NCBI GenBank assembly: GCA_963714095.1
Contig: OY970230.1
Location: 70,206 to 134,205, forward strand
Direction: 5' to 3'
DNA length: 64,000 bases
Source: Candidatus Gottesmanbacteria bacterium
Lineage (GTDB): Bacteria; Patescibacteriota; Microgenomatia; UBA10105; UBA927
Both the position numbers and the translations under genes were made by a program. Below, one piece after another: positions 1 to 64,000 of the stretch. Each line of letters starts with the position of its first letter. The stretch's first letter is position 1. The notes under the pieces were generated by a model that ran no database searches, had not been told where the DNA came from, and worked only from the letters and a program-made list of their open reading frames with translations.

Positions 1-258
1 TGCGGAGAATATTTTAATGTCGGAACCGGCAGACAATCTACAGTTAGGGATATTGTCGAGTTGGCCGTCAAAATAACGGGGAAAACCATCCCGCTCCGAT
101 GGGGTACGATGAAAAACCGGCAGTGGGATACGACAAGTTGGGTTGCCGATATATCAAAAGCAAGACAATTGTTACACTGGACACCAAAAACTTTGTTGGA
201 AGACGGCATTACGATAACCTGGAATTGGTTTCAAAAAAATTCTCGTTATTATTTATGA
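1..258 (+). CDS. NAD-dependent epimerase/dehydratase family protein, C-terminal fragment (5' end outside window)
   Basis: Frame 1 is open from base 1 and reads GEYFNVGTGRQSTVRDIVELAVKITGK...ARQLLHWTPKTLLEDGITITWNWF, a typical C-terminus of UDP-sugar 4-epimerases/4,6-dehydratases. Confidence 0.6.
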   Translation, partial: CGEYFNVGTGRQSTVRDIVELAVKITGKTIPLRWGTMKNRQWDTTSWVADISKARQLLHWTPKTLLEDGITITWNWFQKNSRYYL

Positions 259-259
259 T

Positions 260-1156
260 ATGAAGTTGACTCCTGTTGCATGTCCTATCTGCGGGTTTTA
301 TGGGGGCGATACAGTCCTGTACAAAAAAAATTTCAGTCTCAGAGACCTAAATACAAATATTTTTTCCGCGCGGCGGATCCCGGATAAAATCCATTATCAA
401 ATAGTGAAATGCAAAACGTGCGGACTCGTCAGATCTACACCGACGGTTCGACAGATTTTTCTCTATCAACTGTATAAAAAAAGTCTTTTTACTTACGATG
501 AAGAGGTTGGTAATTTAACACGTACGTACATAAAGGCGCTGAAACCGATATTACAAAAGCTACCCCGTTCTGCAAAACTATTGGAAATCGGATGCGGCAA
601 CGGGTTCCTGCTGAAAGCTCTCCATGACTTGGGATATCACAACGTCTACGGAATAGAACCCAGTCAGGATGCAATAAATAAAGCCCATACATCCATTAAA
701 AGGACTATAAAGCACGGTGTACTGAAACCGGGAATATTCAGGGAGGAAACGTTCGATTGCATTTTTTTCTTCCAAACACTTGATCATATTCCCCTTCCGA
801 ACGAATTCTTAAAAGAATGTTACCGTTTACTGAAGCATAACGGTAACATTCTCTCTTTCAACCACAATGTCGACAGTGTATCCTCAAAGTTATTGAAAGA
901 AAGTAGTCCCATAATTGACATTGAACACACGTTTCTGTACAGTCCGAAAACCATATCGTTACTTTTTAAAAAAAATAATTTTACGGTCGATACCGTGTAC
1001 GCTCCTTTGAATTATGTATCGCTGCGGCATATTATATGGTTGTTTCCCATTCCGAATACTCTGAAAAAGAGCATTCTTTTACATACACCGAATATTTTAA
1101 ATACAAGTATTCCTATAAACTTGGGGAATGTATGCTTAACAGGAAGAAAAGAATGA
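260..1156 (+). CDS. Class I SAM-dependent methyltransferase with N-terminal Cys4 zinc ribbon
   Basis: CPICG...CKTCG zinc-ribbon motif, then LEIGCGNGFLLKAL (SAM-binding motif I). The 3' end probably overlaps the next gene start. Confidence 0.6.
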   Translation: MKLTPVACPICGFYGGDTVLYKKNFSLRDLNTNIFSARRIPDKIHYQIVKCKTCGLVRSTPTVRQIFLYQLYKKSLFTYDEEVGNLTRTYIKALKPILQKLPRSAKLLEIGCGNGFLLKALHDLGYHNVYGIEPSQDAINKAHTSIKRTIKHGVLKPGIFREETFDCIFFFQTLDHIPLPNEFLKECYRLLKHNGNILSFNHNVDSVSSKLLKESSPIIDIEHTFLYSPKTISLLFKKNNFTVDTVYAPLNYVSLRHIIWLFPIPNTLKKSILLHTPNILNTSIPINLGNVCLTGRKE

Positions 1157-1869
1157 AAAGACATTTAACAAAAAACCAAAAAGATATCAGGCTCAGACTA
1201 CTGAAAATTCTTTATAAAGGGCAGTCATCGCATATAGGATCGTGTTTAAACGTCATCGATTTAATTGACTGTATCTACGCGGTCAAAAAAAAAGATGATC
1301 CGTTCGTTCTTTCGAGCGGACATGCCGCCGCATCGCTTTACACAATATTAGAAAAGTACAACTATTTGAAAAACCCCAATATCAAAAAGCTTGGATTTCA
1401 TCCGAAAAGAAACGTGAAATACGGCATCGACGTATCGACCGGCAGCCTCGGACAGGGATTGTCTATAGCTGTCGGAATGGCGTTGGCAAACCGACGCCGA
1501 GATGTCTATTGCGTTGTTTCGGACGGAGAATGCACGGAAGGCAGTATTTGGGAAAGCCTGCGTGTTGTACACGAATTAGCTCTCTATAATTTGAAAATTA
1601 TCGTTTCTGCCAACGGCTGGGGGGCTTACGGTCCGATTTACGGGAAAGATTTACAACGAAGGATTCGGGGGTTCGGTTTCACTTTAATCCATGTAGACGG
1701 CCATAATACATCACGAATTATAAAGGCGTTGCGAACGAAAAATCACAAAGCGGTTGTCTTTTTTGCTACAACATCTTCTGAACAATTGTCCTTCTTACAC
1801 GGTATTCATGCTCATTACCTCATCATGGATAGAACAAATTATCAGATTTCTATAAAGGAACTCACATGA
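1153..1869 (+). CDS. Transketolase, N-terminal (TPP-binding) subunit
   Basis: SSGHAAASLYTILEKYNYL and GSLGQGLSIAVGMALA match the transketolase N-terminal section. Split transketolases are typical of glycan-modification loci. Confidence 0.7.
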   Translation: MKRHLTKNQKDIRLRLLKILYKGQSSHIGSCLNVIDLIDCIYAVKKKDDPFVLSSGHAAASLYTILEKYNYLKNPNIKKLGFHPKRNVKYGIDVSTGSLGQGLSIAVGMALANRRRDVYCVVSDGECTEGSIWESLRVVHELALYNLKIIVSANGWGAYGPIYGKDLQRRIRGFGFTLIHVDGHNTSRIIKALRTKNHKAVVFFATTSSEQLSFLHGIHAHYLIMDRTNYQISIKELT

Positions 1870-2363
1870 AGGATTACTCTCAAAACCTACGACATCTGTT
1901 TGCCAAAACCATTCATGCATCAATGAAAACGGATAAACGGATAATTGTGCTGACCGGCGATCTGGGGTATGGAATGTGGGATGACGTGAGAAAAGATTTT
2001 CCAGCACAGTTCGTTAATGTCGGATCTGCCGAACAAGCGCTCATCGGAATATCCATCGGCCTTGCCCTTAAAGGGCTCACACCGATTACGTATTCTATAA
2101 CACCGTTTTTATTATATCGTCCATTTGAGACAATACGGAATTATTTGAATCAGGAAAGCATTCCTGTTAAACTGATCGGGTCCGGAAGAGGCAGAGATTA
2201 CCTGCATGACGGATTTTCTCATTGGTCGGAGGAAGACAAAAAAGTTATGAAGGTATTCGGTAATATAACTGCATGCTGGCCGGATACCCCGGATGAACTG
2301 ACTAAGATTATCCCCAGAATGTTGCGCGACGGAAAACCCTGGTATATTAATCTAAAAAGATAA
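1866..2363 (+). CDS. Transketolase, C-terminal (pyrimidine-binding) subunit, short form
   Basis: 4-bp overlap with the upstream subunit; DLGYGMWDDVRKDFPAQFVNVGSAEQALIGISIGLALKG is a Pyr-domain pattern. Only 165 aa, so it lacks the usual C-terminal domain. Confidence 0.55.
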   Translation: MKDYSQNLRHLFAKTIHASMKTDKRIIVLTGDLGYGMWDDVRKDFPAQFVNVGSAEQALIGISIGLALKGLTPITYSITPFLLYRPFETIRNYLNQESIPVKLIGSGRGRDYLHDGFSHWSEEDKKVMKVFGNITACWPDTPDELTKIIPRMLRDGKPWYINLKR

Positions 2364-3317
2364 ATGGAAATACCCAAAATTTCGGCAATCGTTGCCTGTT
2401 ATAAAGATGAAAAGGCAATTCCTATAATGCACGCCCGTCTTACCGCGGTGTTTAAAAAAATGAAGGTCCATTACGAATTAATTTTCGTCAATGACGGAAG
2501 CCCCGACTCATCGGAGGAAGTGTTAAAAAAAATAGTAGCCAGGGATAACCATACAATAGCCGTTACTCATTCGCGTAATTTCGGTTCCCAAATGGCTTTC
2601 ACGAGCGGTATGGATATTTCGACCGGCGACGCCATCGTATTTTTGGACGGGGATCTGCAGGATCCGCCTGAGGTTATTGAAAAATTTTATGAGAAATGGA
2701 GGGAAGGGTATCAAATCGTGTACGGCGTCCGCGAAAAAAGGGAAGCACCGTTGATTATTCAATTTGCGTACAAATTATTTTACCGGATTTTTCATAGCAT
2801 GTCCTATATTTCCATGCCATTAGATGCAGGTGATTTTTCATTAATCGACAGAAGAGCTGTCGAAGTATTAAAAATGTTTCCGGAACGAGACAGATTTTTA
2901 CGTGGATTACGGGCGTGGATCGGCTTCCGTCAAACAGGTGTTACCTATACACGGAAGGAACGGGTGTTCGGAAAATCTACAAATAGTTTGCTCAAAAACT
3001 TTGAGTGGGCCAAACGGGGTATTTTTTCTTTTTCATACGTTCCACTACAATTGGTGACAATGGTCTCATTATGTACGTTTATAGCCTCTGTACTGGCTAT
3101 GTTTTTACAAATACTGTTAAGACTACTCCTGCCGAATCTTGCTCCAAAAGGCACAACAACGATATTAATAGCCGTATTATTTATCGGATCCATACAGCTT
3201 CTCTGTATAAGCGTGCTGGGAGAATATATAGGAAGAATTTTTGAAGAGGTGAAACAAAGACCAAAATATATTGTAAAGAATATCATGAGAAAGCACGATC
3301 GTGTATCATCCTCATAA
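2364..3317 (+). CDS. GT2 family polyprenyl-phosphate glycosyltransferase (DPM1/ArnC/GtrB-like) with C-terminal TM helices
   Basis: SAIVACYKDE...FVNDGSPD...DGDLQDPPE (DxD region of GT-A fold) and two C-terminal hydrophobic helices. Confidence 0.7.
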   Translation: MEIPKISAIVACYKDEKAIPIMHARLTAVFKKMKVHYELIFVNDGSPDSSEEVLKKIVARDNHTIAVTHSRNFGSQMAFTSGMDISTGDAIVFLDGDLQDPPEVIEKFYEKWREGYQIVYGVREKREAPLIIQFAYKLFYRIFHSMSYISMPLDAGDFSLIDRRAVEVLKMFPERDRFLRGLRAWIGFRQTGVTYTRKERVFGKSTNSLLKNFEWAKRGIFSFSYVPLQLVTMVSLCTFIASVLAMFLQILLRLLLPNLAPKGTTTILIAVLFIGSIQLLCISVLGEYIGRIFEEVKQRPKYIVKNIMRKHDRVSSS

Positions 3318-3339
3318 AACATACGTGCGTTCCCGTCAG

Positions 3340-4503
3340 TTATTTACTGCAAATAAGCCGTGTTGTATCCGAAAAGACGGAGTACTGACCGCTTCCGGTA
3401 TCTGCGCCTGCGACGGTCGCGTACGCATATCGGCCGTAATAGACAGTATTATTTTTGAATACGGCAGATACGGTAAGCGCATTTCCATAGGTGTTAACGA
3501 CGTCACTTCCACCGTCAGCCGTGCCGATCTCAAGCCAATAGGAGGCGGCACCCGTAACAGACGGGAAATTTACGGTAACGTTCCAAGTATTTTGGTTCGG
3601 ACCGTTGTTATACGTTCCGCAGGTAACATTTGAAGTTGCCGTCGGTTTTGTCAGTGAATAATAAGAATTTACGGTCAAAACGATAAAAGCCGCTGGTGCG
3701 GTAACCGCAACCGGCGCGGAAGAAGCGATATCCGTGTCAGTCCCGTCACTCTGTCTCTGTTTGAGTACGGCTATAACTGAATAGGAATTACCGGTAGTGG
3801 AATTATCCCATTCCCAGACGGTTCCGTTAACCGGAATAAGGTTGTCTACAGCTACCTGATACGATGAACCGCTGGCCAATTTTTGCAGAACGACAATCCG
3901 TGAATTAATCGGGGCTTCTCCGTGGAAGCTAATATTTCCTGAAAGAGCAGCAATAGATGGTGTCGGAGTCGCACTCGCAGTCGCGGGATTGCTTGCAGTC
4001 GGCGACAGAGGGATTGGTGCGGAAGAAGGTTCTCCGGTTGGTACGAGAGTTGGCGACGGCGCCTGGGAATTCACATTGAATTGGACATTCAGTGACGGAG
4101 CCGAAACCGTAACGATTTGTGATGTTCCGATTACTCTGCTTGTCGGATCCAGAAGCGTGACCTTTAAATCGTAACTGGTTTTACCCGTGGCCTTGGAATA
4201 AGAAAATATTTGATTTGATTTTGCGGGAAGGTTTTGCACAACAGTACTAAACTGTTGGGTTCCGGCTACCCGGGCTTCCACATTCATCGTGGAACCATCA
4301 GGAATAAACCCATTGATACTGATAGATCCCAAAATAGTTGCAGCAATTGTACCTGTAGGAACCGTAGATAGGCCCTCCGGAGTAAATTCTTGTGTAACAG
4401 GAGTCTGAGACACGGTGTTATGGCGCGGGTAGAAAAGCGTTGCATACAGTCCTGTGAAAAAGGCGGCTGCAAGAACAATGGCGGCTAGAATGGTAGATTT
4501 CAC
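3340..4503 (-). CDS. Secreted or membrane-anchored Ser/Thr/Pro-rich surface protein
   Basis: N-terminal signal/TM (MKSTILAAIVLAAAFFTGLY), long low-complexity T/S/P/A tracts, no catalytic motif. Confidence 0.5.
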   Translation of the reverse strand: MKSTILAAIVLAAAFFTGLYATLFYPRHNTVSQTPVTQEFTPEGLSTVPTGTIAATILGSISINGFIPDGSTMNVEARVAGTQQFSTVVQNLPAKSNQIFSYSKATGKTSYDLKVTLLDPTSRVIGTSQIVTVSAPSLNVQFNVNSQAPSPTLVPTGEPSSAPIPLSPTASNPATASATPTPSIAALSGNISFHGEAPINSRIVVLQKLASGSSYQVAVDNLIPVNGTVWEWDNSTTGNSYSVIAVLKQRQSDGTDTDIASSAPVAVTAPAAFIVLTVNSYYSLTKPTATSNVTCGTYNNGPNQNTWNVTVNFPSVTGAASYWLEIGTADGGSDVVNTYGNALTVSAVFKNNTVYYGRYAYATVAGADTGSGQYSVFSDTTRLICSK

Positions 4504-5113
4504 ATTTCCAGCGTATCACGAGTATTTGCAGGTGACAATAAAGATTGTGAGCTGCTTATGGTACGTTGCTCCATATTTTCTACAATTCGTTCCGCAATAG
4601 AACCTATAGTTATGGTATAATCGTACAATGCCAGCCAATAACGAGTGTCTGCAATTACGGTTAGGTGAAAAAGTTCCGTGTCGGGGGGATGCCGAATACT
4701 ATGCAAAGGAATTGATTTGTCCTTTTTTAAAATGCATGGCTGCCGTAGCCTTAAGTGACCCTTATGGTTTACTAAAAAATGTTATGGGGAATCAAGTTAC
4801 GTTTCATGCAGCATCAGTCGTTCGAGAAGTTGTCTTCCATATGGTTTGTCCGGGATCTTTTAATCCTAATGCTGATGAAAATAAACTATTTGAGTATACT
4901 CCGGAAAAACCATTCATTGAATCGCCGGAATGGCTTAATCAATAGCACATTTCTGAATTTCCAAAACAAAGTGAGCGAGCTGTCCCGTAGGTGGAACACT
5001 ATACTCCCAAGTCTCCTGGCCACGTACGAAAAACTTCAGAAACTCGGATTTACCTACTGTGACGGCAAAGTTACTGTTATTATACCCGATTTAAACGGGA
5101 AAAAAGGAGGATC

Positions 5114-5611
5114 ATGAATAATCTTATTCTTTCCGGTGTTAAAAAACTGTTTCATCTGTCACCCGACCTCGTTCAATCTCAGCTTTTTAACGAGACCACG
5201 TTCTACAAACGGTTTATAACCGATCTTAAGCGCTCTAGAACGGAAGTTATCATCGAAAGCCCGTACATTACATCTCAACGCATGTTTCACCTGACAGAAG
5301 TCTTCAGAGAGTTGGTTCGAAGGAAGGTAAAGGTTTACGTTATCACCCGCGATCCGGACGACCACGATCCAAATCTCAAACGACAGGCAGAATGTGAGAT
5401 CAGACAGTTTGAAACGATGGGAATCCAGGTTTTAATCAGTAATGAATATTCTCACCGGAAACTGGCTATTATTGACCGGAAAGTACTTTGGGAAGGCAGC
5501 TTAAATATTCTCTCCCATACCTGCAGCCGGGAAATTATGAGGCGGATTGACAGTGAAGCTCAAGCCAAGGAATGTTTCAAGTTTATTAACCTTGGAAAAT
5601 ACATTTATTAA
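5114..5611 (+). CDS. Phospholipase D-family (single HKD) nuclease, Nuc-like
   Basis: HRKLAIIDRKVLWEGSLN is an HxK(x4)D...GSxN HKD motif. At 165 aa it is the size of dimeric Nuc-type endonucleases. Good RBS (AAAAGGAGGATC) upstream. Confidence 0.6.
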   Translation: MNNLILSGVKKLFHLSPDLVQSQLFNETTFYKRFITDLKRSRTEVIIESPYITSQRMFHLTEVFRELVRRKVKVYVITRDPDDHDPNLKRQAECEIRQFETMGIQVLISNEYSHRKLAIIDRKVLWEGSLNILSHTCSREIMRRIDSEAQAKECFKFINLGKYIY

Positions 5612-5627
5612 CAAACAATGGTAAATT

Positions 5628-5861
5628 GTGTATAATCGCACTATGAGCAAAATCGGCGGATACCAATTAAACGAAAAAGATATCGATGGCGTCCTTCGAT
5701 TTCTGAAAGCTACCGATCCAGAACATGCCACACCGGAGATGGCTATGGCCTTACTGGCGCATCTTAAAGCTCATTATCACATAAAAGCTTATCTTGAACC
5801 TGAGGAACTCGAAAAAGAGTATAAGGAACTTCTACACGAGATAGAAATGAAGAAGAATTAA
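5628..5861 (+). CDS. Small hypothetical protein (77 aa), helical
   Basis: ORF only. Sits between the PLD nuclease and the convergent HTH gene. Confidence 0.3.
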   Translation: MYNRTMSKIGGYQLNEKDIDGVLRFLKATDPEHATPEMAMALLAHLKAHYHIKAYLEPEELEKEYKELLHEIEMKKN

Positions 5862-6082
5862 AACGAGAGAATTTCCGAAGATTTAACCCCAAGAGCTCCC
5901 AAAATCTTTTTAAGTGTAATGACAGATGGAATAGCATCACCGCGTTCAACTTTAGCGTAAAAATTACTGTTCAAACCGGCTTTCTTGGCTACGTCAGTTT
6001 GAAACAAACCTTTTTTGAGACGGTATTTTTTCAATTTCGAAGCGATGTCCTGCCTTGTCTTTTCATCCTGCGGGTTAAGCAT
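5858..6082 (-). CDS. XRE-family helix-turn-helix transcriptional regulator
   Basis: KKGLFQTDVAKKAGLNSNFYAKVERGDAIPSVITLKKILGALGV is an HTH_3 pattern. Its first 12 codons lie inside the direct repeat. Confidence 0.6.
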   Translation of the reverse strand: MLNPQDEKTRQDIASKLKKYRLKKGLFQTDVAKKAGLNSNFYAKVERGDAIPSVITLKKILGALGVKSSEILSF

Positions 6083-6096
6083 ATAGGGATAGTATA
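6045..6096. repeat. Direct repeat copy 1 (~52 bp), covers the HTH start codon plus upstream sequence
   Basis: at[g/t]tcctgccttgtcttttcatcctgc[ggg/aga]ttaagcata[t/c]agggatagtata recurs at 8331–8382 with about 5 mismatches. Confidence 0.85.
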
Positions 6097-6167
6097 CATC
6101 AACGGTCTACTTTTCTGGAAATATTTATTGGTGTTACTTTTCTATTTATGGCCAAATTTAGTACAAT

Positions 6168-6683
6168 ATGGGCATATTAATTGATATGGATATTAAACAC
6201 TTTATAAGCGGGATACAAACAATTAACTGGGGTAATGTTCTTACTGCAATTTTAGGTATCTATGGGGCCATTTTAACAACTTATACGATTTACAAACAGC
6301 GAAAAGATAAAAAACCTAACGTAAAAACTTCTATATCAATGGGCTTTATGACTGGTGGCTTTGGAGCGAGTGAACTATTTCTTTTTGTTAAGGCCGCAAA
6401 TCATGGTGAAACTCCGGTTGTTCTTAGTTCTTGGCAATTAATATTACCCCATAAAAGACAATTAATTTACCCAAATGCCAACGGACAATCACACTTACCG
6501 TTTGCTTTGGAACAAAACAGAAATTATCAAGTATGGGTACCAGTCAAGGTAATAGCACGATCTTTGAATAAGTATGGATATAAAAACAAAATAAATATAA
6601 AGGCGGTCTATTTTGATGAACTAGAAAATAAGTATATTAGTAAAGATTTTAAGTTCGATATTAAGGAGTGGTTAAAGGAATAA
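6168..6683 (+). CDS. Small membrane protein (1 TM), hypothetical; first gene of the repeat-bracketed cassette
   Basis: TM helix VLTAILGIYGAILTTYTIY; no known motif. Confidence 0.4.
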   Translation: MGILIDMDIKHFISGIQTINWGNVLTAILGIYGAILTTYTIYKQRKDKKPNVKTSISMGFMTGGFGASELFLFVKAANHGETPVVLSSWQLILPHKRQLIYPNANGQSHLPFALEQNRNYQVWVPVKVIARSLNKYGYKNKINIKAVYFDELENKYISKDFKFDIKEWLKE

Positions 6684-6688
6684 ATACT

Positions 6689-8320
6689 ATGACAGATATT
6701 AAGTCACCATTTTTAAGATTTAGACACGGGACACCACTACAGGTTACTCCTGAAATACAACAGTCAATAAAGATATTCGTTGACCAGTATAAAAAGGAAG
6801 GCGAAGCCGCATTTAAAACACTTACTGAGGATATTGCTGACGGCTCTGGTTGGGGCATTCACCCTAACTCAACTTGGTATCGGGCAATTTACGAACTCTT
6901 TCGTATATACCGTGAGTGGGATGAACCGAACAGACAAGAAGCGCTTAAAAAGATTGTTGAAATAATCGAAGCGCTCGCATCTGACACCAATCCTGAAACG
7001 ATATGGGACAAAGTCGCTAATCTTATTAACGATAACATAGAAATTATTAGTGGATGGGAATACTCCCATATAAAACGGTTCAGCGAAGAAGAACATCTTA
7101 TTAGAGACACTGACGGTTCTTATTACAAAGAAGAAAATGGAAGAAAAATCCAAGTCATCGGTACAAAAACCCTTGAAGAAAATAAGTTTGGTTATATTGA
7201 AGACAACATTACTCGTGAACACGGCAACATTGGCATGTTACTAAAATTTATCGAGGAAGTATTTATTTCCCTTGACTTTAAACAAAATCCAAAGCACTAC
7301 CACAAACAACTACAATTCGCACTAAGTGAAAGTGATAATGACACGTGGTTTTTACATGGTTGTTGGCGCGTAAACTCCGCTTATGAGCTTATCCCTATCG
7401 CTTGGCATCCAAGATCCTGTTTTACCGATATTGAGTGGTTGAAAGCCGAAATGATTACTTTATTGGCAAACAAATGTCAGGTTTCTAAAGATGCTATCCC
7501 GGAAATAACTGTGGACGATGATAGTCTATTACAATTTCAAAAAGCTTTTAAAGGGTATCCCACTCAATATGAAGTTTCATTAGACACAAATGTATTACTT
7601 AGCAGTAATCCATTCGGAAAAACACCCCCAGAAGTATATATAGATTTTGGTGATAGAACTATCAGATGGATTAACGGAACAAAATATGTGTTTCCATCAC
7701 TCATTATTCCATCAAAGGATGATAATTATGAGGACGCCCGACAGATTGCACAAAAGTTTGTTAACGCTATTGTATTTTCAGAAAAAATACCCATTAGGAT
7801 TGTCTGGAGTGCCGGTTGCCCAAGTAAATTTCCACCATTAATAAGGCAACCAAGGTTAAGTATATTCATGGGTGTATCACAAGAAATACTGGGCTTACTA
7901 AGTCAACCTAAAAATGATAAAGAATGGGAAGCACTTTCCTATTACAAGGAAGCAGTTAATTCACAAAGTCCTTATTACAAATATGTGTGTTATTACAATG
8001 TCGTAAAACTAGCATTCCTTAATCCGAGCACAAATGATGAAGACAATACTAAAACCGACGATTGGATTAATAAACAAATCCTGAGGTCGGATATTACATC
8101 ACTACAGAAAAAGCTAACCTTACAAAATAGAACATTAGGGGAATATCTTAGGCACGAGGGTGGCAGGGATGCTATCCTACATGTTGGAACTCTTACAAGA
8201 GGCGGAACGCATTCAACCTTAAAACCTGACAATCAAGTGGATAGGCAGAAAATTGAAGAAATAATACCAGTTGTCGAGGAACTAGCTATAAAAGTTATTG
8301 AAACAGGACTGTTGAAATAA
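6689..8320 (+). CDS. Large hypothetical protein (~544 aa), no recognisable motifs; second gene of the cassette
   Basis: Long intact ORF overlapping the upstream gene. Start taken as MTDIKSPF. Confidence 0.5.
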   Translation: MTDIKSPFLRFRHGTPLQVTPEIQQSIKIFVDQYKKEGEAAFKTLTEDIADGSGWGIHPNSTWYRAIYELFRIYREWDEPNRQEALKKIVEIIEALASDTNPETIWDKVANLINDNIEIISGWEYSHIKRFSEEEHLIRDTDGSYYKEENGRKIQVIGTKTLEENKFGYIEDNITREHGNIGMLLKFIEEVFISLDFKQNPKHYHKQLQFALSESDNDTWFLHGCWRVNSAYELIPIAWHPRSCFTDIEWLKAEMITLLANKCQVSKDAIPEITVDDDSLLQFQKAFKGYPTQYEVSLDTNVLLSSNPFGKTPPEVYIDFGDRTIRWINGTKYVFPSLIIPSKDDNYEDARQIAQKFVNAIVFSEKIPIRIVWSAGCPSKFPPLIRQPRLSIFMGVSQEILGLLSQPKNDKEWEALSYYKEAVNSQSPYYKYVCYYNVVKLAFLNPSTNDEDNTKTDDWINKQILRSDITSLQKKLTLQNRTLGEYLRHEGGRDAILHVGTLTRGGTHSTLKPDNQVDRQKIEEIIPVVEELAIKVIETGLLK

Positions 8321-8330
8321 TTTTGAGGTT

Positions 8331-8382
8331 ATTTCCTGCCTTGTCTTTTCATCCTGCAGATTAAGCATACAGGGATAGTATA
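8331..8382. repeat. Direct repeat copy 2, includes a remnant of the HTH N-terminus (MLNLQDEKTRQ) with no gene body
   Basis: Its reverse complement encodes the same first 11–12 codons as the gene at 5858–6082, and then the match ends. Confidence 0.85.
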
Positions 8383-8480
8383 GCAAAAATCGGGATCTGA
8401 GTCTGCAAAGTGTACAAATTGTTAATCAGTATCTATATTGATAGAATAAATACGCTTGACGTAAATTATCGAAGTATTTT

Positions 8481-8858
8481 ATGACTATCTTAGAAGTAAC
8501 AAGCATCGCTAATGTAATTATCCTGCTCATAACTGTTGTGGTAGCCGGAATTTATGCGTGGCTTACTCATGGAATAAGAGAAACATCCATCCAACAACTA
8601 AAACATAGCTTAATGCCATTTCCAATCGTTTATTTAAAGGGCAGAGATTTAAAGGGACATCTAAATACAATCTTTTTAGTTAAAAACATCGGAAATGGAA
8701 CAGCGTTGAATATACAAATTGAGGATTTCAATTTACACATAAAGGACAATATTAACGGCAGAAAAATTGATGAGAAATATAAGATGACTTTAAAAATGAA
8801 AAATCCGAACATTTTAGAAAAGGGTGGAGAAAGTGAATTAATAACAGAACATTCTTAA
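8481..8858 (+). CDS. Small N-terminally membrane-anchored hypothetical protein
   Basis: TM helix IANVIILLITVVVAGIYAWL. A promoter-like TTGACG-N17-TATTTT lies upstream. Confidence 0.35.
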   Translation: MTILEVTSIANVIILLITVVVAGIYAWLTHGIRETSIQQLKHSLMPFPIVYLKGRDLKGHLNTIFLVKNIGNGTALNIQIEDFNLHIKDNINGRKIDEKYKMTLKMKNPNILEKGGESELITEHS

Positions 8859-8869
8859 ATAACAAAAGT

Positions 8870-9073
8870 ATGGGCCCTGGATATAGCTTATCTCCATATC
8901 TCGATCCAAGATTTTCAAATATGGAAATCCCTTTAACGCTCAATTATCTTGACATCACAGGCAGAAAATATTCAACTAAAATTAGTTTTGGAACAGGGAA
9001 ATTGAATATAATCGAGCCCCCTCGTGAAGAAAAACTTAAAAAAGCAACTCAACTTTCAAGTGAACTACCATGA
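8870..9073 (+). CDS. Hypothetical small protein (possibly the frameshifted continuation of 8481–8858)
   Basis: ORF only; different frame from the upstream gene. Confidence 0.2.
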   Translation: MGPGYSLSPYLDPRFSNMEIPLTLNYLDITGRKYSTKISFGTGKLNIIEPPREEKLKKATQLSSELP

Positions 9074-9116
9074 TATTTCTTGAACAAAATCTTCAGTTAA
9101 TAACTGAATCATATAC

Positions 9117-10937
9117 TTATATTTGTCCAGTTAGATTATATTTTTTAGCCGTTGCCTTCAAAAAGTTGTCAACATCTTTCCCAAACCAACCAAAAAACGA
9201 GGCAAAATTGTAAGTCTTGCTCCTTTGCCTTTTTATATCTTCAATCGCCTCAAAGATGAACTTATCGAATTGTTCATAATTTAAAGAGTTGTGTTTATCT
9301 GTTACAAAATAATTTTCTAATTCTGAATAACCTTTTTGTTGATATAGAGTTATTAATCTTTCTAGGATTGGGGATACTTTATCAGAATTCAGGTTTAAGA
9401 AACTAGCAAAATATGCAAACGGCGACTGCCAATAATCATATTCACCGTATACATTGCTTCTTAGTTCATTAATTTTGTATTCCGCTGTCCCATCCGGTAG
9501 CTGTGCCTTCAATTGATTAAACTCAACCTCTTTTAGTTTTTGTTGGGCCACCCAATTATGAATTAGCACTTGCGAGTTAAGTTCCTTGATTAAATCAAAA
9601 GATGCTAACCAATTTTCTTCGTCATCGTCATCATCGAAAACATCAGGTATTAAATAATTTTCTTTACTGGAGTAGTTACTCTTTTCGACAAAGTAATTAA
9701 TTAAGTTTTTATACGACTTTCCATCCGAAGTTCTTAGCTCAGCTATTCCTGAGTACTCTTCCTTGCCACTTGCACTTAAAAACATCATTAATCTGCTTTC
9801 ATGTTCATCTTCCCATTTTGTTTTCAGGTTAATTAGTTTTGAAATATAACTTGAGTTACCTAATTTAGTTGCATAAGCTCCAAGTAGATTAAAAGCAGTC
9901 ATACTCTCTAAAGATGGCAGGCTGAAAGATAAATTTTCATCCAAATATTTATGATTTTGGACAAATTGAATACCATAATTGGGTTTATATCCGTAGGCAT
10001 AAAGCTCTGCTAAAATTTGTAGTAGGCGGTCGAATATTGACGGGTATGATCTTGTTTTGATTAACTGACTACCAAGCAGAACCAGTTTACGTACAGCTGG
10101 CTGTAGCTGACTGACTTTTGCATCATGAGTTAAATCAGTAAGTGTTTCTAGATCTTCAGGTTTAATTGTGTCGTGTTTGGTTTTCTTCCAAGAGCCTATT
10201 GTATTTTGACGTAAATTTTCAATTAGCTCCCGAAGATAGATCGACCGTTCGCCTAAAATTAACTGCTTTATGATATTAAGAAAAATTTCATCCTCCTTAT
10301 AAATTAAAGACAAATCGAAATTTTCCGGTGAAATGAGTTCGTGTGCAAGTGTAGATACCTGTTTTGTTTTCAATGCTTCGCTTACCCTTATTTGTGTTCT
10401 TTTTTCAGTTAATTGTTCCACATATAAATCAAACATTTCATATAAGTCGTTCCTTGTAGCTCGCCGTTTTGAAGATGATCCACTTTTTCCACCGCCCTTG
10501 ATCCAAATTTCACCTAGGTTTAGGTAAGCTTCTTTACCTTGCTCTTTCATCTCCTTCTTGATCAAATGCGGTGGGGTTAATTTATCTTTGGGAAACTCTA
10601 TAACAATGAAGTGTTTATTATCTTTAGTAACAAAAGCGTGACTTTTAAAAGTTATTTCTGGATCAAAATAGGCTGAAAATAAGGAAACTAATTTTCCATC
10701 ATCAAATTCCTGGTAATTAGATACGTCTTTAAAGGTTTTATTGTTTTTATTGTATCCAACAACCAAATACCTGATTGGCTCTGGGGAAAGGGAATTGCAC
10801 AGACTTTGTACATCCTTAATAAATTCAGCTTTATTTTCCAATGTATTCCAATTTATTTGCTCTTTTACCTCAAAATGGGAATACTCACCAAGCTCTTCCT
10901 TTAACAGGTTTAGAATTTTTTGTTCTAGTTCTTCCAT
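9117..10937 (-). CDS. Hypothetical 606-aa protein; N-terminus weakly AlbA_2/Schlafen-like
   Basis: Intact ORF immediately downstream of the degraded hsdR-ygjP genes on the same strand. The N-terminal HFEVKEQ...IRYLVVGYNKNNKTFKDV loosely resembles the ExxLEFK...GG.L.GV pattern. Confidence 0.45.
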   Translation of the reverse strand: MEELEQKILNLLKEELGEYSHFEVKEQINWNTLENKAEFIKDVQSLCNSLSPEPIRYLVVGYNKNNKTFKDVSNYQEFDDGKLVSLFSAYFDPEITFKSHAFVTKDNKHFIVIEFPKDKLTPPHLIKKEMKEQGKEAYLNLGEIWIKGGGKSGSSSKRRATRNDLYEMFDLYVEQLTEKRTQIRVSEALKTKQVSTLAHELISPENFDLSLIYKEDEIFLNIIKQLILGERSIYLRELIENLRQNTIGSWKKTKHDTIKPEDLETLTDLTHDAKVSQLQPAVRKLVLLGSQLIKTRSYPSIFDRLLQILAELYAYGYKPNYGIQFVQNHKYLDENLSFSLPSLESMTAFNLLGAYATKLGNSSYISKLINLKTKWEDEHESRLMMFLSASGKEEYSGIAELRTSDGKSYKNLINYFVEKSNYSSKENYLIPDVFDDDDDEENWLASFDLIKELNSQVLIHNWVAQQKLKEVEFNQLKAQLPDGTAEYKINELRSNVYGEYDYWQSPFAYFASFLNLNSDKVSPILERLITLYQQKGYSELENYFVTDKHNSLNYEQFDKFIFEAIEDIKRQRSKTYNFASFFGWFGKDVDNFLKATAKKYNLTGQI

Positions 10938-10953
10938 ATATATTCCGATTAGG

Positions 10954-11687
10954 TTAATAAATCCACTTTTCGTATGATAACGGCATTTTATTTAATTCAT
11001 CTTTGAACATTCTCCACTTCGGTATGTTTTTGTCCATCAATTTCAAAAAGGCGTCGTTGTGCTTTTTCTCTGTCAAATGACAGAATTCATGCACTAGTAC
11101 GTATTCGATGCAAGCCGAGGGCTTTTTAATTAATTCTAAATTAAGCCAGATTGATTTTTTTTGCTGATTACATGATCCCAACGGGTCTTCATGTGCCTTA
11201 TACCAACTTTATTTACTTTGACATTCATTTTCTTTTCCCATTTTATAATTAATTTATCGATAACTTGCTTTAGTTGAATCCGGTACCATTTTGAGAATTG
11301 ATATCCTCTATTATCAAGAGATGTACCCTTCAAGATCTCCAAAATAATTTGTGTTTTACCTTTAATAGATATGTTGGATTTATCGTTAGTTTCCACAACT
11401 TTAAGTCTGTATGGTTTTCCTAAAAAGTAGTGACTTTCACCACTGACGTATTCACGAATCGATTGTCTTTTTTGGTTTTGAAATTTTATTTGTTGTTTCT
11501 TAATCCAAGAGGATCGAGAGATAATTGCCATCCTGATGGCTTCATCCTTCATTTTCAAAGGTGAGGTGATTCTTACCCTGCCAGTCGGAGGCAATACCGA
11601 TACATGAAGATTCTTAATATTCTTTTTTATAACTTGAATCGGTATACCCCTAATTGAAATAGTCTGTTTATCATTATCGGTATTCAT
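10954..11687 (-). pseudogene. YgjP-like (DUF45/M48-type) zinc metallohydrolase, frameshifted
   Basis: The N-terminal piece ends ...GIRHMKTRWD. The C-terminal piece reads GSCNQQKKSIWLNLELIKKPSACIEYVLVHEFCHL (HExxH) in another frame. One base is missing in a G-run near 11178. Confidence 0.6.
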
Positions 11688-14600
11688 TTTGTTCTTTGAC
11701 TAATGCAAAGATCCGATCAAATTCCTCATCGGACACATCTGAAAGGATCTGTCGTAAGTTAATTTTCACCATTCTTTCTTTGATTTTGTTCCCAATCCAA
11801 TCATCTGGGCGGTTTCTCATACCGGTATCAACGTTTAAAGCTAATTCTTCGTCCTGATTCAAATTATCATATAAAGATTGTTTGGCACGTGTATTGACGC
11901 TAGCTGGATAGTGTCCATTTTTACTCGGATCGTTAACTTGTTTTGTTAAATCAGTAATTTGCCGTAAATACTCTTGATACTCCAACGCTTCCTGCCGTCT
12001 GTCCCTAACTAATTGATCAAGAATTTCCGACATTCTCTGGAAATATTTTGGGTTGGTCGGCATCTCATCAATAATTAATCGCCTGACATTATTTTCAATA
12101 GTTTCCGCCACCGCATCTTTATTTTTCTTCATCTCATCCGGTAGATTATCAACTGCCTCTGGGCCTTTGGAAGCTAACATATCAACTAGGGACAAATCAT
12201 CAAAGGCGGAAAATTCTCTGATTCACGAGCGGTTATGTATCGGTCAATCAACATTCGCATATCTGGCTCATATTTTTTGAGATCGATGTAATCGCCGCTG
12301 GCTAGTTTGATCTCGGTCTTTACCTGGCTATAATGTTCAATTTCAATCCTAATCGCGTTTGCTTTCGATTCATCAAATCCTGCCTCAGTTAATTCGTTGG
12401 CAATTTCAGCAAATACCCGAACCAAGTGGGCCGTCATTCGATATAATTTAACCCGTTTAAATTCGTTTTCTTTAAGCGAGTAGGGATTTTCAATATCTCC
12501 ACAGAAATATTTGATGTAATCAACACTTGTTTTAGGAGGGGCCACTGGTTCACAAAGCGCCCGAACCTGTTCAAGTGCTTCTTCCAAATCCTCCTTACCT
12601 TGTCCAAGACGATCCTTAAGAAGTCCCAAAACATCTTCCTTGTCATAGGCGGCAAAAGCTTCACTGGTATAGTCTGTAACAGCCTTTCCAGCTTCTTAAA
12701 AAGATCCCGATAGTCAATAATAAAACCATATTCTTTGTCTTCACCATGTAATCGATTAACTCGGCAAATAGCCTGGAATAACCCATGATCCTGCATGTTT
12801 TTATCAACATACAAATATGTTGCTGGTGGGGCATCAAATCCGGTCAGAAGTTTATCAACCACGATCAGAAGCTGCATCTTGGCGGGTTGCTTAATAAATA
12901 GCTCTTTAACTTGTCTTTCAAAAGCTTCGATTTCTGTTTCATTGGGCTTTTTGGTAATTCCCCCAAAGTTGTTCTTAAAGTTATCAAGCATCTTTTGGTA
13001 AATAGCATATTCGCGATCTTAGGTATTAAGAGCCCCAGCTTCATAAGAGGTCACAATCGCACAATTTTTAAATCCTTTGTTTTGGAAAATTTCATAATAC
13101 TGGCAGGCTTCATAAATTGAACTGGCTACGAGCATGGCATTACCTCGACCGCTGGCAAGTCTTGGTTTCATGAAGTCATCATCCAAAATATCAAACACAA
13201 CTCTTTCTAGCCTAATCCCGGAACTGAGTAATGTTTGCATCGTACCCCAGCGTTTTTTTAACTCTGCTTTGGCAACATCGGTGAGCCCTTGGGTTCGGTC
13301 TTCAAACCAGGCGTCAATCTTGCTCTGGGAAGTAATATCCTGATCCACTCTTCGTGCTTCATACCGTAAATCCAAAACAACCTTATCTTTGACTGCTTCG
13401 TCATACTTATAGGTGTGAATAAAATTCCCAAATGTGGCAATACTATTATGTTTATCGACAGACAAAAGTGGTGTACCAGTAAACCCGATAAAAGTGGCTT
13501 TGGGAAGTAATTCCAGCATGGCTTCATGCAACTTGCCGCCATGGGTACGATGACACTCATCAACAAAGACAAAAATATCCCCTTTGGCTTTGAAGTCACT
13601 TGGAAGATTCTTCTTTATTTCGTTGATAAACTGATCAACATCCTGATCGTTTGCCCCTTCTCTTGATCCGAATTTATGAATTAGAGAACAGATTAGCCAT
13701 TTTTCTTCCTGATTGAGTTTGGTGATTAAGTCTTTAGAATTTTTAGTTCTGTAGATATTTTCTCCAACCCCCCTAAATACCCCCTCAATTTGTTCATCCA
13801 ATTCCGTCCGGTCTGTAAGTATCAATACACGTGACGAAGTTATACTTTCCCTGATCCATTTTGCTAACCAAACCATGGTTAAACTCTTACCGCTGCCTTG
13901 GGTGTGCCAGATAATTCCACCTTCATGCCGTTTGACATATTCCTGAGCTGCTTTTACCCCAAAAAATTGGTTATGTCTGGCTAGTTTTTTACTGCCACTA
14001 TCAAAGACTTCAAAGTCATGGATTATTTCCAGAAACCTTTCCTTTTCACAAAATTGGAGAATATGTTTATCCAGACGAATCTCGTCATCGAGTCCTTTCT
14101 CTTTCCAGGATAGGTAATATTCTTAGCTGTCTCAATCGTGCCGTAGCGCATACCCTCGGTATCATTACCAGCCATGAGTATTTGTATAGTGGTAAAGAAG
14201 TTTTTTATATATTCATTCTTCTGGTTGCCGATATTTGCCGGAGAGCTTCTGAAACCGAGACAATACTTCTTTTTAGTTCAATAACGCCTAAAGCAATACC
14301 ATTCACATAAATCACAATATCGGGTCGCTTCGTCTTTTGTCCCTTTATAGTAACTTCTCGGCAATCGCAAAATCATTTGCTTGAGGATTCGCCCAATCAA
14401 TAAGCCAAACTGTTTCTGTTTGTTCACCAACACCGGCTTTTACCTTAACTCCATAGCGAAGCATACTGTAGATGCTTTGATTAAGATCGTACAAGCTTTG
14501 GATTTGATTTGTCGCAACTCTGGTGAGCTCAAAAATAGCTTTGTCGATCAAATTATCGCTATAGCCCCGAGCCTTGAGGTTATTTCTAAGGAATTCTTCT

Positions 14601-14734
14601 TCGATATTACTGTTGCCTTCACGATCTTCCCAGTTACCGAGATAGTCATAGTGAAGTCGATCACGAAAAAGGGCGACTATCCTATTTTGCGTTTTACGTT
14701 CTATTTGACCAACTTTAGGTGATTGTGTTTCCAT
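11674..14734 (-). pseudogene. hsdR: Type I restriction enzyme R subunit (hsdR), broken into at least 5 reading-frame segments
   Basis: N-terminal piece (14345–14734); gap with no ORF of 60 aa or more; helicase pieces with LILTDRTELDEQ, VFVDECHRTHGG (DEAD/DECH box) and FIGFTGTPL; then three more C-terminal pieces. Confidence 0.75.
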
Positions 14735-14735
14735 A

Positions 14736-15996
14736 TTAATTTTTAATCAATCTAATTTTTCCGGTTAATAATACTTGCATTGCACCTTGCTTAATTTGAT
14801 TATACTTATCAAGTTTCTGTTCTAGTTTTTCAATTTCTGAGTCCATGTTTATGAGATTTGCTATAGCAGCCTGTTCGGTCTTCTTGGGGGGCAATTTAAC
14901 AAAGATTTCTCTAATTATCGAAAGATTCAATCCGCCACGACCCTCTCCACCAGTTGATAAACTTCAATTTCGTCGTAACGATTATCAAAATTGTAATAAA
15001 GAAAATCTGAATCATGGACATCTGACGGTAAAATTGCAGCAATTGATTGGTTAATACACAGATCGACTTTATTAATTGCAGCCGTGCCACGTGTTTTACC
15101 TTGACCAGCCAAGCCAATCAAGACACATCCGGCTGGAACGACTTGCATACTGGATTCTTGAACCCTTTTTCGGTTATTCGCCCTTCCACATTAAATATTT
15201 TTTTGTTGTTAAGCTCCCCTGAGCTCATCCATTTAATATCCCCACCCCAATAACTTTGAATTAAAATATTGGGAGTTCCTCCGGAAGTACAATCAGTAAA
15301 TTCAATAATCTTTCTCACTTCCCATTTTCCACTAAACCCTGGAAGGCGTCGTTTGCCGGTCAGAAGTTCCTGCATCGCTCCTTGTTTTATCTCCTTCTTC
15401 TTGGCAATTATTTTTTCTAGATTTTCAATTAATATGTCAGTTTCTGAAAGAACAGAAGTAATTGCAGATTGTTCTGTTTTAGTACCTGGTACTGATAGTA
15501 ATAATTTTTCCAAATCGCCAGCATATATATGGAAAACTGTTGATCCTTTTACAAGCCTTAAGACAGAATTTTTGTTTTGAGCTATATAGTAGCTAAGAAA
15601 TAACCCATCGTATTCGGGTTGCAGCCTAACTACCAAAATTCCACCCCCAAGTATTATTCCTGATTCTTCTATACAGCTTGCAGTTGCCAAGCCTTTTGGT
15701 GTTACATCTGATGTGGGAACCAATACATCGTTCTTAACCGATAAAACATATCCTGTTCGTTTATATGTTCTACTTTTTACTTCTTTAATTAATTCTTTAT
15801 ACTTTGTGAATAACTCTCCATAATGAATGCATTTATAAGGGCCATAGTCACTTAGGTCTGATTTTGACAACCCTCTACCATGTTGAAATGTTAACACGAT
15901 TTCACTTAACTGTTTTACATTCCAATCTCCAGGAATTACTCCGACCTCGGTCTGTTTATATCCCGATGGTATACTTTGTGTTCCTATGCCATTCAT
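14736..15996 (-). pseudogene. hsdS: Type I R-M specificity subunit (hsdS), frameshifted into three pieces
   Basis: TRD1 plus the conserved central LEKIIAKKKEIKQGAMQELLTGKRRL. The TRD2 piece has AGQGKTRGTAAINKVDLCINQSIAAI. The C-terminal conserved EKLEQKLDKYNQIKQGAMQVLLTGKIRL sits in a third frame. Confidence 0.7.
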
Positions 15997-18433
15997 ATTT
16001 AAATCTAAAACCCATTTTTTTTAAATGCTCATTAACTTTTTGCTCAAGAGTTTTAACTTCGGAGGCGATTTGTGGGAGTGTTTCATCGTAACGTTCAGCC
16101 AATTCTTTTACCCTTTCGGTTAGTTTCTTTGCAACTTTTTCTATTTCTCCAGTGATTGCTTCTTCTAACGCTCGCAACCATTTTTTACCAATAACCAATG
16201 TCTTTACCTCGTCAATTGAAAGTTTTGGATACTTCTCGATAACTTTCCTTTCAAGTAGGAAATATTTAGTTTTAATTTCTCTTTTTAGATCCGCTTCCTT
16301 ATCCGATAAATTCTGGTATTTTTCCAATATCTCCAATTCATCGGCTGAATCTGGGTCGTGTTTAATTTCTTTTATCCGTTTAGTTAGAAGCCCTTTATTT
16401 ACTTTTTCATTTTCAATTACATCGGCAAGCAATCCATCTTCACCACCGTGTTCTTCCTTTATTTCTTCCATTGAAGCGGTTGCTGTTTCCAAATCCGATT
16501 CCAACTTTTCAATTTCTGTCTTTTCAATTTGGAAGTATTCACTGATAAGGAGAGATGGAGGAATTAATCGACCCTCCAACCCTTCCAAGCCTTCAATGTC
16601 TTTCTTTTTCTTATCCTTATTTTCTTTTTGGAGTCGAATAACTTGATTTCCTGCCTCCCAACCATCTGCGACGAGTGTGTACAGGTCGTCCTGCATGGTT
16701 GACCCCCAGAAGTTCATCAAATGTTGATAGATGTCATAAGTGTCAATTAGTGGGGCAACTCTAAAAGCGGTAAGAATACTATCGCCAAGTTCACTGATAA
16801 ATACTTTTGGATGATCTGCTATTTTAATGGAGAGCATTTTGGGTTTATTACTTTCCACCCATTTTTTGAATAAACCCATAATCGCAACTTGATATTTGCC
16901 GAATTCCTGATGGTTATAGATGGTATTGCGGATTTCATCTTTTTCGATATTGATCTTAAATGTTTTGGGCCTATCGCCTTTAACAAAAAGGGTATTTTCT
17001 AATGAGGGGAAACTATTCCAATAGGCCTGCAACGCCTTAACATCATGCTCCGGAATTCCACCTTTTAAATGTGATTCGATATCTTGGATGTCCTCTTCTT
17101 CCTGGGTATCAATATATCTGGGGATATTGAGGTTGTATTCATTTTTCTCTATTTCTTCATTGGTGACAAAACGAGAGAATTTTGGCACCTCTGATTGGCT
17201 ATTGAAAACATCAATGATTTTTCGCATATCCTGTTCACGCAGCCGATTCTTATTACCTTCTTTGATAAATCCCTTAGAAGCATCAATCATAAAGAGACCT
17301 TTACGACTAGCAGCTCCTTCTTTATCCAAAACGATAATACAGGCTGGGATACCGGTCCCATAAAATAGATTTGCCGGAAGCCCGATAATTCCTTTGATAT
17401 ATCCACGCTTAATAATGTTTTGTCTGATTCCGGCTTCTGCATTTCCTCGGAATAAAACACCATGAGGCAAAATAACTGCGCCTTTGCCGGTACTTTTCAT
17501 CGACTTAAGGATGTGAAGAAGAAAGGCATAGTCGCCATTTTTTACCGGAGGAATGCCGAAGCCGTCAAAGCGGCCAAATGCGTCATTGGATGGATCAAAA
17601 CCAGTTGTCCAGGCTTTGTAGGAAAAAGGCGGATTGGCAACGACGTAGTCGAATGTTTTAAGTGAACCGTCAGGTGATAAATGAAGAGGACTTGATAGCG
17701 TGCTCTGACCCTTTTTGATTTCTGCCAGGGGGTTATTGTGTAACCACATGTTCATAATGGCAAGTGCCGCGGTGGAGTTATCCATTTCCTGACCATAAAT
17801 GCTAATTCCTTTGGGAGTTTCATCGGCTACCTTGAGAAGTAATGAGCCACTTCCGCAAGTCGGATCGTAAACAGTATTATTTAATCCTTCAGCCTCTTCA
17901 GCTTTAATAATCCTCGCCATGATTAGGGATGCCTTTGCTCGGGGTATAAAACTGACCCTTACTTTTTCCGGATTCAGTTGCGAAGTGTTTCATGAGGTAT
18001 TCATAGGCATCACCCAAAATGTCATCTCCATCGGCCCTATTTTTTGAAAAGTTTAAATCGGGATTTTGAAAAATTCCCACCAAGTTAGATAGACGATCGA
18101 CCATATCTTTGCCGTGACCTCGTTTGTCCTCATCATTGAAATCTACCTGATCAATAACGCCTTTGAGTTCGTTTGCTTCAGCAAGTTTGGCAACTACTTT
18201 GTAATGCCTTCACCAATATCAGATTTACCTTTGAGATCGATCATGTCAGAAAAACTTCCGCCCTCGGGTATTTCGACGAGTGCGTGAGATTTTCCGGCAT
18301 ATTTATCCGAAACATATTTGACGAAAAGGAGAACTAAAACGTAATCTTTATACTGTGAAGCGTCCATTCCACCCCGAAGTTCATCACGACTCACCCATGG
18401 GGAACTGTAAAGTTGTGATTTTCTTAATGCCAT
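15956..18433 (-). pseudogene. hsdM: Type I R-M N6-adenine DNA methyltransferase (hsdM), frameshifted, with an unusual ~250-aa coiled-coil C-terminal extension
   Basis: Three frames: N-terminal domain (LRGGMDASQYKDYVLVLLFVKYVSDKY), then GDAYEYLMKHFATESGKSKGQFYTP, then DPTCGSGSLL and VVANPPFS in the 654-aa piece. Confidence 0.75.
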
Positions 18434-18568
18434 AATTATTTCGATACAACTGAAATTATTTTGGTTCTGAATCACTGTTAACTATTATAGTACGTTATGG
18501 CTAAAACTGCTTCAGTCTAATGAATCGAGGGTCTTGCCCTATATTTTGTAACAGATAAAATTATCAAT

Positions 18569-19347
18569 ATGTTTCAGTATCTTCACAATAAAAGTTATTA
18601 CGAGGATTTATACGACCTCCGCACCATTGAGGAATGCTTAAAGTGGTATTGGGATTTACATGACGAAATGGAACAACACCGGACAGAGATAAAAGGAAAA
18701 GAAGCTGAAATTGATTTTGAAAAAGCGTTCAATATCTGTAGCTTCACCGCAAATACCATAGCAATTGAACGATATCGCCATAAAAGAGCGACACTAGATG
18801 AATGGATGAGTAAGGACAGACGAATCCAGGAAATATTTGATAGCGCAACAGCACCTCATACAGATTGTGACAAATGTAATTCACCCATGAAAGTGATTGA
18901 TAAGACCCTCCACGATGCTGATGACAATAATCCTAAAGTAACTTTTATGTATGAATGCGAAGCCTGCAAATTTCGAAAGATTCTATACTCAGACGGGTCA
19001 GCCTGGGATTACATCGCACCAAGATGCCCGAAATGTAGCTCAAAACTTAAGAATAAATATTCTAAAAAGGTAAAATCCTAACTGAAACAATTTCCTGCAC
19101 TAAATGTGATTATAAAAATGTTGAAATAACTGATTTAAAGAAAAATCGACTAATTCAAGAAAAAGAAAGTGAACAGCGTGACCAGTTACTTAAAAAGTAT
19201 CGTGTCCGATTTTGTCTTGATGATATCGAAGGACCTCAAGAAGTACTTAATTTGGATAATATCCGCAGATTTAATAATGAACAAAAAGAAAAAGATAAGA
19301 AGAAAAAGATTCAATCTTTCAAAAAGCTAAAAAACTTAATACTTTAA
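18569..19347 (+). CDS. Cys-rich zinc-ribbon protein, apparently frameshifted (18569–19081, then 19084–19347 in the -1 frame)
   Basis: Four CxxC pairs: CDKC, CEAC, CPKC and, after the frameshift, CTKC. The second frame is open from 19066 with no start codon. Confidence 0.35.
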
Positions 19348-19349
19348 AA

Positions 19350-19655
19350 TTGAATCAGCTAAAAGAACTTATTTCTAAGGCAATCATAGATAAAGGTTAT
19401 GCTGATTTACAGTTTTCTCAACCTGAAATGGGTAAATTCGTCATAGTCGAATTTACCGCAACAGATAGTAAAGATGATCGGGTTGAATTTGATAGCACAA
19501 ATACTATAAGGAAAACAATAATAAGTACGCTTGAGACGACTAATTGGCGACTAATGAGTGATGGAATACAGTACAGGTTAGGAATTGTGACCGGCAGACT
19601 CAAAGCTTACGAGCAGGAAATTGATCTCGTGCAATTAGTTCGAAACAAGGAATAA
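19350..19655 (+). CDS. Hypothetical protein (TTG start), possibly a third frame-shifted segment of the upstream gene
   Basis: ORF only. Confidence 0.25.
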   Translation: MNQLKELISKAIIDKGYADLQFSQPEMGKFVIVEFTATDSKDDRVEFDSTNTIRKTIISTLETTNWRLMSDGIQYRLGIVTGRLKAYEQEIDLVQLVRNKE

Positions 19656-19666
19656 GAATACTGATC

Positions 19667-20689
19667 CTAGCCGACTATAGCCTTATATGTATCCGGCTTT
19701 GATAACTCTGTTACCAAAAAATCAATCCAGTTTTGATTATAAAGAAAATATTTGATCGCTTCCTTATAATCACAATATATTGAATCGTACTTCCAGGAGC
19801 CGTCTTTTTGTTTAGTTCGAATTTTGAAATACTTCCATGCTCTGGCATGGTGAGGATTTGCTTTAAACGGTTTTTTTAATCGATTTTGAACCTCACTAGC
19901 CACATCTGAAGCTCTATATTTATATGGATCATCATGTACGATTTTTTGTATAACTGATGCAGGTTTCAATTCACCGACCAACTTTAATGTAGGTTTACCA
20001 TTTTTTTCAACAAATTGACCTTCTCTAATAAATTTCAGTTTGGGAATTAGTTCATCATCTATTAGCACTATTCCAGATGTGCCTTCGATTTTACCTCTTA
20101 CTGTATCGAGAATGGCCGCATTGCTTGGACCAATTTTTACCATTCGTTCCAGATGCTCTTGCCATGCCCGTCGCTCTTTTGTTAATTTAGAATCTAAAAT
20201 TTGTCTCAACTCAGAATACCTAATCTTTTGTGATCTGCCAGTATAACGATAGTATATCTCGCCATTTTTTATTTCCTGTCCACGTCCACCATCCTTGAGT
20301 GCAATTACAGGTTTATCAATAGATTCCGAGATGTAAATTATTCCGAATTGTTTCCCTGCAATATCAATAACTGATTTTTGCCAATCTATTGATGGAGCAA
20401 AATATTCGTTAACAAATCCCGTAATTTTTTGTTCATCTATTTTATCGAATGTTGAACCATCAATACCAGTCAGGGTGTGGGGTGAATCTTCTACACCAAA
20501 TACCAGATACCCACCTGTATTATTTGAAAAAGCAGCGAAATCCTTCAAATAGTCAGCTATTTCTGCAAAATTAAAGTTTTCTTTGAATTCAAGTTTAGTT
20601 GATTCTCTAGTAAGCAAATAATTCCCAGATTTATGAATGCGAAATATTTGAGATTCAAGAATATTTTTATCGAACACATCATGATCCAT
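19667..20689 (-). CDS. AlbA_2 / Schlafen-like (divergent AAA, putative DNA-binding) domain protein
   Basis: ESTKLEFKENF...DFAAFSNNTGGYLVFGVED matches the AlbA_2 core signature. Confidence 0.55.
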   Translation of the reverse strand: MDHDVFDKNILESQIFRIHKSGNYLLTRESTKLEFKENFNFAEIADYLKDFAAFSNNTGGYLVFGVEDSPHTLTGIDGSTFDKIDEQKITGFVNEYFAPSIDWQKSVIDIAGKQFGIIYISESIDKPVIALKDGGRGQEIKNGEIYYRYTGRSQKIRYSELRQILDSKLTKERRAWQEHLERMVKIGPSNAAILDTVRGKIEGTSGIVLIDDELIPKLKFIREGQFVEKNGKPTLKLVGELKPASVIQKIVHDDPYKYRASDVASEVQNRLKKPFKANPHHARAWKYFKIRTKQKDGSWKYDSIYCDYKEAIKYFLYNQNWIDFLVTELSKPDTYKAIVG

Positions 20690-20837
20690 AGGCCCTCATA
20701 AAATTCTACCGGTAATTATACGCCATATGTGGGGTAAGGGGTCTTGCCCCTCATTTTGCAAGGGTTTCCGTTTCACTCCAATAAACTGCGCTTCGCTTGC
20801 CCTTGCCCAACTCACCCCGCTTTAAGAATTCCAAGTA

Positions 20838-20861
20838 TTGGAAGCATGGGCATGCTTCCAA
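20838..20861. promoter_or_regulatory. Perfect palindrome TTGGAAGCATG-GG-CATGCTTCCAA (11-bp arms)
   Basis: Read directly. Lies about 45 bp upstream of the DUF2958 gene RBS. Confidence 0.5.
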
Positions 20862-20906
20862 ATACATTAATTTTCCGGAAGCAGCAAAAAAAGGAGGTGA
20901 ATAATA

Positions 20907-21217
20907 ATGCAACTATTAACTAAAGAACTATTAAACAGATTCGAGAAAGTTGGCAGACAAGAAGAAGTCAGCGATCCGATTGTCATCGCTAAGTTTTTCA
21001 ATCCTGCCGGAGCCGGTACCTGGTATGCGACGGAATACGATCCGAATCAAAAGAATTTTTCGGATACGTTTCCATCTTTGGCGACTGGAACGATGAATGG
21101 GGATCGTTTGCTCTTTCAGAGCTCGAAAACTACCGAGGAAAGTTCGGCTTAGGCATTGAGCGCGATAGATATTTTGGTGAGAAACCGATCAGTGAGGTAG
21201 TACCAAAAGCCAAATTG
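20907..21217 (+). pseudogene. DUF2958-family protein with a 1-nt frameshift
   Basis: LLTKELLNRFEKVGRQEEVSDPIVIAKFFNPAGAGTWYATEYDP then shifts frame at a T5 run (21053–21057). The +2 frame continues FGYVSIFGDWNDEWGSFALSELENYRGKFGLGIERDRYFGEKPISEV, which is the conserved DUF2958 C-terminus. Confidence 0.55.
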
Positions 21218-21261
21218 TAACGGTTAGTATAAACAGCCCTGTGAGTAATCATGGGGCTGTT

Positions 21262-22053
21262 TTATTCCACGTCTTCCCAAATCTCAGCCGTGACCCCGTC
21301 TTTTTGCACATCTTCCTTTTGAGCAAAACTCAAATGTATATTTTCTTCTTCAGCTTCAACCAGGAGTTTTTTAGTATATCGTTTACAGCGGATCAACAGC
21401 TCTTTTGTTTCACAGACAAACAGGATCTCCGGCGCTACCTTAATATGCCCTATCCATTCGCACTCTGTCAAAAATTCAAGATAGGTTCTGATCCTTTTTC
21501 TAACTCGATAGGCAGGAAGTTTGGTTGTAAGAATCTCCAAAAGATAGTAATTCATTTTGTTGTTTTTCTTTCTGGTAAAAACAAGGTGAGGATGAAGCTC
21601 CGATAGCATGCTGGAAAAATAAAAGGAAGATTTTGGGTTTGTATACTCGTTTTCGGTAGCCAACTCAAAAAATAGTTTATCGTTGGGTTGATTTTTCAAA
21701 TCAAGACAAATATCAGCTATGAGTTGGCAGGTAGAAATAAAGGTATCCGACCGGTTTTTATCCCGATATAGTTTTCGTAATACTTCCGGATCGTATCCAT
21801 CTTGTGTCTTTAGCCATCTGATTCCGTTAATCCCCAGGTAATAAACTGCGGGTTGGTTTTTTCCTAAAAATGTCGAGGGATCATAAATTCTATTCAAATA
21901 TTCCTTTTTGACTAGATCTGGTAGCCAGATATTTATTTTTCCTTTACTTTTATGATTGAGGAATTTTTGAATTTGGGTGCTGTTGAGGAATCTGTATGTA
22001 TAGTGTTGTCTTATTATTTCTTGTTGTTGATGTGTTAGTTTTGGGAGTGTCAT
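21262..22053 (-). CDS. Replication-relaxation family protein (mobile-element associated)
   Basis: N-terminal LT.QQ.EIIRQHYTYRFLNSTQIQKFL...LVKKEYLNRIY...PAVYYLGINGIRWL fits the Replic_Relax pattern. Confidence 0.5.
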   Translation of the reverse strand: MTLPKLTHQQQEIIRQHYTYRFLNSTQIQKFLNHKSKGKINIWLPDLVKKEYLNRIYDPSTFLGKNQPAVYYLGINGIRWLKTQDGYDPEVLRKLYRDKNRSDTFISTCQLIADICLDLKNQPNDKLFFELATENEYTNPKSSFYFSSMLSELHPHLVFTRKKNNKMNYYLLEILTTKLPAYRVRKRIRTYLEFLTECEWIGHIKVAPEILFVCETKELLIRCKRYTKKLLVEAEEENIHLSFAQKEDVQKDGVTAEIWEDVE

Positions 22054-22309
22054 GTTTATTTTTTATTTATTATTTTTTATTATTTTTTACTTTAATTTCT
22101 TATGCCACCCCCAACACACTCCGTTTCTTTTAAAGGTAGGTGACACAATATTTTAAAATTAGCCTCAAATATATCATATTTTGGTGATAGCCCGTTATCA
22201 CTAATTTTGTAGGGATTTTCGGACGGGTTTGTGAGTGTTTTTTCTTCTTGATCCACCAGTTTTTCCGGTATTGTCCTTCATCTTTTTACCTGTCTTTTCT
22301 TCCGGTTCC

Positions 22310-25110
22310 TCACTCACCCCAAAGAGTATATTGAGTTGTTTTTCCACCACAGCCCTGGAGTTGCGTAATGTTTTCTGGTATTGGCAATAACAAAGTCCCT
22401 GATCCGATCAGAGCCTTTAATTTCAGGGGAACGGTTTCTCCGGAAAAAGCATCTTCCGAATCCTCATTGGTCACTTTCATAAAGAAGTGATGTGGTGGCA
22501 AGATTAACGATTTCTCCTTTTTCTACTTCCGGTTCCATAAAGGGAAGATAACTGCTTCATCATCCGGGCCGTTTTTAAAGAAATAATCGTTCCGGAATTC
22601 CCCAAGACCACCTTGGCGGTTTTAACATCCTCAATCTGGGCGACATTCTGATGGGAAGGAATGATAAAGACATGGAATTTCCGGGCTTCCGAGAAAATAT
22701 CAGCAAAATGGGCATTGGCAAAGTTTTGAAACTCATCAATATACAGGAAAAAATCTTTGCGTTTATTTTCCGGTATTTGGGCTCTTTGATATGCAGCCAT
22801 CTGGATGAGGGAGATGATGAGCGTACCAAAGAATCCGGACCGTTCTTCTCCCAAGTTTCCTTTAGACAGATTAACCAAAAGGACTTTGCCCTGATCCATA
22901 ACGTCCGAAAACTTAATAGTGCTTTCTGCCTGTAGCAGGATATGCCGGGATAAAGGAGAGGTAATAAACTCACCCAGTTTATTGGTTAAAGGTGAAATCA
23001 TATCTGCTTTTTGCATATGGCCAAACATTTTAAATTCATCAACCCAGAATTGTTTCAAGACCGGATCCTTGAGTGTTGCGGTTACACTTTGCCGATAGCC
23101 GGTATTAGTTAAAAGCTTTTGGATAGTCATCAACGTTGGAGATTCCGTTGTTAGAGCCGTCATCGTGGCATTTCGTAAAATATGTTCCATCCGTTGTCCC
23201 CAATTGGCTTTCGGAGTGATTTTCATGAATACTGAGATAACTGATCCGGTAATCCAGTCGGCTTTTTCTTCCTCATCCACAAACGTTCCTCCGGGATTGA
23301 GGATGTTTAACCCTACCGGCCAAAGTTTGTCTGTCGGATCAAGATAAATGACATCCTTTTTCCTTGATTCGGAATGACACTAATAGTTCCTTAATCATGT
23401 CTCCGTGAGGGTCAATGACTGCTACTCCTTTTCCGGACAAAATATCCTGATAGGCCATCTGTTTAATGATGGTTGTTTTCCCCATACCGGTTTTGCCGAC
23501 AATATAGGTATGTTCATGCCGTTGGACTTGGGTTAACCCGACTGGAGTTTCTTCACCTCCATAGTTGTTTTTTCCAACTACTACATCGAGTTTGGTGGTG
23601 TCTTGTTTCAGTGATAACGGTGCCGGAGATCGCGGCTTTTAGATTTAACCAATCCTTCAGTTTTTGTGGTATCCATATATGGAAAATGGAAAAAATCTGA
23701 AAGTTCCGAAGCGGAAAGGATCGGATTAGGATATAGGGAAGAACTTTGAGATAACGCTCGTTTTTTGAATGACTGTAAACCAGATTGTATGCTGGGAGCA
23801 AACAAGCCGTGCTTCGTAACCAGCGATTGATATGAACTGTTAAGTTGACCAAAAGCAGCCATAAGCCCATTCAATCGGAGATTCACTTCATCACCACTAT
23901 CCGCTACCACCAGAATCCGGATGGATGTTTCAAATAACTCTTGGTCAATCTTTCCTTTGACGATAGTTGAAAGTTCCTGCTCATACGGATTTAAAATCTG
24001 TTGAGGTTTAACTTTCGGGGTGGTATCAACAAAAACATGGGGAGTTTTTGAGTTTTCATTGGCAACCGTCACAATCATTTCCATAACAAAGTTAAATAGT
24101 CCCCAGACGATAATCCAGATAATCCTGATAACCATCCAAAATATCGAAATAACTGGCAGAGAGACGACTTTTTGCAGGAAATCCTTTTGCAGGACTGGTG
24201 TTAACGGTTCACCCTTCACCATTCTTTGCTTCAATGTCTGCATCTCTTTCAAATCTTTTTTGTGTGTTGAAGACAACAATGGCGTGGTTACAACCTGAAA
24301 GGAAATAAGTTCACCGGAGGCAAGTTTGGTCATGTTACCCGTAAGATACGAGATGGGATCATGTTCTTTTAAGGCTGTTTGTGTTTCCAGAGGCAGAGCA
24401 AAATGTCCGGAGAGTTTAAATTCTTCTAACCCCATACATTTCGGGTTATCGTCTTCATGTTTCAGATATGGATCAAGGTAGTCATGGACTACCCGAATAC
24501 GAATACCTGGCAAATATGACCGTAAACTATATTGAATGGTCTCAATGACATTTGGTTCTGCTGCCAGTAGGTACCTAATGCCTTCATTCCGGGTAGAAAC
24601 AATTTCCAATGAATAACCGTTTTTCCGTTGAAGTACATTATCCCAGAAGCTTTTTTGACGAGATAGGGTATGTAACAGGCGGTATAACTCTTCGGTCGCA
24701 TACGCGGATTTTGTCGTATCGGAAGGAAATGTCAGTTCCAGAAATACTTTGGGTGGAACTTTTTGAAACTTTCCAATCCCATATCTCACACCGGCAAGGA
24801 GCTGGAAAACGAATAGCACCAGTATATATCCCAAAAGACACACCACAGCCAGCATGATCAGAGGATAAAAGTTAATGATAACCACCAGAGCTAGAGGTGA
24901 GAGTTTGATGTTAGCAAGAAAGGCTGCATTGTGACCAGAAAGAAAATTGTATATACCAAGTTTTGCACTAATAGGAATAACAGGCAGACTTAAAATGATA
25001 CCCAAAATTAATGTGTTCAGAACCGGCAGCGTGTGGTTTTGGATCTGATGAAGCAGTTGGAGTTGTTCTGCGGTTGGTGTCATATTTGCCCTCCATTCTT
25101 TCGGAAACAT
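22310..25110 (-). pseudogene. Conjugative type IV coupling ATPase (VirD4/TraG/TraD-like) with long N-terminal membrane domain, fragmented into at least 4 frames
   Basis: 500-aa multi-TM N-terminal piece; Walker A HTYIVGKTGMGKTT in another frame (~23440–23640); YLDPTDKLWPVGLNILNP and FLYIDEFQNF (TraG-D_C signature) in the 258-aa piece; 63-aa tail. Confidence 0.6.
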
Positions 25111-25295
25111 TGAGGAGACTGCACCAGCTCACTGAAGAGAAGAATTATTGCTTTGTGACGAACAATTTGCCCTACCATAACAGGTTATATTTTGGGCAGA
25201 ACTAAAATATATCGAAGTATATCAAAAACAACACGAAAGTAAAAGTTACGAAAACTTGAAATGAGAAACACTACCAGGTATAATTTCTGCCTAAG

Positions 25296-25538
25296 ATGAC
25301 CGTAATTGAAAATCTAAGTAAAAATGGAACAGATCCGGAGTCTTTCGTAGTAAGCACAGATAGACTTTTGGAAGCTGCCGTATTAGAAGGTGACCCCAAT
25401 TTAGCAATTGACGTCGTAAGAAGAACAGCCAGATTGGCAGGTGTAGACACGCAGACGGCTCTAAATTTCGTCGTGGGTAGAATGTCGAGACAACTCGAAA
25501 AGGCAATAAAGATTGAAGAGTCAAGAAATAGCGGTTAA
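25296..25538 (+). CDS. Small hypothetical protein
   Basis: ORF only. Confidence 0.2.
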   Translation: MTVIENLSKNGTDPESFVVSTDRLLEAAVLEGDPNLAIDVVRRTARLAGVDTQTALNFVVGRMSRQLEKAIKIEESRNSG

Positions 25539-25673
25539 TTTTCTATCAAATAACTCCCAGATATTTATATTTAAAAGTCTGATTTTATGCACGATCAAAG
25601 TTGTTCTACTTCCAGCAATTGCTTTGTTTACACGATCAGATTTACCTGATAATTTCCTCAAATAATTACCCCT

Positions 25674-25702
25674 TGACATTATGCCTATAGGGATAGTATA
25701 TT
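25674..25702 (+). promoter_or_regulatory. Near-consensus sigma70-type promoter TTGACA-N17-TATATT overlapping the TAGGGATAGTATA motif
   Basis: Read directly; 34 bp upstream of the small ORF 25736–25894. Confidence 0.5.
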
Positions 25703-25735
25703 ATTCCTTATAGAGATAATATTAAGGCTAAAACC

Positions 25736-25894
25736 ATGGGAAGACTAAAAGGATCAGTTAACAAGATTTCTTCAAAAAGACCAAAGACTTCGTCACTTTC
25801 TTCGGAAGATCGCATCAAATTCCTTGCCAATATTATTATCGACCGAATCCTTGAAGATCAGAAGAATGGACAGCCGTTATACAAACAAAATTAA
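25736..25894 (+). CDS. Small ORF (52 aa) immediately upstream of the recombinase, below the ORF-track cutoff
   Basis: MGRLKGSVNKISSKRPKTSSLSSEDRIKFLANIIIDRILEDQKNGQPLYKQN. AGGCTAAAACC upstream is a weak RBS. Confidence 0.3.
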   Translation: MGRLKGSVNKISSKRPKTSSLSSEDRIKFLANIIIDRILEDQKNGQPLYKQN

Positions 25895-25902
25895 GGAACA
25901 AT

Positions 25903-27526
25903 ATGGAGCCTGTAACTAAAATCGAAAATGCTGTTGCCGCTATCCGTGTTTCTTCGGTAAGACAGGGTGTTGATGGTGACTCTCCGGAAGCCCAAAAAGA
26001 ACAAATTGAACGCTTCGCCCAAGTTCATAACATCCATATTAAAAAGTTCTTTATCTTCCTTGAATCTGCCTCAAAAGAAGAACAACCGGTACAGGAAGCC
26101 ATTGATTACTGCAAGCATCCTAAAAACGATATCCAACTTTTCGTTATTAAATCTATCGACCGGTTTACCCGTGGCGGTTCCTTCTTTTATGAAGAACTAA
26201 AAATGCAGTTGGAGAAAAGCGGTGTCCAACTGGTTGATATTTACGGTGTCATCGGCAACAGCAGGTCAATACCTTGAGCATCTTAGGAGTAGCCTTTAAT
26301 TGGAGTGTTTATTCGCCTACCAAAAAATCAGAAATGCTTGAGGCGGAACGGGCAAAAGATGAAATGCGCGACATCATGAGCCGGATGATCGGCGCTGAAA
26401 TCCGCTATTCCCGATTAGGCTATTGGGTACGGGCTGCCCTTTGGGTTCATGAATGTAAAAGTTGAAACCCCAAACGGAACAAGAGTGATATTAAAACCTC
26501 ATCCGATTGAATCTGCTTGGATTATCAAAATGTTTGAACTGCGTTGTCTTGGGAACATTGAGTGACCAGCAAATCGTTGATGAGATCAATAACTCCGGTT
26601 ATAAATCACGGCATAATCTAGTCCGTGATCCCAAAGACCGAACAAAAATAGTCAAGGAAAGAGGCAATCAAAAACTGACACTAAAAGGATTCTGGCGATA
26701 TCTAAAAATCCGATATTTGCAGGCATCAATCTTGTTAATTGGACAAAAGATAATCCCCAAAAAGGGAAAGTTTGACGGATTAGTTTCCATTGAAACCTTC
26801 AATAAGGCCAATAGAGGTAAGATTACTATTCTCAGAGGAAAATGGCGAGATAAAAATCTATCACTGGAAAGACCGCCGGAGTATCTAGTCAAAAAAGGGG
26901 TCCAGAACGCGGATTTCCCATATAAACGGGTCGTCTATGTGTCCCCATTGTAACCGAGCCACTTATGGTAGTGCCTCAAGAGGAAACTTAGGCAAATACT
27001 ATCCGGCCTATCATTGTAATAAACGGGGACATTATTTTCGTGTCTCAAAAAAGGATTTTGACGAAACGATTAAGAAATTCGTTCAGAACATAAAACTTGC
27101 ACCAGGATTTTCTGATGCTTTAGTTAAGGCGGTTTTAAACGAATGGGATAAACGAGAGTCAATGGCATACGGAACGAAACAAAGTCTTGATAAGCGGATT
27201 ATGGAGCTGAAAGCAGAAGAAACGCAATACCGGTAGGCACACTTAAATATCTAACTTCTGAAGTTGCCGTTAAGTTCGTTGAGCAGGAGATGATAAAGAT
27301 TGCCAGTAAGGTTGCGGAACTCATGGCGCAGACAGAAAAAAATATTCAATCAAAACCCACTGATATGCACATGGTCATGGCCTACATAAAATATTTTCTG
27401 GAACACATGGAAGATTTGTTACTTTCAGGCACGAATTCGGTCATGAAAGCTCAATATTTTGGGGTACTTTTTGATATGCGCCAACCTACCAAGAAATACT
27501 TTCTGGAACCCGAATATAGCCGATAG
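25903..27526 (+). pseudogene. Large serine recombinase (resolvase/invertase family), fragmented into ~5 frames
   Basis: Catalytic N-terminus AIRVSSVRQG (Ser nucleophile) and resolvase core IDRFTRG. Later pieces carry the recombinase zinc-ribbon (CPHCNRATYGS...YHCNKRGHY) and a coiled-coil tail. Confidence 0.65.
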
Positions 27527-27701
27527 TTATTGAACTAAATGAGGATTATGCTATTCCCAAAACCAACTTAGTGAGCTCGCAGGGATCCGAACACGAATAT
27601 CCAAGCTAAAAAAAATAGGAGTTACTGTTTGTTTTTCTTTGTTCGGATAATGAAATAGCCTACTCTGACTATGCAGCTAACATATATGATATACTAAGTA
27701 T

Positions 27702-28007
27702 ATGTCAAAAACCGTTCCGAAGCATTTATGGAATTTTTTCTGGGACGTTGACCCCCAGACGCTTGACCCCAACCAAAAAGCAAATTTTGTCATAGGAAGA
27801 CTCCTCGAAAAGGGCAATGATAAAGCGGTTTCTTGGGTACTTCACAACTATCCTCTTAAGACTATTAAGCATGTTTTTAGCACCATCCGGGATTTTAGCC
27901 CGAAAACGGCTAATTTTTGGAGCATATACCTTGGTATTCCGGAGGACGAAATATTATGTTTACAGGAACCTTACCGGAGCCAGCGCAAAAGGCTCTGGCC
28001 GTATTAG
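27702..28007 (+). CDS. Small partner protein of the AbiEii-like nucleotidyltransferase (putative antitoxin-like)
   Basis: LWNFFWDVDPQTLDPNQKANFVIGRLLEKGNDKAVSWVL. Ends at an in-frame TAG 33 nt before the NTase start. Confidence 0.4.
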   Translation: MSKTVPKHLWNFFWDVDPQTLDPNQKANFVIGRLLEKGNDKAVSWVLHNYPLKTIKHVFSTIRDFSPKTANFWSIYLGIPEDEILCLQEPYRSQRKRLWPY

Positions 28008-28040
28008 GAAAAAATTTTTAGTTTCCCTACTCCTACGTAT

Positions 28041-28592
28041 TTGGCCGGAGGGAGCTGGTTGGCATTATATTTAGGACATCGGATTTCGGTGGATTTCGAT
28101 TTTTTTACACCGGTTAGCTTTAATCCGGAAATAATGGCTAAACAGCTTTCTAAGTTGGGAAGTTTTAGTGTAGCCACCATCGCTCCAAATACACTCCTCG
28201 GGGTATTTAATGAAACCAAATTTAGCATGTTCTGTTATGAGTATCCGTCTCTTTTTCCTACAAATAACGTCTGGGGCATACATGTAGCAGATAAACGGGA
28301 TATTGCAGCGATGAAAATAGCTGCGGTCATGGACCGAGGAACAAAAAAGGACTTCATCGATCTGTATTTTCTTTCAAAAGAAGGTATTACGCTTAACGAC
28401 AGTTTAAGCTACTACGATAATAAATATGGCTCTTTGGCAAATAATCTATATAGTATTTTAAAAAGCTTTACCTATTTTGTTGATGCGGAAGAATCGGAAA
28501 TGCCAAAAATGCTAAAACTGGTTTCGTGGGATGAAGTAAAAACATTTTTTAGACATCAATCTACCCACCTTGCCGACACGCTTCTCAAATAA
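28041..28592 (+). CDS. AbiEii/AbiGii-family nucleotidyltransferase (putative toxin), TTG start
   Basis: YLAGGSWLALYLGHRISVDFDFF matches the GGTAL.LY...R.S.DiDf core of DUF1814/AbiEii. Confidence 0.5.
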   Translation: MAGGSWLALYLGHRISVDFDFFTPVSFNPEIMAKQLSKLGSFSVATIAPNTLLGVFNETKFSMFCYEYPSLFPTNNVWGIHVADKRDIAAMKIAAVMDRGTKKDFIDLYFLSKEGITLNDSLSYYDNKYGSLANNLYSILKSFTYFVDAEESEMPKMLKLVSWDEVKTFFRHQSTHLADTLLK

Positions 28593-28742
28593 ATGACAAG
28601 ATATGACAAATAGTCCTCATTGTATTTTATGATGCTGATGCGCAGCATATATATCTCCCGGGAACGGGTAAACGATTATCGAAGCAGTCAAGTCTATACC
28701 AATCACCTGAGTTCAGAGTGATGCTCTAGCTTATTCTGACAA

Positions 28743-28814
28743 TCTAAGTCTGTGAGTCGGCAGGGGCTCGAACCCTGAACCAACAGCTTAAAAGGCTGCT
28801 GCTCTACCGTTGAG
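28743..28814 (-). tRNA. tRNA-Lys (anticodon UUU)
   Basis: Folded by hand: acceptor GGGTCGG/CCGACTC, T-loop GGTTCGAGCCC, anticodon loop CTTTTAA. Confidence 0.7.
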
Positions 28815-28882
28815 CTACCGACCCGTGAAGCTATTATACCAAATTTCCGCATGAATTATGATATCGTGAAGACTTTGAAGTA

Positions 28883-29278
28883 TTAAACAGTAGCTTCGTT
28901 TACCTTACCGGCCTCTTTTCCCTGTTTATCGCGGAGATAATACAATTTGGCGCGCCGTACTGATCCGATCTTTTTGACTTCAAGCTTTTTAATCCAAGGA
29001 GACACTAAGGGAAAAATACGCTCAATGCCTATCGCACCTGAACCGATTTTACGGACAGTAAACATACAGTTGACGCCGCTGCCTTTAATACTAATAACGA
29101 TGCCTTCAAATGCCTGTGTACGTTCACGTGTTTCTTCCTTTACTTCCCGCTTTGTTTTACCGGCCACCTTCTCGTGTTCGATAAGTTTATAATGCACACG
29201 AACCGTGTCGCCGACATGAAAAAGAACGTCCTTTTTCGATTCAGCTTCTCCTGTCGACCAAATTGCAGTATTTGCCAT
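28883..29278 (-). CDS. rplS: 50S ribosomal protein L19
   Basis: [26 protein letters not shown]...[10 protein letters not shown] signature. Confidence 0.8.
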
Positions 29279-29310
29279 AGCACGAGTAGTATACCATGAA
29301 TCTGAGGCTG

Positions 29311-30957
29311 TTACAATGATTTTATGTACGCCAGAAACAGCGGGTGGGGTTTTAACGGCCTGGAACGGTATTCCGGATGATACTGCGTACCCACAAAAAA
29401 CGGGTGGACACTTTTTGGCAATTCTATAATTTCTGCGAGATTCTCCACAACTGACCGGCCTGCTATAGCAAGGCCCGCATCTTCAACTTTCTTTGCATAT
29501 TCATCGTTAAATTCATATCTGTGCCTGTGCCGTTCACCGACGATTTTATGTACTTCGTCATCGTAGCCGTGGTACTTCATATAGGCTGCATCAGCTATCG
29601 AATCTGCCTTTACCCTGCACTCCCAACGACCAAGCCGCATCGTACCGCCGTACGCACGGCGTTTAAGGATGTCCTCCTGCCCAGAAATCATATGAATAAC
29701 AGGATGTGCGGTATCCGCGTCAACTTCCAGCGTGTGAGCGCCTTTAAGACCTAAAACATTCCTTGCGTATTCAACAACCGCAAGCTGCATTCCGTAACAG
29801 AGACCCAAATACGGAATTTTATTGACCCGGGCATAGTTAATCGCGGATATTTTTCCCTCAACGCCGCGTGATCCCCAACCTATCGGAACGATAATCCCAT
29901 TTACACCATGGAGTTCTGATAGATCGCCTTTTTCTAATTTTTCCGCCTGTATCCACTTCACCGCAACAGGTACTCCGTCCGCCCAGGCTGCATGGTCAAT
30001 GGCATCCATGAGGGCTGCGTAACTATCCCTGAGCTGATACTCACCTGTTGCAAAATATTTACCGACAATAGCAATGGTTTTGGGAGTACCTTTTGTTCTA
30101 TTAATCGTTGTGACCATCTGTTCCCAATTCTTCATGTCCAACTCGTTGAGGGGCAAGCCCATCATCGTGAGAATTTTCTCATCCAGCTTTTGTTTCGCCA
30201 GATACGGCGGGCATTCATATACACTGGGGAGATCTACGCTGTCAATGACGTTTTCAGGTTCAACATTGCAAAACAATGCAAATCTGGCCCGACGCCTCGC
30301 ATCCATCGCTTTTTCAGACCGTGTCACAATAAAATCCGGTTGAATTCCCATGGAATTAAGGGCCCGTACCGATAATTGTGTAGGTTTTGTCTTCGGCTCG
30401 CCTAAGTGCGACGGCACGGGAAGATATGATACGTGAACATGAATGACAGTATTTTTCTTATTCCGGCCCAAAATCCGCGATGCCTCGTAATAGAGCGCAT
30501 TCTGATATTCACCGGCAGTCCCACCAAGTTCAACAACGACAATATCCGCCTCTTCCTTCTCACCCGCAGCTTTGATACGCTTGGTAATTTCATCCGTCAC
30601 ATGGGGGATTGCTTCAACGTCTTCGCCTTCGTACCCGAAATTCCGTTCACGGTCAATAACCGCCTTATAAATCTGCCCCATCGTAATAAAATTATGGCGG
30701 TACATGTCTTTCCCTAAAAATTTCTCGTAGGTTCCCATGTCCATGTCCGCCTCGGTGCCGTCTTCGCAGAGATACGGGTCGCCGTGCTCAATGGGGTTAA
30801 TAAGCCCCGCATCCATATTGAGATAGTTTTCGCATTTAACAGGAGTGATTTTATATCCGCGGTTCTGAAGAAGGAGGGCGATAGAGGCGGTCGTTATCCC
30901 TTTTCCAAGGCCTGAGATAACACCACCGGAAACAAATATAAACTTCGTTACGGGCAT
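29311..30957 (-). CDS. pyrG: CTP synthase
   Basis: [22 protein letters not shown]-terminus and a C-terminal GATase domain (LGLCYGMQ). Confidence 0.9.
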
Positions 30958-30987
30958 GAGCTAAGATACCAAAAATTGTCCATTTCG

Positions 30988-31620
30988 TCAATGAGCCTTT
31001 TTGGCCTCAAGATACTTTTTGCCGTGTCCGACCGCCGTATTTATCGGTATTCCTTTTTTACACAGAGGACACTTAGACTCCTCAAATGACTCCGCTCTAA
31101 GTACACTGAGAGCCCAAAAAGGAACACCGAGGGCTTTGGCTGTCACGTGTTCCGGGTCACGGTTGACCATGACGGCAACGCTAATAACGTTGCCTCCTGC
31201 TGATTTCACAGCGTTGACAACTTTGTGTACAGAGCCGCCTGTTGTTGTGAGATCCTCGACTACAAGCACGCGTTTTCCTTTTACCAGCGTGTCATAGCCG
31301 CGCGTAAATATTTGATTTTTTTCGGAATCTTTCTCCGTATAGATACCCAATACCTCCTGATGAGTCAGGTGTGAAAGCCAGTATGCTGTCCACTGCGATA
31401 AAATAATGCCGCCGAGAGCTGGAGCTGCAATGACTTCTATACGCTTTTTTTGAAATTTTTGAGCAACCATTTTGCATATAAGCGACGTTTCCTTCGTATG
31501 AGGATAAACCGCATCTTTATTTATATACACGCTGCCGTGTTTACCGGATGTATAGACAAAATGATCATCCGTAAGGACAGCACCGACTTTTTTTAGTATA
31601 GAAATAACATCGTTTTTCAT
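30988..31620 (-). CDS. pyrE: Orotate phosphoribosyltransferase
   Basis: PRTase motif VLVVEDLTTTGGS. Confidence 0.7.
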   Translation of the reverse strand: MKNDVISILKKVGAVLTDDHFVYTSGKHGSVYINKDAVYPHTKETSLICKMVAQKFQKKRIEVIAAPALGGIILSQWTAYWLSHLTHQEVLGIYTEKDSEKNQIFTRGYDTLVKGKRVLVVEDLTTTGGSVHKVVNAVKSAGGNVISVAVMVNRDPEHVTAKALGVPFWALSVLRAESFEESKCPLCKKGIPINTAVGHGKKYLEAKKAH

Positions 31621-31630
31621 GTATTGCCTC

Positions 31631-32410
31631 CTATCGATATGTATTTATCAGATTTTTTAATTTCATCGCCTCGGCTTGTGGATTTTGGGAAAAAATGATA
31701 CTTCGTGAGGCGTTGATAATGGCGCCAGCTCCCGTACTATCAACGCCAACTTTTACTGTCTTTTCTATATCACCGCCTTGAGAACCGATTCCCGGAATTA
31801 ATATCGGCATGTCTTTGACTATACGTCGTACAATTTTAAGTTCCCTGGGGTAGGTAGCTCCTACCACAAGTGCGCAGTTATTATTAGTATTCCAATATTT
31901 TGACACATTTCCTGCGACTTTCTGGTAGAGATCGTCTTGAAATTCTCCAGCGCCCGGATTACTCGTACGGCAAAGAACAATACTTCCCTTCTCTTTTCTG
32001 TCTAAAAAGGGCTGTAGAGCTTCTCTGCCTAAATATGGGTGAAGCGTCACTGCGTCCACGCCCAAATAATCATAGGCAAATGAGACGTAGCCATTATTCG
32101 TATTTCCGATATCAGCGCGTTTTGCATCGAGAATGATGACAATATCGGGATGTGTTTTACGCAGATAGTCGCATGTCATTTTTAATTCCGCAATCCCCTT
32201 TTCACCGCGGGCCTCGTAAAAGGCACAATTGGGCTTGTAGGCGCAGACAAAATAATGTGTCGTGTCAATGACTGCCTTATTAAACGCGAATTGCGGGTAT
32301 TTACTTTTTCGACTACTGTGTGGAAGTTTACTATAGTCACTATCCAACCCGACACAAAGAAGTGAATTATGTTTCTTCATTATCGCTGATAGTTTTTTAT
32401 AGAACGTCAT
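31631..32410 (-). CDS. pyrF: Orotidine 5'-phosphate decarboxylase (type 2)
   Basis: LLCVGLDSDYSKL...ILDAKRADIGNT. Start moved to MTFYKKL to avoid overlap with pyrK. Confidence 0.7.
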   Translation of the reverse strand: MTFYKKLSAIMKKHNSLLCVGLDSDYSKLPHSSRKSKYPQFAFNKAVIDTTHYFVCAYKPNCAFYEARGEKGIAELKMTCDYLRKTHPDIVIILDAKRADIGNTNNGYVSFAYDYLGVDAVTLHPYLGREALQPFLDRKEKGSIVLCRTSNPGAGEFQDDLYQKVAGNVSKYWNTNNNCALVVGATYPRELKIVRRIVKDMPILIPGIGSQGGDIEKTVKVGVDSTGAGAIINASRSIIFSQNPQAEAMKLKNLINTYR

Positions 32411-32414
32411 GGTA

Positions 32415-33146
32415 CTACGTAAGTAGTATATTTCCTGAAAAGACCGGACCGTCGACACATGCGAGTTTGCCGTTAATACTGCAGCTGCCGCAGAGCCCCA
32501 TACCACCGCACTTAAAGTGCCGCTCGACGCTTACCTGACAAAATATACCTTGATTGTGAGCCATTTGCGCTACTTTTTTCATCATTATTTCCGGTCCGCA
32601 GGTATACACGCTGTCTATTTTTTGTTCACGCACTATGGTCGCGGCTAAATCAGTTGAAAATCCCTTCCGTCCTGCAGTTCCGTCGTCAGTTGACACGAAT
32701 ACACGGCAACCGAGTGCTTTAAATCTTGAAAGAAACGGAAGATCCGATTTAGTTTTGGCGCCGATAACAACGCAAATATTTTTTCTGCTCGAGGCGGCAA
32801 ATGATTGTGCTAATAAATAGAGCGGCACAACGCCATATCCGCCACAGACAAGCAAAGGATATTTACCCTGTATCTGAAACGGCGAACCATATGGCCCTCG
32901 GAATGTCATAGTATCACCGACTTTTAACTGGTGAACTTTTTGGGTAAACGTGCCGACTTTCGCGATAGATAGCCGTAAGGGATCGTTGCTCACGACCCCG
33001 AACGGCTTTTCATTGATCCCAGGGATCCAGAGCATCACGTACTGACCGGGCTTCGCCTTTATCGCCGTATTCAGTGTAAACGTCCGTACTCGCGATGTTT
33101 CCTTTTTGATACCGATTATTTTTGCAGTCTGGTAACTAAATTTCAT
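32415..33146 (-). CDS. pyrK: Dihydroorotate dehydrogenase electron-transfer subunit
   Basis: FAD/NAD-binding fold with C-terminal 2Fe-2S cluster CGGMGLCGSCS. Confidence 0.8.
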   Translation of the reverse strand: MKFSYQTAKIIGIKKETSRVRTFTLNTAIKAKPGQYVMLWIPGINEKPFGVVSNDPLRLSIAKVGTFTQKVHQLKVGDTMTFRGPYGSPFQIQGKYPLLVCGGYGVVPLYLLAQSFAASSRKNICVVIGAKTKSDLPFLSRFKALGCRVFVSTDDGTAGRKGFSTDLAATIVREQKIDSVYTCGPEIMMKKVAQMAHNQGIFCQVSVERHFKCGGMGLCGSCSINGKLACVDGPVFSGNILLT

Positions 33147-34065
33147 GTACTTTTCCTTTCAACTGGCTCAGCCGTTTGTATCCCCGGGCAATCATCCAAC
33201 CGATAATTTCCCTATTCACTTTAGAAAAAACCGAAATTCCTCTGTACTGAATGCCCGTTCCTATTTCAACCGCCACCGCTCCCGCCATAAACGCCTGAAT
33301 CGCATCCTCGCCAGTCATGATGCCGCCGGTTGCGATAATCGGTATTTTAATAGCTTTGTATAAATCCCAGATACACCGGATGGTAAGCGGTAAAATTGCC
33401 GGGCCGCTCATGCCACCGACGCCGAATGCTAAAATAGGTTTTGCCCGTTCTATATCTATTTTCATACCGGGTCCCGCGGTGTTTCCCATATTAATGACAT
33501 CGGCTCCCTCTGCTTCTGCAGCTTTGGCCACATCGGCAATTGCAGGAATCGAGGGCGAAAGTTTAACAAATAACGGCAATCTGGTTTTCTTACGTACGGC
33601 CCTGGTAATCCTGGCTGTAGCATCAGACGTTCCTTGACCTGCCAGAAGACCGAAACCGGGTGTATGCGGGCATGACAGGGCTAATTCGATAGCGGAGACA
33701 GGCGCTTCCTGAATTTTTTCCGCCAGCCGCGCAAACTCGTCAGCATCGCCTGCGACGATACTGCCGATAAGCGGCGCAGGGAATCTCCACTTCTTAAACT
33801 CCTCCACTCCCGCATCTATACCGACATTTGCATATCCAACGGCATTCATAAATCCACCGTTAAATTCAACCAGAATCGGGTTATTATGTCCTTGGCGGGG
33901 CAAACTCGTAAGCGACTTCATTGTTACCGCCGCTGCGCCTGCCTTTACGACACGGTACATCGTTGCACAGTCAAGACCAAGTAACCCTGATGCCAATATA
34001 GTGGGATTTGATAAATGAAGAGACCCAATTGTTACTGAAAGATCAATTTTTTTTGATTTGTTCAT
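33136..34065 (-). CDS. pyrD: Dihydroorotate dehydrogenase (class 1B) catalytic subunit
   Basis: LSCPHTPG and GGMSGPAILP motifs of the DHOD TIM barrel. Confidence 0.85.
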   Translation of the reverse strand: MNKSKKIDLSVTIGSLHLSNPTILASGLLGLDCATMYRVVKAGAAAVTMKSLTSLPRQGHNNPILVEFNGGFMNAVGYANVGIDAGVEEFKKWRFPAPLIGSIVAGDADEFARLAEKIQEAPVSAIELALSCPHTPGFGLLAGQGTSDATARITRAVRKKTRLPLFVKLSPSIPAIADVAKAAEAEGADVINMGNTAGPGMKIDIERAKPILAFGVGGMSGPAILPLTIRCIWDLYKAIKIPIIATGGIMTGEDAIQAFMAGAVAVEIGTGIQYRGISVFSKVNREIIGWMIARGYKRLSQLKGKVHEI

Positions 34066-35080
34066 AGATAATGTTACCCCGCACGATAACTTTTTCTACT
34101 CTGCCAAATAGTTCCCAGCCGTCAAACGGGCTCCAGCCACACTTTGTTTGATAACCAAAATCTCCCATACGATACGGCTTTTGCGGATCAAGTTCAATAT
34201 GGGTATTCTTTTGATCCGGAATGTGAAAAATTTCTTTCGGATTTGTGTATATGAGTCGGATAATATCTCTTTCCGTAAGTTTCTTCTGCTGAACTGCAAG
34301 AAACAGAAGCCCAAGCGTTGTTTCAAGTCCTGGCACTCCTGATGGAGGAGTGCTCAATTGTTTTTCCTGCTTCGTATGCGGTGCATGGTCGCTTTCGATT
34401 ATATCTATCGTTCTGTCATAGAGACCTTCCCACAAATATTTTTGATGACGATCCGGATCCATAAGAGGCTTTACTGACCCATACGGGCCCAGTTTTTTTA
34501 AATTGTTGGCGGATAAAAATAGATGGTGCGGTGTAACTCCCGCGGTGACTCGTTGTTTTTTCGCTTTTGCGAGACGTATAAGATCCACTTCAGAGGTTTG
34601 GGAAATATGGCAGACATGCAGTCGTCTTCCGTAAAATTGCGCAAGTGCAATTGCCCCGGCCAGATACATACCCTCAGCGTGAACGAGAATTGGTTTTTCA
34701 GACTTCCAAGCTGCAAAAATAGATTCCAATAATCCCAAATCTTCTATAAGAAGCTCGCCCGTTGTATGGTTACAATAAATTTTAAGTCCAAAAACCCGCG
34801 GGTTCTTAATGGCGACAGGAAACTCCTGAAGGTTATATCCATTTGTACCAAAGTGAAAACCAACATCGCAAACGGCGTTTTTCTTAGCACGTGCAATCTT
34901 TTCTTCCAACCGTTCTGCGGTAAATGTTTGCGGCTGGTTATTCGGCATGTCACAGATAAATGTAAAACCACCGGAAATAGCTGCCATCGTGCCGGTCCGG
35001 AAATTCTCCTTTTGTATTGAACCCGGATCACGGAGGTGCACATGTACATCGATAAAACCCGGATATTGTTTCAAAACCAT
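34043..35080 (-). CDS. pyrC: Dihydroorotase
   Basis: GFIDVHVHLRDPG metal-binding motif and DHAPH. Start set at MVLKQYPG. Confidence 0.75.
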   Translation of the reverse strand: MVLKQYPGFIDVHVHLRDPGSIQKENFRTGTMAAISGGFTFICDMPNNQPQTFTAERLEEKIARAKKNAVCDVGFHFGTNGYNLQEFPVAIKNPRVFGLKIYCNHTTGELLIEDLGLLESIFAAWKSEKPILVHAEGMYLAGAIALAQFYGRRLHVCHISQTSEVDLIRLAKAKKQRVTAGVTPHHLFLSANNLKKLGPYGSVKPLMDPDRHQKYLWEGLYDRTIDIIESDHAPHTKQEKQLSTPPSGVPGLETTLGLLFLAVQQKKLTERDIIRLIYTNPKEIFHIPDQKNTHIELDPQKPYRMGDFGYQTKCGWSPFDGWELFGRVEKVIVRGNIIYEQIKKN

Positions 35081-35084
35081 ACGT

Positions 35085-36023
35085 TTATCGGCGTAACACG
35101 AGCCGCAATAGTGCCATGCGCACATACATGCCGTTGCTCATCTGATCCTTTATATATACCGCACGTGGATCCCTATCCACGTCCTCAGTAATTTCCCCCA
35201 CCCGAGGCAATGGGTGCATGACGATCATGGACTTTTTGGCAAGTTTAAGCACCTGTGGCGTAATGATGTAATAGTGCTTCAGTTGTTCATACAGATTCAG
35301 GTCGCTGAAGCGCTCTTTTTGTATACGCGTCACGTAAAGGACATCTGAGGACCTCAGTACACCATCCAATTTTTCATATTCACGGACTTTAACTCCCCGC
35401 TTTTTCACAAGCGCGGCAATTGATTCCGGAAGCCTGAGAATTTTCGGAGAAACGAGATTAATGGTTACACCCCGATAGAGAGAAAGCAATTTAATAAGAG
35501 AATGAATCGTGCGACCATTTAACAGGTCTCCTACCATAGTAACGGTAAGCTGATCCACATGTCCGCATCGTTCCTCAATGGTAAAATAATCCAAAAGTGA
35601 CTGCGTGGGGTGCTCACCAACCCCGTCTCCTGCATTTATCAACGGTACGGGTGATGCAGCTGCTGCTATTTTAGCGGATCCCACTTCAGGATGTCGCATA
35701 ACAATAAGATCACTATAACAGGAAAATGTCCTGACCGTGTCCGAAAGTGTCTCACCTTTTGATACGGACGAATAAACCACCCCCTGCAAGGGAATAAACC
35801 CTCCACCCAACCGTTGTATCGATGTTATAAATGATGCAAACGTGCGGCTGGACGGTTCATAAAAAAGTGCTGTCATTACTTTGCCTTTAAGGATATCTGT
35901 CGCACCTTCCTTTTTAACAAGTGATTTCATCTCGCGCGCAACGTCCACAACAATTTTAAGATTTTCTTTAGTGAACTGCTCAGAACTTAATATATCCTGT
36001 CCAAAAAACGGATTTTTCACCAT
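35085..36023 (-). CDS. pyrB: Aspartate carbamoyltransferase catalytic subunit
   Basis: FYEPSSRTFASF (STRT-type motif) and HPLPRVGEI. Confidence 0.8.
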   Translation of the reverse strand: MVKNPFFGQDILSSEQFTKENLKIVVDVAREMKSLVKKEGATDILKGKVMTALFYEPSSRTFASFITSIQRLGGGFIPLQGVVYSSVSKGETLSDTVRTFSCYSDLIVMRHPEVGSAKIAAAASPVPLINAGDGVGEHPTQSLLDYFTIEERCGHVDQLTVTMVGDLLNGRTIHSLIKLLSLYRGVTINLVSPKILRLPESIAALVKKRGVKVREYEKLDGVLRSSDVLYVTRIQKERFSDLNLYEQLKHYYIITPQVLKLAKKSMIVMHPLPRVGEITEDVDRDPRAVYIKDQMSNGMYVRMALLRLVLRR

Positions 36024-36060
36024 ATTTCTCCTTTTTTTAAATGTTTTTATAGTATAAATC

Positions 36061-37044
36061 TCAACGCCCGCCCATCGTAAGAGCAAGTATTGCTTTCTGT
36101 ACATGTAATCGGTTTTCCGCTTGGTCGTAGACTACCGATTGCGGACCGTCTATAACCCCATCCGTCACTTCAACACCGCGGTCAGCCGGCAAACAGTGCA
36201 TATATATAGCGTCTTTTTTGGCAAGTTTCATCATACGTTCGTTGCAAATCCAATCTTTGTATTTCGCTGAGATTTTCGTCGATTGCTTAGGATCGCTCGT
36301 CCATACAAGCGGCCCCCAGCTTTTTGGGTACACCACATCTGCATCTTTGAATGCCTCTTTCATATTATGAGTGACGGAAATTGATCCTCCGGACTCCTCA
36401 GTATTTGAACGTGCCAGCTTCATCACCTTGTCCATCAGCATAAATTCTTTGGGGTATGCAAGCGTAATATCAGCTCCAAATTTTGTAAGGAGCAGTAAAA
36501 ACGACTGCGGCACTGAAATGGGTTTCGTATATGATGAAGCATATGCCCAAGACATGACAATTTTTCTTTTAACCAGCGTCTTTTTCTTCTCAAATATCGT
36601 CATGAGATCTGCCATCGCCTGGAACGGATGATGGATATCACACTGCATGTTGAAAACTGGGACAGTAGAATATTTAGCAACTTCACGAATATATGCATTC
36701 CCTTCTTTCCAATCACAGTGACGTATTGCAAGGCCATGTCCATAACATGAAAGAATTTTTCCTATTTCTTTCGGTGTATCCCCATGAAGAATCTGGAGCT
36801 TATCTGACGGCAAATCATGTGCGTTGCCTCCGAGATGGTCCATTGCGGCTTCGAAACTGGTTCTCGTTCTTGTTGAACTAAAAAAGAATAAAAGAAAGAG
36901 CGTCTGATGAAGTAAATACGGCGTTGGTTCTTTCAAAAGAAATTTACGTTTAAGATCCACTGCAACATCAAGCGCCGTTTCAAGCTCTTCCCGTGACCAA
37001 TCCTGCTCAGAGATAAAATCCCGGCCAAAAAGTTGTGTTTTCAA
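36061..37044 (-). CDS. Carbamoyltransferase paralog (OTC/YgeW-like)
   Basis: SSTRTRTSFEAAMDHLGG and HCLPADRGVEV. Carries a divergent insert relative to canonical OTCase. Confidence 0.55.
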   Translation of the reverse strand: MKTQLFGRDFISEQDWSREELETALDVAVDLKRKFLLKEPTPYLLHQTLFLLFFFSSTRTRTSFEAAMDHLGGNAHDLPSDKLQILHGDTPKEIGKILSCYGHGLAIRHCDWKEGNAYIREVAKYSTVPVFNMQCDIHHPFQAMADLMTIFEKKKTLVKRKIVMSWAYASSYTKPISVPQSFLLLLTKFGADITLAYPKEFMLMDKVMKLARSNTEESGGSISVTHNMKEAFKDADVVYPKSWGPLVWTSDPKQSTKISAKYKDWICNERMMKLAKKDAIYMHCLPADRGVEVTDGVIDGPQSVVYDQAENRLHVQKAILALTMGGR

Positions 37045-37985
37045 CTAATACTCCTTCCGCCACTTTGGCGTGCCAAATAGACCATAATTCCTTTTTGTGC
37101 ATGTAGCCTATTTTCCGCCTGATCGAAAATGATGGATTGCGGGCCATCGATAACACTCTGCGCCACCTCATTCCCGCGATATGCAGGCATGTCGTGCATA
37201 AAGACTGCGTCACGTTTGGCAAATTTCATGAGCTCAGGAGTAACCTGAAACCCGCGGAACGTACGTAGACGTTTTTCTTTTTCCGCTTCATCGCCCATGC
37301 TTATCCATGTGTCTGTGTAGACGACATCAACGCCTGCGACCGCCTCTTGCGGATTAGAAAATTCACGGACTTGCCCATGGGACTTTTTTGCAAACCGGTT
37401 TGCTTCCGCAGCAATATCGCGGTTCATGGCAAATCCTTTAGGGTTGGCCACGCGGAAATCCATCCCCAACATGCCTGCTGCAATCGCAAGTGAATGAGTT
37501 ACGTTATTCTCGCCGTCTCCAACAAAAGCGACAGAAAGACCTTTCAACCGTCCTTTATGTTCAAGCATGGTCAACAGATCAGCGGTAACCTGACAGGGAT
37601 GCTCAAGATCAGACAATGCGTTAATAACGGGGACTGAAGAATATTTTGCGAGCTCTTCCAATGTTGCATGTTCAAATACCCTTGCCATGATGATATCTAC
37701 ATACCTCGAAAGTGTTGCTGCGATATCTGCTACTGACTCACGTTTCCCCATCTGAATATCATTGGGCCCCAAGTATATCGCGTGGCCGCCAAGCTGGGTC
37801 ATACCCGTTTCAAAAGACACACGAGTTCTAAGAGACGGTTTTTCAAATATCATGGCGAGCGTTTTATCTTTAAAAATATGGTTATTCCCTTTCCGCATTT
37901 GATCTTTTTTTAACCGTACAGAGAGCGCGAGTACTTGAGTAAGCTCTGTCGGCGTTAAATTTGACATTCGCAAAAAATATTTCAT
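37041..37985 (-). CDS. argF: Ornithine carbamoyltransferase-like
   Basis: FEKPSLRTRVSFETGMTQLGG and SDLEHPCQ. The usual HCLP motif reads HDMP. Confidence 0.55.
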   Translation of the reverse strand: MKYFLRMSNLTPTELTQVLALSVRLKKDQMRKGNNHIFKDKTLAMIFEKPSLRTRVSFETGMTQLGGHAIYLGPNDIQMGKRESVADIAATLSRYVDIIMARVFEHATLEELAKYSSVPVINALSDLEHPCQVTADLLTMLEHKGRLKGLSVAFVGDGENNVTHSLAIAAGMLGMDFRVANPKGFAMNRDIAAEANRFAKKSHGQVREFSNPQEAVAGVDVVYTDTWISMGDEAEKEKRLRTFRGFQVTPELMKFAKRDAVFMHDMPAYRGNEVAQSVIDGPQSIIFDQAENRLHAQKGIMVYLARQSGGRSIS

Positions 37986-38000
37986 ACGTTTCCTTTCTTC

Positions 38001-38023
38001 AAAAAAAGGAGCCTCACGGCTCC
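38001..38023 (-). terminator. Rho-independent terminator (GGAGCC-GUGA-GGCUCC followed by U7 on the minus strand) downstream of atpC
   Basis: Perfect 6-bp stem / 4-nt loop followed by A7 on the plus strand (T7 on the coding strand). Confidence 0.5.
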
Positions 38024-38142
38024 AATAGTACCTTTCCTTTAAAAATATTTGTTGGCTGAAACGAAAAATCCCAGGTATTCATCTTATTCATCTCTTGTAT
38101 ACGTCCCTGGGTTTATAGTCTACTCATTTCATGATAAATGTG

Positions 38143-38568
38143 TCAAGAGACAATTTGCGGAGGCTGATGTCTCCGATGAAAAACTTTTAATTCCAAAACT
38201 GAACGCCGAAGTAGCGATTGGGCGGTTGAAAGTTCAACGCCGGTAACGTGTTTTGCGAGCGCTTCTTTCGCCGTAGCCTGGGCTTTCTTAATTTCTGCTT
38301 CATTAAGCTCATGCGCATGATATGCACTCGTAACCAAAATGGTAACACCAGTTTTGGTTACTTCCATAAACCCGCTGCCGATGGCGAGAAAATATTCTTT
38401 TGAGCCTGAGGTAATTTTTATTTCGCCCTCGCTAAGCGCGCTAAAGAGCGGCTCGTGAAGTGCCAAAACGCCGACCATACCGTTGGCTGTCGGGGCCATC
38501 ACTGAATCCACTTCTTCGGAGAAAGCCTGCCGTTGCGGTGTTATAATTTCCAGTTTAAAAGATTTCAT
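38143..38568 (-). CDS. atpC: F1 ATP synthase epsilon subunit
   Basis: Position after atpD; N-terminal beta-sandwich pattern KLEIITPQR... Confidence 0.8.
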   Translation of the reverse strand: MKSFKLEIITPQRQAFSEEVDSVMAPTANGMVGVLALHEPLFSALSEGEIKITSGSKEYFLAIGSGFMEVTKTGVTILVTSAYHAHELNEAEIKKAQATAKEALAKHVTGVELSTAQSLLRRSVLELKVFHRRHQPPQIVS

Positions 38569-38607
38569 GGTAGGTCTTTCGTAAAACTCAGGATAAAATA
38601 ATAAGAA

Positions 38608-40041
<1,434 letters not shown>

Positions 40042-40893
40042 TTATTCCGTTGCAAGCCTTGCCGTTACGATATCGGATATTTCATAGGTAATTTTTTCCT
40101 GTCTGGCTTTATTGTAGAGAAGCGTCAAATCATCTACAAACGAGAGCGCATTGTCCGTGGCATTTCTCATTGCAACCATGCGCGCACTGTGTTCACTCGC
40201 GTCCGCCTGAAGGACGGCATCCCGCACCTGATTCTCAAGATAGTGGGGTAACAGTGCTTCAAAAACTTCTGAAACACTTGGTTCAATAAGAAAATCCGGC
40301 CCTGCGGCCTCTTCCGGCAGTCCGTTTAACGTCAGAGGCAATAGAATTTTTTTCCGCGGAATTTGTTTTAATGCTGAAACGAATTCGTTGTAGACAATAT
40401 CAACGCCGGTGATGCTTCCGGACAAAAACGCCTCGCTTAACAGTTGGGTTATGGGAGGTACGCTGTCAACAAACGGAATGTTGTCGGAAAAATCCGCTTT
40501 CAGCGCTCCGTGCATTTGAGTCACGAAATTGGTTCCTTTTTTACCAAGCGTTACAAACTCAAGGTTATCAAATGACGGATACTCTTTTATCATGGAACGG
40601 AACAGCGTAATGTTCAGCCCGCCGCATAACCCTTTATTGGTAGAAATAAGGATCACCAGCCGTTTCTTTGAATCCGTGAGAGGGGGCCGCAGAAGCGGGT
40701 GGTTGGTTATATCCGTGCGGGCAGCCAACCGAAAAACCATGCCCCGTATTTTTTGTGCGTAGAGTTTCCCAGATAGTGCAGCGGCTTGGGCCTTGCGCAT
40801 TTTGGAGGCAGACACAAGTTCCATTGCCTTGGTTATTTTAGCTATATTGGTTGCGGATTTAATACGGTTTTTGATAAGACGGATATTTGCCAT
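40042..40893 (-). CDS. atpG: F1 ATP synthase gamma subunit
   Basis: MANIRLIKNRIKSATNIAKITKAMELVSASKMRKAQ. Confidence 0.9.
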   Translation of the reverse strand: MANIRLIKNRIKSATNIAKITKAMELVSASKMRKAQAAALSGKLYAQKIRGMVFRLAARTDITNHPLLRPPLTDSKKRLVILISTNKGLCGGLNITLFRSMIKEYPSFDNLEFVTLGKKGTNFVTQMHGALKADFSDNIPFVDSVPPITQLLSEAFLSGSITGVDIVYNEFVSALKQIPRKKILLPLTLNGLPEEAAGPDFLIEPSVSEVFEALLPHYLENQVRDAVLQADASEHSARMVAMRNATDNALSFVDDLTLLYNKARQEKITYEISDIVTARLATE

Positions 40894-40895
40894 AG

Positions 40896-42404
40896 TTATT
40901 TGAATCCCTTTTTAAAATCTGCAACTGCTTCCTTGAGCTTCGATTCTATTTCCGGCGTCATCACTTTTTCTTTGGCAATGGCGGAAAGGGTTTTTTTGTA
41001 CCGGGATGTCAGGAGCTCCAAAAAGCCTTTTTCAAACTCTCCGACTTTGGAAACGGCAATATCATCAAGATACCCGTTGGTGCCTGCCCAGATGCTTGCA
41101 ATCTGCTCTTCTACCGGCATCGGTACAAATAGTCCCTGTTTCAGGAGTTCCATCATGCGTGCACCGCGCTCGATTTGTTTTTTTGTGACCTCGTCAACAT
41201 CGGAGCTAAATTGCGCAAACGCAGCAAGCGACCGGTACTGAGCCAGGTCCAGCTTCAGCGTACCCGCAACTTTCTTCATGGCTTTAATCTGTGCCTCGCC
41301 TCCGACACGGGAAACGGAAATACCCACGTTAATGGCCGGCCGCTGCCCCGCGTTAAAAAGATCCGACTCCAAAAAAAGCTGACCGTCGGTAATGGAAATA
41401 ACGTTCGTCGGAATATACGCGGACATATCGTTCGCCTGTGTTTCGATGATCGGAAGCGCGGTCAAGGACCCGCCACCATGCTTTTCATCGAGCCGGCACG
41501 CACGCTCTAAAAGTCTACTATGAAGATAGAATACGTCTCCCGGGTATGCCTCGCGGCCGCTTGGACGGCGCAGAATAAGGGAAATTTGGCGGTATGCCCA
41601 TGCGTGCTTACTTAAATCATCGTAAATAATGAGTGCGTCCCGCCCCTTATCCATGAAATATTCACCCATTGCGCACCCTGCGTACGGCGCAAGATACTGA
41701 TACGCCGCGGAGTCACTGGCGGAGGCCGACACAACAATGGTATGCTCAAGAGCCCCGTATTTTGTCAGATCCCGTATGACCTGTGCGATACGGGATGTTT
41801 TCTGACCGATTGCGACATAAATACATACGACGTTTTCTTTTTTCTGATTAATAATCGTATCCACAACAATGGATGTTTTTCCCGTATTGCGGTCACCGAT
41901 AATAAGTTCCCGCTGCCCGCGGCCGATGGGAATCATTGCGTCAATGGCTTTAATACCGGTCTGAATCGGCGTTTTGACGCTTCGGCGGCTGGTAACCGAA
42001 GGCGCAACTTTCTCAATAGGATACATGGTCTTTGCTTTAACCGACGCACCTCCGTCAAGGGGCTCTCCGATCGGATTTACGACCCTTCCTAAAAACGAGT
42101 CACCGACCGGCATGGACAGAAGCTGTCCTGTTGCAGTAACCTCATCACCCTCCTTAATGGAAAGATAGTCACCCAGGACAATGACGCCCACGACACCCTC
42201 TTCCAGGTTTATGGCGAGTCCCGCAACCCCGCTTTCAAACTGAACGCGCTCCATGAGGCCCACCTGCGGTAAACCCGATACGCGCGCCACTCCATCTGCC
42301 GCTGAAATGACGTACCCGACCCGCTGGGCGCGGACTCCGGGCTCGTACGCTTCTATTTTTTTAACCAGTTCAGCTGCAATGTCTTTGGTATAATCGTTTT
42401 TCAT
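40896..42404 (-). CDS. atpA: F1 ATP synthase alpha subunit
   Basis: Walker A GDRNTGKT and conserved alpha core. Confidence 0.95.
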
Positions 42405-42754
42405 AGAAAAAGAGATTGCGCAATATCTCTAAGTTGGGTTGTTAGGCTTGAATCAACAATCCAGTCTGCAACCTGGACTTTTAATCCTCCGACTAACGAT
42501 TCGTCGATAGTATAATGACACTGAACCGTGTGCCCTAAAAACCGGCCGAGAACATCTTCGATCCTTTTTTTCTCAGTGCTCAGCATGGGAACGGCACTGG
42601 TAACAAGCGCGTTCTGCTCCCTTTTTGCCGACGCAGTGACTTTGCTTAAAAGCGACTGCACCTTAGGCACGGCCGTCTTTACGCGCTCGTCGCCGGTTAC
42701 ATACGAGGCGACTTCTTCAATAAATCCCCGTTCGTCTTTTGAAAGGGTTTTCAT
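42401..42754 (-). CDS. atpH: ATP synthase delta (OSCP) subunit, unusually short (117 aa)
   Basis: Position between atpF and atpA; C-terminal OSCP-like sequence. Confidence 0.55.
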
Positions 42755-43248
42755 ACACGCACCTTTTCCAGATCCGTCAAATGTTTTTGTATAAGCTTAT
42801 GCTGGTCGGCAGACGTCAGTACCTGCGACAACAACTGTTTTGTCATCGCCTCCGCAAGACCGACCGCAGCACTGCGCACGTCCTTCTCCATATCCGCTCG
42901 AAGCGTAAGAACGTCATCTTTTCCTTTTGCTACAATCCCTCCAGCCTGCACATGGGCAGCCTCAACGATGTCATGAGCCTGGGCATCGGCTTCCTTTTTG
43001 CCTGCCCCTACAATTCCCTTTGCTTCACGCCTGGCATCCTCCAGCACTTTTTCTTTGCGGACGTTCAGTTTCTCCTCTTCAGCCCGCATTTTTTCGGTCA
43101 ATGCAAGGCCAGCCGCAATCTCTTTCTTCCGTTTTTCCAGCATGCCGACAATCGGCTTATACAAAAGCTTCGAAAGCACGAAAAATATGATGAGAAAATT
43201 GACTATTTGAGCCAAAAGTAAATTCGGCTCGATACCTAACTGCTCCAT
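42751..43248 (-). CDS. atpF: F0 ATP synthase subunit b
   Basis: N-terminal TM followed by a long charged helix. Confidence 0.75.
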   Translation of the reverse strand: MEQLGIEPNLLLAQIVNFLIIFFVLSKLLYKPIVGMLEKRKKEIAAGLALTEKMRAEEEKLNVRKEKVLEDARREAKGIVGAGKKEADAQAHDIVEAAHVQAGGIVAKGKDDVLTLRADMEKDVRSAAVGLAEAMTKQLLSQVLTSADQHKLIQKHLTDLEKVRV

Positions 43249-43267
43249 AACAATATCCTTTCACCCG

Positions 43268-43495
43268 TTATACGAATTTAATAATTAAACCCGCAACCAA
43301 TGAATAAATAGCGATGGCCTCGGCAAACGCCAGACCCAAAATCATCGTTGTACGGACCCCGTCTGCTGCTTCCGGATTCCGACCGATGGCTTCCATTGCT
43401 TTTGCTGCGAGCATTCCGATCGCCAGCGCCGGCCCGAAACCTCCGACTGCTACCGTAATACCTGTCATGATTAATTTTACTGTATTTTGATCCAC
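43268..43495 (-). CDS. atpE: F0 ATP synthase subunit c
   Basis: Two-helix hairpin with GLAFAEAIAIYSLV. Confidence 0.85.
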   Translation of the reverse strand: MDQNTVKLIMTGITVAVGGFGPALAIGMLAAKAMEAIGRNPEAADGVRTTMILGLAFAEAIAIYSLVAGLIIKFV

Positions 43496-43508
43496 TAGAA
43501 CTCACCTC

Positions 43509-44255
43509 CTAACTCTCAACCGCATGCTTTGCGTGTTCCCCCTCACCATGGGATACCGCAACATTCAAAAATGCAGCCGTTAACATAGAAAACACTAACG
43601 CCTGGATAAATCCGACAAAAAGCTCCAGCGCCATAAACGGAAGAGGAACGATAAACGGTATAAGAAATGCCATAACAGTCAGAAGTACTTCTCCGGCAAA
43701 TATATTCCCGAACAACCGGAAGGCAAATGATACGATGTCCGCAAGCTGGGATATAATCTCAAGTATGCCTAAAAAGAAATCAATGGGCCCTTTGAAATTT
43801 ATAAACCTCGTACTGTAATGGAATCCGAGAGTTTTAAACCCGAAATATTGTATGGCAACGATAGAAATGATTGCTAGCGCCAGCGTCATATTGAGGTCTG
43901 CGTTGGGTCCCCGGAGAAGAGGTACAAACTTTCCCGCCTCATAAAACCCTACGGTACCCACACCGGGAAGCAGGCCCAGCCAGTTTGCCGTCACAATAAA
44001 CAGAAAAAATGAAGCAATGAGCGGAAAAAACTCTTTAATATGCTTACCGGCAACTGACGTAAAAAAATCGTACAGTCCTCCGACAATCATTTCCGCAACA
44101 AGCTGAACGCCGTGGGGGATGAGCGTCATCTTGCGGGTTGCGGCCAAAGAAAAAACAATTAAGAATGCCATGACAACCCATGTCGCCAGAAGTGAATTTG
44201 TAATGGGAAAACCGAATATGAACCCAATTTTTTCCGCTGCAAGTGATATATTCAT
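43509..44255 (-). CDS. atpB: F0 ATP synthase subunit a
   Basis: Multi-TM protein with conserved R-containing helix (FAFRLFGNIFAGE). Confidence 0.85.
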   Translation of the reverse strand: MNISLAAEKIGFIFGFPITNSLLATWVVMAFLIVFSLAATRKMTLIPHGVQLVAEMIVGGLYDFFTSVAGKHIKEFFPLIASFFLFIVTANWLGLLPGVGTVGFYEAGKFVPLLRGPNADLNMTLALAIISIVAIQYFGFKTLGFHYSTRFINFKGPIDFFLGILEIISQLADIVSFAFRLFGNIFAGEVLLTVMAFLIPFIVPLPFMALELFVGFIQALVFSMLTAAFLNVAVSHGEGEHAKHAVES

Positions 44256-44265
44256 ACGTCAATTA

Positions 44266-44553
44266 TCATTGTTTTTGTACAATTTTCCTTATAATCCGAA
44301 CAAACATAAGTGCAGATACCAAAAATCCTACCGCAATTCCCGTTACTGCCCCTGTAGGATACATCCCGAATCTCCGGTCAATAAGTGACCCGAGTATCGC
44401 TCCACCGGCAATTGGGATGGCAATAACGTATCCGATTTGCCCCACCAGTCCCAAATAATACCACGCAGAATCGCTGTCCGTTTTCTTTTGTACCGGTCGG
44501 TTCTTCGCTCCCCGGAACCCATCCTTCAGCGTGATATCGTATTGCTCTACCAC
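44266..44553 (-). CDS. AtpZ/AtpI-like small membrane protein
   Basis: First gene of the atp operon; two TM helices. Confidence 0.45.
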   Translation of the reverse strand: MVEQYDITLKDGFRGAKNRPVQKKTDSDSAWYYLGLVGQIGYVIAIPIAGGAILGSLIDRRFGMYPTGAVTGIAVGFLVSALMFVRIIRKIVQKQ

Positions 44554-44672
44554 ACAAAACCCAAATCCTCATTCCAGACAAGGGTAACCATATTCTAGGA
44601 AATAGTCACCCGTAAAGTCAACATCTTTCTTTTTGACGGATTATTGCTATAATAAAAGATTAATACATCCGT

Positions 44673-47600
44673 CTAAACAAGCAATTTAACGGTATCAACT
44701 AAAATTGTAAGCCGGTCATCTTTTTGATCCAGTCTTCCGGTTAGTTCGACAACTCGGTCGGTTTTCCACAAATCAGACGTCAGAGCGAAAATTTTAGGGA
44801 AAACTACGACTTCTATCGTACCCGTAAGGTCCTCCAGACGGGCAAAGGCCATCTCATGATTCCCGGCCCTCGTTACGATCTTTTTAACATTCACGATGAT
44901 ACCGGCCAAGGCAACGCGTTCCCCGATGCGGTCTGAGGAGAGCTCCGTAATTTGAGTAAACGACCTCTTGGCCAGTGTTGCGCGGTGCGGTTCCAAGGGA
45001 TGTGTCGTCAGATAAAAACCTAATAGCTCCTTCTCAAAACCCAGAAGTTCCGACTGCGTCAACTCAGGCACATCGGGCATGACATCGGAAAAAACCTGAG
45101 CCGCGGCATCATCACCAAATAACCCTACCTGCCCGGAAGCAACGGACTTTTTTTGTTTATGCGACTGTTCCAATAGATCACCGTAGCCGGAAAGCAGGGC
45201 AGCACGAGACCCGAAACTGTCCATACCACCGGCTTTAATCAGACTTTCAAAGGTTTTTTTATTGACCTTGGAAGTATCAACGCGGGAAACAACATCGGAA
45301 AGGCTCACAAATTTTGAAATTTTACGCGCCGCAAGAATGCTTTCTATTGCTGCCGACCCGACATTTTTCACAGCGGACAGCCCGAAACGGATCTTTCCGT
45401 CTTCAATGGCAAATTCAACACCGGATTTGTTTATATCGGGCGGAAGCAGGGTAAGGCCTGTCCTTCTGCATTCAGCAATCATGCTTGCGATTTTTTCGTC
45501 ACGTGCCGGCCCCGTATTTGCGCGGGATTCAGCCGTTAAAACCGCTGTCATAAACTCCACAGGGTAATTTGCTTTGAGATATGCCGTCTCATAGGCAATG
45601 GTTGCGTAACAGGCAGCATGCGCTTTGTTGAATCCGTACCCCGCAAACGGCTCGATAAGTGTAAATATTTCTTCCGCTTTCGCTTTCGTTAACCCGTTTT
45701 TAACGCATCCGTCAATAAATTTTTCTTTTTGTTTTTTCATCTCTGTCGGAATTTTTTTACCGACGGCTTTCCGCAACTTGTCCGCGTCTCCCCAGGAATA
45801 CCCGGCAAGAGTGATTGCAGTTAAAAGGACATCATCCTGATAGGCGATAATCCCGTAGGATTGTTTCAGTACATCCTTCAACCTCGGATCTGGATAGGAG
45901 ATAAGCTCTCGATTATGTTTTCTTTTGATAAATTCCGGAATCGTCGCCATGGGCCCCGGCCGAAACAGTGCCACCATTGCCATGACGTCAAAAATATTCG
46001 TGGGCTGAAGTTCTTTAATGTAGCGGCGCATACCGGCAGATTCAAGCTGAAATACACCGGTCGTTTCACCGCTTGAAAGCATGTGGTACGTTTTTTTATC
46101 ATTCAGGGGAATTTTTTCCAGATCAATAGTTTCTCCCCGGACGTCCGCAATAAATCTGAGGGCCTGTGACATAATCGTGAGATTTCGAAGTCCCAAAAAG
46201 TCCATTTTGAGAAGCCCGACACCGTCTTCCCCGACCGTGTACATATCATACTGCGTAATAATCCTCTCCCCTTTGCTTTCTTTCTGGAGCGGCGTGTACT
46301 CGACAAGTTCCTTATCCGAAATCACCACACCCGCTGCATGTACCGAGGCGTGGCGTGCAACGCCTTCCAGCCGGCGTGCGACATCCAGAAGCCGTTTAGT
46401 TTCCGGCTCGGTTTTGTAGGCAAGCGACAATTCAGCAGATTGCTCAATAGCCTTTTCAATCGTCATAGGACTGCCCTGAAAACCAGCGGGAATCATTTTG
46501 CTGATGCGGTCCGGGCCAGCATAAGGCATACCCAATGCCCGTCCGGTATCGCGTATCGCTCCCCGGGCCTCCATGGTACCGAAGGTAATAATCTGAGCGA
46601 CTTTATCAGACCCGTACCGTTTCGTTACATACGCAATCACTTCGTCACGCCTGTCATCTTCGAAATCCAAATCTATATCCGGAGGGCTCGGTCGGGACGG
46701 ATTTAAAAACCGTTCAAACGGCAGTTGAAAATATAAGGGATTCAGGCCAGTGATATTGAGAACATATGAAATAACAGAACCGGCCGCACTCCCTCGACCC
46801 GGACCAACCGCTATCCCGTTATTTTTTGCCCAATTGACGAAATCCTGCACAATAAGAAAATACGTCGAATACCCTTTTGCGTTGATAATACCCAATTCGT
46901 AGCTGATGCGATCCTTAATCTCCTGCGTTATCGCCGGATATTTTGTTTTTGCCCGCTCCCACACCATATTTTCTAAATGTTTTGCAGGCGTCTCACCGCC
47001 GGAAAGCGGATAGTGGGGCAAAATCCATTTCCCGACGGACAGCGTCACATCACACATATTGGCGATTTTTACCGTATTTTCTATCGCCTCAGGATATTGA
47101 ATGAACAACCCCTTCATTTCTTCGGGACTGCGCATATAAAAATCCGGTGATTCTATCATGGACAGCGGCCTGTTTTTTTCCAATATCGTGTGCTGAGTCT
47201 GGACGCAGAGTAATATTTCCTGCGCCTCGGCATCAGCCGCGTCCACATAATGGATGTCGTTGGTAGCGACTAATGGCAACCCGAGACTTCGCGAGAGCGT
47301 TACAAGCTTCTCGTTCACCTCGTCAATAAGCGCAATATGCGGATGTTTCTGAATCTCAATATAATAATGGTCCGGACCAAACAGTTCGGCGTACTCACCT
47401 GCGACACGCTCCGCTTCCTTATCTTTCCCTTGTCGGAGAAGTGCCGCAAGCTGCCCCTGGACGCATGCACTCGTGCAAATGAGCCCTTCGTGGTATTTGG
47501 TTAATAACTCCCAGTCTATACGTGGTTTGTAATAATACCCCTCAAGATGCGCGTAAGTGACAAGCTTCATGAGGTTTCTGTAGCCGGCTTCGTTTTTGGC

Positions 47601-47876
47601 AAGAAGAATAAGATGATATGGATCGGTATCGATTTTCCCTTCTTTATCAAAACGGCTGCGGCGGGCAACATATGTTTCAACACCGATTATGGGTTTAATG
47701 CCGGCTGCTTTCGCTTTTAAATAAAACTTGAAACTCCCGTACATCGCACCGTGATCGGTTAAAGCAAGCGCGTCCATGCCGTACGACTTAGCCCGCTCAA
47801 TAAGATGGTCGAGCTTCCCCAACCCATCCAAAAGCGAAAACTCGCTGTGCGTATGAAGATGAACAAAATCGCTCAT
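44673..47876 (-). CDS. dnaE: DNA polymerase III alpha subunit
   Basis: PHP N-terminus HLHTHSEFSLLDG, 1067 aa, intact. Confidence 0.95.
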   Translation of the reverse strand: MSDFVHLHTHSEFSLLDGLGKLDHLIERAKSYGMDALALTDHGAMYGSFKFYLKAKAAGIKPIIGVETYVARRSRFDKEGKIDTDPYHLILLAKNEAGYRNLMKLVTYAHLEGYYYKPRIDWELLTKYHEGLICTSACVQGQLAALLRQGKDKEAERVAGEYAELFGPDHYYIEIQKHPHIALIDEVNEKLVTLSRSLGLPLVATNDIHYVDAADAEAQEILLCVQTQHTILEKNRPLSMIESPDFYMRSPEEMKGLFIQYPEAIENTVKIANMCDVTLSVGKWILPHYPLSGGETPAKHLENMVWERAKTKYPAITQEIKDRISYELGIINAKGYSTYFLIVQDFVNWAKNNGIAVGPGRGSAAGSVISYVLNITGLNPLYFQLPFERFLNPSRPSPPDIDLDFEDDRRDEVIAYVTKRYGSDKVAQIITFGTMEARGAIRDTGRALGMPYAGPDRISKMIPAGFQGSPMTIEKAIEQSAELSLAYKTEPETKRLLDVARRLEGVARHASVHAAGVVISDKELVEYTPLQKESKGERIITQYDMYTVGEDGVGLLKMDFLGLRNLTIMSQALRFIADVRGETIDLEKIPLNDKKTYHMLSSGETTGVFQLESAGMRRYIKELQPTNIFDVMAMVALFRPGPMATIPEFIKRKHNRELISYPDPRLKDVLKQSYGIIAYQDDVLLTAITLAGYSWGDADKLRKAVGKKIPTEMKKQKEKFIDGCVKNGLTKAKAEEIFTLIEPFAGYGFNKAHAACYATIAYETAYLKANYPVEFMTAVLTAESRANTGPARDEKIASMIAECRRTGLTLLPPDINKSGVEFAIEDGKIRFGLSAVKNVGSAAIESILAARKISKFVSLSDVVSRVDTSKVNKKTFESLIKAGGMDSFGSRAALLSGYGDLLEQSHKQKKSVASGQVGLFGDDAAAQVFSDVMPDVPELTQSELLGFEKELLGFYLTTHPLEPHRATLAKRSFTQITELSSDRIGERVALAGIIVNVKKIVTRAGNHEMAFARLEDLTGTIEVVVFPKIFALTSDLWKTDRVVELTGRLDQKDDRLTILVDTVKLLV

Positions 47877-48979
47877 AATTGTTTCATGTAGTCATCAATA
47901 TGATCATAAATATATCTATTAACGTGGGCGATAAATTTATCCTGTAAATCAAGACTGCGACGATGCGCTCTCCGCTTAAATGAGTCTGATACATATTCAT
48001 GCATCAAGGGTTGGGGATCTTGCGCAAGGCTCATTTCTTTTAACTGAGAATCATGTATGCCCCACGTAGCTTTCGCGCTAAATTGCAACAAACGCCTAAA
48101 AATTGAGGGGTCAGCTTGCTCCTGATTTTTTAATTTTGCAAGAAGAGCAATGCGCTTATACATCTTTTGCATATCTGACTTTGTGTCAGCCACCTCATCC
48201 AAAAATTTTGAACATCGCTCCACATCTCCAGATCGTTCTTCTCCTTTCTCAATATCAAAATTCATTGATATAAAATCATCTTTTGCTTTTTTGTCCAGCT
48301 GCGCAATCCCCCAGTCTAGTAGATCAGTTCTTGCAACGCCGAAACTCGACGGAAGTATATTAAGTAATGGAGTTTCGGCATTTTGAAGTTTTATTTCAAT
48401 CTCATTCATATATTCAAGGACATCTCGATGGTTACCGCGAATAATAAGTGCAAATTCGTCTCCCCCCATAAGATACGCTTTAAAATCGGTGAAATGTTCA
48501 TATATGTAGCGAACAAGTGGGTTTTTTGGATCAAATGTTGCTTTATGAAATGGATTAATTAATGTTTGCGCTATATATTGTTTGTACGCGTCTCCTCCGG
48601 AATGGCCTGCTTCAGCGTTAACACCGTTAAGCATCCCCAGATCAAAATGAATAACGTGAAGGGTGTCTGTATCTTCATCACGTAGACTTCGCAATGATTT
48701 ACGTACTTCATTATCGAGTTCGCTCCAATAGCTTCCTTTTTCTTTAAGTCCAGTCGAAAAATCAACCGAAGCCCTCTGTTTCTCTTCAAGCTGAATGTAG
48801 GTACCAAGTTTTTCCTGTTCCCCTCGCCTATTCGCTTCTTCCATCCGTTTTACTGTGTTTGGTGATACATGTGAAATATCTGGTCCTAATTGTTCAGCAA
48901 TGTTTTTAGATATTGACGTATCTAGCATTTTTTTTAATACGGGAGATATGTTTTCCAAATTCAAACCACTGTCGTTCAT
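47873..48979 (-). CDS. GGDEF-domain (diguanylate-cyclase family) protein with N- and C-terminal extensions
   Basis: DFSTGLKEK...LHVIHFDLGMLNGVNAEAGHSGGDAY...YLMGGDEFALI aligns to D.LTGL.NR...lD.D.FK.iND..GH..GD and GGDEF. Confidence 0.55.
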   Translation of the reverse strand: MNDSGLNLENISPVLKKMLDTSISKNIAEQLGPDISHVSPNTVKRMEEANRRGEQEKLGTYIQLEEKQRASVDFSTGLKEKGSYWSELDNEVRKSLRSLRDEDTDTLHVIHFDLGMLNGVNAEAGHSGGDAYKQYIAQTLINPFHKATFDPKNPLVRYIYEHFTDFKAYLMGGDEFALIIRGNHRDVLEYMNEIEIKLQNAETPLLNILPSSFGVARTDLLDWGIAQLDKKAKDDFISMNFDIEKGEERSGDVERCSKFLDEVADTKSDMQKMYKRIALLAKLKNQEQADPSIFRRLLQFSAKATWGIHDSQLKEMSLAQDPQPLMHEYVSDSFKRRAHRRSLDLQDKFIAHVNRYIYDHIDDYMKQL

Positions 48980-50268
48980 AAATATTTTTTCAAGGTGGAT
49001 TTTAATACATCGATAGATATTGATGGGTATTTTCTTTTTATTTGTCCAATCAGAAACATAAGCGCTTGTTCTTTACCCTTTTTATAATCGTCCACTGCTT
49101 TTGTATTTTGACGTATAACCTGTTGTATCACTTTTTCCAACTCCGCATCGGAAATTGGTGAAACCGCTGACGCCTGAACAATGGATTTTACAAGTGTTGC
49201 GGGTAACACTTCATCAATATTCAATTTTTTATTAATAATCCAGTTAGCAAGTTTTTTTGGCGGCACTGCTCCGATCTTCACGCATTCCTCAAAATAATCG
49301 GCCAATTCCCGAGTATCAGTTAATAAATTCGCGTCATACTCATTCAACATGTAGTCCTTTTTAAACCGGGCAAGTTTTGCATTAGGTAATTCCGGTAAAG
49401 AAGATTTTATTCCGCTCACAAACGTACTCGTCCAGCGCATCGGAGGAATATCGGGTTCCGGAAAATACCGGTAGTCATCTGCCGACTCTTTCACGCGCTG
49501 TGACACGGTTTCATTTTTCCCTTCCATCCATCCGCGCGTTTCCTGCACGGGCGTTATTCCCTGTTCCAACAAAAGGTAGTGCCTTTTGACTTCATATTCA
49601 ATAGCCTTTTTGACGAAATTAAATGAGTTGATATTTTTCACTTCTACTTTATAATTTGGAAGATCTTTCGATCCTACAGGGCGAACGGAAATATTTGGCT
49701 CGAGACGCATGGAGCCTTTTTCCATGTCGGCGTCCGATATTCCTATGTACCGGACAATCTGATACAGCTTTTTCAAAAACTCTTTTGCCTGATCGCCGCT
49801 TTTAATATCCGGCTCGGTCACTATTTCAACAAGAGCAACACCACTGCGGTTAAAATCCACAAGAGTGACCTTTTTACCGTCAATCGTTGTGTGAAGAAGT
49901 TTTCCAGTGTCCTCTTCTAAATGCACCCTGTGAATCCGGACATCACCAAGCTTGCCCGTGACCGCCAGCGGTTGGTCATACTGCGAAATCTGGTAGCCTT
50001 TCGGCAAATCCGGGTAAAAATAATTTTTTCTGTCGAATTTACTAAAAAGCGGAATCTCACACCCGAGTGCCAGCCCCAGTTTTATCGTCCACTCAATCGC
50101 TTTTTTATTTGGGACTGGCAATCCCCCGGGCAATGCAAGGCATACAGGGCACGTCTGCGTATTGGGTGGTTTGGCAAAATGATCGGCCGGACATCCGCAG
50201 AACATCTTACTTCTCGTTTTGAGTTCTACGTGTATTTCCATCCCGATAACAGGTTCGTACTTTGTCAT
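48976..50268 (-). CDS. gatB: Asp/Glu-tRNA amidotransferase subunit B
   Basis: EPVIGMEIHVEL N-terminus. Confidence 0.9.
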   Translation of the reverse strand: MTKYEPVIGMEIHVELKTRSKMFCGCPADHFAKPPNTQTCPVCLALPGGLPVPNKKAIEWTIKLGLALGCEIPLFSKFDRKNYFYPDLPKGYQISQYDQPLAVTGKLGDVRIHRVHLEEDTGKLLHTTIDGKKVTLVDFNRSGVALVEIVTEPDIKSGDQAKEFLKKLYQIVRYIGISDADMEKGSMRLEPNISVRPVGSKDLPNYKVEVKNINSFNFVKKAIEYEVKRHYLLLEQGITPVQETRGWMEGKNETVSQRVKESADDYRYFPEPDIPPMRWTSTFVSGIKSSLPELPNAKLARFKKDYMLNEYDANLLTDTRELADYFEECVKIGAVPPKKLANWIINKKLNIDEVLPATLVKSIVQASAVSPISDAELEKVIQQVIRQNTKAVDDYKKGKEQALMFLIGQIKRKYPSISIDVLKSTLKKYL

Positions 50269-50269
50269 A

Positions 50270-51679
50270 TTATTTCCAGGAATTCCACTTCGTTGCCTGC
50301 TCAAATGCGTATGCGGCGGAAATCATTTTTTCTTCCTGCCAGTAATTTGCCATAATATTCAACCCTATGTATAAATTTGTTTTCGGGTCCCTATGGCACG
50401 GAACATTCATACCCGGCAAACCGGAAATCGAACTTGGCTCAAGTAAAATATCCTCAAGTTCTCCGTACATCGGGTTATCTTTCGTTGCGCCTATCTTTTG
50501 TGCATAACACGGACTTGTCGGTGAAATCAAAAGATCATATGTGCCGAATAAATCCTGGTAATTTTGAATATAGAGTGTCCGTACTTTTTGTGCAGTTACG
50601 TAATACCGTTCGGCGTATCCTTTGGATAATGTAAAAGTGCCCAGCATTATCCGGCGTTTCGCCTCATCACCGAAAAATGACCGGTCGGTGCCGTAACGTA
50701 CCCCGTCGAAACGGGCTAGGTTACTGCTTACTTCACTTCGTTGTACGACCGTGTATACGGCAACGGAGAAATTCGGGTCAAAAATATGACCTTTTTCCAA
50801 TTTTTTACTTACTGGCACCAGTTCGACTTCGGCGCCAAGCCGCTCGAAAACTTTTCCGGCTTCTGAAACGGCTTTTGCCGCATCAGATCCTATTAATTTT
50901 TCATGATCCGTATAACAGATGCCGATTTTTAAACCCTTGACGCCTTTTTGTACATTTTTTGTAAAATCCGGTACAGGCTGCGGTGATGTCGTAGCGTCAT
51001 ATTTGTCACTCCCGGCAATATAATTTAACAACGTCGCACAATCTTCAACCGTCTTCCCTATCGGCCCGGGGGAATCAGTGGAAGATGCCATTGCCACGAC
51101 TCCTGCACGGCTTACACGCCCATAGGTAGGCTTTAATCCCACGACACCGCACCATGAGGAGGGTTGGCGAATAGACCCCGCCGTCTCGCTTCCAATGGCG
51201 GCAATACACATATCCGCGGCGACCGCTGCAGCAGACCCGCCGCTGGATCCTCCCGGCAAATATTCAGGATTTCTGGGATTTTTTGTTGGGCCGAAAGCCG
51301 ATGTTTCGGTGCTGCTGCCGTGCGCCCACGCATCCATGTTCGTTTTTCCGGAAACGACCCCTCCCGCCTGTTTCAAGCGGGAAACGACGGTTGCATCAAA
51401 AGGCGGAATAAAATTTTTTAATACATTGGAGGAGGCCGTCGTTTTCATTCCTTTCGTCAGAAAATTATCCTTCACGGCAATCGGTACGCCTGCTAACGGT
51501 TTTCCTATTTGCTTTTCCGCATCTGCCACCGCCGTATTGTTACGGGAAAGATAAATATTGAATTCGGAATTTTTTTCGGCAATCGCATCATCAACGTCGC
51601 GGTACAATTGCGCAAGAGAAAACTCTTTGTGATGCAACTTTTCAATCGTGTCTTTCAGTGTCAGGGTATTCAGTTTCAT
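50270..51679 (-). CDS. gatA: Asp/Glu-tRNA amidotransferase subunit A
   Basis: Amidase signature GGSSGGSAAAVAA. Confidence 0.9.
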   Translation of the reverse strand: MKLNTLTLKDTIEKLHHKEFSLAQLYRDVDDAIAEKNSEFNIYLSRNNTAVADAEKQIGKPLAGVPIAVKDNFLTKGMKTTASSNVLKNFIPPFDATVVSRLKQAGGVVSGKTNMDAWAHGSSTETSAFGPTKNPRNPEYLPGGSSGGSAAAVAADMCIAAIGSETAGSIRQPSSWCGVVGLKPTYGRVSRAGVVAMASSTDSPGPIGKTVEDCATLLNYIAGSDKYDATTSPQPVPDFTKNVQKGVKGLKIGICYTDHEKLIGSDAAKAVSEAGKVFERLGAEVELVPVSKKLEKGHIFDPNFSVAVYTVVQRSEVSSNLARFDGVRYGTDRSFFGDEAKRRIMLGTFTLSKGYAERYYVTAQKVRTLYIQNYQDLFGTYDLLISPTSPCYAQKIGATKDNPMYGELEDILLEPSSISGLPGMNVPCHRDPKTNLYIGLNIMANYWQEEKMISAAYAFEQATKWNSWK

Positions 51680-51681
51680 AC

Positions 51682-52011
51682 CTAATCATCTGCAAGTATC
51701 TGATCCACGACAAAATATCCGTTATGCTTGCGCGGCGCGTTGGCAAGCGCCTGATCCGGTGTAAACTCCCGCCCGCTGTCAATCTCGTCTTCCCTGAATA
51801 CGTTTTCTAGCCCTGTCACCTGGCTCGTAGGATCGGCTCCTGCCACGTCAACCGAAAAAAGCGTATCGACGACCTTCATCGTCGTATTAAAACCCTGTGC
51901 CAGCGCCGTCTGCTCGCGGATTGTTATGGGAATATTGGCTAATTTCGCGATTTTGTGAACATCTTCCGATATAAATTTCTTTGTTGTTCTTGATGCCATA
52001 ACTAGTGACAT
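51682..52011 (-). CDS. gatC: Asp/Glu-tRNA amidotransferase subunit C
   Basis: Size and position upstream of gatA. Confidence 0.7.
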   Translation of the reverse strand: MSLVMASRTTKKFISEDVHKIAKLANIPITIREQTALAQGFNTTMKVVDTLFSVDVAGADPTSQVTGLENVFREDEIDSGREFTPDQALANAPRKHNGYFVVDQILADD

Positions 52012-52080
52012 TCTAGCTGAGTTTGCTTAAAAAGGCTAGCGGCCTTATGATTTTTCGCATCGTCATGATATAGTATTTTC

Positions 52081-52671
52081 GTGGAAACGATTACTGCACC
52101 TAAATCGGCCTTTTTGAAAGAATTTGGCGGTATACAAATTCATTTCGAACACAAAACCCAGAATACTATCGCATCCGATGACCTCGCTGCTCTGAAAAAT
52201 TTTCTTGATGTAGAACGCGATCAGATCAGCCAATATAAGCAACTTCCGTTATTTAAACCGGACATATATTCGCAAAGACTCTATGCTTTAGGAAATCATG
52301 CAACCGCTGTCAGAGAACTACGGGAGAATCTAACTAGCGCAGATATAGCAGGTGAAGACATTCAGTTGATTTTGGCCAAAAATCCTTATGAAAATATAGT
52401 AGGATTTAGTTATGTTTCTATAGATAAACAAATACCGGATGCGAAAGATCAAATAACATTTACATATCTTGGTGTTGGCTGGGAATATACGAACAAAGGT
52501 ATCGGGACTGAACTTTTATTACAACGTTTTGATGATCTACGACACGTGGGTATTCCTTCCTATAAGACAAGAGTCTGGAAAGCGACCTTAGATCTCAATA
52601 CCAAATTAGGACTGCAAATAGAACATTATGATCCAAAGGATTATAAAAAAATCCGTGTTACGTTCGAATAG
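52081..52671 (+). CDS. GNAT-like acetyltransferase (GTG start)
   Basis: YLGVGWEYTNKGIGTELL resembles GNAT motif A. Confidence 0.4.
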   Translation: METITAPKSAFLKEFGGIQIHFEHKTQNTIASDDLAALKNFLDVERDQISQYKQLPLFKPDIYSQRLYALGNHATAVRELRENLTSADIAGEDIQLILAKNPYENIVGFSYVSIDKQIPDAKDQITFTYLGVGWEYTNKGIGTELLLQRFDDLRHVGIPSYKTRVWKATLDLNTKLGLQIEHYDPKDYKKIRVTFE

Positions 52672-52676
52672 TTCTA

Positions 52677-52963
52677 TGCAGAAATATCAAACTATCTTCC
52701 AGCTGATGATCGATGAAAATAAGGAATTATTTGATAATTTTACGCTTGTCCACGAAGCGTTTATACTCAATTCTGAAGCGAATAAGGCACGGTTTAATCA
52801 AGTAGGATCTGAGGTTCTGGATGTCATCCGCCAGTATGAGCGGGTTCTCTGCGGAAAGACAGAATCAGGCCAGTACGGCAAATTCAGCAGTAATCTCTCC
52901 CAAAAATTCTGGGACGAAATCCGTAAAGTCTACCGCAAAATCGATTTTGTAGGGATTAAGTAA
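52677..52963 (+). CDS. Small helical hypothetical protein
   Basis: ORF only. Confidence 0.25.
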
Positions 52964-53696
52964 ATCGCTGCAGTATCGCTTCGTGCGCACGCCATTCCAA
53001 TGTATCATCCAGCGGATCCAATGAAATTTTCTTTTTGTATTTAACTTCGAGCGTTTTGGTGATCAGCCAGTCGGCGATGTGCGGGTTTTTCGGGAGGAAC
53101 GGGCCGTGGGAGTACGTGGCGATGCAGTTTTTATACACAGCGCCTTCGGTACGGTCCTCGCCGTTGTTGCCGCAGCCTTTCACAACTTTAGCAAACGGTT
53201 TCACGCCTTTCCCCAGATACGTTCGCCCGCCGTGATTCTCAAAGCCAACGATAGTTTTACCGTCTGGAAGTTTCCCGATCGTGTTTCCTATACACCTCGG
53301 TTTCTTTTTGCCGAAGTGTTTACTGACCATGTCAAAAATACCAAGTCCCTCAAGCATTTTGCCGTCGCCTGTCATATAATAGTGCCCCAATAGTTGCGGC
53401 GCTCCACAAACGAATAATCCGGGAATCCCCATTTCAAACATTTTTTTCAAGACCGGCCCCTTTTTTACCCGCAGATCATCAACCAGTATTCCCTGCTGCC
53501 GGTCCTGTGCCCCGCCTCCAAAAATCAAATCGCACGATTCTATTTCCTTCGCTGTTGTTTTGAAATCAATCGGCAAAATAGTCACTTTTATTCCGCGCCA
53601 CTGGCAGCGTTTCGTAAGCACAAATATATTCCCGCGGTCACCGTAGGTACTCATGAGCTCTGGATACAACCAACCGATGGTAATATCGTATTTCAT
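52956..53696 (-). CDS. gatD: Lipid II isoglutaminyl synthase, glutaminase subunit GatD
   Basis: Glutamine amidotransferase-like fold (GAPQLLG). 4-bp overlap with the upstream Mur-ligase-like gene. Confidence 0.7.
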   Translation of the reverse strand: MKYDITIGWLYPELMSTYGDRGNIFVLTKRCQWRGIKVTILPIDFKTTAKEIESCDLIFGGGAQDRQQGILVDDLRVKKGPVLKKMFEMGIPGLFVCGAPQLLGHYYMTGDGKMLEGLGIFDMVSKHFGKKKPRCIGNTIGKLPDGKTIVGFENHGGRTYLGKGVKPFAKVVKGCGNNGEDRTEGAVYKNCIATYSHGPFLPKNPHIADWLITKTLEVKYKKKISLDPLDDTLEWRAHEAILQRFT

Positions 53697-54934
53697 AAAA
53701 TTTTTCTTCCTGTCAAAGTCTTTCGTACATCCAGCATCGCGGAATAGTTTGCCAAAATCCACAACATATCTTCTTGAGGAATATCACTAACAATTGTGGC
53801 GGCAACACCTGCATATTTCAATCTGAGGGCCATATCAAGCGCCCGGTCACCACTGACATAATATTTTAGGAAATTTTTATAATCTTCAAAGTCCACATCC
53901 CAAATCCAGCTCACATCACGGCCATCCGGAATCCCGTCATTGAGAACCAACAGAACTGGCCCTTTATCCCTCGAAGCGGCAACAGTCCGCAGCGATTCGT
54001 TGAAACCGGTCGGATTTTTCGACAGCAATATCTTTATTTTTTTATTCTTATACATAATTGTCTCCATCCGTCCGAATGCGGGCGTAAAATGGGTCAGAGC
54101 CCCGCGGATATCCGATGCTCGTATGCCGAGAGTCTTCGTTGTTAATGCCGCCGCAAGCGTGTTGTATCTGTTGTATACTCCCTCCAGAGGACTGACGAAA
54201 TCCGCAGCTGTAACGTCTTTTTTGGGTGGAACGAGGGGGCAGTGCCCGCATGCCCACTTCCCGAGGTGCGAGTAATAGACGCCGGCAAAGGTTAAACGCG
54301 CGCCGCAGTTCGGGCAATAAATCGAATCAGAAGCGTGCTGCATCGACGGCAAAAAGAGTGACGGGTCTTCAAGCCCGAAATACTTCACACTAGCCGAAAT
54401 TTTTGATCCGATAAATGCCAAATGCGGATCGTCGGCGTTCACGATTACACTGGTCTGGCGCTCTAAAGCTGAGAGTGCTACAGTCCATTTTTCAGCAATC
54501 GTATCCACTTCCCCATACCGGTCCAGCTGGTCGCGGAATAAATTGGTGAGAACGATAACTTCCGGAGTTATATCCTTAAGAATATTGGGCAATGTTGCTT
54601 CATCAACTTCAAAAATATAATAGTCTGCTTTTTGATTTGCCAAAAACACAGAAACCAACCCGTTATCCAAATTGGCGCCACTTGCATTCCGTGTTACCCT
54701 CTTTCCGTTTTGCGTGAGAATTGTCTCAATCATTTTTACCGTCGTTGTTTTTCCGTTGGTGCCTGCAACCAAGATAATATGCTTCGCGTTGGCACCTAAC
54801 GTCCGTAATATCCGTGGATTTATTCGTAATGCAATTTCCCCCGGCCACGTCGCGCCGGCTCCAATACGGAATGTTGTGCTAAAGAATGAAACAAATTTAC
54901 CTAATACTATTGCAACTCGCGTCCGGAGGGTCAT
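53693..54934 (-). CDS. murT: Lipid II isoglutaminyl synthase MurT (Mur ligase family)
   Basis: Walker A VAGTNGKTTT and MurT-specific Cys4 ribbon CPNCGARL...CGHCP. Confidence 0.8.
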   Translation of the reverse strand: MTLRTRVAIVLGKFVSFFSTTFRIGAGATWPGEIALRINPRILRTLGANAKHIILVAGTNGKTTTVKMIETILTQNGKRVTRNASGANLDNGLVSVFLANQKADYYIFEVDEATLPNILKDITPEVIVLTNLFRDQLDRYGEVDTIAEKWTVALSALERQTSVIVNADDPHLAFIGSKISASVKYFGLEDPSLFLPSMQHASDSIYCPNCGARLTFAGVYYSHLGKWACGHCPLVPPKKDVTAADFVSPLEGVYNRYNTLAAALTTKTLGIRASDIRGALTHFTPAFGRMETIMYKNKKIKILLSKNPTGFNESLRTVAASRDKGPVLLVLNDGIPDGRDVSWIWDVDFEDYKNFLKYYVSGDRALDMALRLKYAGVAATIVSDIPQEDMLWILANYSAMLDVRKTLTGRKIL

Positions 54935-54953
54935 TACATGCATTATATCAGGG

Positions 54954-55859
54954 TTACATAGCACGAAGTATTTTTATCCGCTCCGCTATCGGCGGATGGG
55001 TGTCGAAGAGGCCGGAAAACCAGGCTCCGAAGTTTTTGCCTTTAAACGGATTGACAATAAACAAATGGGCCGTCGCGTTTGTCGCTGTCGGCATAACATC
55101 CTTATCTTTTGACAGTTTTTCCAAAGCACTGGCAAGCCCCTCAGGATACCGCGTCAGATAGGCGCCGGAGGCATCTGCCAGATACTCACGTTTGCGGGAC
55201 ACCGCAAGCTGAATCATGGTCGCGATAATCGGGGAAAGAATGGCCAGAACGATACCCACGATCATAAGAATTCCCTGCAGATTCCCATTCTCATCACGGC
55301 TGCGCCTCGCGCCGCCCCACCAGAGCGTCCGCATGAACATGTCTGCCAAAAATGCAATCGTGCCAACAAGTACAGCAACGACCGCCATAAGCCGCGTATC
55401 AAAATTTTTAATATGCGAAAGTTCGTGTGCAATAACGCCCTCAAGTTCCCGCCGGTCCAAACGCTCCAATATACCGCTTGTTGCACAGACGACGGCGTGC
55501 TGCGGATCGCGGCCAGTGGCAAATGCGTTCATCGCCGGATCATCGATGACATAGAGCTTCGGTTCGGGGATACCGGCTGCGATAGCAAGATTTTCCGCAA
55601 CCGTATAAAAATCAAAGTCACGCCGGCGATCGGCTGGTCTGGCGCCGCTCATTGCCAGAACCATCTTATCCCCCCAGTAGTAACTGGCAAAACTCGCAAT
55701 GACGGCGATAACGACGGCGATAAACATCCATGAGTCGCCGTACCCCAAGGCGTTCCCCATCACATACCCGACCAGAATCACAAACGCCACAAAAAGCGTC
55801 ATAAAGACGTAGGTTTTTGTGACGTTACCACGGATCTGAGACGTAATCGTCGTTGCCAT
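54954..55859 (-). CDS. htpX: M48 zinc metalloprotease HtpX
   Basis: HELSHIKNFD (HExxH), TM helices. Confidence 0.8.
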   Translation of the reverse strand: MATTITSQIRGNVTKTYVFMTLFVAFVILVGYVMGNALGYGDSWMFIAVVIAVIASFASYYWGDKMVLAMSGARPADRRRDFDFYTVAENLAIAAGIPEPKLYVIDDPAMNAFATGRDPQHAVVCATSGILERLDRRELEGVIAHELSHIKNFDTRLMAVVAVLVGTIAFLADMFMRTLWWGGARRSRDENGNLQGILMIVGIVLAILSPIIATMIQLAVSRKREYLADASGAYLTRYPEGLASALEKLSKDKDVMPTATNATAHLFIVNPFKGKNFGAWFSGLFDTHPPIAERIKILRAM

Positions 55860-55861
55860 GA

Positions 55862-56416
55862 TTACTCAAAATTAACCTTTACCGGTTGGCGGTCCGCATC
55901 ACTTGCGCCGAAGAATTCCTTGTCCGTAAATCCTAAATTGGAAGCTACCAGAGAATTCGGGAACAGTTTAATTTTCGTATTAAACTCCATAACGGAACTG
56001 TTGTAATACTGCCTGGAGTAGGCGACTTTATCTTCCGTATCGGACAGTTCCTTTTGGAGCTGTATAAAGCTGTCGTTTGCCTTCAGCTGCGGATAGTTCT
56101 CGGCAATAGCCAGCAGTTTCCCGAGTGCCCCTGAAAGTGCATCGCTTGCCTTGGCTTTTGCCGACATACTTTCTGCTCCGAGCATTGCTTTATGTGCATC
56201 GGTAACCGCCGTCATAATGGATTTCTCGTGCTTCGCATACCCTTTGACGGTCTCGACAAGATTGGGGATAAGGTCCGCGCGGCGCTTGAGCTGCACGTCT
56301 ATCTGACTCCATGCCTCATCAATGTGCATTTTAAGCGTCACCAGGCCGTTATAAAGAGACCATACATACAAAACAAGAACAACAAGGATAATGCCGACAA
56401 TAACTAGTGGACTCAT
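55862..56416 (-). CDS. lemA: LemA family protein
   Basis: N-terminal TM plus the conserved LemA sequence. Confidence 0.75.
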   Translation of the reverse strand: MSPLVIVGIILVVLVLYVWSLYNGLVTLKMHIDEAWSQIDVQLKRRADLIPNLVETVKGYAKHEKSIMTAVTDAHKAMLGAESMSAKAKASDALSGALGKLLAIAENYPQLKANDSFIQLQKELSDTEDKVAYSRQYYNSSVMEFNTKIKLFPNSLVASNLGFTDKEFFGASDADRQPVKVNFE

Positions 56417-56417
56417 A

Positions 56418-58196
56418 TTATGCTCCTTTCAAAAGCCATGTCTTAAAATCATTATACCGCAAACAGTTGAGAATGTCATGCTTCGTTGCCCATCCGCGCC
56501 GGGCAACCGAAACACCGTATTTCATAAAGTCCATACCCGCAACTTCGTGAGAATCCGTATCAATACAAAACTTCAACTTCTCTTTCACGGCATCATATAC
56601 CAATACATCCGGCAAATCCAACCGCGAAGGCGACGCATTAATCTCCAATGCGATATCGTTTGTCTTACAGATGGAAAAAATTTCCGGCCAGTCAGCATCA
56701 ACTCCTTCCCGACTGCCAAGGAGTCTTGCCGTAGGATGACCGAATATGCGTACTTTCGGGTGGTACGCTAACGCTCTGAGAATCCGCTGAGTTATTGTTT
56801 TACGGTCCTGCGTAAAACTTGAATGCAGCGACGCGATAACACCGTCGACAAAATCAAACGCCCCAGAGGGCAAAGCTAGTTTTCCGTCGGGAAGGATATC
56901 AACTTCGCACAGAAGAAAATAGTGAACACTTTTTTTATTCTTTTTTTGCCATGAGGAATATTTGTGTTCATACCATTCTTTCCGCCTTTTCATAATTTCA
57001 ACAATTTGTTTTTCATTATGGTTTCCAATACTCGGGTTGTGGTCGCTTATCCCTATATAGTCGTACCCCAAAACCGCTGCGCGATCCAGATAATCGGAAA
57101 ACTGGTCAACCCCAAGATCATGGGAAGGTTCAAGATTATAATCCGTATGGATATGAAGATCCCCCCTGATATCGGAAAGTTCCACAATCCGCGGCATGGT
57201 TCCTTTGCGGGCCGCTTCTATTTCTCCGTTATCCTCCCGCAGCTCCGGAGGAATATACGTAAGTCCAAGTGCTTTATAAAACGCTTCTTCTGTCGTAAAC
57301 GAATCAATCTTCCCGCTTGAAACGTGCTTAATTCCGTATTCAGACAACGACAATCCGCGGGATAACGCAAAAGAGCGCAGTGCGATATTGTGATTTTTGC
57401 TGCCCGTAAAATACTGCAGCATCGCTCCGTACGTCGCCTGGCCCGCGACCCGAAGATCTACCTGCCGGCCGTTATGAAGCCGAAGGGATGCCCCTGTCGG
57501 GCCCTTTTCAATAATCTCCTGGTGGGGATACGCAAGAAAATGCGTAATAATTTCCTTGGGTTTACCGGTCACCACGGCGATATCAATATCACCGATCGTT
57601 GATACCTGCCGCCTCAGGCTTCCAAGTACATCAACACGTTGCACCGAAGGATCTTTTTTCAAAAACGCAATGACATCATCGGCAATCCCGTCCGCGACCG
57701 GCAGTGCCATACGGTTTTCTTTAATCTGGCCTTTCCGGTATATTTCAATATTCGTCAAAATATCCTCTTCAGACTTGTCACCAAATCCTTCAATCGGGGC
57801 GATCTTATGAGCTTTCGCCGCTTTCTCAAGTTCTTCGATAACCTTTTTTTCATTTCGAAGCTTCAATTCCGTCACTAATTTATACGCTTTTTTAGGACCG
57901 ATGCCGGGAACCAGAAGCAAAGGAAAAACTGCGGCTGGTAATTTTGCCATAACGCTATCGAAATGTTTTGAATGGCCGGTCCGGAATAATTCGTCTAAAT
58001 GAGATGCAAGGGTATCACCCACTCCCGGGATTTCCTGAAGTTTTTTATCATCCCAGTAATCTTTCAGTTCACTCGTCAGATGCTCAATACTGTCGGCAGC
58101 CCGCTGGTAGGCGATAATACGGAACCGGTTTTCTCCGAGGATCTCGTATGCGGCGGCGACTCTTCGTAATAATTCAGCGATTTCAAGATTTGTCAT
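56418..58196 (-). CDS. polX: Family X DNA polymerase (PolX) with C-terminal PHP 3'-5' exonuclease domain
   Basis: N-terminal HhH/pol-beta pattern and C-terminal HIHTDYN PHP motifs. Confidence 0.8.
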   Translation of the reverse strand: MTNLEIAELLRRVAAAYEILGENRFRIIAYQRAADSIEHLTSELKDYWDDKKLQEIPGVGDTLASHLDELFRTGHSKHFDSVMAKLPAAVFPLLLVPGIGPKKAYKLVTELKLRNEKKVIEELEKAAKAHKIAPIEGFGDKSEEDILTNIEIYRKGQIKENRMALPVADGIADDVIAFLKKDPSVQRVDVLGSLRRQVSTIGDIDIAVVTGKPKEIITHFLAYPHQEIIEKGPTGASLRLHNGRQVDLRVAGQATYGAMLQYFTGSKNHNIALRSFALSRGLSLSEYGIKHVSSGKIDSFTTEEAFYKALGLTYIPPELREDNGEIEAARKGTMPRIVELSDIRGDLHIHTDYNLEPSHDLGVDQFSDYLDRAAVLGYDYIGISDHNPSIGNHNEKQIVEIMKRRKEWYEHKYSSWQKKNKKSVHYFLLCEVDILPDGKLALPSGAFDFVDGVIASLHSSFTQDRKTITQRILRALAYHPKVRIFGHPTARLLGSREGVDADWPEIFSICKTNDIALEINASPSRLDLPDVLVYDAVKEKLKFCIDTDSHEVAGMDFMKYGVSVARRGWATKHDILNCLRYNDFKTWLLKGA

Positions 58197-58268
58197 ACGC
58201 TTTGCAGATTTATCCTAGCACAAACGTTGTACGGGCCGCAATTTTCTATTATAATGCGGCATAGTGAT

Positions 58269-58343
58269 GGGATCGTAGCTCAGCCTGGTTAGAGCGTCTC
58301 CCTGTCAAGGAGAAGGTCGCCGGTCCGAACCCGGTCGGTCCCG
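58269..58343 (+). tRNA. tRNA-Asp (anticodon GUC)
   Basis: Hand-folded: acceptor GGGATCG/CGGTCCC, anticodon loop CTGTCAA. Confidence 0.7.
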
Positions 58344-58363
58344 CACACATCTCGTCAAAACAG

Positions 58364-58960
58364 ATGACTGCTCTTTCACAACTGCCTGGAACGGAGGAAA
58401 CAAATTGTATGTGGAAAAAACTCGTTAAACAATTTAACTCAACTGATTCGATAGTGTCACTCATCCTGGGACTGGCCGTAGTACTCGTTGTTGGTCTGAC
58501 AATTTTCAATTACGTCAAGTCCAAAACACAACCTGCGGCAAGCACAACGCGTACGACAAACGAAAAACCCGCAGAAACGACTCCCTCCCTTCCGACAAAA
58601 CATACGGTTATAGAAGGCGAATCGCTGTGGACTATTGCCGAAACGTATTACAAAAGTGGCTATAACTGGGTGGATATCCGGGACGCAAATAGTCTGGCAA
58701 ATCCGAGCCTTATCGAGGCAGGACAAACCCTGACAATCCCGGACGTTGCTCCAAAATTAGTCTCAACACCGGCAATCAGTGCGGCATCCGTAAGCGCAAA
58801 ACCCAAAGATGCCAGCTACACCGTGGTCGCAGGCGACGATCTGTGGAATATTGCGCTCAAAGAATACGGAACAGGATATAAATGGGTTGATATAGCGGCA
58901 GGAAATAAACTTGAAAATCCTGGGATCATCCATGCAGGAAACGTCCTGACGATGCCCTAA
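58364..58960 (+). CDS. LysM-repeat (2x) peptidoglycan-binding protein with N-terminal TM
   Basis: HTVIEGESLWTIAE...GQTLTIP and YTVVAGDDLWNIAL...GNVLTMP. Confidence 0.7.
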   Translation: MTALSQLPGTEETNCMWKKLVKQFNSTDSIVSLILGLAVVLVVGLTIFNYVKSKTQPAASTTRTTNEKPAETTPSLPTKHTVIEGESLWTIAETYYKSGYNWVDIRDANSLANPSLIEAGQTLTIPDVAPKLVSTPAISAASVSAKPKDASYTVVAGDDLWNIALKEYGTGYKWVDIAAGNKLENPGIIHAGNVLTMP

Positions 58961-59022
58961 AATCGGTATTGTTTCGAAATAATACAGAGTACAATGAAAA
59001 AGGCACCGGGCTTTTTTCATTC

Positions 59023-59093
59023 GCGGGATTAGTACACCGGTAGTATGCCACCTTCCCAAGGTGGAGAAGCCAGTTCGATTCTGGTATCCCGCT
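59023..59093 (+). tRNA. tRNA-Gly (anticodon CCC)
   Basis: Hand-folded: acceptor GCGGGAT/ATCCCGC, anticodon loop TTCCCAA, T-loop GTTCGATTC. Confidence 0.65.
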
Positions 59094-59112
59094 CAGGAGT
59101 ATAACCAATAGT

Positions 59113-59478
59113 ATGGGAATACTGACAGAATATAATCCTGATTTGGCACTTCGTGCCTTTACTGAATATAAAAAGGGCAATCGGATGGTAGATGAATGCG
59201 TGCCTGAACAACTTGTCCGCGGAAAAATATACGGATTTTCCAAACGCGGTCAGAGAAATTATTGGTTGGAGGGAGAAATTCCGCTTCTTATCACAAAAGG
59301 CAACCAACAGCTCAGTAAACCAATCGCCAGTATCCGTATTCTCGAAGCAACTCATCTTTTGCTGAACAAAACTCCATGGACAAAAGGCTCATATAAAGTC
59401 ATCGAGGTTTATAATAACAAAGATAAGCGGGTTCACTTTAATGGGTTTGCGAAAATTCAGCGTTCCGCAACAAAATGA
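59113..59478 (+). CDS. Hypothetical protein
   Basis: ORF only. Confidence 0.3.
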   Translation: MGILTEYNPDLALRAFTEYKKGNRMVDECVPEQLVRGKIYGFSKRGQRNYWLEGEIPLLITKGNQQLSKPIASIRILEATHLLLNKTPWTKGSYKVIEVYNNKDKRVHFNGFAKIQRSATK

Positions 59479-59987
59479 AACTCTACAGATTTAGTCCTAT
59501 CAAAAACAAATCCGAATTACTGAAGGCAATCACATATATCCATTTCGCATGCCATAGGCTTTGCAAACAATCATTCGGCAACTATCTGCCGATCGCCAGA
59601 AATATCGGCGTATTTTGCCACTACGATGAAGAATTTCTTACACTTACCAATCTTCGCAAGGAAATGTCGGATGCGGGAGATAATTGGAACAATAAGTATT
59701 TCCGCTTACATGAACCGATTACAGTTCCTGCAGAAAAAGGTATCCTCCAAACTACTTACACATACCTTTATATCCGAAAGCCGGATCCAACCCATCCTCA
59801 GGCGGGCGACCTTGATTTTTATTTAGAACCCTCAAAGTATGCCGAACTGAAAAAAACATTATTGACAGGCAATGAACTTAAAGGGGCGAGAATTCTTAAA
59901 CGGCCTGATTTGGATTACGTGGAGCTATACGATCCGAATATTGACGCATATGGATACGTGGGTACACACAGAATGACAATGCTGTAA
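59475..59987 (+). CDS. Hypothetical protein
   Basis: ORF only; 4-bp overlap with the upstream gene. Confidence 0.3.
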   Translation: MKLYRFSPIKNKSELLKAITYIHFACHRLCKQSFGNYLPIARNIGVFCHYDEEFLTLTNLRKEMSDAGDNWNNKYFRLHEPITVPAEKGILQTTYTYLYIRKPDPTHPQAGDLDFYLEPSKYAELKKTLLTGNELKGARILKRPDLDYVELYDPNIDAYGYVGTHRMTML

Positions 59988-60027
59988 AGTTTACCCGCAT
60001 GCCCTGCTCTGCTAAAATAGGACTACT

Positions 60028-60098
60028 GCCTCCTTAGCTCAACGGCCGAGCAGCGGTATCGTAAACCGTAGATGACAGTTCAATTCTGTCAGGAGGCT
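60028..60098 (+). tRNA. tRNA-Thr (anticodon CGU)
   Basis: Hand-folded: acceptor GCCTCCT/AGGAGGC, anticodon loop ATCGTAA. Confidence 0.65.
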
Positions 60099-60101
60099 CA
60101 T

Positions 60102-60818
60102 ATGGTATATTCAAGACTTAACAGGGTTGCTGACCGCAAAGAAAAACGGAGGCTTGTGCTGGCAGTTGTCGGTATTCTGGCAATATTTACCCTCCTCATT
60201 CTTTTCGGCGTCAAGGCGCTTATCGGTTTTAGCCTTTTAGTCGAAAAAATAAAAGGCAACCCAACTACGACACCGACGCAACAATCTCAAACGTTTATTT
60301 TGCCTCCGACGATAGATCCGCCTCCCGTTGCCACCAACAGTGCCGCTATTCCCGTTACGGGCAAAGGACAATCAGGGCTCAGTGTGATTCTCTACGTCAA
60401 CAACAGCAAATTTACGCAGCTTCCCGTCAAACAGGACGGCACATTCCTTATCTCCTCCGTTGCCCTTACCAGCGGCGCCAATACCATCAGCGCAAAACTG
60501 ACGGACGCAAAAGGTAATCTCAGCGACCTGTCGAATATCGTTTCCGTCACCTACAGCAACACGCCGCCGAAGCTCGTCATCAGTGATCCAGCGGATAATA
60601 CGACCGTTTCCGGAGATCCCAATACGGTTACCGTCAACGGCATGACTGATGATAATGTCACGGTCACCATTAACGACCGTGTGGTTGTTATAAAAACCGA
60701 TGACTCATTTAGTTACAGTTATCCCTTAAACGAAGGAGATAATATACTGAATATTGTAGCAACCGATGCGTCCGGAAATCAGACAACCGTCCAGCGCAAA
60801 ATCACGTACCACAAATAA
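60102..60818 (+). CDS. Membrane-anchored protein with bacterial Ig-like repeats
   Basis: TM helix LVLAVVGILAIFTLLILF and T/S/V/N-rich beta repeats. Start moved to 60102 so it does not overlap the tRNA. Confidence 0.5.
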   Translation: MVYSRLNRVADRKEKRRLVLAVVGILAIFTLLILFGVKALIGFSLLVEKIKGNPTTTPTQQSQTFILPPTIDPPPVATNSAAIPVTGKGQSGLSVILYVNNSKFTQLPVKQDGTFLISSVALTSGANTISAKLTDAKGNLSDLSNIVSVTYSNTPPKLVISDPADNTTVSGDPNTVTVNGMTDDNVTVTINDRVVVIKTDDSFSYSYPLNEGDNILNIVATDASGNQTTVQRKITYHK

Positions 60819-61941
60819 CGGCGCCCGTCAGGATCCATATCCATATCATCACCCACGGATAAAACAGACTGTTGACGAACAAACTGTGTACGAGGATGGC
60901 CACAACACTGACAATATAGAACATAGATTTTTCCCCAGCCCGAATCATCATAATAAGAAGATATATATACGCGGCAAAACCGAAGACCCCTGTTGTTGCA
61001 AGAACAAAAAGGATGCTGCTGTCCAAACCTGAAGCGGATTTGGATATAATAGCCGACGGCGCCTTATTGAGATACCGAAGGGTGTCAAACCCGTAGCCGA
61101 AGAGCGGCGCTTTTGCAATCAGCTGCAAGCTATCCTGCCAATTCCCGACTCGCGCCTGCGACGAGTCCTGCCTCAACAGGCTCAGTGTACTCCCTGAAGT
61201 TCTTGGAAGAACAAAGACGAGTACCGCAAACGCAACAATACCCAATGCGATTTTCCACTGTTTCGTCCATGCGGCGAAACAGAGAACAGCTACGGCAAGC
61301 GCGGCGTAGCTACTCCGGGAATACGTCAAAAGTAAAGAAACAAACGCGACGATCTGTCCGATGATAAGGAGATAATTGTGTTGCTTTTTCTTCCACAAAC
61401 CGAATCCCAAAAGAAGCGTCAGCACCAAAAGTATTCCCGCAAAATTAGGATCTAAAAGGCTGGAAAACAACCGATAATAATGCGGGTCCCATCCCAGATA
61501 CATGAGATTCCGCAAGTCCGGGTACAGAAAAAACTGGAGAAGCCCGATAACGCCCAGTCCGACGCCGACTATATACAGACCTTGGAGCCAAAAATGTACG
61601 TATTTCTTATCCTGAACAACAATACAATAAAGCGCGGCATAAAACGACCACCGTACGAGGTATAAACTTCCAAATCCGATTTCGGGAAGGGGAAAACGGA
61701 ATATATTAACAAACAACGAAAGCGCAGCGACTGCGATAAACAGTAGAATCGGCTTGGTGAGCTTTGAACCACGGAATTTACGAACAGAAAATAGAAGCAG
61801 GAGAACTAATACAATATCATGCACGTAAACGACGACTCCCGGAAAGGGTGATATTCCTCCCAGTTGTCCTGCCAAAAGGCTCGCAAGAAACAGAACGATA
61901 AGAATAGTCATTATTTTTCCTTCGGATGCCACAAAAGCCAC
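60802..61941 (-). CDS. O-antigen ligase/polymerase-like (Wzy/WaaL family) polytopic membrane protein
   Basis: Ten or more TM segments; glycan-locus context. Confidence 0.55.
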   Translation of the reverse strand: MAFVASEGKIMTILIVLFLASLLAGQLGGISPFPGVVVYVHDIVLVLLLLFSVRKFRGSKLTKPILLFIAVAALSLFVNIFRFPLPEIGFGSLYLVRWSFYAALYCIVVQDKKYVHFWLQGLYIVGVGLGVIGLLQFFLYPDLRNLMYLGWDPHYYRLFSSLLDPNFAGILLVLTLLLGFGLWKKKQHNYLLIIGQIVAFVSLLLTYSRSSYAALAVAVLCFAAWTKQWKIALGIVAFAVLVFVLPRTSGSTLSLLRQDSSQARVGNWQDSLQLIAKAPLFGYGFDTLRYLNKAPSAIISKSASGLDSSILFVLATTGVFGFAAYIYLLIMMIRAGEKSMFYIVSVVAILVHSLFVNSLFYPWVMIWIWILTGAVICGT

Positions 61942-62654
61942 AGCTTCGCGCGCGTCAGAAATGAATGAAAACTCATGGCTAACGCCAAGACTGCTCCCGC
62001 GGTACCGTCAAGAAATCCGAGGTACAGGACGTAATCCATAAAAAACTTGACCTTTGGATACGCGATAATATGCCACCACGACACGTGTACATTTTTGGAA
62101 TAGAGGTACCGTGCATTGATCGTTGAATATCGATTTATATCAGTAATAAATTGTGCGACGTCTTGATGGGGGAAATGATCGAGAGGGTGTGAAAGCTCAC
62201 CGATGCTGCCCCTCACATTCCACACCTCATGAACAGTTCTTTTCCATATGCCTGAATTCTTTTTGGCTAACCGCAGGAGACGGACTCTTCCCGTCTCCCC
62301 GTGGCGCAATGGCTTCCCGAAGAGGTAATCCGTGCGTTTTATGTAAAATCCTGCACAGTCAATTTCCAGAACTTTTTGAATTTCTTTCGCCAAATCCGTA
62401 GGAACGACCTCATCACTGTCCATAAACAGTATCCACTCCCCTGCTGCTTTTGCCAGTCCGAAGTTCCTCTGCGCCGCAAAGTCATCATTCAGGCGGTGTT
62501 GATATATTTTTGCATGAAAATTTTTCGCAATTGATACTGTCCCGTCTGTCGAAAAATCGTCAATAACAATAAGTTCGCCGCACCAGGTGAGACTGGTGAG
62601 AGTCCGGCCGATGGAATCTTCATCGTTGTGGGATAATACGATTGCACTTATCAC
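61911..62654 (-). CDS. GT2 family glycosyltransferase
   Basis: ISAIVLSHNDEDSIGRTL...VIDDFSTDGT...FMDSDE (DxD). Confidence 0.7.
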   Translation of the reverse strand: MISAIVLSHNDEDSIGRTLTSLTWCGELIVIDDFSTDGTVSIAKNFHAKIYQHRLNDDFAAQRNFGLAKAAGEWILFMDSDEVVPTDLAKEIQKVLEIDCAGFYIKRTDYLFGKPLRHGETGRVRLLRLAKKNSGIWKRTVHEVWNVRGSIGELSHPLDHFPHQDVAQFITDINRYSTINARYLYSKNVHVSWWHIIAYPKVKFFMDYVLYLGFLDGTAGAVLALAMSFHSFLTRAKLWLLWHPKEK

Positions 62655-62669
62655 ACGTCCATTATATCA

Positions 62670-63692
62670 TTGCCAGGAATGAAACTATTAGCGCGTCTAT
62701 CGCCGGTATCCGTGTTCCTTTTCATTTGTGCCGTGTACATAACCGGTTTTTTTGCTCATGCGGAGTATCTTCACAAAACCGTCTACGGGGACGGCATGTA
62801 TTACTACGCTTGGCTTACCCTGCAGCCAAACAAATTTTCAATAGGACCGGCACTCTTTTGGGTTCCTGCATATCTTCTGACACACAATCAGATAATCGTG
62901 GGATTAACAGATGTTCTTGCTGCTATTTTTTCACTTCTTCTCTTGTGGAATCTCCTGCTCAACTATTTCAATAAAACCGTCAGCATCATGACTGTCACCG
63001 CAGTTGCCGGAGCAAGTAACCTGTTGTTTTACGGATCCCTCGATGTGGTAAATTCCCACGCGTTGACCTTTTTTGCCGCGACGGTCTTTCTCTCACTTCT
63101 GTATTCCAAACATAAACAATGGATCGCCATCGGAGCCGCTCTGGGACTGCTTGGGTTAATGCGTACCCAGGATATCATTTACGGAATACTTCTTCTCCCG
63201 TTTATCACTAAAAAAAATATTCTGCCGATTATTACAGGTTTTTTTCTTCTGTTTTTACCGCAATTATGTGCATGGCAATGGACCTCCGGAAAGTTTTGGG
63301 TTAGCCCGTATCTTACGGACGGCGAGGGATTTACTTTCCTCCGTCCCCATATCATCGGGGTGCTTTTTGGCCTGCAAAACGGCCTCTTCCTGTGGACACC
63401 GATCACGCTTCTTGGCGCGGTCGGTCTCATAGCAAAAAAACGGTTTCTATTTTTATCGGTATTTATTCTTGAACTCTACACCGTTTCTTCCTGGAGCACG
63501 TGGTGGCAGGGGGCCTCATACAGCGGGCGGATGTTTGTGAGTTCACTCCCGGTTCTCTCATTCGGTGTTGCGTCCGTCTTTTCTTGGCTTTCACGGTACA
63601 AATGGACGAAGGCATATTTTCTTATTGCAATTATTATTCCGTTATCAGTGATAAACGCGATGAACATCGTCTACTTTCTTTTACGCACATAA
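62670..63692 (+). CDS. Polytopic membrane protein, GT-C-like (ArnT/PMT-like glycosyltransferase candidate)
   Basis: About 10 TM helices, with no soluble domain. Confidence 0.4.
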   Translation: MPGMKLLARLSPVSVFLFICAVYITGFFAHAEYLHKTVYGDGMYYYAWLTLQPNKFSIGPALFWVPAYLLTHNQIIVGLTDVLAAIFSLLLLWNLLLNYFNKTVSIMTVTAVAGASNLLFYGSLDVVNSHALTFFAATVFLSLLYSKHKQWIAIGAALGLLGLMRTQDIIYGILLLPFITKKNILPIITGFFLLFLPQLCAWQWTSGKFWVSPYLTDGEGFTFLRPHIIGVLFGLQNGLFLWTPITLLGAVGLIAKKRFLFLSVFILELYTVSSWSTWWQGASYSGRMFVSSLPVLSFGVASVFSWLSRYKWTKAYFLIAIIIPLSVINAMNIVYFLLRT

Positions 63693-63702
63693 GTTACGCG
63701 GT

Positions 63703-64000
63703 TTAAAATATCAGAATGCTTCCTCCCACAACCCCTACGACTGGCCGGTTCTCAAATTGCGGATCGTGATTATATCCGCAGTAATACCAGTTGGAAACGC
63801 TTATGGCGACCATGATTTTTGTTGAAGCATACGGTAAGTTGATATGATGGAACGCACAAATATCCTCAAAGCGGTGGCTCCCGTACGCAAAATCACTGAC
63901 AAGACCATACCGGTCCCCGTTATCACGCCCGAAGTAGGAAAAGCTGACAAACCCGGGTCGTATTGTTTGTATATACCGCTCAAAATCCGGCAGACTTTGG
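63703..64000 (-). CDS. Hypothetical protein, C-terminal fragment (5' end beyond window)
   Basis: A 99-codon frame is open from the window edge to TAA at 63703–63705. It is preferred over the listed 63801–63983 ORF, which lies in another frame of the same strand. Confidence 0.3.
   Translation of the reverse strand, partial: QSLPDFERYIQTIRPGFVSFSYFGRDNGDRYGLVSDFAYGSHRFEDICAFHHINLPYASTKIMVAISVSNWYYCGYNHDPQFENRPVVGVVGGSILIF

Follow-up and report, generated by a model that had tools for sequence, protein, structure and literature searches.

A probable integrative mobilizable element with anti-phage cargo in Candidatus Gottesmanbacteria, and the likely assembly origin of its broken genes

The window, a 64,000-nucleotide stretch of a Candidatus Gottesmanbacteria contig, contains a strain-variable segment of 22.6 kb at 4977–27570, whose GC content is 0.378, compared with 0.460 in the core on its right and 0.424 in its left flank. 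All frame disruptions of the window lie inside this segment. An island had been placed at 5114–28742 in the preliminary description, but comparison among assemblies sets the limits differently. Up to position 4976 and again from 27571 onward, the window is matched with 100% identity by two other assemblies. Synteny comparison, as proposed in that description, proved informative: in contig_73729, the same site between the same flanks holds a different element, 10.1 kb long and encoding a related recombinase, and divergence from the window begins directly after the hexamer GTGAGC at 4971–4976. Another contig, contig_46771, consists of the 4977–27570 element alone. Logan contigs break at both element junctions; L084 is 100% identical to window 1–4977 and ends at 4977, and L083 is identical up to 4976. 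The conserved left flank (3340–4945), made of a 387-aa gene (3340–4503, minus strand) and a 105-aa ORF (4628–4945, plus strand), is found in all assemblies, outside the element, and its homolog borders the same slot in L067 and L004.

The hexamer at 4971–4976 forms the left junction core at the distal element end, and is directly repeated at 27571–27576, where it ends a degenerate tRNA-Lys 3′ half (27571–27615, minus strand). Neither ARAGORN nor Rfam calls this remnant as a tRNA; it was recognised when aligned with tRNA-Lys and with the junctions between tRNA and element in L090 and L087. The sequence on the element side, TAAGTTGGTTTTGGGAATAGCATAATCC, is conserved beside an intact tRNA-Glu in L090 and an intact tRNA-Lys in L087. 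As read from these alignments, 27571–27615 is the attachment site, a degenerate copy of the tRNA-Lys 3′ end at which the element is inserted. An attachment repeat, for which a search had been suggested, thus exists at the two junctions, but is only 6 bp long.

The intact tRNA-Lys(UUU) is located at 28752–28824 (minus strand; ARAGORN; 70.5 bits in Rfam) with its 3′ end towards the island. A DUF6922 ORF (27702–28007) and a short AbiEii-like ORF (28041–28592) make up a module at 27702–28592 (plus strand), shared at 100% identity by the window, L081 and L082. The AbiEii-like ORF has partial AbiEii matches in Pfam and PADLOC, and is short and atypical, yet identical in all three assemblies. It had been counted with its partner as intact island cargo; their preservation holds, but they are a separate module (27.6–28.6 kb), common to both strains and outside the variable element.

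Cargo genes begin at the left end of the element with an intact PLD-family nuclease (5114–5611, plus strand; Pfam PLDc_2, E=1.6e-13), which has MkoC/DrmC/DpdK-like matches in PADLOC and an identical protein in L085 and L086. Small genes at 5643–8858 are all intact: a 72-aa ORF, an HTH_3 regulator (5858–6082, minus strand), a 171-aa ORF, a 543-aa protein with a MauJ-like C-terminus (6689–8320, 100% identical to the L085 copy) and a 125-aa ORF. The Logan contig L086 has CTA→TGA at 7322–7324. A 606-aa protein of a rare family (9117–10937, minus strand) is intact in the window; it has an AlbA_2-like N-terminal region and no match in Pfam, PADLOC or NCBIfam. P0323 (601 aa), its best representative at 60% identity, aligns over residues 1–603, and therefore the 567-aa form in contig_46771 is the truncated one. 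The 606-aa protein is weakly similar to the AlbA_2/Schlafen-type protein of 340 aa at 19667–20689 (minus strand; Pfam SLFN_AlbA_2, E=4e-20; PADLOC PDC-S19/S50), which is intact as well and has 340 aa in contig_46771 also, with one substitution.

That the small cargo genes are intact, as described earlier, holds for the PLD nuclease, the HTH_3 regulator, the 606-aa protein and the AlbA_2 protein. A YgjP-like metallopeptidase (10957–11687, minus strand; 244 aa when intact) is also broken in the window, split by a 1-nt deletion at 11177. Its Pfam profile positions 6–149 and 144–206 are matched in two window frames. With an extra C, contig_46771 has an intact 244-aa ORF, and the residues are 100% identical in both frames.

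A type I restriction-modification operon, hsdM-hsdS-hsdR (11677–18433, minus strand), was recognised with Pfam and mapped on the intact L092 operon. The window has two shifts in hsdM (~811 aa, 15956–18433; near 18201 and 17940), two in hsdS (14739–15993), and five in hsdR (~1021 aa, 11677–14734; about 14360, 14234, 14125, 12685 and 12214) plus one TAA nonsense codon at 13019–13021. In contig_46771, the operon has lesions at positions other than those of the window. The hsdS stretch 14854–15326 is unalignable between the two, which suggests that the copies carry different target-recognition domains. Beyond the operon, unannotated ORFs extend over three frames at 18524–19652 (plus strand).

The mobility genes occupy the right part. 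A large serine recombinase (~600 aa, 25903–27609, plus strand; Pfam Resolvase) is split in the window by at least 6–8 frameshifts into at least 7 frame pieces, and its 3′ end crosses the junction into the tRNA-like remnant, with the stop codon at 27607–27609. The intact L090 homolog matches Resolvase and, weakly, Zn_ribbon_recom. A homolog of an 87-aa backbone ORF (25666–25888, plus strand) switches frame near 25708. The VirD4-type coupling ATPase (T4CP; ~961 aa, 22207–25110, minus strand) combines a DUF8128 N-terminal membrane region with TrwB_AAD_bind/DUF87 and TraG-D_C domains, and has seven 1-nt lesions in the window (23626, 23381/23366, 22576, 22544, 22497, 22420 and 22356). A DUF2958 backbone gene (20907–21217, plus strand; 104 aa when intact) has one shift, its frame switching near 21041–21059, so that residues 1–51 and 47–104 of the L090 homolog are matched in two frames; around it, the window lacks bases at 20770–21041 that contig_46771 has. 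In L090, the backbone order of recombinase, 87-aa ORF, T4CP, 263-aa protein and DUF2958 gene is intact.

Interruption of hsdM, hsdS, hsdR, the T4CP, the recombinase and the DUF2958 gene had been described correctly. A replication-relaxation gene was added to them in error: at 21262–22053 (minus strand), it encodes a full-length, intact 263-aa protein, 86.7% identical to the intact L090 homolog. The protein matches Replic_Relax (PF13814), the MobC relaxase family (PMC5357655), with 25.6 bits, barely over the cut-off of 25.3, and the L090 homolog scores 27.6. Its architecture is a winged helix followed by a PD-(D/E)XK-like domain; the AlphaFold2 model (pLDDT 89) has weak fold matches to MarR-type wHTH proteins and restriction endonucleases. 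From the borderline Pfam score and the predicted fold, we predict a MobC-type relaxase-like protein.

The neighbourhood was surveyed in 80 metagenome T4CP loci together with L087 and L090. The 263-aa gene comes next after the T4CP in 22 of these loci, and a recombinase lies upstream in 12, mostly with a tRNA gene (Ser, Arg, Gly, Leu, Lys or Glu) at the recombinase 3′ end. The same backbone module adjoins tRNA 3′ ends in many Patescibacteria. No T4SS pore or mating-pore gene was found with Pfam in any ORF fragment of the element, and therefore its genes are those of an integrative mobilizable element (IME) rather than of an ICE. The earlier reading as an ICE beside tRNA-Lys survives insofar as the DNA is integrated and horizontally acquired, with defence-type cargo and recombinase, VirD4-like and MobC-type genes. 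The island is real, strain-variable, mobile DNA with anti-phage cargo in a tiny uncultured bacterium.

A disruption was recognised where open stretches on one strand but in different frames match consecutive parts of one profile or intact homolog; there are about 35 in the window, with a single nonsense codon. The same island in contig_46771 is ~96% identical, and differs at 615 substitutions and in 65 indel events, almost all of a single nucleotide. Within 10.3 kb of alignment that is devoid of substitutions, 12 indels are present. In every gene segment, 73–86% of substitutions fall on third codon positions, each in the local frame; this is, at the sequence level, the pattern of purifying selection on full-length proteins on either side of every supposed frameshift.

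No lesion is clearly common to the two copies, and wherever one is broken, the other has the frame-restoring base. By reference residue, the T4CP lesions are at 485/570/837/848/858/890/907 in the window and 248/344/372/428/821 in contig_46771, those of hsdM at 79/162 and 141/238, and those of DUF2958 at 49 and 20, respectively. YgjP, the 87-aa ORF, a small backbone ORF homologous to a 56-aa gene and recombinase residues 1–203 are broken only in the window, and the 606-aa ORF is truncated only in contig_46771. Indels occur in one-sided bursts; for example, contig_46771 lacks 17 single bases within 600 bp (18666–19268), where there are almost no substitutions. The gene fragment lengths sum to full-length genes, no deletional erosion, truncation or IS insertion was seen in the island, and homologs are uninterrupted in the short-read assemblies examined. 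The unrelated alternative element of contig_73729, another long-read contig, is likewise fragmented beside a perfect core. As stated earlier, the adjacent core of the window is free of lesions, here over 40 kb, with Pfam profiles covered end to end and, along 13.4 kb plus 5.0 kb, 100% gapless identity to independent contigs.

We consider it probable that 4977–27570 is an IME of Candidatus Gottesmanbacteria and that its frame disruptions are mostly single-base long-read consensus errors, not pseudogenising mutations. The names of the sister contigs follow the Flye style, and the nearest relatives are ‘MFD’ MAGs, from a project that used Flye and one round of Medaka on Nanopore-only data (PMC12313526); this is the likely source pipeline. 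The preliminary description had held that assembly-error indels confined to a low-coverage or strain-variable region would speak against decay, and, as judged from assemblies, the ends of the lesion-bearing segment are exactly the divergence and Logan break points.

Some observations sit less easily with consensus errors. The substitutions GAA→TAA in hsdR (at 13021) and CTA→TGA in L086 are less typical of indel-type error, and the hsdR lesion near 14360, within a few bases of a contig_46771 lesion, could be inherited. More than half of the 1-nt indels are outside homopolymers, and runs of at least 7 are not enriched in the island (0.35/kb versus 0.96/kb in the core). Patescibacteria may lack mismatch repair, which would raise natural ±1 indel rates.

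It is possible, if rather doubtful, that a few real strain polymorphisms in a dispensable restriction-modification system lie atop a majority of consensus errors, namely the hsdR nonsense codon, the lesion near 14360 and the TGA of the Logan variant. Substitution-type stops do occur in two different copies, the specificity region differs between copies, indicating real turnover, and the deletions near 14360 nearly coincide in two alleles that are ~10% different in that block. However, each such lesion is in one assembly only, and substitutions also arise from low-depth consensus. The coincidence has a chance expectation of ~10% given the lesion densities, and the deleted bases appear different, the window lacking the G of GAG(G)AAG and contig_46771 an A from an A-run.

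Genuine decay, in which real frameshifts inactivate mobility and restriction-modification genes while selection keeps useful cargo, was the original interpretation, and we now regard it as unlikely. It would account for disruptions restricted to the island beside 40 kb of clean core, for the intact left 6 kb of cargo, AlbA_2 and 263-aa genes, for the nonsense substitution and nearly coincident lesion in hsdR, and for the many shifts outside runs in an island without long-homopolymer enrichment. Natural pseudogenes have roughly 1–3 frameshifts per nonsense mutation, in contrast to ~35 per single nonsense codon here. Selective pseudogenisation or domestication fails further on the private lesion sets of two 96%-identical copies, the 12 indels against no substitution, the strong third-position bias downstream of every lesion, the kept gene lengths without erosion and the intact short-read relatives. 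Decay would also need a dead recombinase in two different elements swapped at one site between strains with 100% identical flanks. Lesions are much sparser in the left 6 kb of the element than elsewhere in it, which selection on cargo could also explain.

Programmed frameshifting, an alternative genetic code or naturally split genes could be suggested by the frequent recovery of the original frame once two to five events have passed (hsdM, hsdR N-terminus, T4CP), but are close to refuted, as positions differ between the two island copies, the events are frame changes rather than reassigned stops, intact homologs lack them, and the sites share no slippery motif.

Under the preferred reading of an IME with consensus errors, the serine recombinase, the right-end gene, would recombine the element site with a chromosomal site, the target being the very 3′ end of a tRNA-type sequence with the core GTGAGC/GCTCAC. 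The excised DNA would be processed by the MobC-type, nuclease-fold relaxase-like protein, and the 961-aa coupling ATPase would deliver it to a transfer pore provided in trans. The remainder would be defence cargo: the type I system with the YgjP peptidase, the PLD nuclease, two AlbA_2-like proteins and several unknowns. The great majority of the ~35 disruptions would be single-base errors in the consensus of a metagenome assembly built from long reads, probably Nanopore reads only, and would be confined to this segment; because it differs between co-occurring strains, its read support would be lower or mixed. The broken genes that suggested decay are thus most likely assembly errors, not biology.

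The segment resembles low-coverage regions of Nanopore-only assemblies in its single-base, deletion-biased, clustered indels that differ between assemblies beside a clean high-coverage core, although many events here are outside homopolymers and the low depth is presumed. Like ICEs, the element has a recombinase, a coupling protein, a relaxase-like protein and cargo, but it contains no VirB4 or other pore components, and therefore would not be self-transmissible by the canonical route. With tRNA islands of tyrosine integrases, it shares 3′-end insertion, a partial tRNA copy at the boundary, tandem modules at one tRNA, low GC and defence-related cargo. It differs from them in its serine-family recombinase and a flanking repeat of only 6 bp, instead of a long tRNA-derived direct repeat; serine integrases, according to surveys, ‘integrate elsewhere’ than tRNA genes (PMC10654092).

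A survey of Patescibacteria counted 5,713 T4CPs, only 148 of them near virB4, with MOBC as the commonest relaxase class and 39 relaxases near t4cp; it did not place these T4CPs in integrative elements and left their role open (PMC12102498). The T4CP of our element probably belongs to the same population of orphan VirD4-like proteins, but here it resides in an element that is bounded by a recombinase, varies between strains and is associated with a tRNA, and its MobC-like partner mostly scores at or below family thresholds. The triad of serine integrase, MobC and VirD4 defines streptococcal IME_Class_8 (Coluzzi et al. 2017, PMC5357655), which shares with our element the compact signature module, the lack of mating-pore genes, site-specific recombination and variable cargo. 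In the streptococcal study, only tyrosine integrases were at tRNA 3′ ends, and serine integrases targeted rumA, traG, maff2 and snf2 (PMC5357655), whereas the recombinase here would insert at the 3′ end of tRNA genes. Here, moreover, the host is a Patescibacterium, the relaxase is assigned from a borderline Pfam score and a predicted fold, the coupling protein of ~960 aa has a ~480-aa N-terminal DUF8128 membrane region, and the module includes conserved DUF2958 and 87-aa genes.

Exact-protein look-ups gave four pieces of sister sequence. A 552-kb sister long-read contig from ENA (contig_73729; L081/L083) and two Logan contigs from run ERR11571142 (L082 and L084) match the window at 100% identity, without gaps, from 40957 down to 27571 and from 1 to 4976. 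Past those limits, contig_73729 diverges, and both Logan contigs stop. A sister copy, ENA contig_46771 (21.6 kb; L085/L174), consists of little more than the window's element, at ~96% identity, and a third Logan contig (L086, 3.7 kb; also run ERR11571142) covers window 4948–8640. Because the sister contigs diverge or end at these limits, the strain-variable unit is 4977–27570. Here 'element' refers to this unit.

Replacement at one site was found in contig_73729, where another, unrelated element of 10.1 kb (L081 13388–21647; L083 12614–20954) occupies exactly the attachment site of the window's element, between flanks that are 100% identical. This alternative element contains a recombinase with ~70% nucleotide identity to the window's, small ORFs, an HTH_17 gene and a different type I restriction-modification (R-M) system, and no coupling ATPase (T4CP), MobC or DUF2958 gene was found in it. 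The AbiE-like pair at 27.6–28.6 kb, counted as island cargo in the preliminary description, is common to all strains and lies outside the strain-variable unit.

The CTP synthase beside tRNA-Lys puts the window in Candidatus Gottesmanbacteria (Patescibacteria), with best relatives at 86–87% protein identity, several of them 'MFD' MAGs with Flye-style contig names. Synteny with relatives, a comparison already suggested in the preliminary description, shows that the corresponding slot of related species, with ribosomal protein L19/tRNA-Lys on one side and a 387-aa gene on the other, has only ~4 kb of other genes or almost nothing. The segment between the glycan-gene cluster and tRNA-Lys(UUU) (28752–28824, minus strand) is GC-poor, at 0.32–0.42 vs ~0.46 in the core. 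Whole-island megablast against plasmid and phage collections gave no match, and exact-protein look-ups with the 606-aa, AlbA_2, 263-aa and 500-aa ORFs returned nothing. Rfam over the island detected only tRNA-Lys and a sub-threshold skipping-rope hit inside the T4CP gene (24181–24304, minus strand; 24.5 bits vs a gathering score of 36.7, E = 0.1), which is probably a chance hit.

Both ends of the element carry GTGAGC (4971–4976 and 27571–27576). Across the left end the sequence is …CAAAACAAAGTGAGC/GAGCTGTCCC…, and across the right end it is …CCAACTTA/GTGAGCTCGCAGGGATCCGAAC…. A direct repeat at the tRNA had been sought earlier; an att-type repeat does exist, as GTGAGC, but 1.2 kb separate it from the tRNA, and 22.6 kb separate its two copies. 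The right flank, in tRNA sense, is a degenerate 3′ half of tRNA-Lys, from the anticodon loop to …GAGCTCAC. A tRNA-Glu origin of this remnant was rejected, as tRNA-Lys gives the better alignment over the stretch between anticodon loop and 3′ end. In two related elements, the element-side sequence TAAGTTGGTTTTGGGAATAGCATAATCC directly follows an intact tRNA gene, which is tRNA-Glu (…GGGGTCAC) in L090 and tRNA-Lys (…GGGCTCAC) in L087.

The recombinase gene ends at the right junction, as its ORF crosses the junction and stops at 27607–27609. In L090, two complete genes, for tRNA-Lys and tRNA-Glu, lie antisense within the 601-aa recombinase ORF (L090 7786–7937; L091 981–1132), so chromosomal tRNA sequence supplies its last ~47 codons, and excision would alter them. 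Excision from the window would leave a GTGAGC-joined empty site (…CAAAACAAAGTGAGCTCGCAGGGATCC…) and a circular attP (…CCAACTTAGTGAGCGAGCTGTCCC…). Beyond the right junction, window 27571–28751 holds a DUF6922 gene and a short AbiEii-like gene between the intact tRNA-Lys and the degenerate copy of its 3′ half. The AbiEii-like ORF (183 aa) matches only profile positions ~120–240, and its upstream partner is DUF6922, not AbiEi. This pair resembles what is left of an earlier tRNA-targeted insertion, with the serine-recombinase element added to it later.

The element contains a recombinase with a Resolvase domain, a PF13814 protein and a TrwB/TraG-type ATPase. Four coupling-ATPase fragments add up to one ~960-aa protein with DUF8128, TrwB_AAD_bind/DUF87 and TraG-D_C domains, and hundreds of intact homologs exist in Microgenomates-group bacteria. 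The gene order in intact relatives is serine recombinase (601 aa), 87-aa gene, T4CP (961 aa), 263-aa gene and DUF2958, and window 27.6→20.9 kb matches this backbone in order and orientation. When T4CP neighbourhoods were surveyed at 80 further metagenome loci plus L087 and L090, the 263-aa gene followed the T4CP in 22 loci and DUF2958 did so in 11, while a recombinase lay upstream in 12. The surveyed recombinases usually have a tRNA gene (Ser, Arg, Gly, Leu, Lys or Glu) at the 3′ end.

The recombinase is ~600 aa long, compared with about 450–700 aa expected of a large serine recombinase, and its N-terminal Resolvase catalytic domain (PF00239) scores E = 5.5e-10 for the window fragment and 1.6e-8 for the L090 homolog. 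Zn_ribbon_recom is weak (E = 0.002, below cut-off), and the only PF07508 hit, weak and precomputed, is in the alternative element. The 263-aa protein reaches PF13814, the MobC relaxase family (PMC5357655), by a very thin margin, at 25.6 bits in the window and 27.6 in L090 against a cut-off of 25.3, and many of its homologs carry a precomputed PF13814. Its predicted fold, of high confidence, consists of a winged helix and an alpha/beta domain, and the sole similarities of the latter are to restriction-endonuclease folds, all weak. The family profile found nothing meaningful among PDB sequences. By homology, the 263-aa protein is a candidate relaxase.

The preliminary description took the region for an integrative and conjugative element (ICE). 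VirB4, VirB6, VirB8 and pilin families were absent from the 44 ORF fragments of 4.6–28.6 kb scanned against Pfam, and also from the intact L090. The gene set, lacking a mating pore or type IV secretion system (T4SS) of its own, is instead that of an integrative mobilizable element (IME): a recombinase at one end, repeat-bounded junctions, strain replacement at the site, and mobilization genes without a pore. Judged by gene content, the recombinase/MobC/T4CP triad without pore genes makes it highly probable that the element is an IME and not an ICE.

The cargo has a defence flavour. It comprises a type I R-M system accompanied by a YgjP peptidase, as well as a PLD nuclease and two further proteins, one of the AlbA_2 type and one, of 606 aa and from a rare family, whose N-terminus is AlbA_2-like. 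The R-M operon encodes HsdM_N and N6_Mtase; Methylase_S; and HSDR_N, SWI2_SNF2 and T1R_D3, colinear with an intact reference operon (L092). The second half of hsdS is unalignable between the copies (window 14854–15326 vs L174 11188–11707), while its flanks are 95–97% identical, suggesting a swapped target-recognition domain and hence another R-M specificity in the sister copies. The 606-aa protein (9117–10937, minus strand) has 118 representatives at E ≤ 1e-3 and 4 at E ≤ 1e-30 among 1.84 billion, most of which align to no more than the first ~370 residues, a part with weak similarity to the AlbA_2 protein encoded nearby. A 543-aa MauJ-like ORF has a stop in L086 (2368–2376, TTT GCA TGA) where the window reads TTC GCA CTA (7316–7324). 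With three substitutions within seven bases, this looks like a real variant and not an error. Incidentally, the related element in L087 (13873–22886; T4CP 83% identical) has a diversity-generating retroelement (DGR) pair, RVT_1 and bAvd, directly beside DUF2958, as well as an N6_N4 methylase, a DEAD/ResIII helicase, an OLD-TOPRIM/AAA_15 protein and an IS1595 transposase upstream of the T4CP.

The frame disruptions reported earlier are present in the window as given. Among the 44 stop-to-stop fragments, adjacent fragments in different frames match consecutive stretches of one Pfam profile, such as YgjP-like (6–149 and 144–206), N6_Mtase (3–33 and 35–310) and T1R_D3 (2–41 and 62–158), and SWI2_SNF2, HSDR_N, Methylase_S, TraG-D_C, P-loop, Resolvase and DUF2958 are split likewise. 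The disruptions ('lesions') are thus real features of the given sequence. The core is also as clean as described, since its large ORFs span their profiles end to end and its gene calls have complete domain sets. As a side observation there, the pyrimidine operon has three tandem paralogs (35085–37985, minus strand; 308–327 aa, each OTCace_N plus OTCace) beside dihydroorotase, a place where a single aspartate carbamoyltransferase is expected.

Errors and decay were compared by placing the lesions of both copies, window and contig_46771, on uninterrupted homologs, taken from L090 in the case of the backbone and from L092 in that of the R-M genes. Apart from one ambiguous near-coincidence, the two sets of lesions have no clear member in common. 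In the T4CP, lesions lie at reference residues 485, 570, 837, 848, 858, 890 and 907 in the window but at 248, 344, 372, 428 and 821 in contig_46771. The corresponding residues are 79 and 162 vs 141 and 238 in hsdM, and 49 vs 20 in DUF2958. YgjP, the 87-aa and 56-aa ORFs and recombinase residues 1–203 are broken in the window only, and the 606-aa ORF is truncated in contig_46771 only (a 601-aa homolog aligns to residue 603). Each T4CP lesion of the window is a 1-nt difference at which contig_46771 has the frame-restoring base. Most of the window's R-M lesions (two in hsdM, two in hsdS and six in hsdR) are judged to be assembly errors.

Between the two copies there are 615 substitutions and 65 indel events, the latter nearly all of 1 nt; in a list of 72 indel events, 65 were of 1 nt, and the largest was of 4 nt. 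A 10.3-kb alignment without any substitution has 12 indels. Indel bursts are one-sided, with 17 bases missing from contig_46771 at 18.67–19.27 kb, and with bases missing from the window at 20.77–21.04, 22.06–22.58 and 23.37–23.63 kb. The third-position fraction of substitutions, taken in the local frame, is 0.73–0.86 in every segment of the T4CP, hsdR, 263-aa and recombinase genes, indicating that purifying selection acted on full-length proteins for as long as the two copies have been diverging. In the short-read assemblies examined, the homologs are uninterrupted, and the alternative element in the Flye-style contig_73729 is fragmented likewise next to a perfect core. The source is likely a Nanopore-only pipeline of Flye and one Medaka round (PMC12313526), judging from contig and isolate naming. 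Outside coding sequence, upstream of the PLD start codon, the window has A6 (5100–5104) where contig_46771 and the Logan contig have A5, a probable homopolymer error.

Most lesions are very likely errors. We consider the element probably to be an intact or largely intact IME with defence cargo, its apparent decay being a long-read consensus artefact in a strain-variable segment. A minority of the lesions may be real polymorphisms. One hsdR lesion near 14360 is within a few bases of a contig_46771 lesion, one lesion of the window is a substitution (GAA→TAA), and the MauJ-like ORF of L086 has the stop CTA→TGA. An absence of mismatch repair from the lineage, if real, would make natural ±1 indels commoner. 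These points, the non-homopolymer indels and the scarcity of lesions in the element's left 6 kb together suggest such a minority; the scarcity would be explained by higher read support there, where a Logan contig was assembled, and equally well by selection.

Selective pseudogenisation in a domesticated element, as originally proposed, agrees with the broken island beside a clean core. However, it is not supported, given the lack of clearly shared lesions, the indels without substitutions, the third-position bias and the lack of erosion: no truncation, large deletion or IS insertion was found in the element, and the fragments sum to full-length genes. Consensus error confined to homopolymers was also rejected, because long runs are scarcer in the island than in the core, and 37 of the 65 1-nt indels are outside runs. 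An ancestral frameshift shared by both copies of hsdR near 14360 was ambiguous at the nucleotide level: different bases seem to be missing, and a chance coincidence has a probability of ~0.1. An alternative genetic code or recoded stops can be dismissed, as all lesions but one are frame changes.

Consensus error as the main source of the lesions implies that frameshift clusters confined to strain-variable islands of long-read MAGs can mimic selective gene decay. Comparison of independent assemblies exposes such false decay without reads, through private lesions, substitution-free indels and codon-position bias across frameshifts.

No description of this element family was found in the literature searched, which is weak evidence of novelty. 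A study of Patescibacteria counted 5,713 VirD4-like T4CPs, almost none of them near virB4, and a small number of relaxases, most of them MOBC, leaving the role of the T4CPs open (PMC12102498). The element offers a concrete, testable context for these coupling ATPases, being recombinase-bounded, tRNA-associated and mobilizable with a MobC-like partner. We tentatively propose that the thousands of 'orphan' T4CPs could be the mobilization module of a widespread family of integrative elements (with a large serine recombinase, a T4CP, a divergent relaxase of MobC type and DUF2958) rather than exapted chromosomal genes, that the recombinases of this family unusually target diverse tRNA 3′ ends, and that the elements carry defence cargo (R-M, DGRs, OLD-type and PLD nucleases) from strain to strain. 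If so, this would provide the 'very different relaxases yet to be found' and give the conserved Patescibacteria T4SS DNA transfer as a function. A further suggestion from the element is that one clade of serine recombinases is specific for tRNA ends, and these enzymes may be of interest as integration tools.

Among known systems, the triad of serine integrase, MobC and VirD4 is the signature of streptococcal IME_Class_8 (PMC5357655), which the window's element resembles in this triad and in its compact layout. It differs in host phylum, in the large N-terminal domain of the T4CP and in the conserved DUF2958 and 87-aa genes. The foremost difference is the integration site. In surveys of streptococci (PMC5357655) and mycobacterial prophages (PMC10654092), tRNA 3′ ends are used by tyrosine integrases, and serine integrases insert elsewhere.

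Follow-up and report, generated by a model that had tools for sequence, protein, structure and literature searches.

A cassette of two genes (6105-8318, + strand), situated in the 64-kb stretch of DNA analysed here (the window), lies between the two copies of an imperfect direct repeat. This repeat is an ordinary recombination scar in a rapidly changing region of defence genes in a Patescibacteria genome. On balance we favour the reading that a diverged module together with the cassette displaced the resident module by homology-anchored recombination, and that only the outermost 64 nt of the resident module were left behind. Seen directly in the sequences are the repeat itself, the relic status of its second copy, an empty site in a related contig, a jump in divergence at the repeat, the bounded module and its variable neighbours.

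In a repeat search the positions 6033-6096 and 8319-8382 form a direct repeat of 64 nt with 88% identity and a spacing of 2286 nt. The alignment is free of gaps, and in the core (6048-6096 versus 8334-8382) 46 of 49 positions are identical. An exact stretch of 24 nt within this core occurs at only two sites within the 64 kb, and 100 shuffled sequences gave 0 matches. The preliminary description of this DNA had reported imperfect direct repeats of about 52 bp. These are real, as nothing comparable is found in shuffles, and its two stretches (6045-6096 and 8331-8382) are similar and align ungapped, but they fall within the longer repeat of 64 nt. Copy 1 (6033-6096, minus strand) comprises the -10 element, 8 nt, the ATG and codons 1-17 of a gene for an HTH regulator, including 14-15 nt upstream of the ATG; the start and the upstream part had been described correctly, while the coding part is 17 and not 12 codons long. 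Copy 2 (8319-8382, minus strand) is the relic of a second HTH allele with promoter, ATG and 17 codons. Its minus-strand reading gives MLNLQDEKTRQEITSKL, followed by unrelated residues and a stop, a stub of 28 codons in all. Because the stop comes after 28 codons there is no gene body, as had been stated, and copy 2 as a piece of an intact gene is ruled out. On its inner side copy 2 borders on the natural stop of the cassette's MauJ-like gene (ETGLLK*, as in P0001). The overlap is limited to TAA/TTA, the TAA at 8318-8320 being the complement of the Leu17 codon TTA of copy 2. The right edge of the repeat coincides with the upstream limit of the minimal promoter of the HTH gene, where homology is lost in all alleles.

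The intact XRE-type HTH regulator (74 aa, 5858-6082, minus strand; Pfam HTH_3, E = 1.3e-12) has the restriction-modification (R-M) model 'Control_protein' as its best PADLOC match (E = 2e-10). Upstream of the gene lies an extended -10-like element consisting of TG and TATACT (TGnTATACT, 6091-6098, minus strand), with the ATG 8 nt downstream. This layout recurs in every HTH allele, whether identity is as low as 51% or as high as 99%. As the 8 nt between -10 element and ATG leave no space for a Shine-Dalgarno sequence, the start is probably leaderless. In these respects the protein resembles the R-M controller (C) proteins and other small XRE regulators, with which it shares its size, an apparently leaderless start right after the -10 element and a conserved motif overlapping its own promoter; unlike them, it has no cognate R-M pair in the module. 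A phage origin was also considered and rejected, since the HTH protein and a degenerate DNA pattern of its N-terminal region gave no match in viral contigs.

Exactly two + strand genes lie between the repeat copies, as the preliminary description had it, the second encoding 543 and not 544 aa. The first, TM1 (171 aa, 6168-6683, + strand; the true start may be the ATG at 6186), encodes a single-helix membrane protein without a family match in Pfam, PADLOC and NCBIfam and with one homologue, P0026. Its promoter and start region resembles that of the MauJ-like genes in the related contigs L003 and L009. TM1 is not a paralogue of TM2, the gene on the other side of copy 2: the sequences are not similar, and a tandem duplication of promoter and gene was therefore dismissed. 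The second gene (6689-8320, + strand) encodes a protein with a MauJ domain (Pfam) at the C-terminus. This C-terminal domain is HEPN-like, and an R493-x4-H498 motif is invariant across 23 homologues. Judged from these sequence features, the protein is a predicted RNase of a HEPN/MauJ-like type, and the cassette may represent a HEPN-RNase defence module of the abortive-infection or toxin type. A PDB sequence search with a MauJ-like profile gave no significant match, and a literature search for 'MauJ' and 'defense' returned nothing relevant. The cassette encodes no integrase, and its proteins match no transposase or IntI in Pfam, PADLOC and NCBIfam; a tyrosine recombinase is likewise absent among its neighbours (PLD, 72-aa and HTH genes).

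An empty site had been predicted, and it was recovered from the members of TM2's own cluster in a contig of only 1.1 kb (L050). This contig carries the 72-aa gene convergent with an intact HTH gene, a single copy of the repeat, then the sequence found from 8383 onward in the window (97% identical) and an intact TM2. As the cassette is missing there, the 5' end of the HTH gene is the site of a genuine insertion/deletion polymorphism. At the empty site TM2 (8481-9073, + strand) stands next to the HTH gene as its native neighbour in divergent orientation; it encodes 197 aa in L050, is split by a frameshift in the window (125 aa + 67 aa), and is an orphan in a search clustered at 90%. Between L050 and the window 49 of 418 aligned positions differ (11.7%), evenly over the 72-aa and HTH genes. 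Divergence amounts to ~13% over 5687-6056 versus ~2.4% to the right of the repeat, with the switch exactly at the repeat. One import of a foreign module together with the cassette would explain this switch; the left crossover lies outside the reach of the short contig. The 5' end of the L050 HTH gene differs at 10 of 64 positions from copy 2 and at 5 of 64 from copy 1; at all three difference positions of the core it equals copy 1, but its flank is that of copy 2. Because neither copy matches L050 exactly, L050 does not hold the displaced allele and an extra allele turnover is needed. For the same reason allele identity was abandoned as a means of choosing between Campbell-type integration and homology-facilitated illegitimate recombination.

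The two copies differ in the manner of alleles. Six of their eight coding differences are at third codon positions (p = 0.02), and the distance of copy 2 from copy 1 (44/48 and 12/18) is of the size seen for HTH alleles of other genomes. The GAAATA of copy 2 (E12, I13) is common to the alleles of L014-16 and L002. The 8-nt extension upstream of the -10 element in copy 1, CGTTGATG, is also present in the alleles of L012/L035 and L016. Since the alleles with CGTTGATG sit in unrelated contexts free of the cassette, copy 1 belongs to the incoming module and not to the cassette. A comparison of the window with the near-identical strain L002 reveals 0 differences at ~5200-5800 and almost none from 6100 to ~12,200, with 22 differences clustered in 5800-6100; here a swap of the HTH gene between near-identical strains is directly visible. 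Together, the third-position bias, the typical allele distance and the swapping of the HTH gene argue that the divergence of the copies is allelic and not decay after a duplication in situ. The earlier suggestion that a divergence of roughly 10% points to an old event is thus not upheld.

The HTH gene lies at one end of a sharply bounded conserved module (4971-6104). Homology of relatives to the window spans 4971 to 6096/6104 and ends on both sides, and the module is conserved at 65-99% in all relatives. It begins at the PLD-side end with a small ORF of 48 aa with GTG start (4971-5117, + strand), where the terminal ...CGCTCAC is exact in eight loci, and continues with a PLD-family nuclease-like protein of 165 aa (5114-5611, + strand; Pfam PLDc_2, E = 1.3e-13). 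Next is a 72-aa protein with no assigned family (5643-5861, + strand), whose gene always converges on the HTH gene, the 3' end of which it overlaps. Inspection by eye gave no obvious mutual similarity between the two ends of the module. In L035, L036, L037, L017 and L015 an extra 60-aa ORF and a large serine recombinase of 489 aa are located between the PLD and 72-aa genes, and in the first four of these the recombinase is part of a unit with discrete ends in differing contexts. The module of the window lacks both genes. A recombinase at 25.9 kb in the window was considered as the missing one and rejected, being only distantly related and fragmented.

On the HTH side the neighbours of the module differ in at least 10 related contigs, homology stopping within ~10 nt of 6096-6104. 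The idea of a hotspot, put forward in the preliminary description, is borne out in so far as different genes follow the same point in these contigs. Recognisable defence genes are among the neighbours in several contexts. The cargo at the HTH end includes SIR2-HerA and AbiV (L035), a C5-methylase with Vsr (L042), type I R-M (L051 and the window) and the HEPN protein (window). Different cargo between the same repeats is not found elsewhere, as ~40 related HTH-module loci contain no second cassette bracketed in this way. Truncated ends of the module do recur. L051 harbours, besides an intact module, 116 nt left over from another allele's PLD-side end, 4.1 kb away and in direct orientation. In the window a third partial copy of the HTH-end motif (25679-25700, minus strand; 22 nt with 20/22 matches) overlaps a promoter (TTGACA-N18-TATATT), downstream of which lie a 52-aa ORF and a degraded serine recombinase; the 22-nt motif, TTAAGCATATAGGGATAGTATA, corresponds to 8361-8382 in the relic. 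Each of these relics of 64, 116 and 22 nt retains just the extreme end of the module. Such ends are more regular than random illegitimate end points, and a site-specific step or selection on the relic could be the cause.

According to the displacement that we favour, the resident HTH gene would once have stood directly beside TM2, as it still does in L050. The incoming DNA would have consisted of a diverged allele of the PLD / 72-aa / HTH module and the adjoining cassette with TM1 and the HEPN (MauJ-like) gene. The shared module, or DNA to the left of it, would have served as homologous anchor for recombination, and the other end would have been closed by an illegitimate joint at the stop codon of the MauJ-like gene, within the resident HTH gene after codon 17. 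The resident module would then have been lost save for its outermost 64 nt, and these, paired with the 5' end of the incoming HTH gene, would make up today's direct repeat. This course of events corresponds to homology-facilitated illegitimate recombination, that is, successive displacement. We infer its direction and mechanism. Displacement predicts a homologous anchor beside novel DNA, and the module at 4971-6104 is such an anchor. It also predicts a truncated relic at a far joint with little homology, which is seen in copy 2 at the MauJ-like stop, where the minimal TAA/TTA overlap fits an illegitimate joint, and a discontinuity in divergence, as found against L050 on the two sides of the repeat. 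The 116-nt relic of L051 represents a mirror-image case. A donor locus with the module beside this cassette was not found outside the lineage of the window (L001, L002, L013).

Alternatively, in a Campbell-type event a circle with the cassette and a 5' fragment of an HTH gene would have entered by a single crossover in a stretch of ~64 nt within the resident HTH gene and duplicated this stretch. The direct repeats on both sides of the insert agree with it, and so does the empty site, which holds exactly one repeat copy. In L003, L008 and L009 the MauJ-like gene is closely followed downstream by a convergent gene for an XRE HTH protein or by what remains of such a gene, so that the cassette could have carried such a fragment; these HTH genes belong to a different subfamily, being 34-41% identical. 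A gene for a large serine recombinase is found in relatives of the module, but the cassette itself has none (only TM1 and the MauJ/HEPN-like protein), and serine integrases are not known to leave long direct repeats. A retained resident HTH gene should be about as similar to L050 as is the right flank (~97%), but the observed identity is 88%. The crossover is moreover forced into the last 12 nt to suit the alleles, and among the related HTH-module loci the bracketed cassette is the only one. We regard this reading as unlikely. A crossover of this type could be RecA-mediated or be carried out by a trans-acting recombinase, for example the serine recombinase of an ancestral module. Rather unlikely is also a history of two modules in tandem and in the same orientation, the first with the cassette and the second beside TM2, in which a later deletion spared the last 64 nt of the second. 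It would account for copy 2 as a distinct allele and is in line with the module's behaviour as a sharply delimited mobile unit in many contexts and with the end relics found elsewhere (L051; window 25679-25700). At least two events are needed, the end of the deletion must coincide exactly with the MauJ-like stop codon, and tandem intact modules were seen in no locus examined.

If the arrangement in the window were ancestral, L050 would have lost the cassette by recombination between the repeat copies. Direct repeats of 64 nt can mediate a deletion and the product would resemble L050, but L050 combines the core of copy 1 with the flank of copy 2, so that the crossover must fall in the last 12 nt. 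Its HTH and 72-aa genes are 12-13% off those of the window, and TM2, which is intact in L050, carries a frameshift in the window. This polarity is therefore very improbable. A transposon-style target-site duplication or an integron-like attC/attI event is hardly credible and is suggested only by the fact that direct repeats bracket a small set of genes. Target-site duplications of transposons are identical direct repeats of about 2-14 bp made at insertion. The repeat here is 64 nt long, imperfect at 88% and has an allelic pattern of differences. Besides a transposase and IntI, terminal inverted repeats are absent at the cassette ends, and both copies, with both strands folded as DNA, gave no attC-like hairpin better than shuffles (z +0.75 to +1.25). 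The target duplication of the preliminary description is thus not supported.

Successive displacement by homology-facilitated illegitimate recombination was suggested for the T6SS effector-immunity arrays of Vibrio cholerae and for Rhs/CDI orphan arrays (PMC5361080). Likewise in those arrays, a conserved anchor lies on one side, a new module is inserted, the truncated end of the displaced gene survives as a short direct repeat further downstream, alleles have diverged from one another and the content differs between close strains. In contrast, the anchor here is neither a secretion-system gene nor one for a toxin but the small PLD / 72-aa / HTH module, the relic consists of a 5' end and its promoter and not of a 3' toxin tip or immunity gene, the host belongs to the Patescibacteria (CPR), and the mechanism is deduced. 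Integrative elements of the Campbell type, in which an att core duplicates a gene end, show the same flanking direct repeats, reconstituted 5' end of the target and single-copy empty site, but the insert described here is without integrase, its copies differ allelically, and the right repeat edge is the promoter boundary of all alleles and not an att boundary. The variable defence cargo at the HTH end is reminiscent of defence-island hotspots beside anchor genes. Unlike there, both flanks of the anchor module vary, and therefore the module itself appears to move instead of marking a fixed chromosomal hotspot.

The repeat provides a clean, datable example of the stacking of defence cassettes in reduced Patescibacteria genomes, for which the window offers the filled site, L050 the empty site and L002 an allele swap between near-identical strains. 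The module of 1.1-2.8 kb, with its exact ends and its recurrence beside SIR2-HerA, AbiV, R-M and HEPN genes, is possibly the more useful by-product, as it could be a marker for defence cargo in CPR genomes and a candidate mobile element. A literature search on Patescibacteria, serine recombinase and defence found no papers. One may go further and speculate that the module represents an undescribed candidate family of small mobile elements in Patescibacteria, that the termini of these elements are sites active in recombination or regulation, and that the end relics have not been retained at random but serve as capture sites or, under HTH control, as orphan promoters or operators for neighbouring defence cassettes; we consider this doubtful. 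If true, the module would be a platform for gene capture and control and not a passive scar, and the relic at 8319-8382 could give rise to an antisense transcript that enters the HEPN gene at its 3' end. The promoter of the relic is located at 8377-8385 and faces antisense into the MauJ-like gene.

The direct repeat around the two-gene cassette, described at first as about 52 nt long, was confirmed by a repeat search of the window and is in fact longer: 64 nt (6033-6096 and 8319-8382), which align without gaps at 88% identity and are spaced 2286 nt apart. A 24-nt exact core is found at only two sites in the window, both in the repeat, and had zero matches in shuffled sequence. Between the copies lie, as already observed, only two genes, TM1 and the gene of a 543-aa protein with a MauJ domain. 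Copy 1 comprises the 5' end of HTH, the gene of a 74-aa XRE regulator (5858-6082, minus strand; Pfam HTH_3, E = 1.3e-12), from the ATG through codon 17, together with 14-15 nt upstream. Copy 2 encodes on the minus strand MLNLQDEKTRQEITSKL, followed by unrelated residues and a stop after 28 codons.

The search for an empty site, suggested in the preliminary description, was positive. The related contig L050 contains a partial 72-aa gene, an intact 74-aa HTH, a single repeat copy and an intact TM2, the gene right of copy 2. L050 1-418 matches window 5679-6096 (88.3%), L050 367-1128 matches window 8331-9091 (97.1%), and the 52-nt overlap of both matches is the repeat. The insertion polymorphism is therefore real, with the cassette present in the window and absent from L050. 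A search of the clustered database found no homologues of TM2 (8481-8858), but its own 90% cluster includes a 197-aa member, that of L050; the window TM2 (8481-9073) is frameshifted into ORFs of 125 aa and 67 aa, whereas that of L050 is intact with 197 aa.

In an alignment of HTH 5' regions from metagenomic and GTDB relatives, whose proteins are 51-99% identical, all alleles are built alike: TG, as a rule a single base, TATACT (alternatively TATAAT or TATAGT), 8-9 nt, and ATG. The promoter is thus an extended -10 element, and because the ATG is too near to it to leave space for a Shine-Dalgarno sequence, we infer a leaderless mRNA. Such starts seem to be the rule in the module to which HTH belongs: the 72-aa gene of L023 is preceded by the same TGTATACTATCCCC motif (399-412) with the ATG immediately after, and that of the window by TGTGTATAAT, 6 nt and ATG. 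Since alleles in different contexts lose homology just 5' of the -10 element (window 6096-6104), the right edge of the repeat is HTH's own functional edge rather than a special recombination boundary. The one true breakpoint, the inner edge of copy 2 at 8319, directly adjoins the natural MauJ-like stop (ETGLLK and stop, as in the homologues P0001 and P0003), whose TAA is the complement of the Leu17 codon of the relic.

HTH belongs to a module (window 4971-6104) which is common to all relatives, with no shared sequence beyond either end. It consists of a small ORF, a PLD-family nuclease-like protein (165 aa), a 72-aa protein of unknown family and HTH, the last two genes being convergent. Five relatives, L035 (a Patescibacteria MAG, HTH 99% identical to that of the window), L036, L037, L017 and L015, have two further genes between those of the PLD and 72-aa proteins: a 60-aa ORF and one for a large serine recombinase of 489 aa, which resembles CcrB and XisF with scores below the cut-offs. 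Both are missing from the window and from several other relatives. Window 5539-5655 occupies the place of 8428-10176 in the L035 module (7979-10743). The PLD-side end is base-exact (...CGCTCAC) in eight loci. No two of the loci compared share either flank, which gives the module the look of a small unit that is mobile or often transferred. We regard it as a candidate mobile element, of small size, in Patescibacteria; it appears undescribed in the literature searched.

The two copies differ mostly at third codon positions (6/8 coding differences, p = 0.02), and copy 2 is no nearer to copy 1 than are the alleles of other genomes, with which it shares codon states. These differences are allelic and do not support the old event that had been deduced from the divergence of the copies. 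In comparison with the near-identical strain L002 the window has 0 differences in ~5200-5800, almost none in 6100-~12,200 and 22 clustered in 5800-6100. This is a recent HTH allele replacement confined to ~250 nt, outside which the two strains hardly differ from ~5100 to 12,200; the L002 HTH begins MLSSQDEKTRQEIAAKL. Between L050 and the window the divergence is ~13% evenly across the 72-aa and HTH genes and ~2.4% right of the repeat. Finally, the 8-nt extension CGTTGATG of copy 1 recurs at the alleles of L035 and L016, whose contexts are unrelated, so copy 1 arrived with a module and not with the cassette. The third-position bias, the L002 replacement, the jump in L050 divergence and the extension together argue for recombination between diverged alleles, against in-situ duplication and decay.

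The most economical account of the filled site is a single recombination event. Incoming DNA, a diverged module with the cassette, would have entered an L050-like locus, anchored by homology on the module side; the other end would be an illegitimate joint at the MauJ-like stop codon, within the resident HTH, of which all but the outermost 64 nt would have been lost. For arrays of T6SS effector-immunity genes and of Rhs orphans the same displacement scheme has been put forward (PMC5361080). We give a low probability to Campbell-type insertion, by a single crossover, of a circular cassette carrying an HTH fragment, and a still lower one to tandem modules reduced by deletion. Derivation of L050 by deletion is unlikely: the crossover would have to fall within the last 12 nt, and it would not be explained why the HTH and 72-aa genes diverge by 12-13%. 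The HTH 5' end of L050 matches neither copy exactly (5/64 differences from copy 1, 10/64 from copy 2), and therefore allele turnover after the event has to be assumed under any model.

The displacement account is supported by a mirror-image relic in L051, where an intact module (6330-7454) and a 116-nt relic of a PLD-side end (2103-2218) lie 4.1 kb apart in direct orientation with four genes between them. This relic stems from another allele of the module, with 82% identity to that of L036. All three relics seen, of 64, 116 and 22 nt, keep only the extreme module end; random illegitimate joints do not explain this regularity, and a site-specific or selective contribution is conceivable. The preliminary interpretation is supported in part: the insertion polymorphism and the hotspot are real, and the old event and the target-duplication or site-specific mechanism are not supported. 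The locus lacks the defining features of a transposon-type duplication and of an integron-type site. The repeat is one of the known kinds of recombination scar, in a Patescibacteria defence-gene region.

That the site is a hotspot is borne out by at least 10 different gene sets adjoining the HTH end of the module, among which several can be recognised as defence genes: AbiV and SIR2-HerA (L035), a C5-methylase with Vsr (L042), a methylase set (L036), a restriction-endonuclease-like set (L014, L053-55) and type I R-M (L051/52). Right of the cassette the window has a decayed type I R-M island (10954-13876) with a split YgjP-like peptidase (11136-11687 and 10954-11181) and an HsdR broken into several ORFs (11674-13876); L051 and L052 have an intact 978-aa HsdR beside the same kind of module.

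TM1 (171 aa, one hydrophobic helix) matches no family and has only one homologue, beside a resolvase and a 1128-aa protein. Its promoter and start region (6140-6190) is homologous to the MauJ-like promoter and start in L003 (7940-8005) and L009 (930-970), both without TM1, and for this reason TM1 was probably inserted behind a pre-existing MauJ-like promoter. The 543-aa protein, with its MauJ domain at the C-terminus, has 23 homologues, whose surroundings vary but are of mobile or defence character. Some carry a fused MerR/HTH_17 domain, some adjoin proteins that look HEPN-like by eye (R-x4-6-H motifs), and in several cases an XRE HTH, intact or a relic, follows just 3' in convergent orientation. 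The closest homologue outside the window's own lineage (87%), in L008, is followed by a convergent 3' relic of an XRE HTH (1963-2080, ending ERNPTVRTLYKLAKALSVSSRELLPF and stop); L003 has at this place an intact HTH of a subfamily different from that of the window.

A third, 22-nt copy of the HTH-end motif (25679-25700, TTATGCCTATAGGGATAGTATA, 20/22) sits within a TTGACA-N18-TATATT promoter, 5' of a 52-aa ORF (25736-25894) and of a serine recombinase gene in fragments (from 25903). Similar to the 52-aa ORF is one of 84 aa directly upstream of HTH in L017. The 22-nt site may have been left by another module end, or may act as an operator to which the HTH protein binds. A DUF6922/AbiEii toxin-antitoxin-like pair (27702-28592) adjoins tRNA-Lys (28752-28824) and this degraded serine recombinase, and 27702-28824 is probably the remnant of another integrated element.
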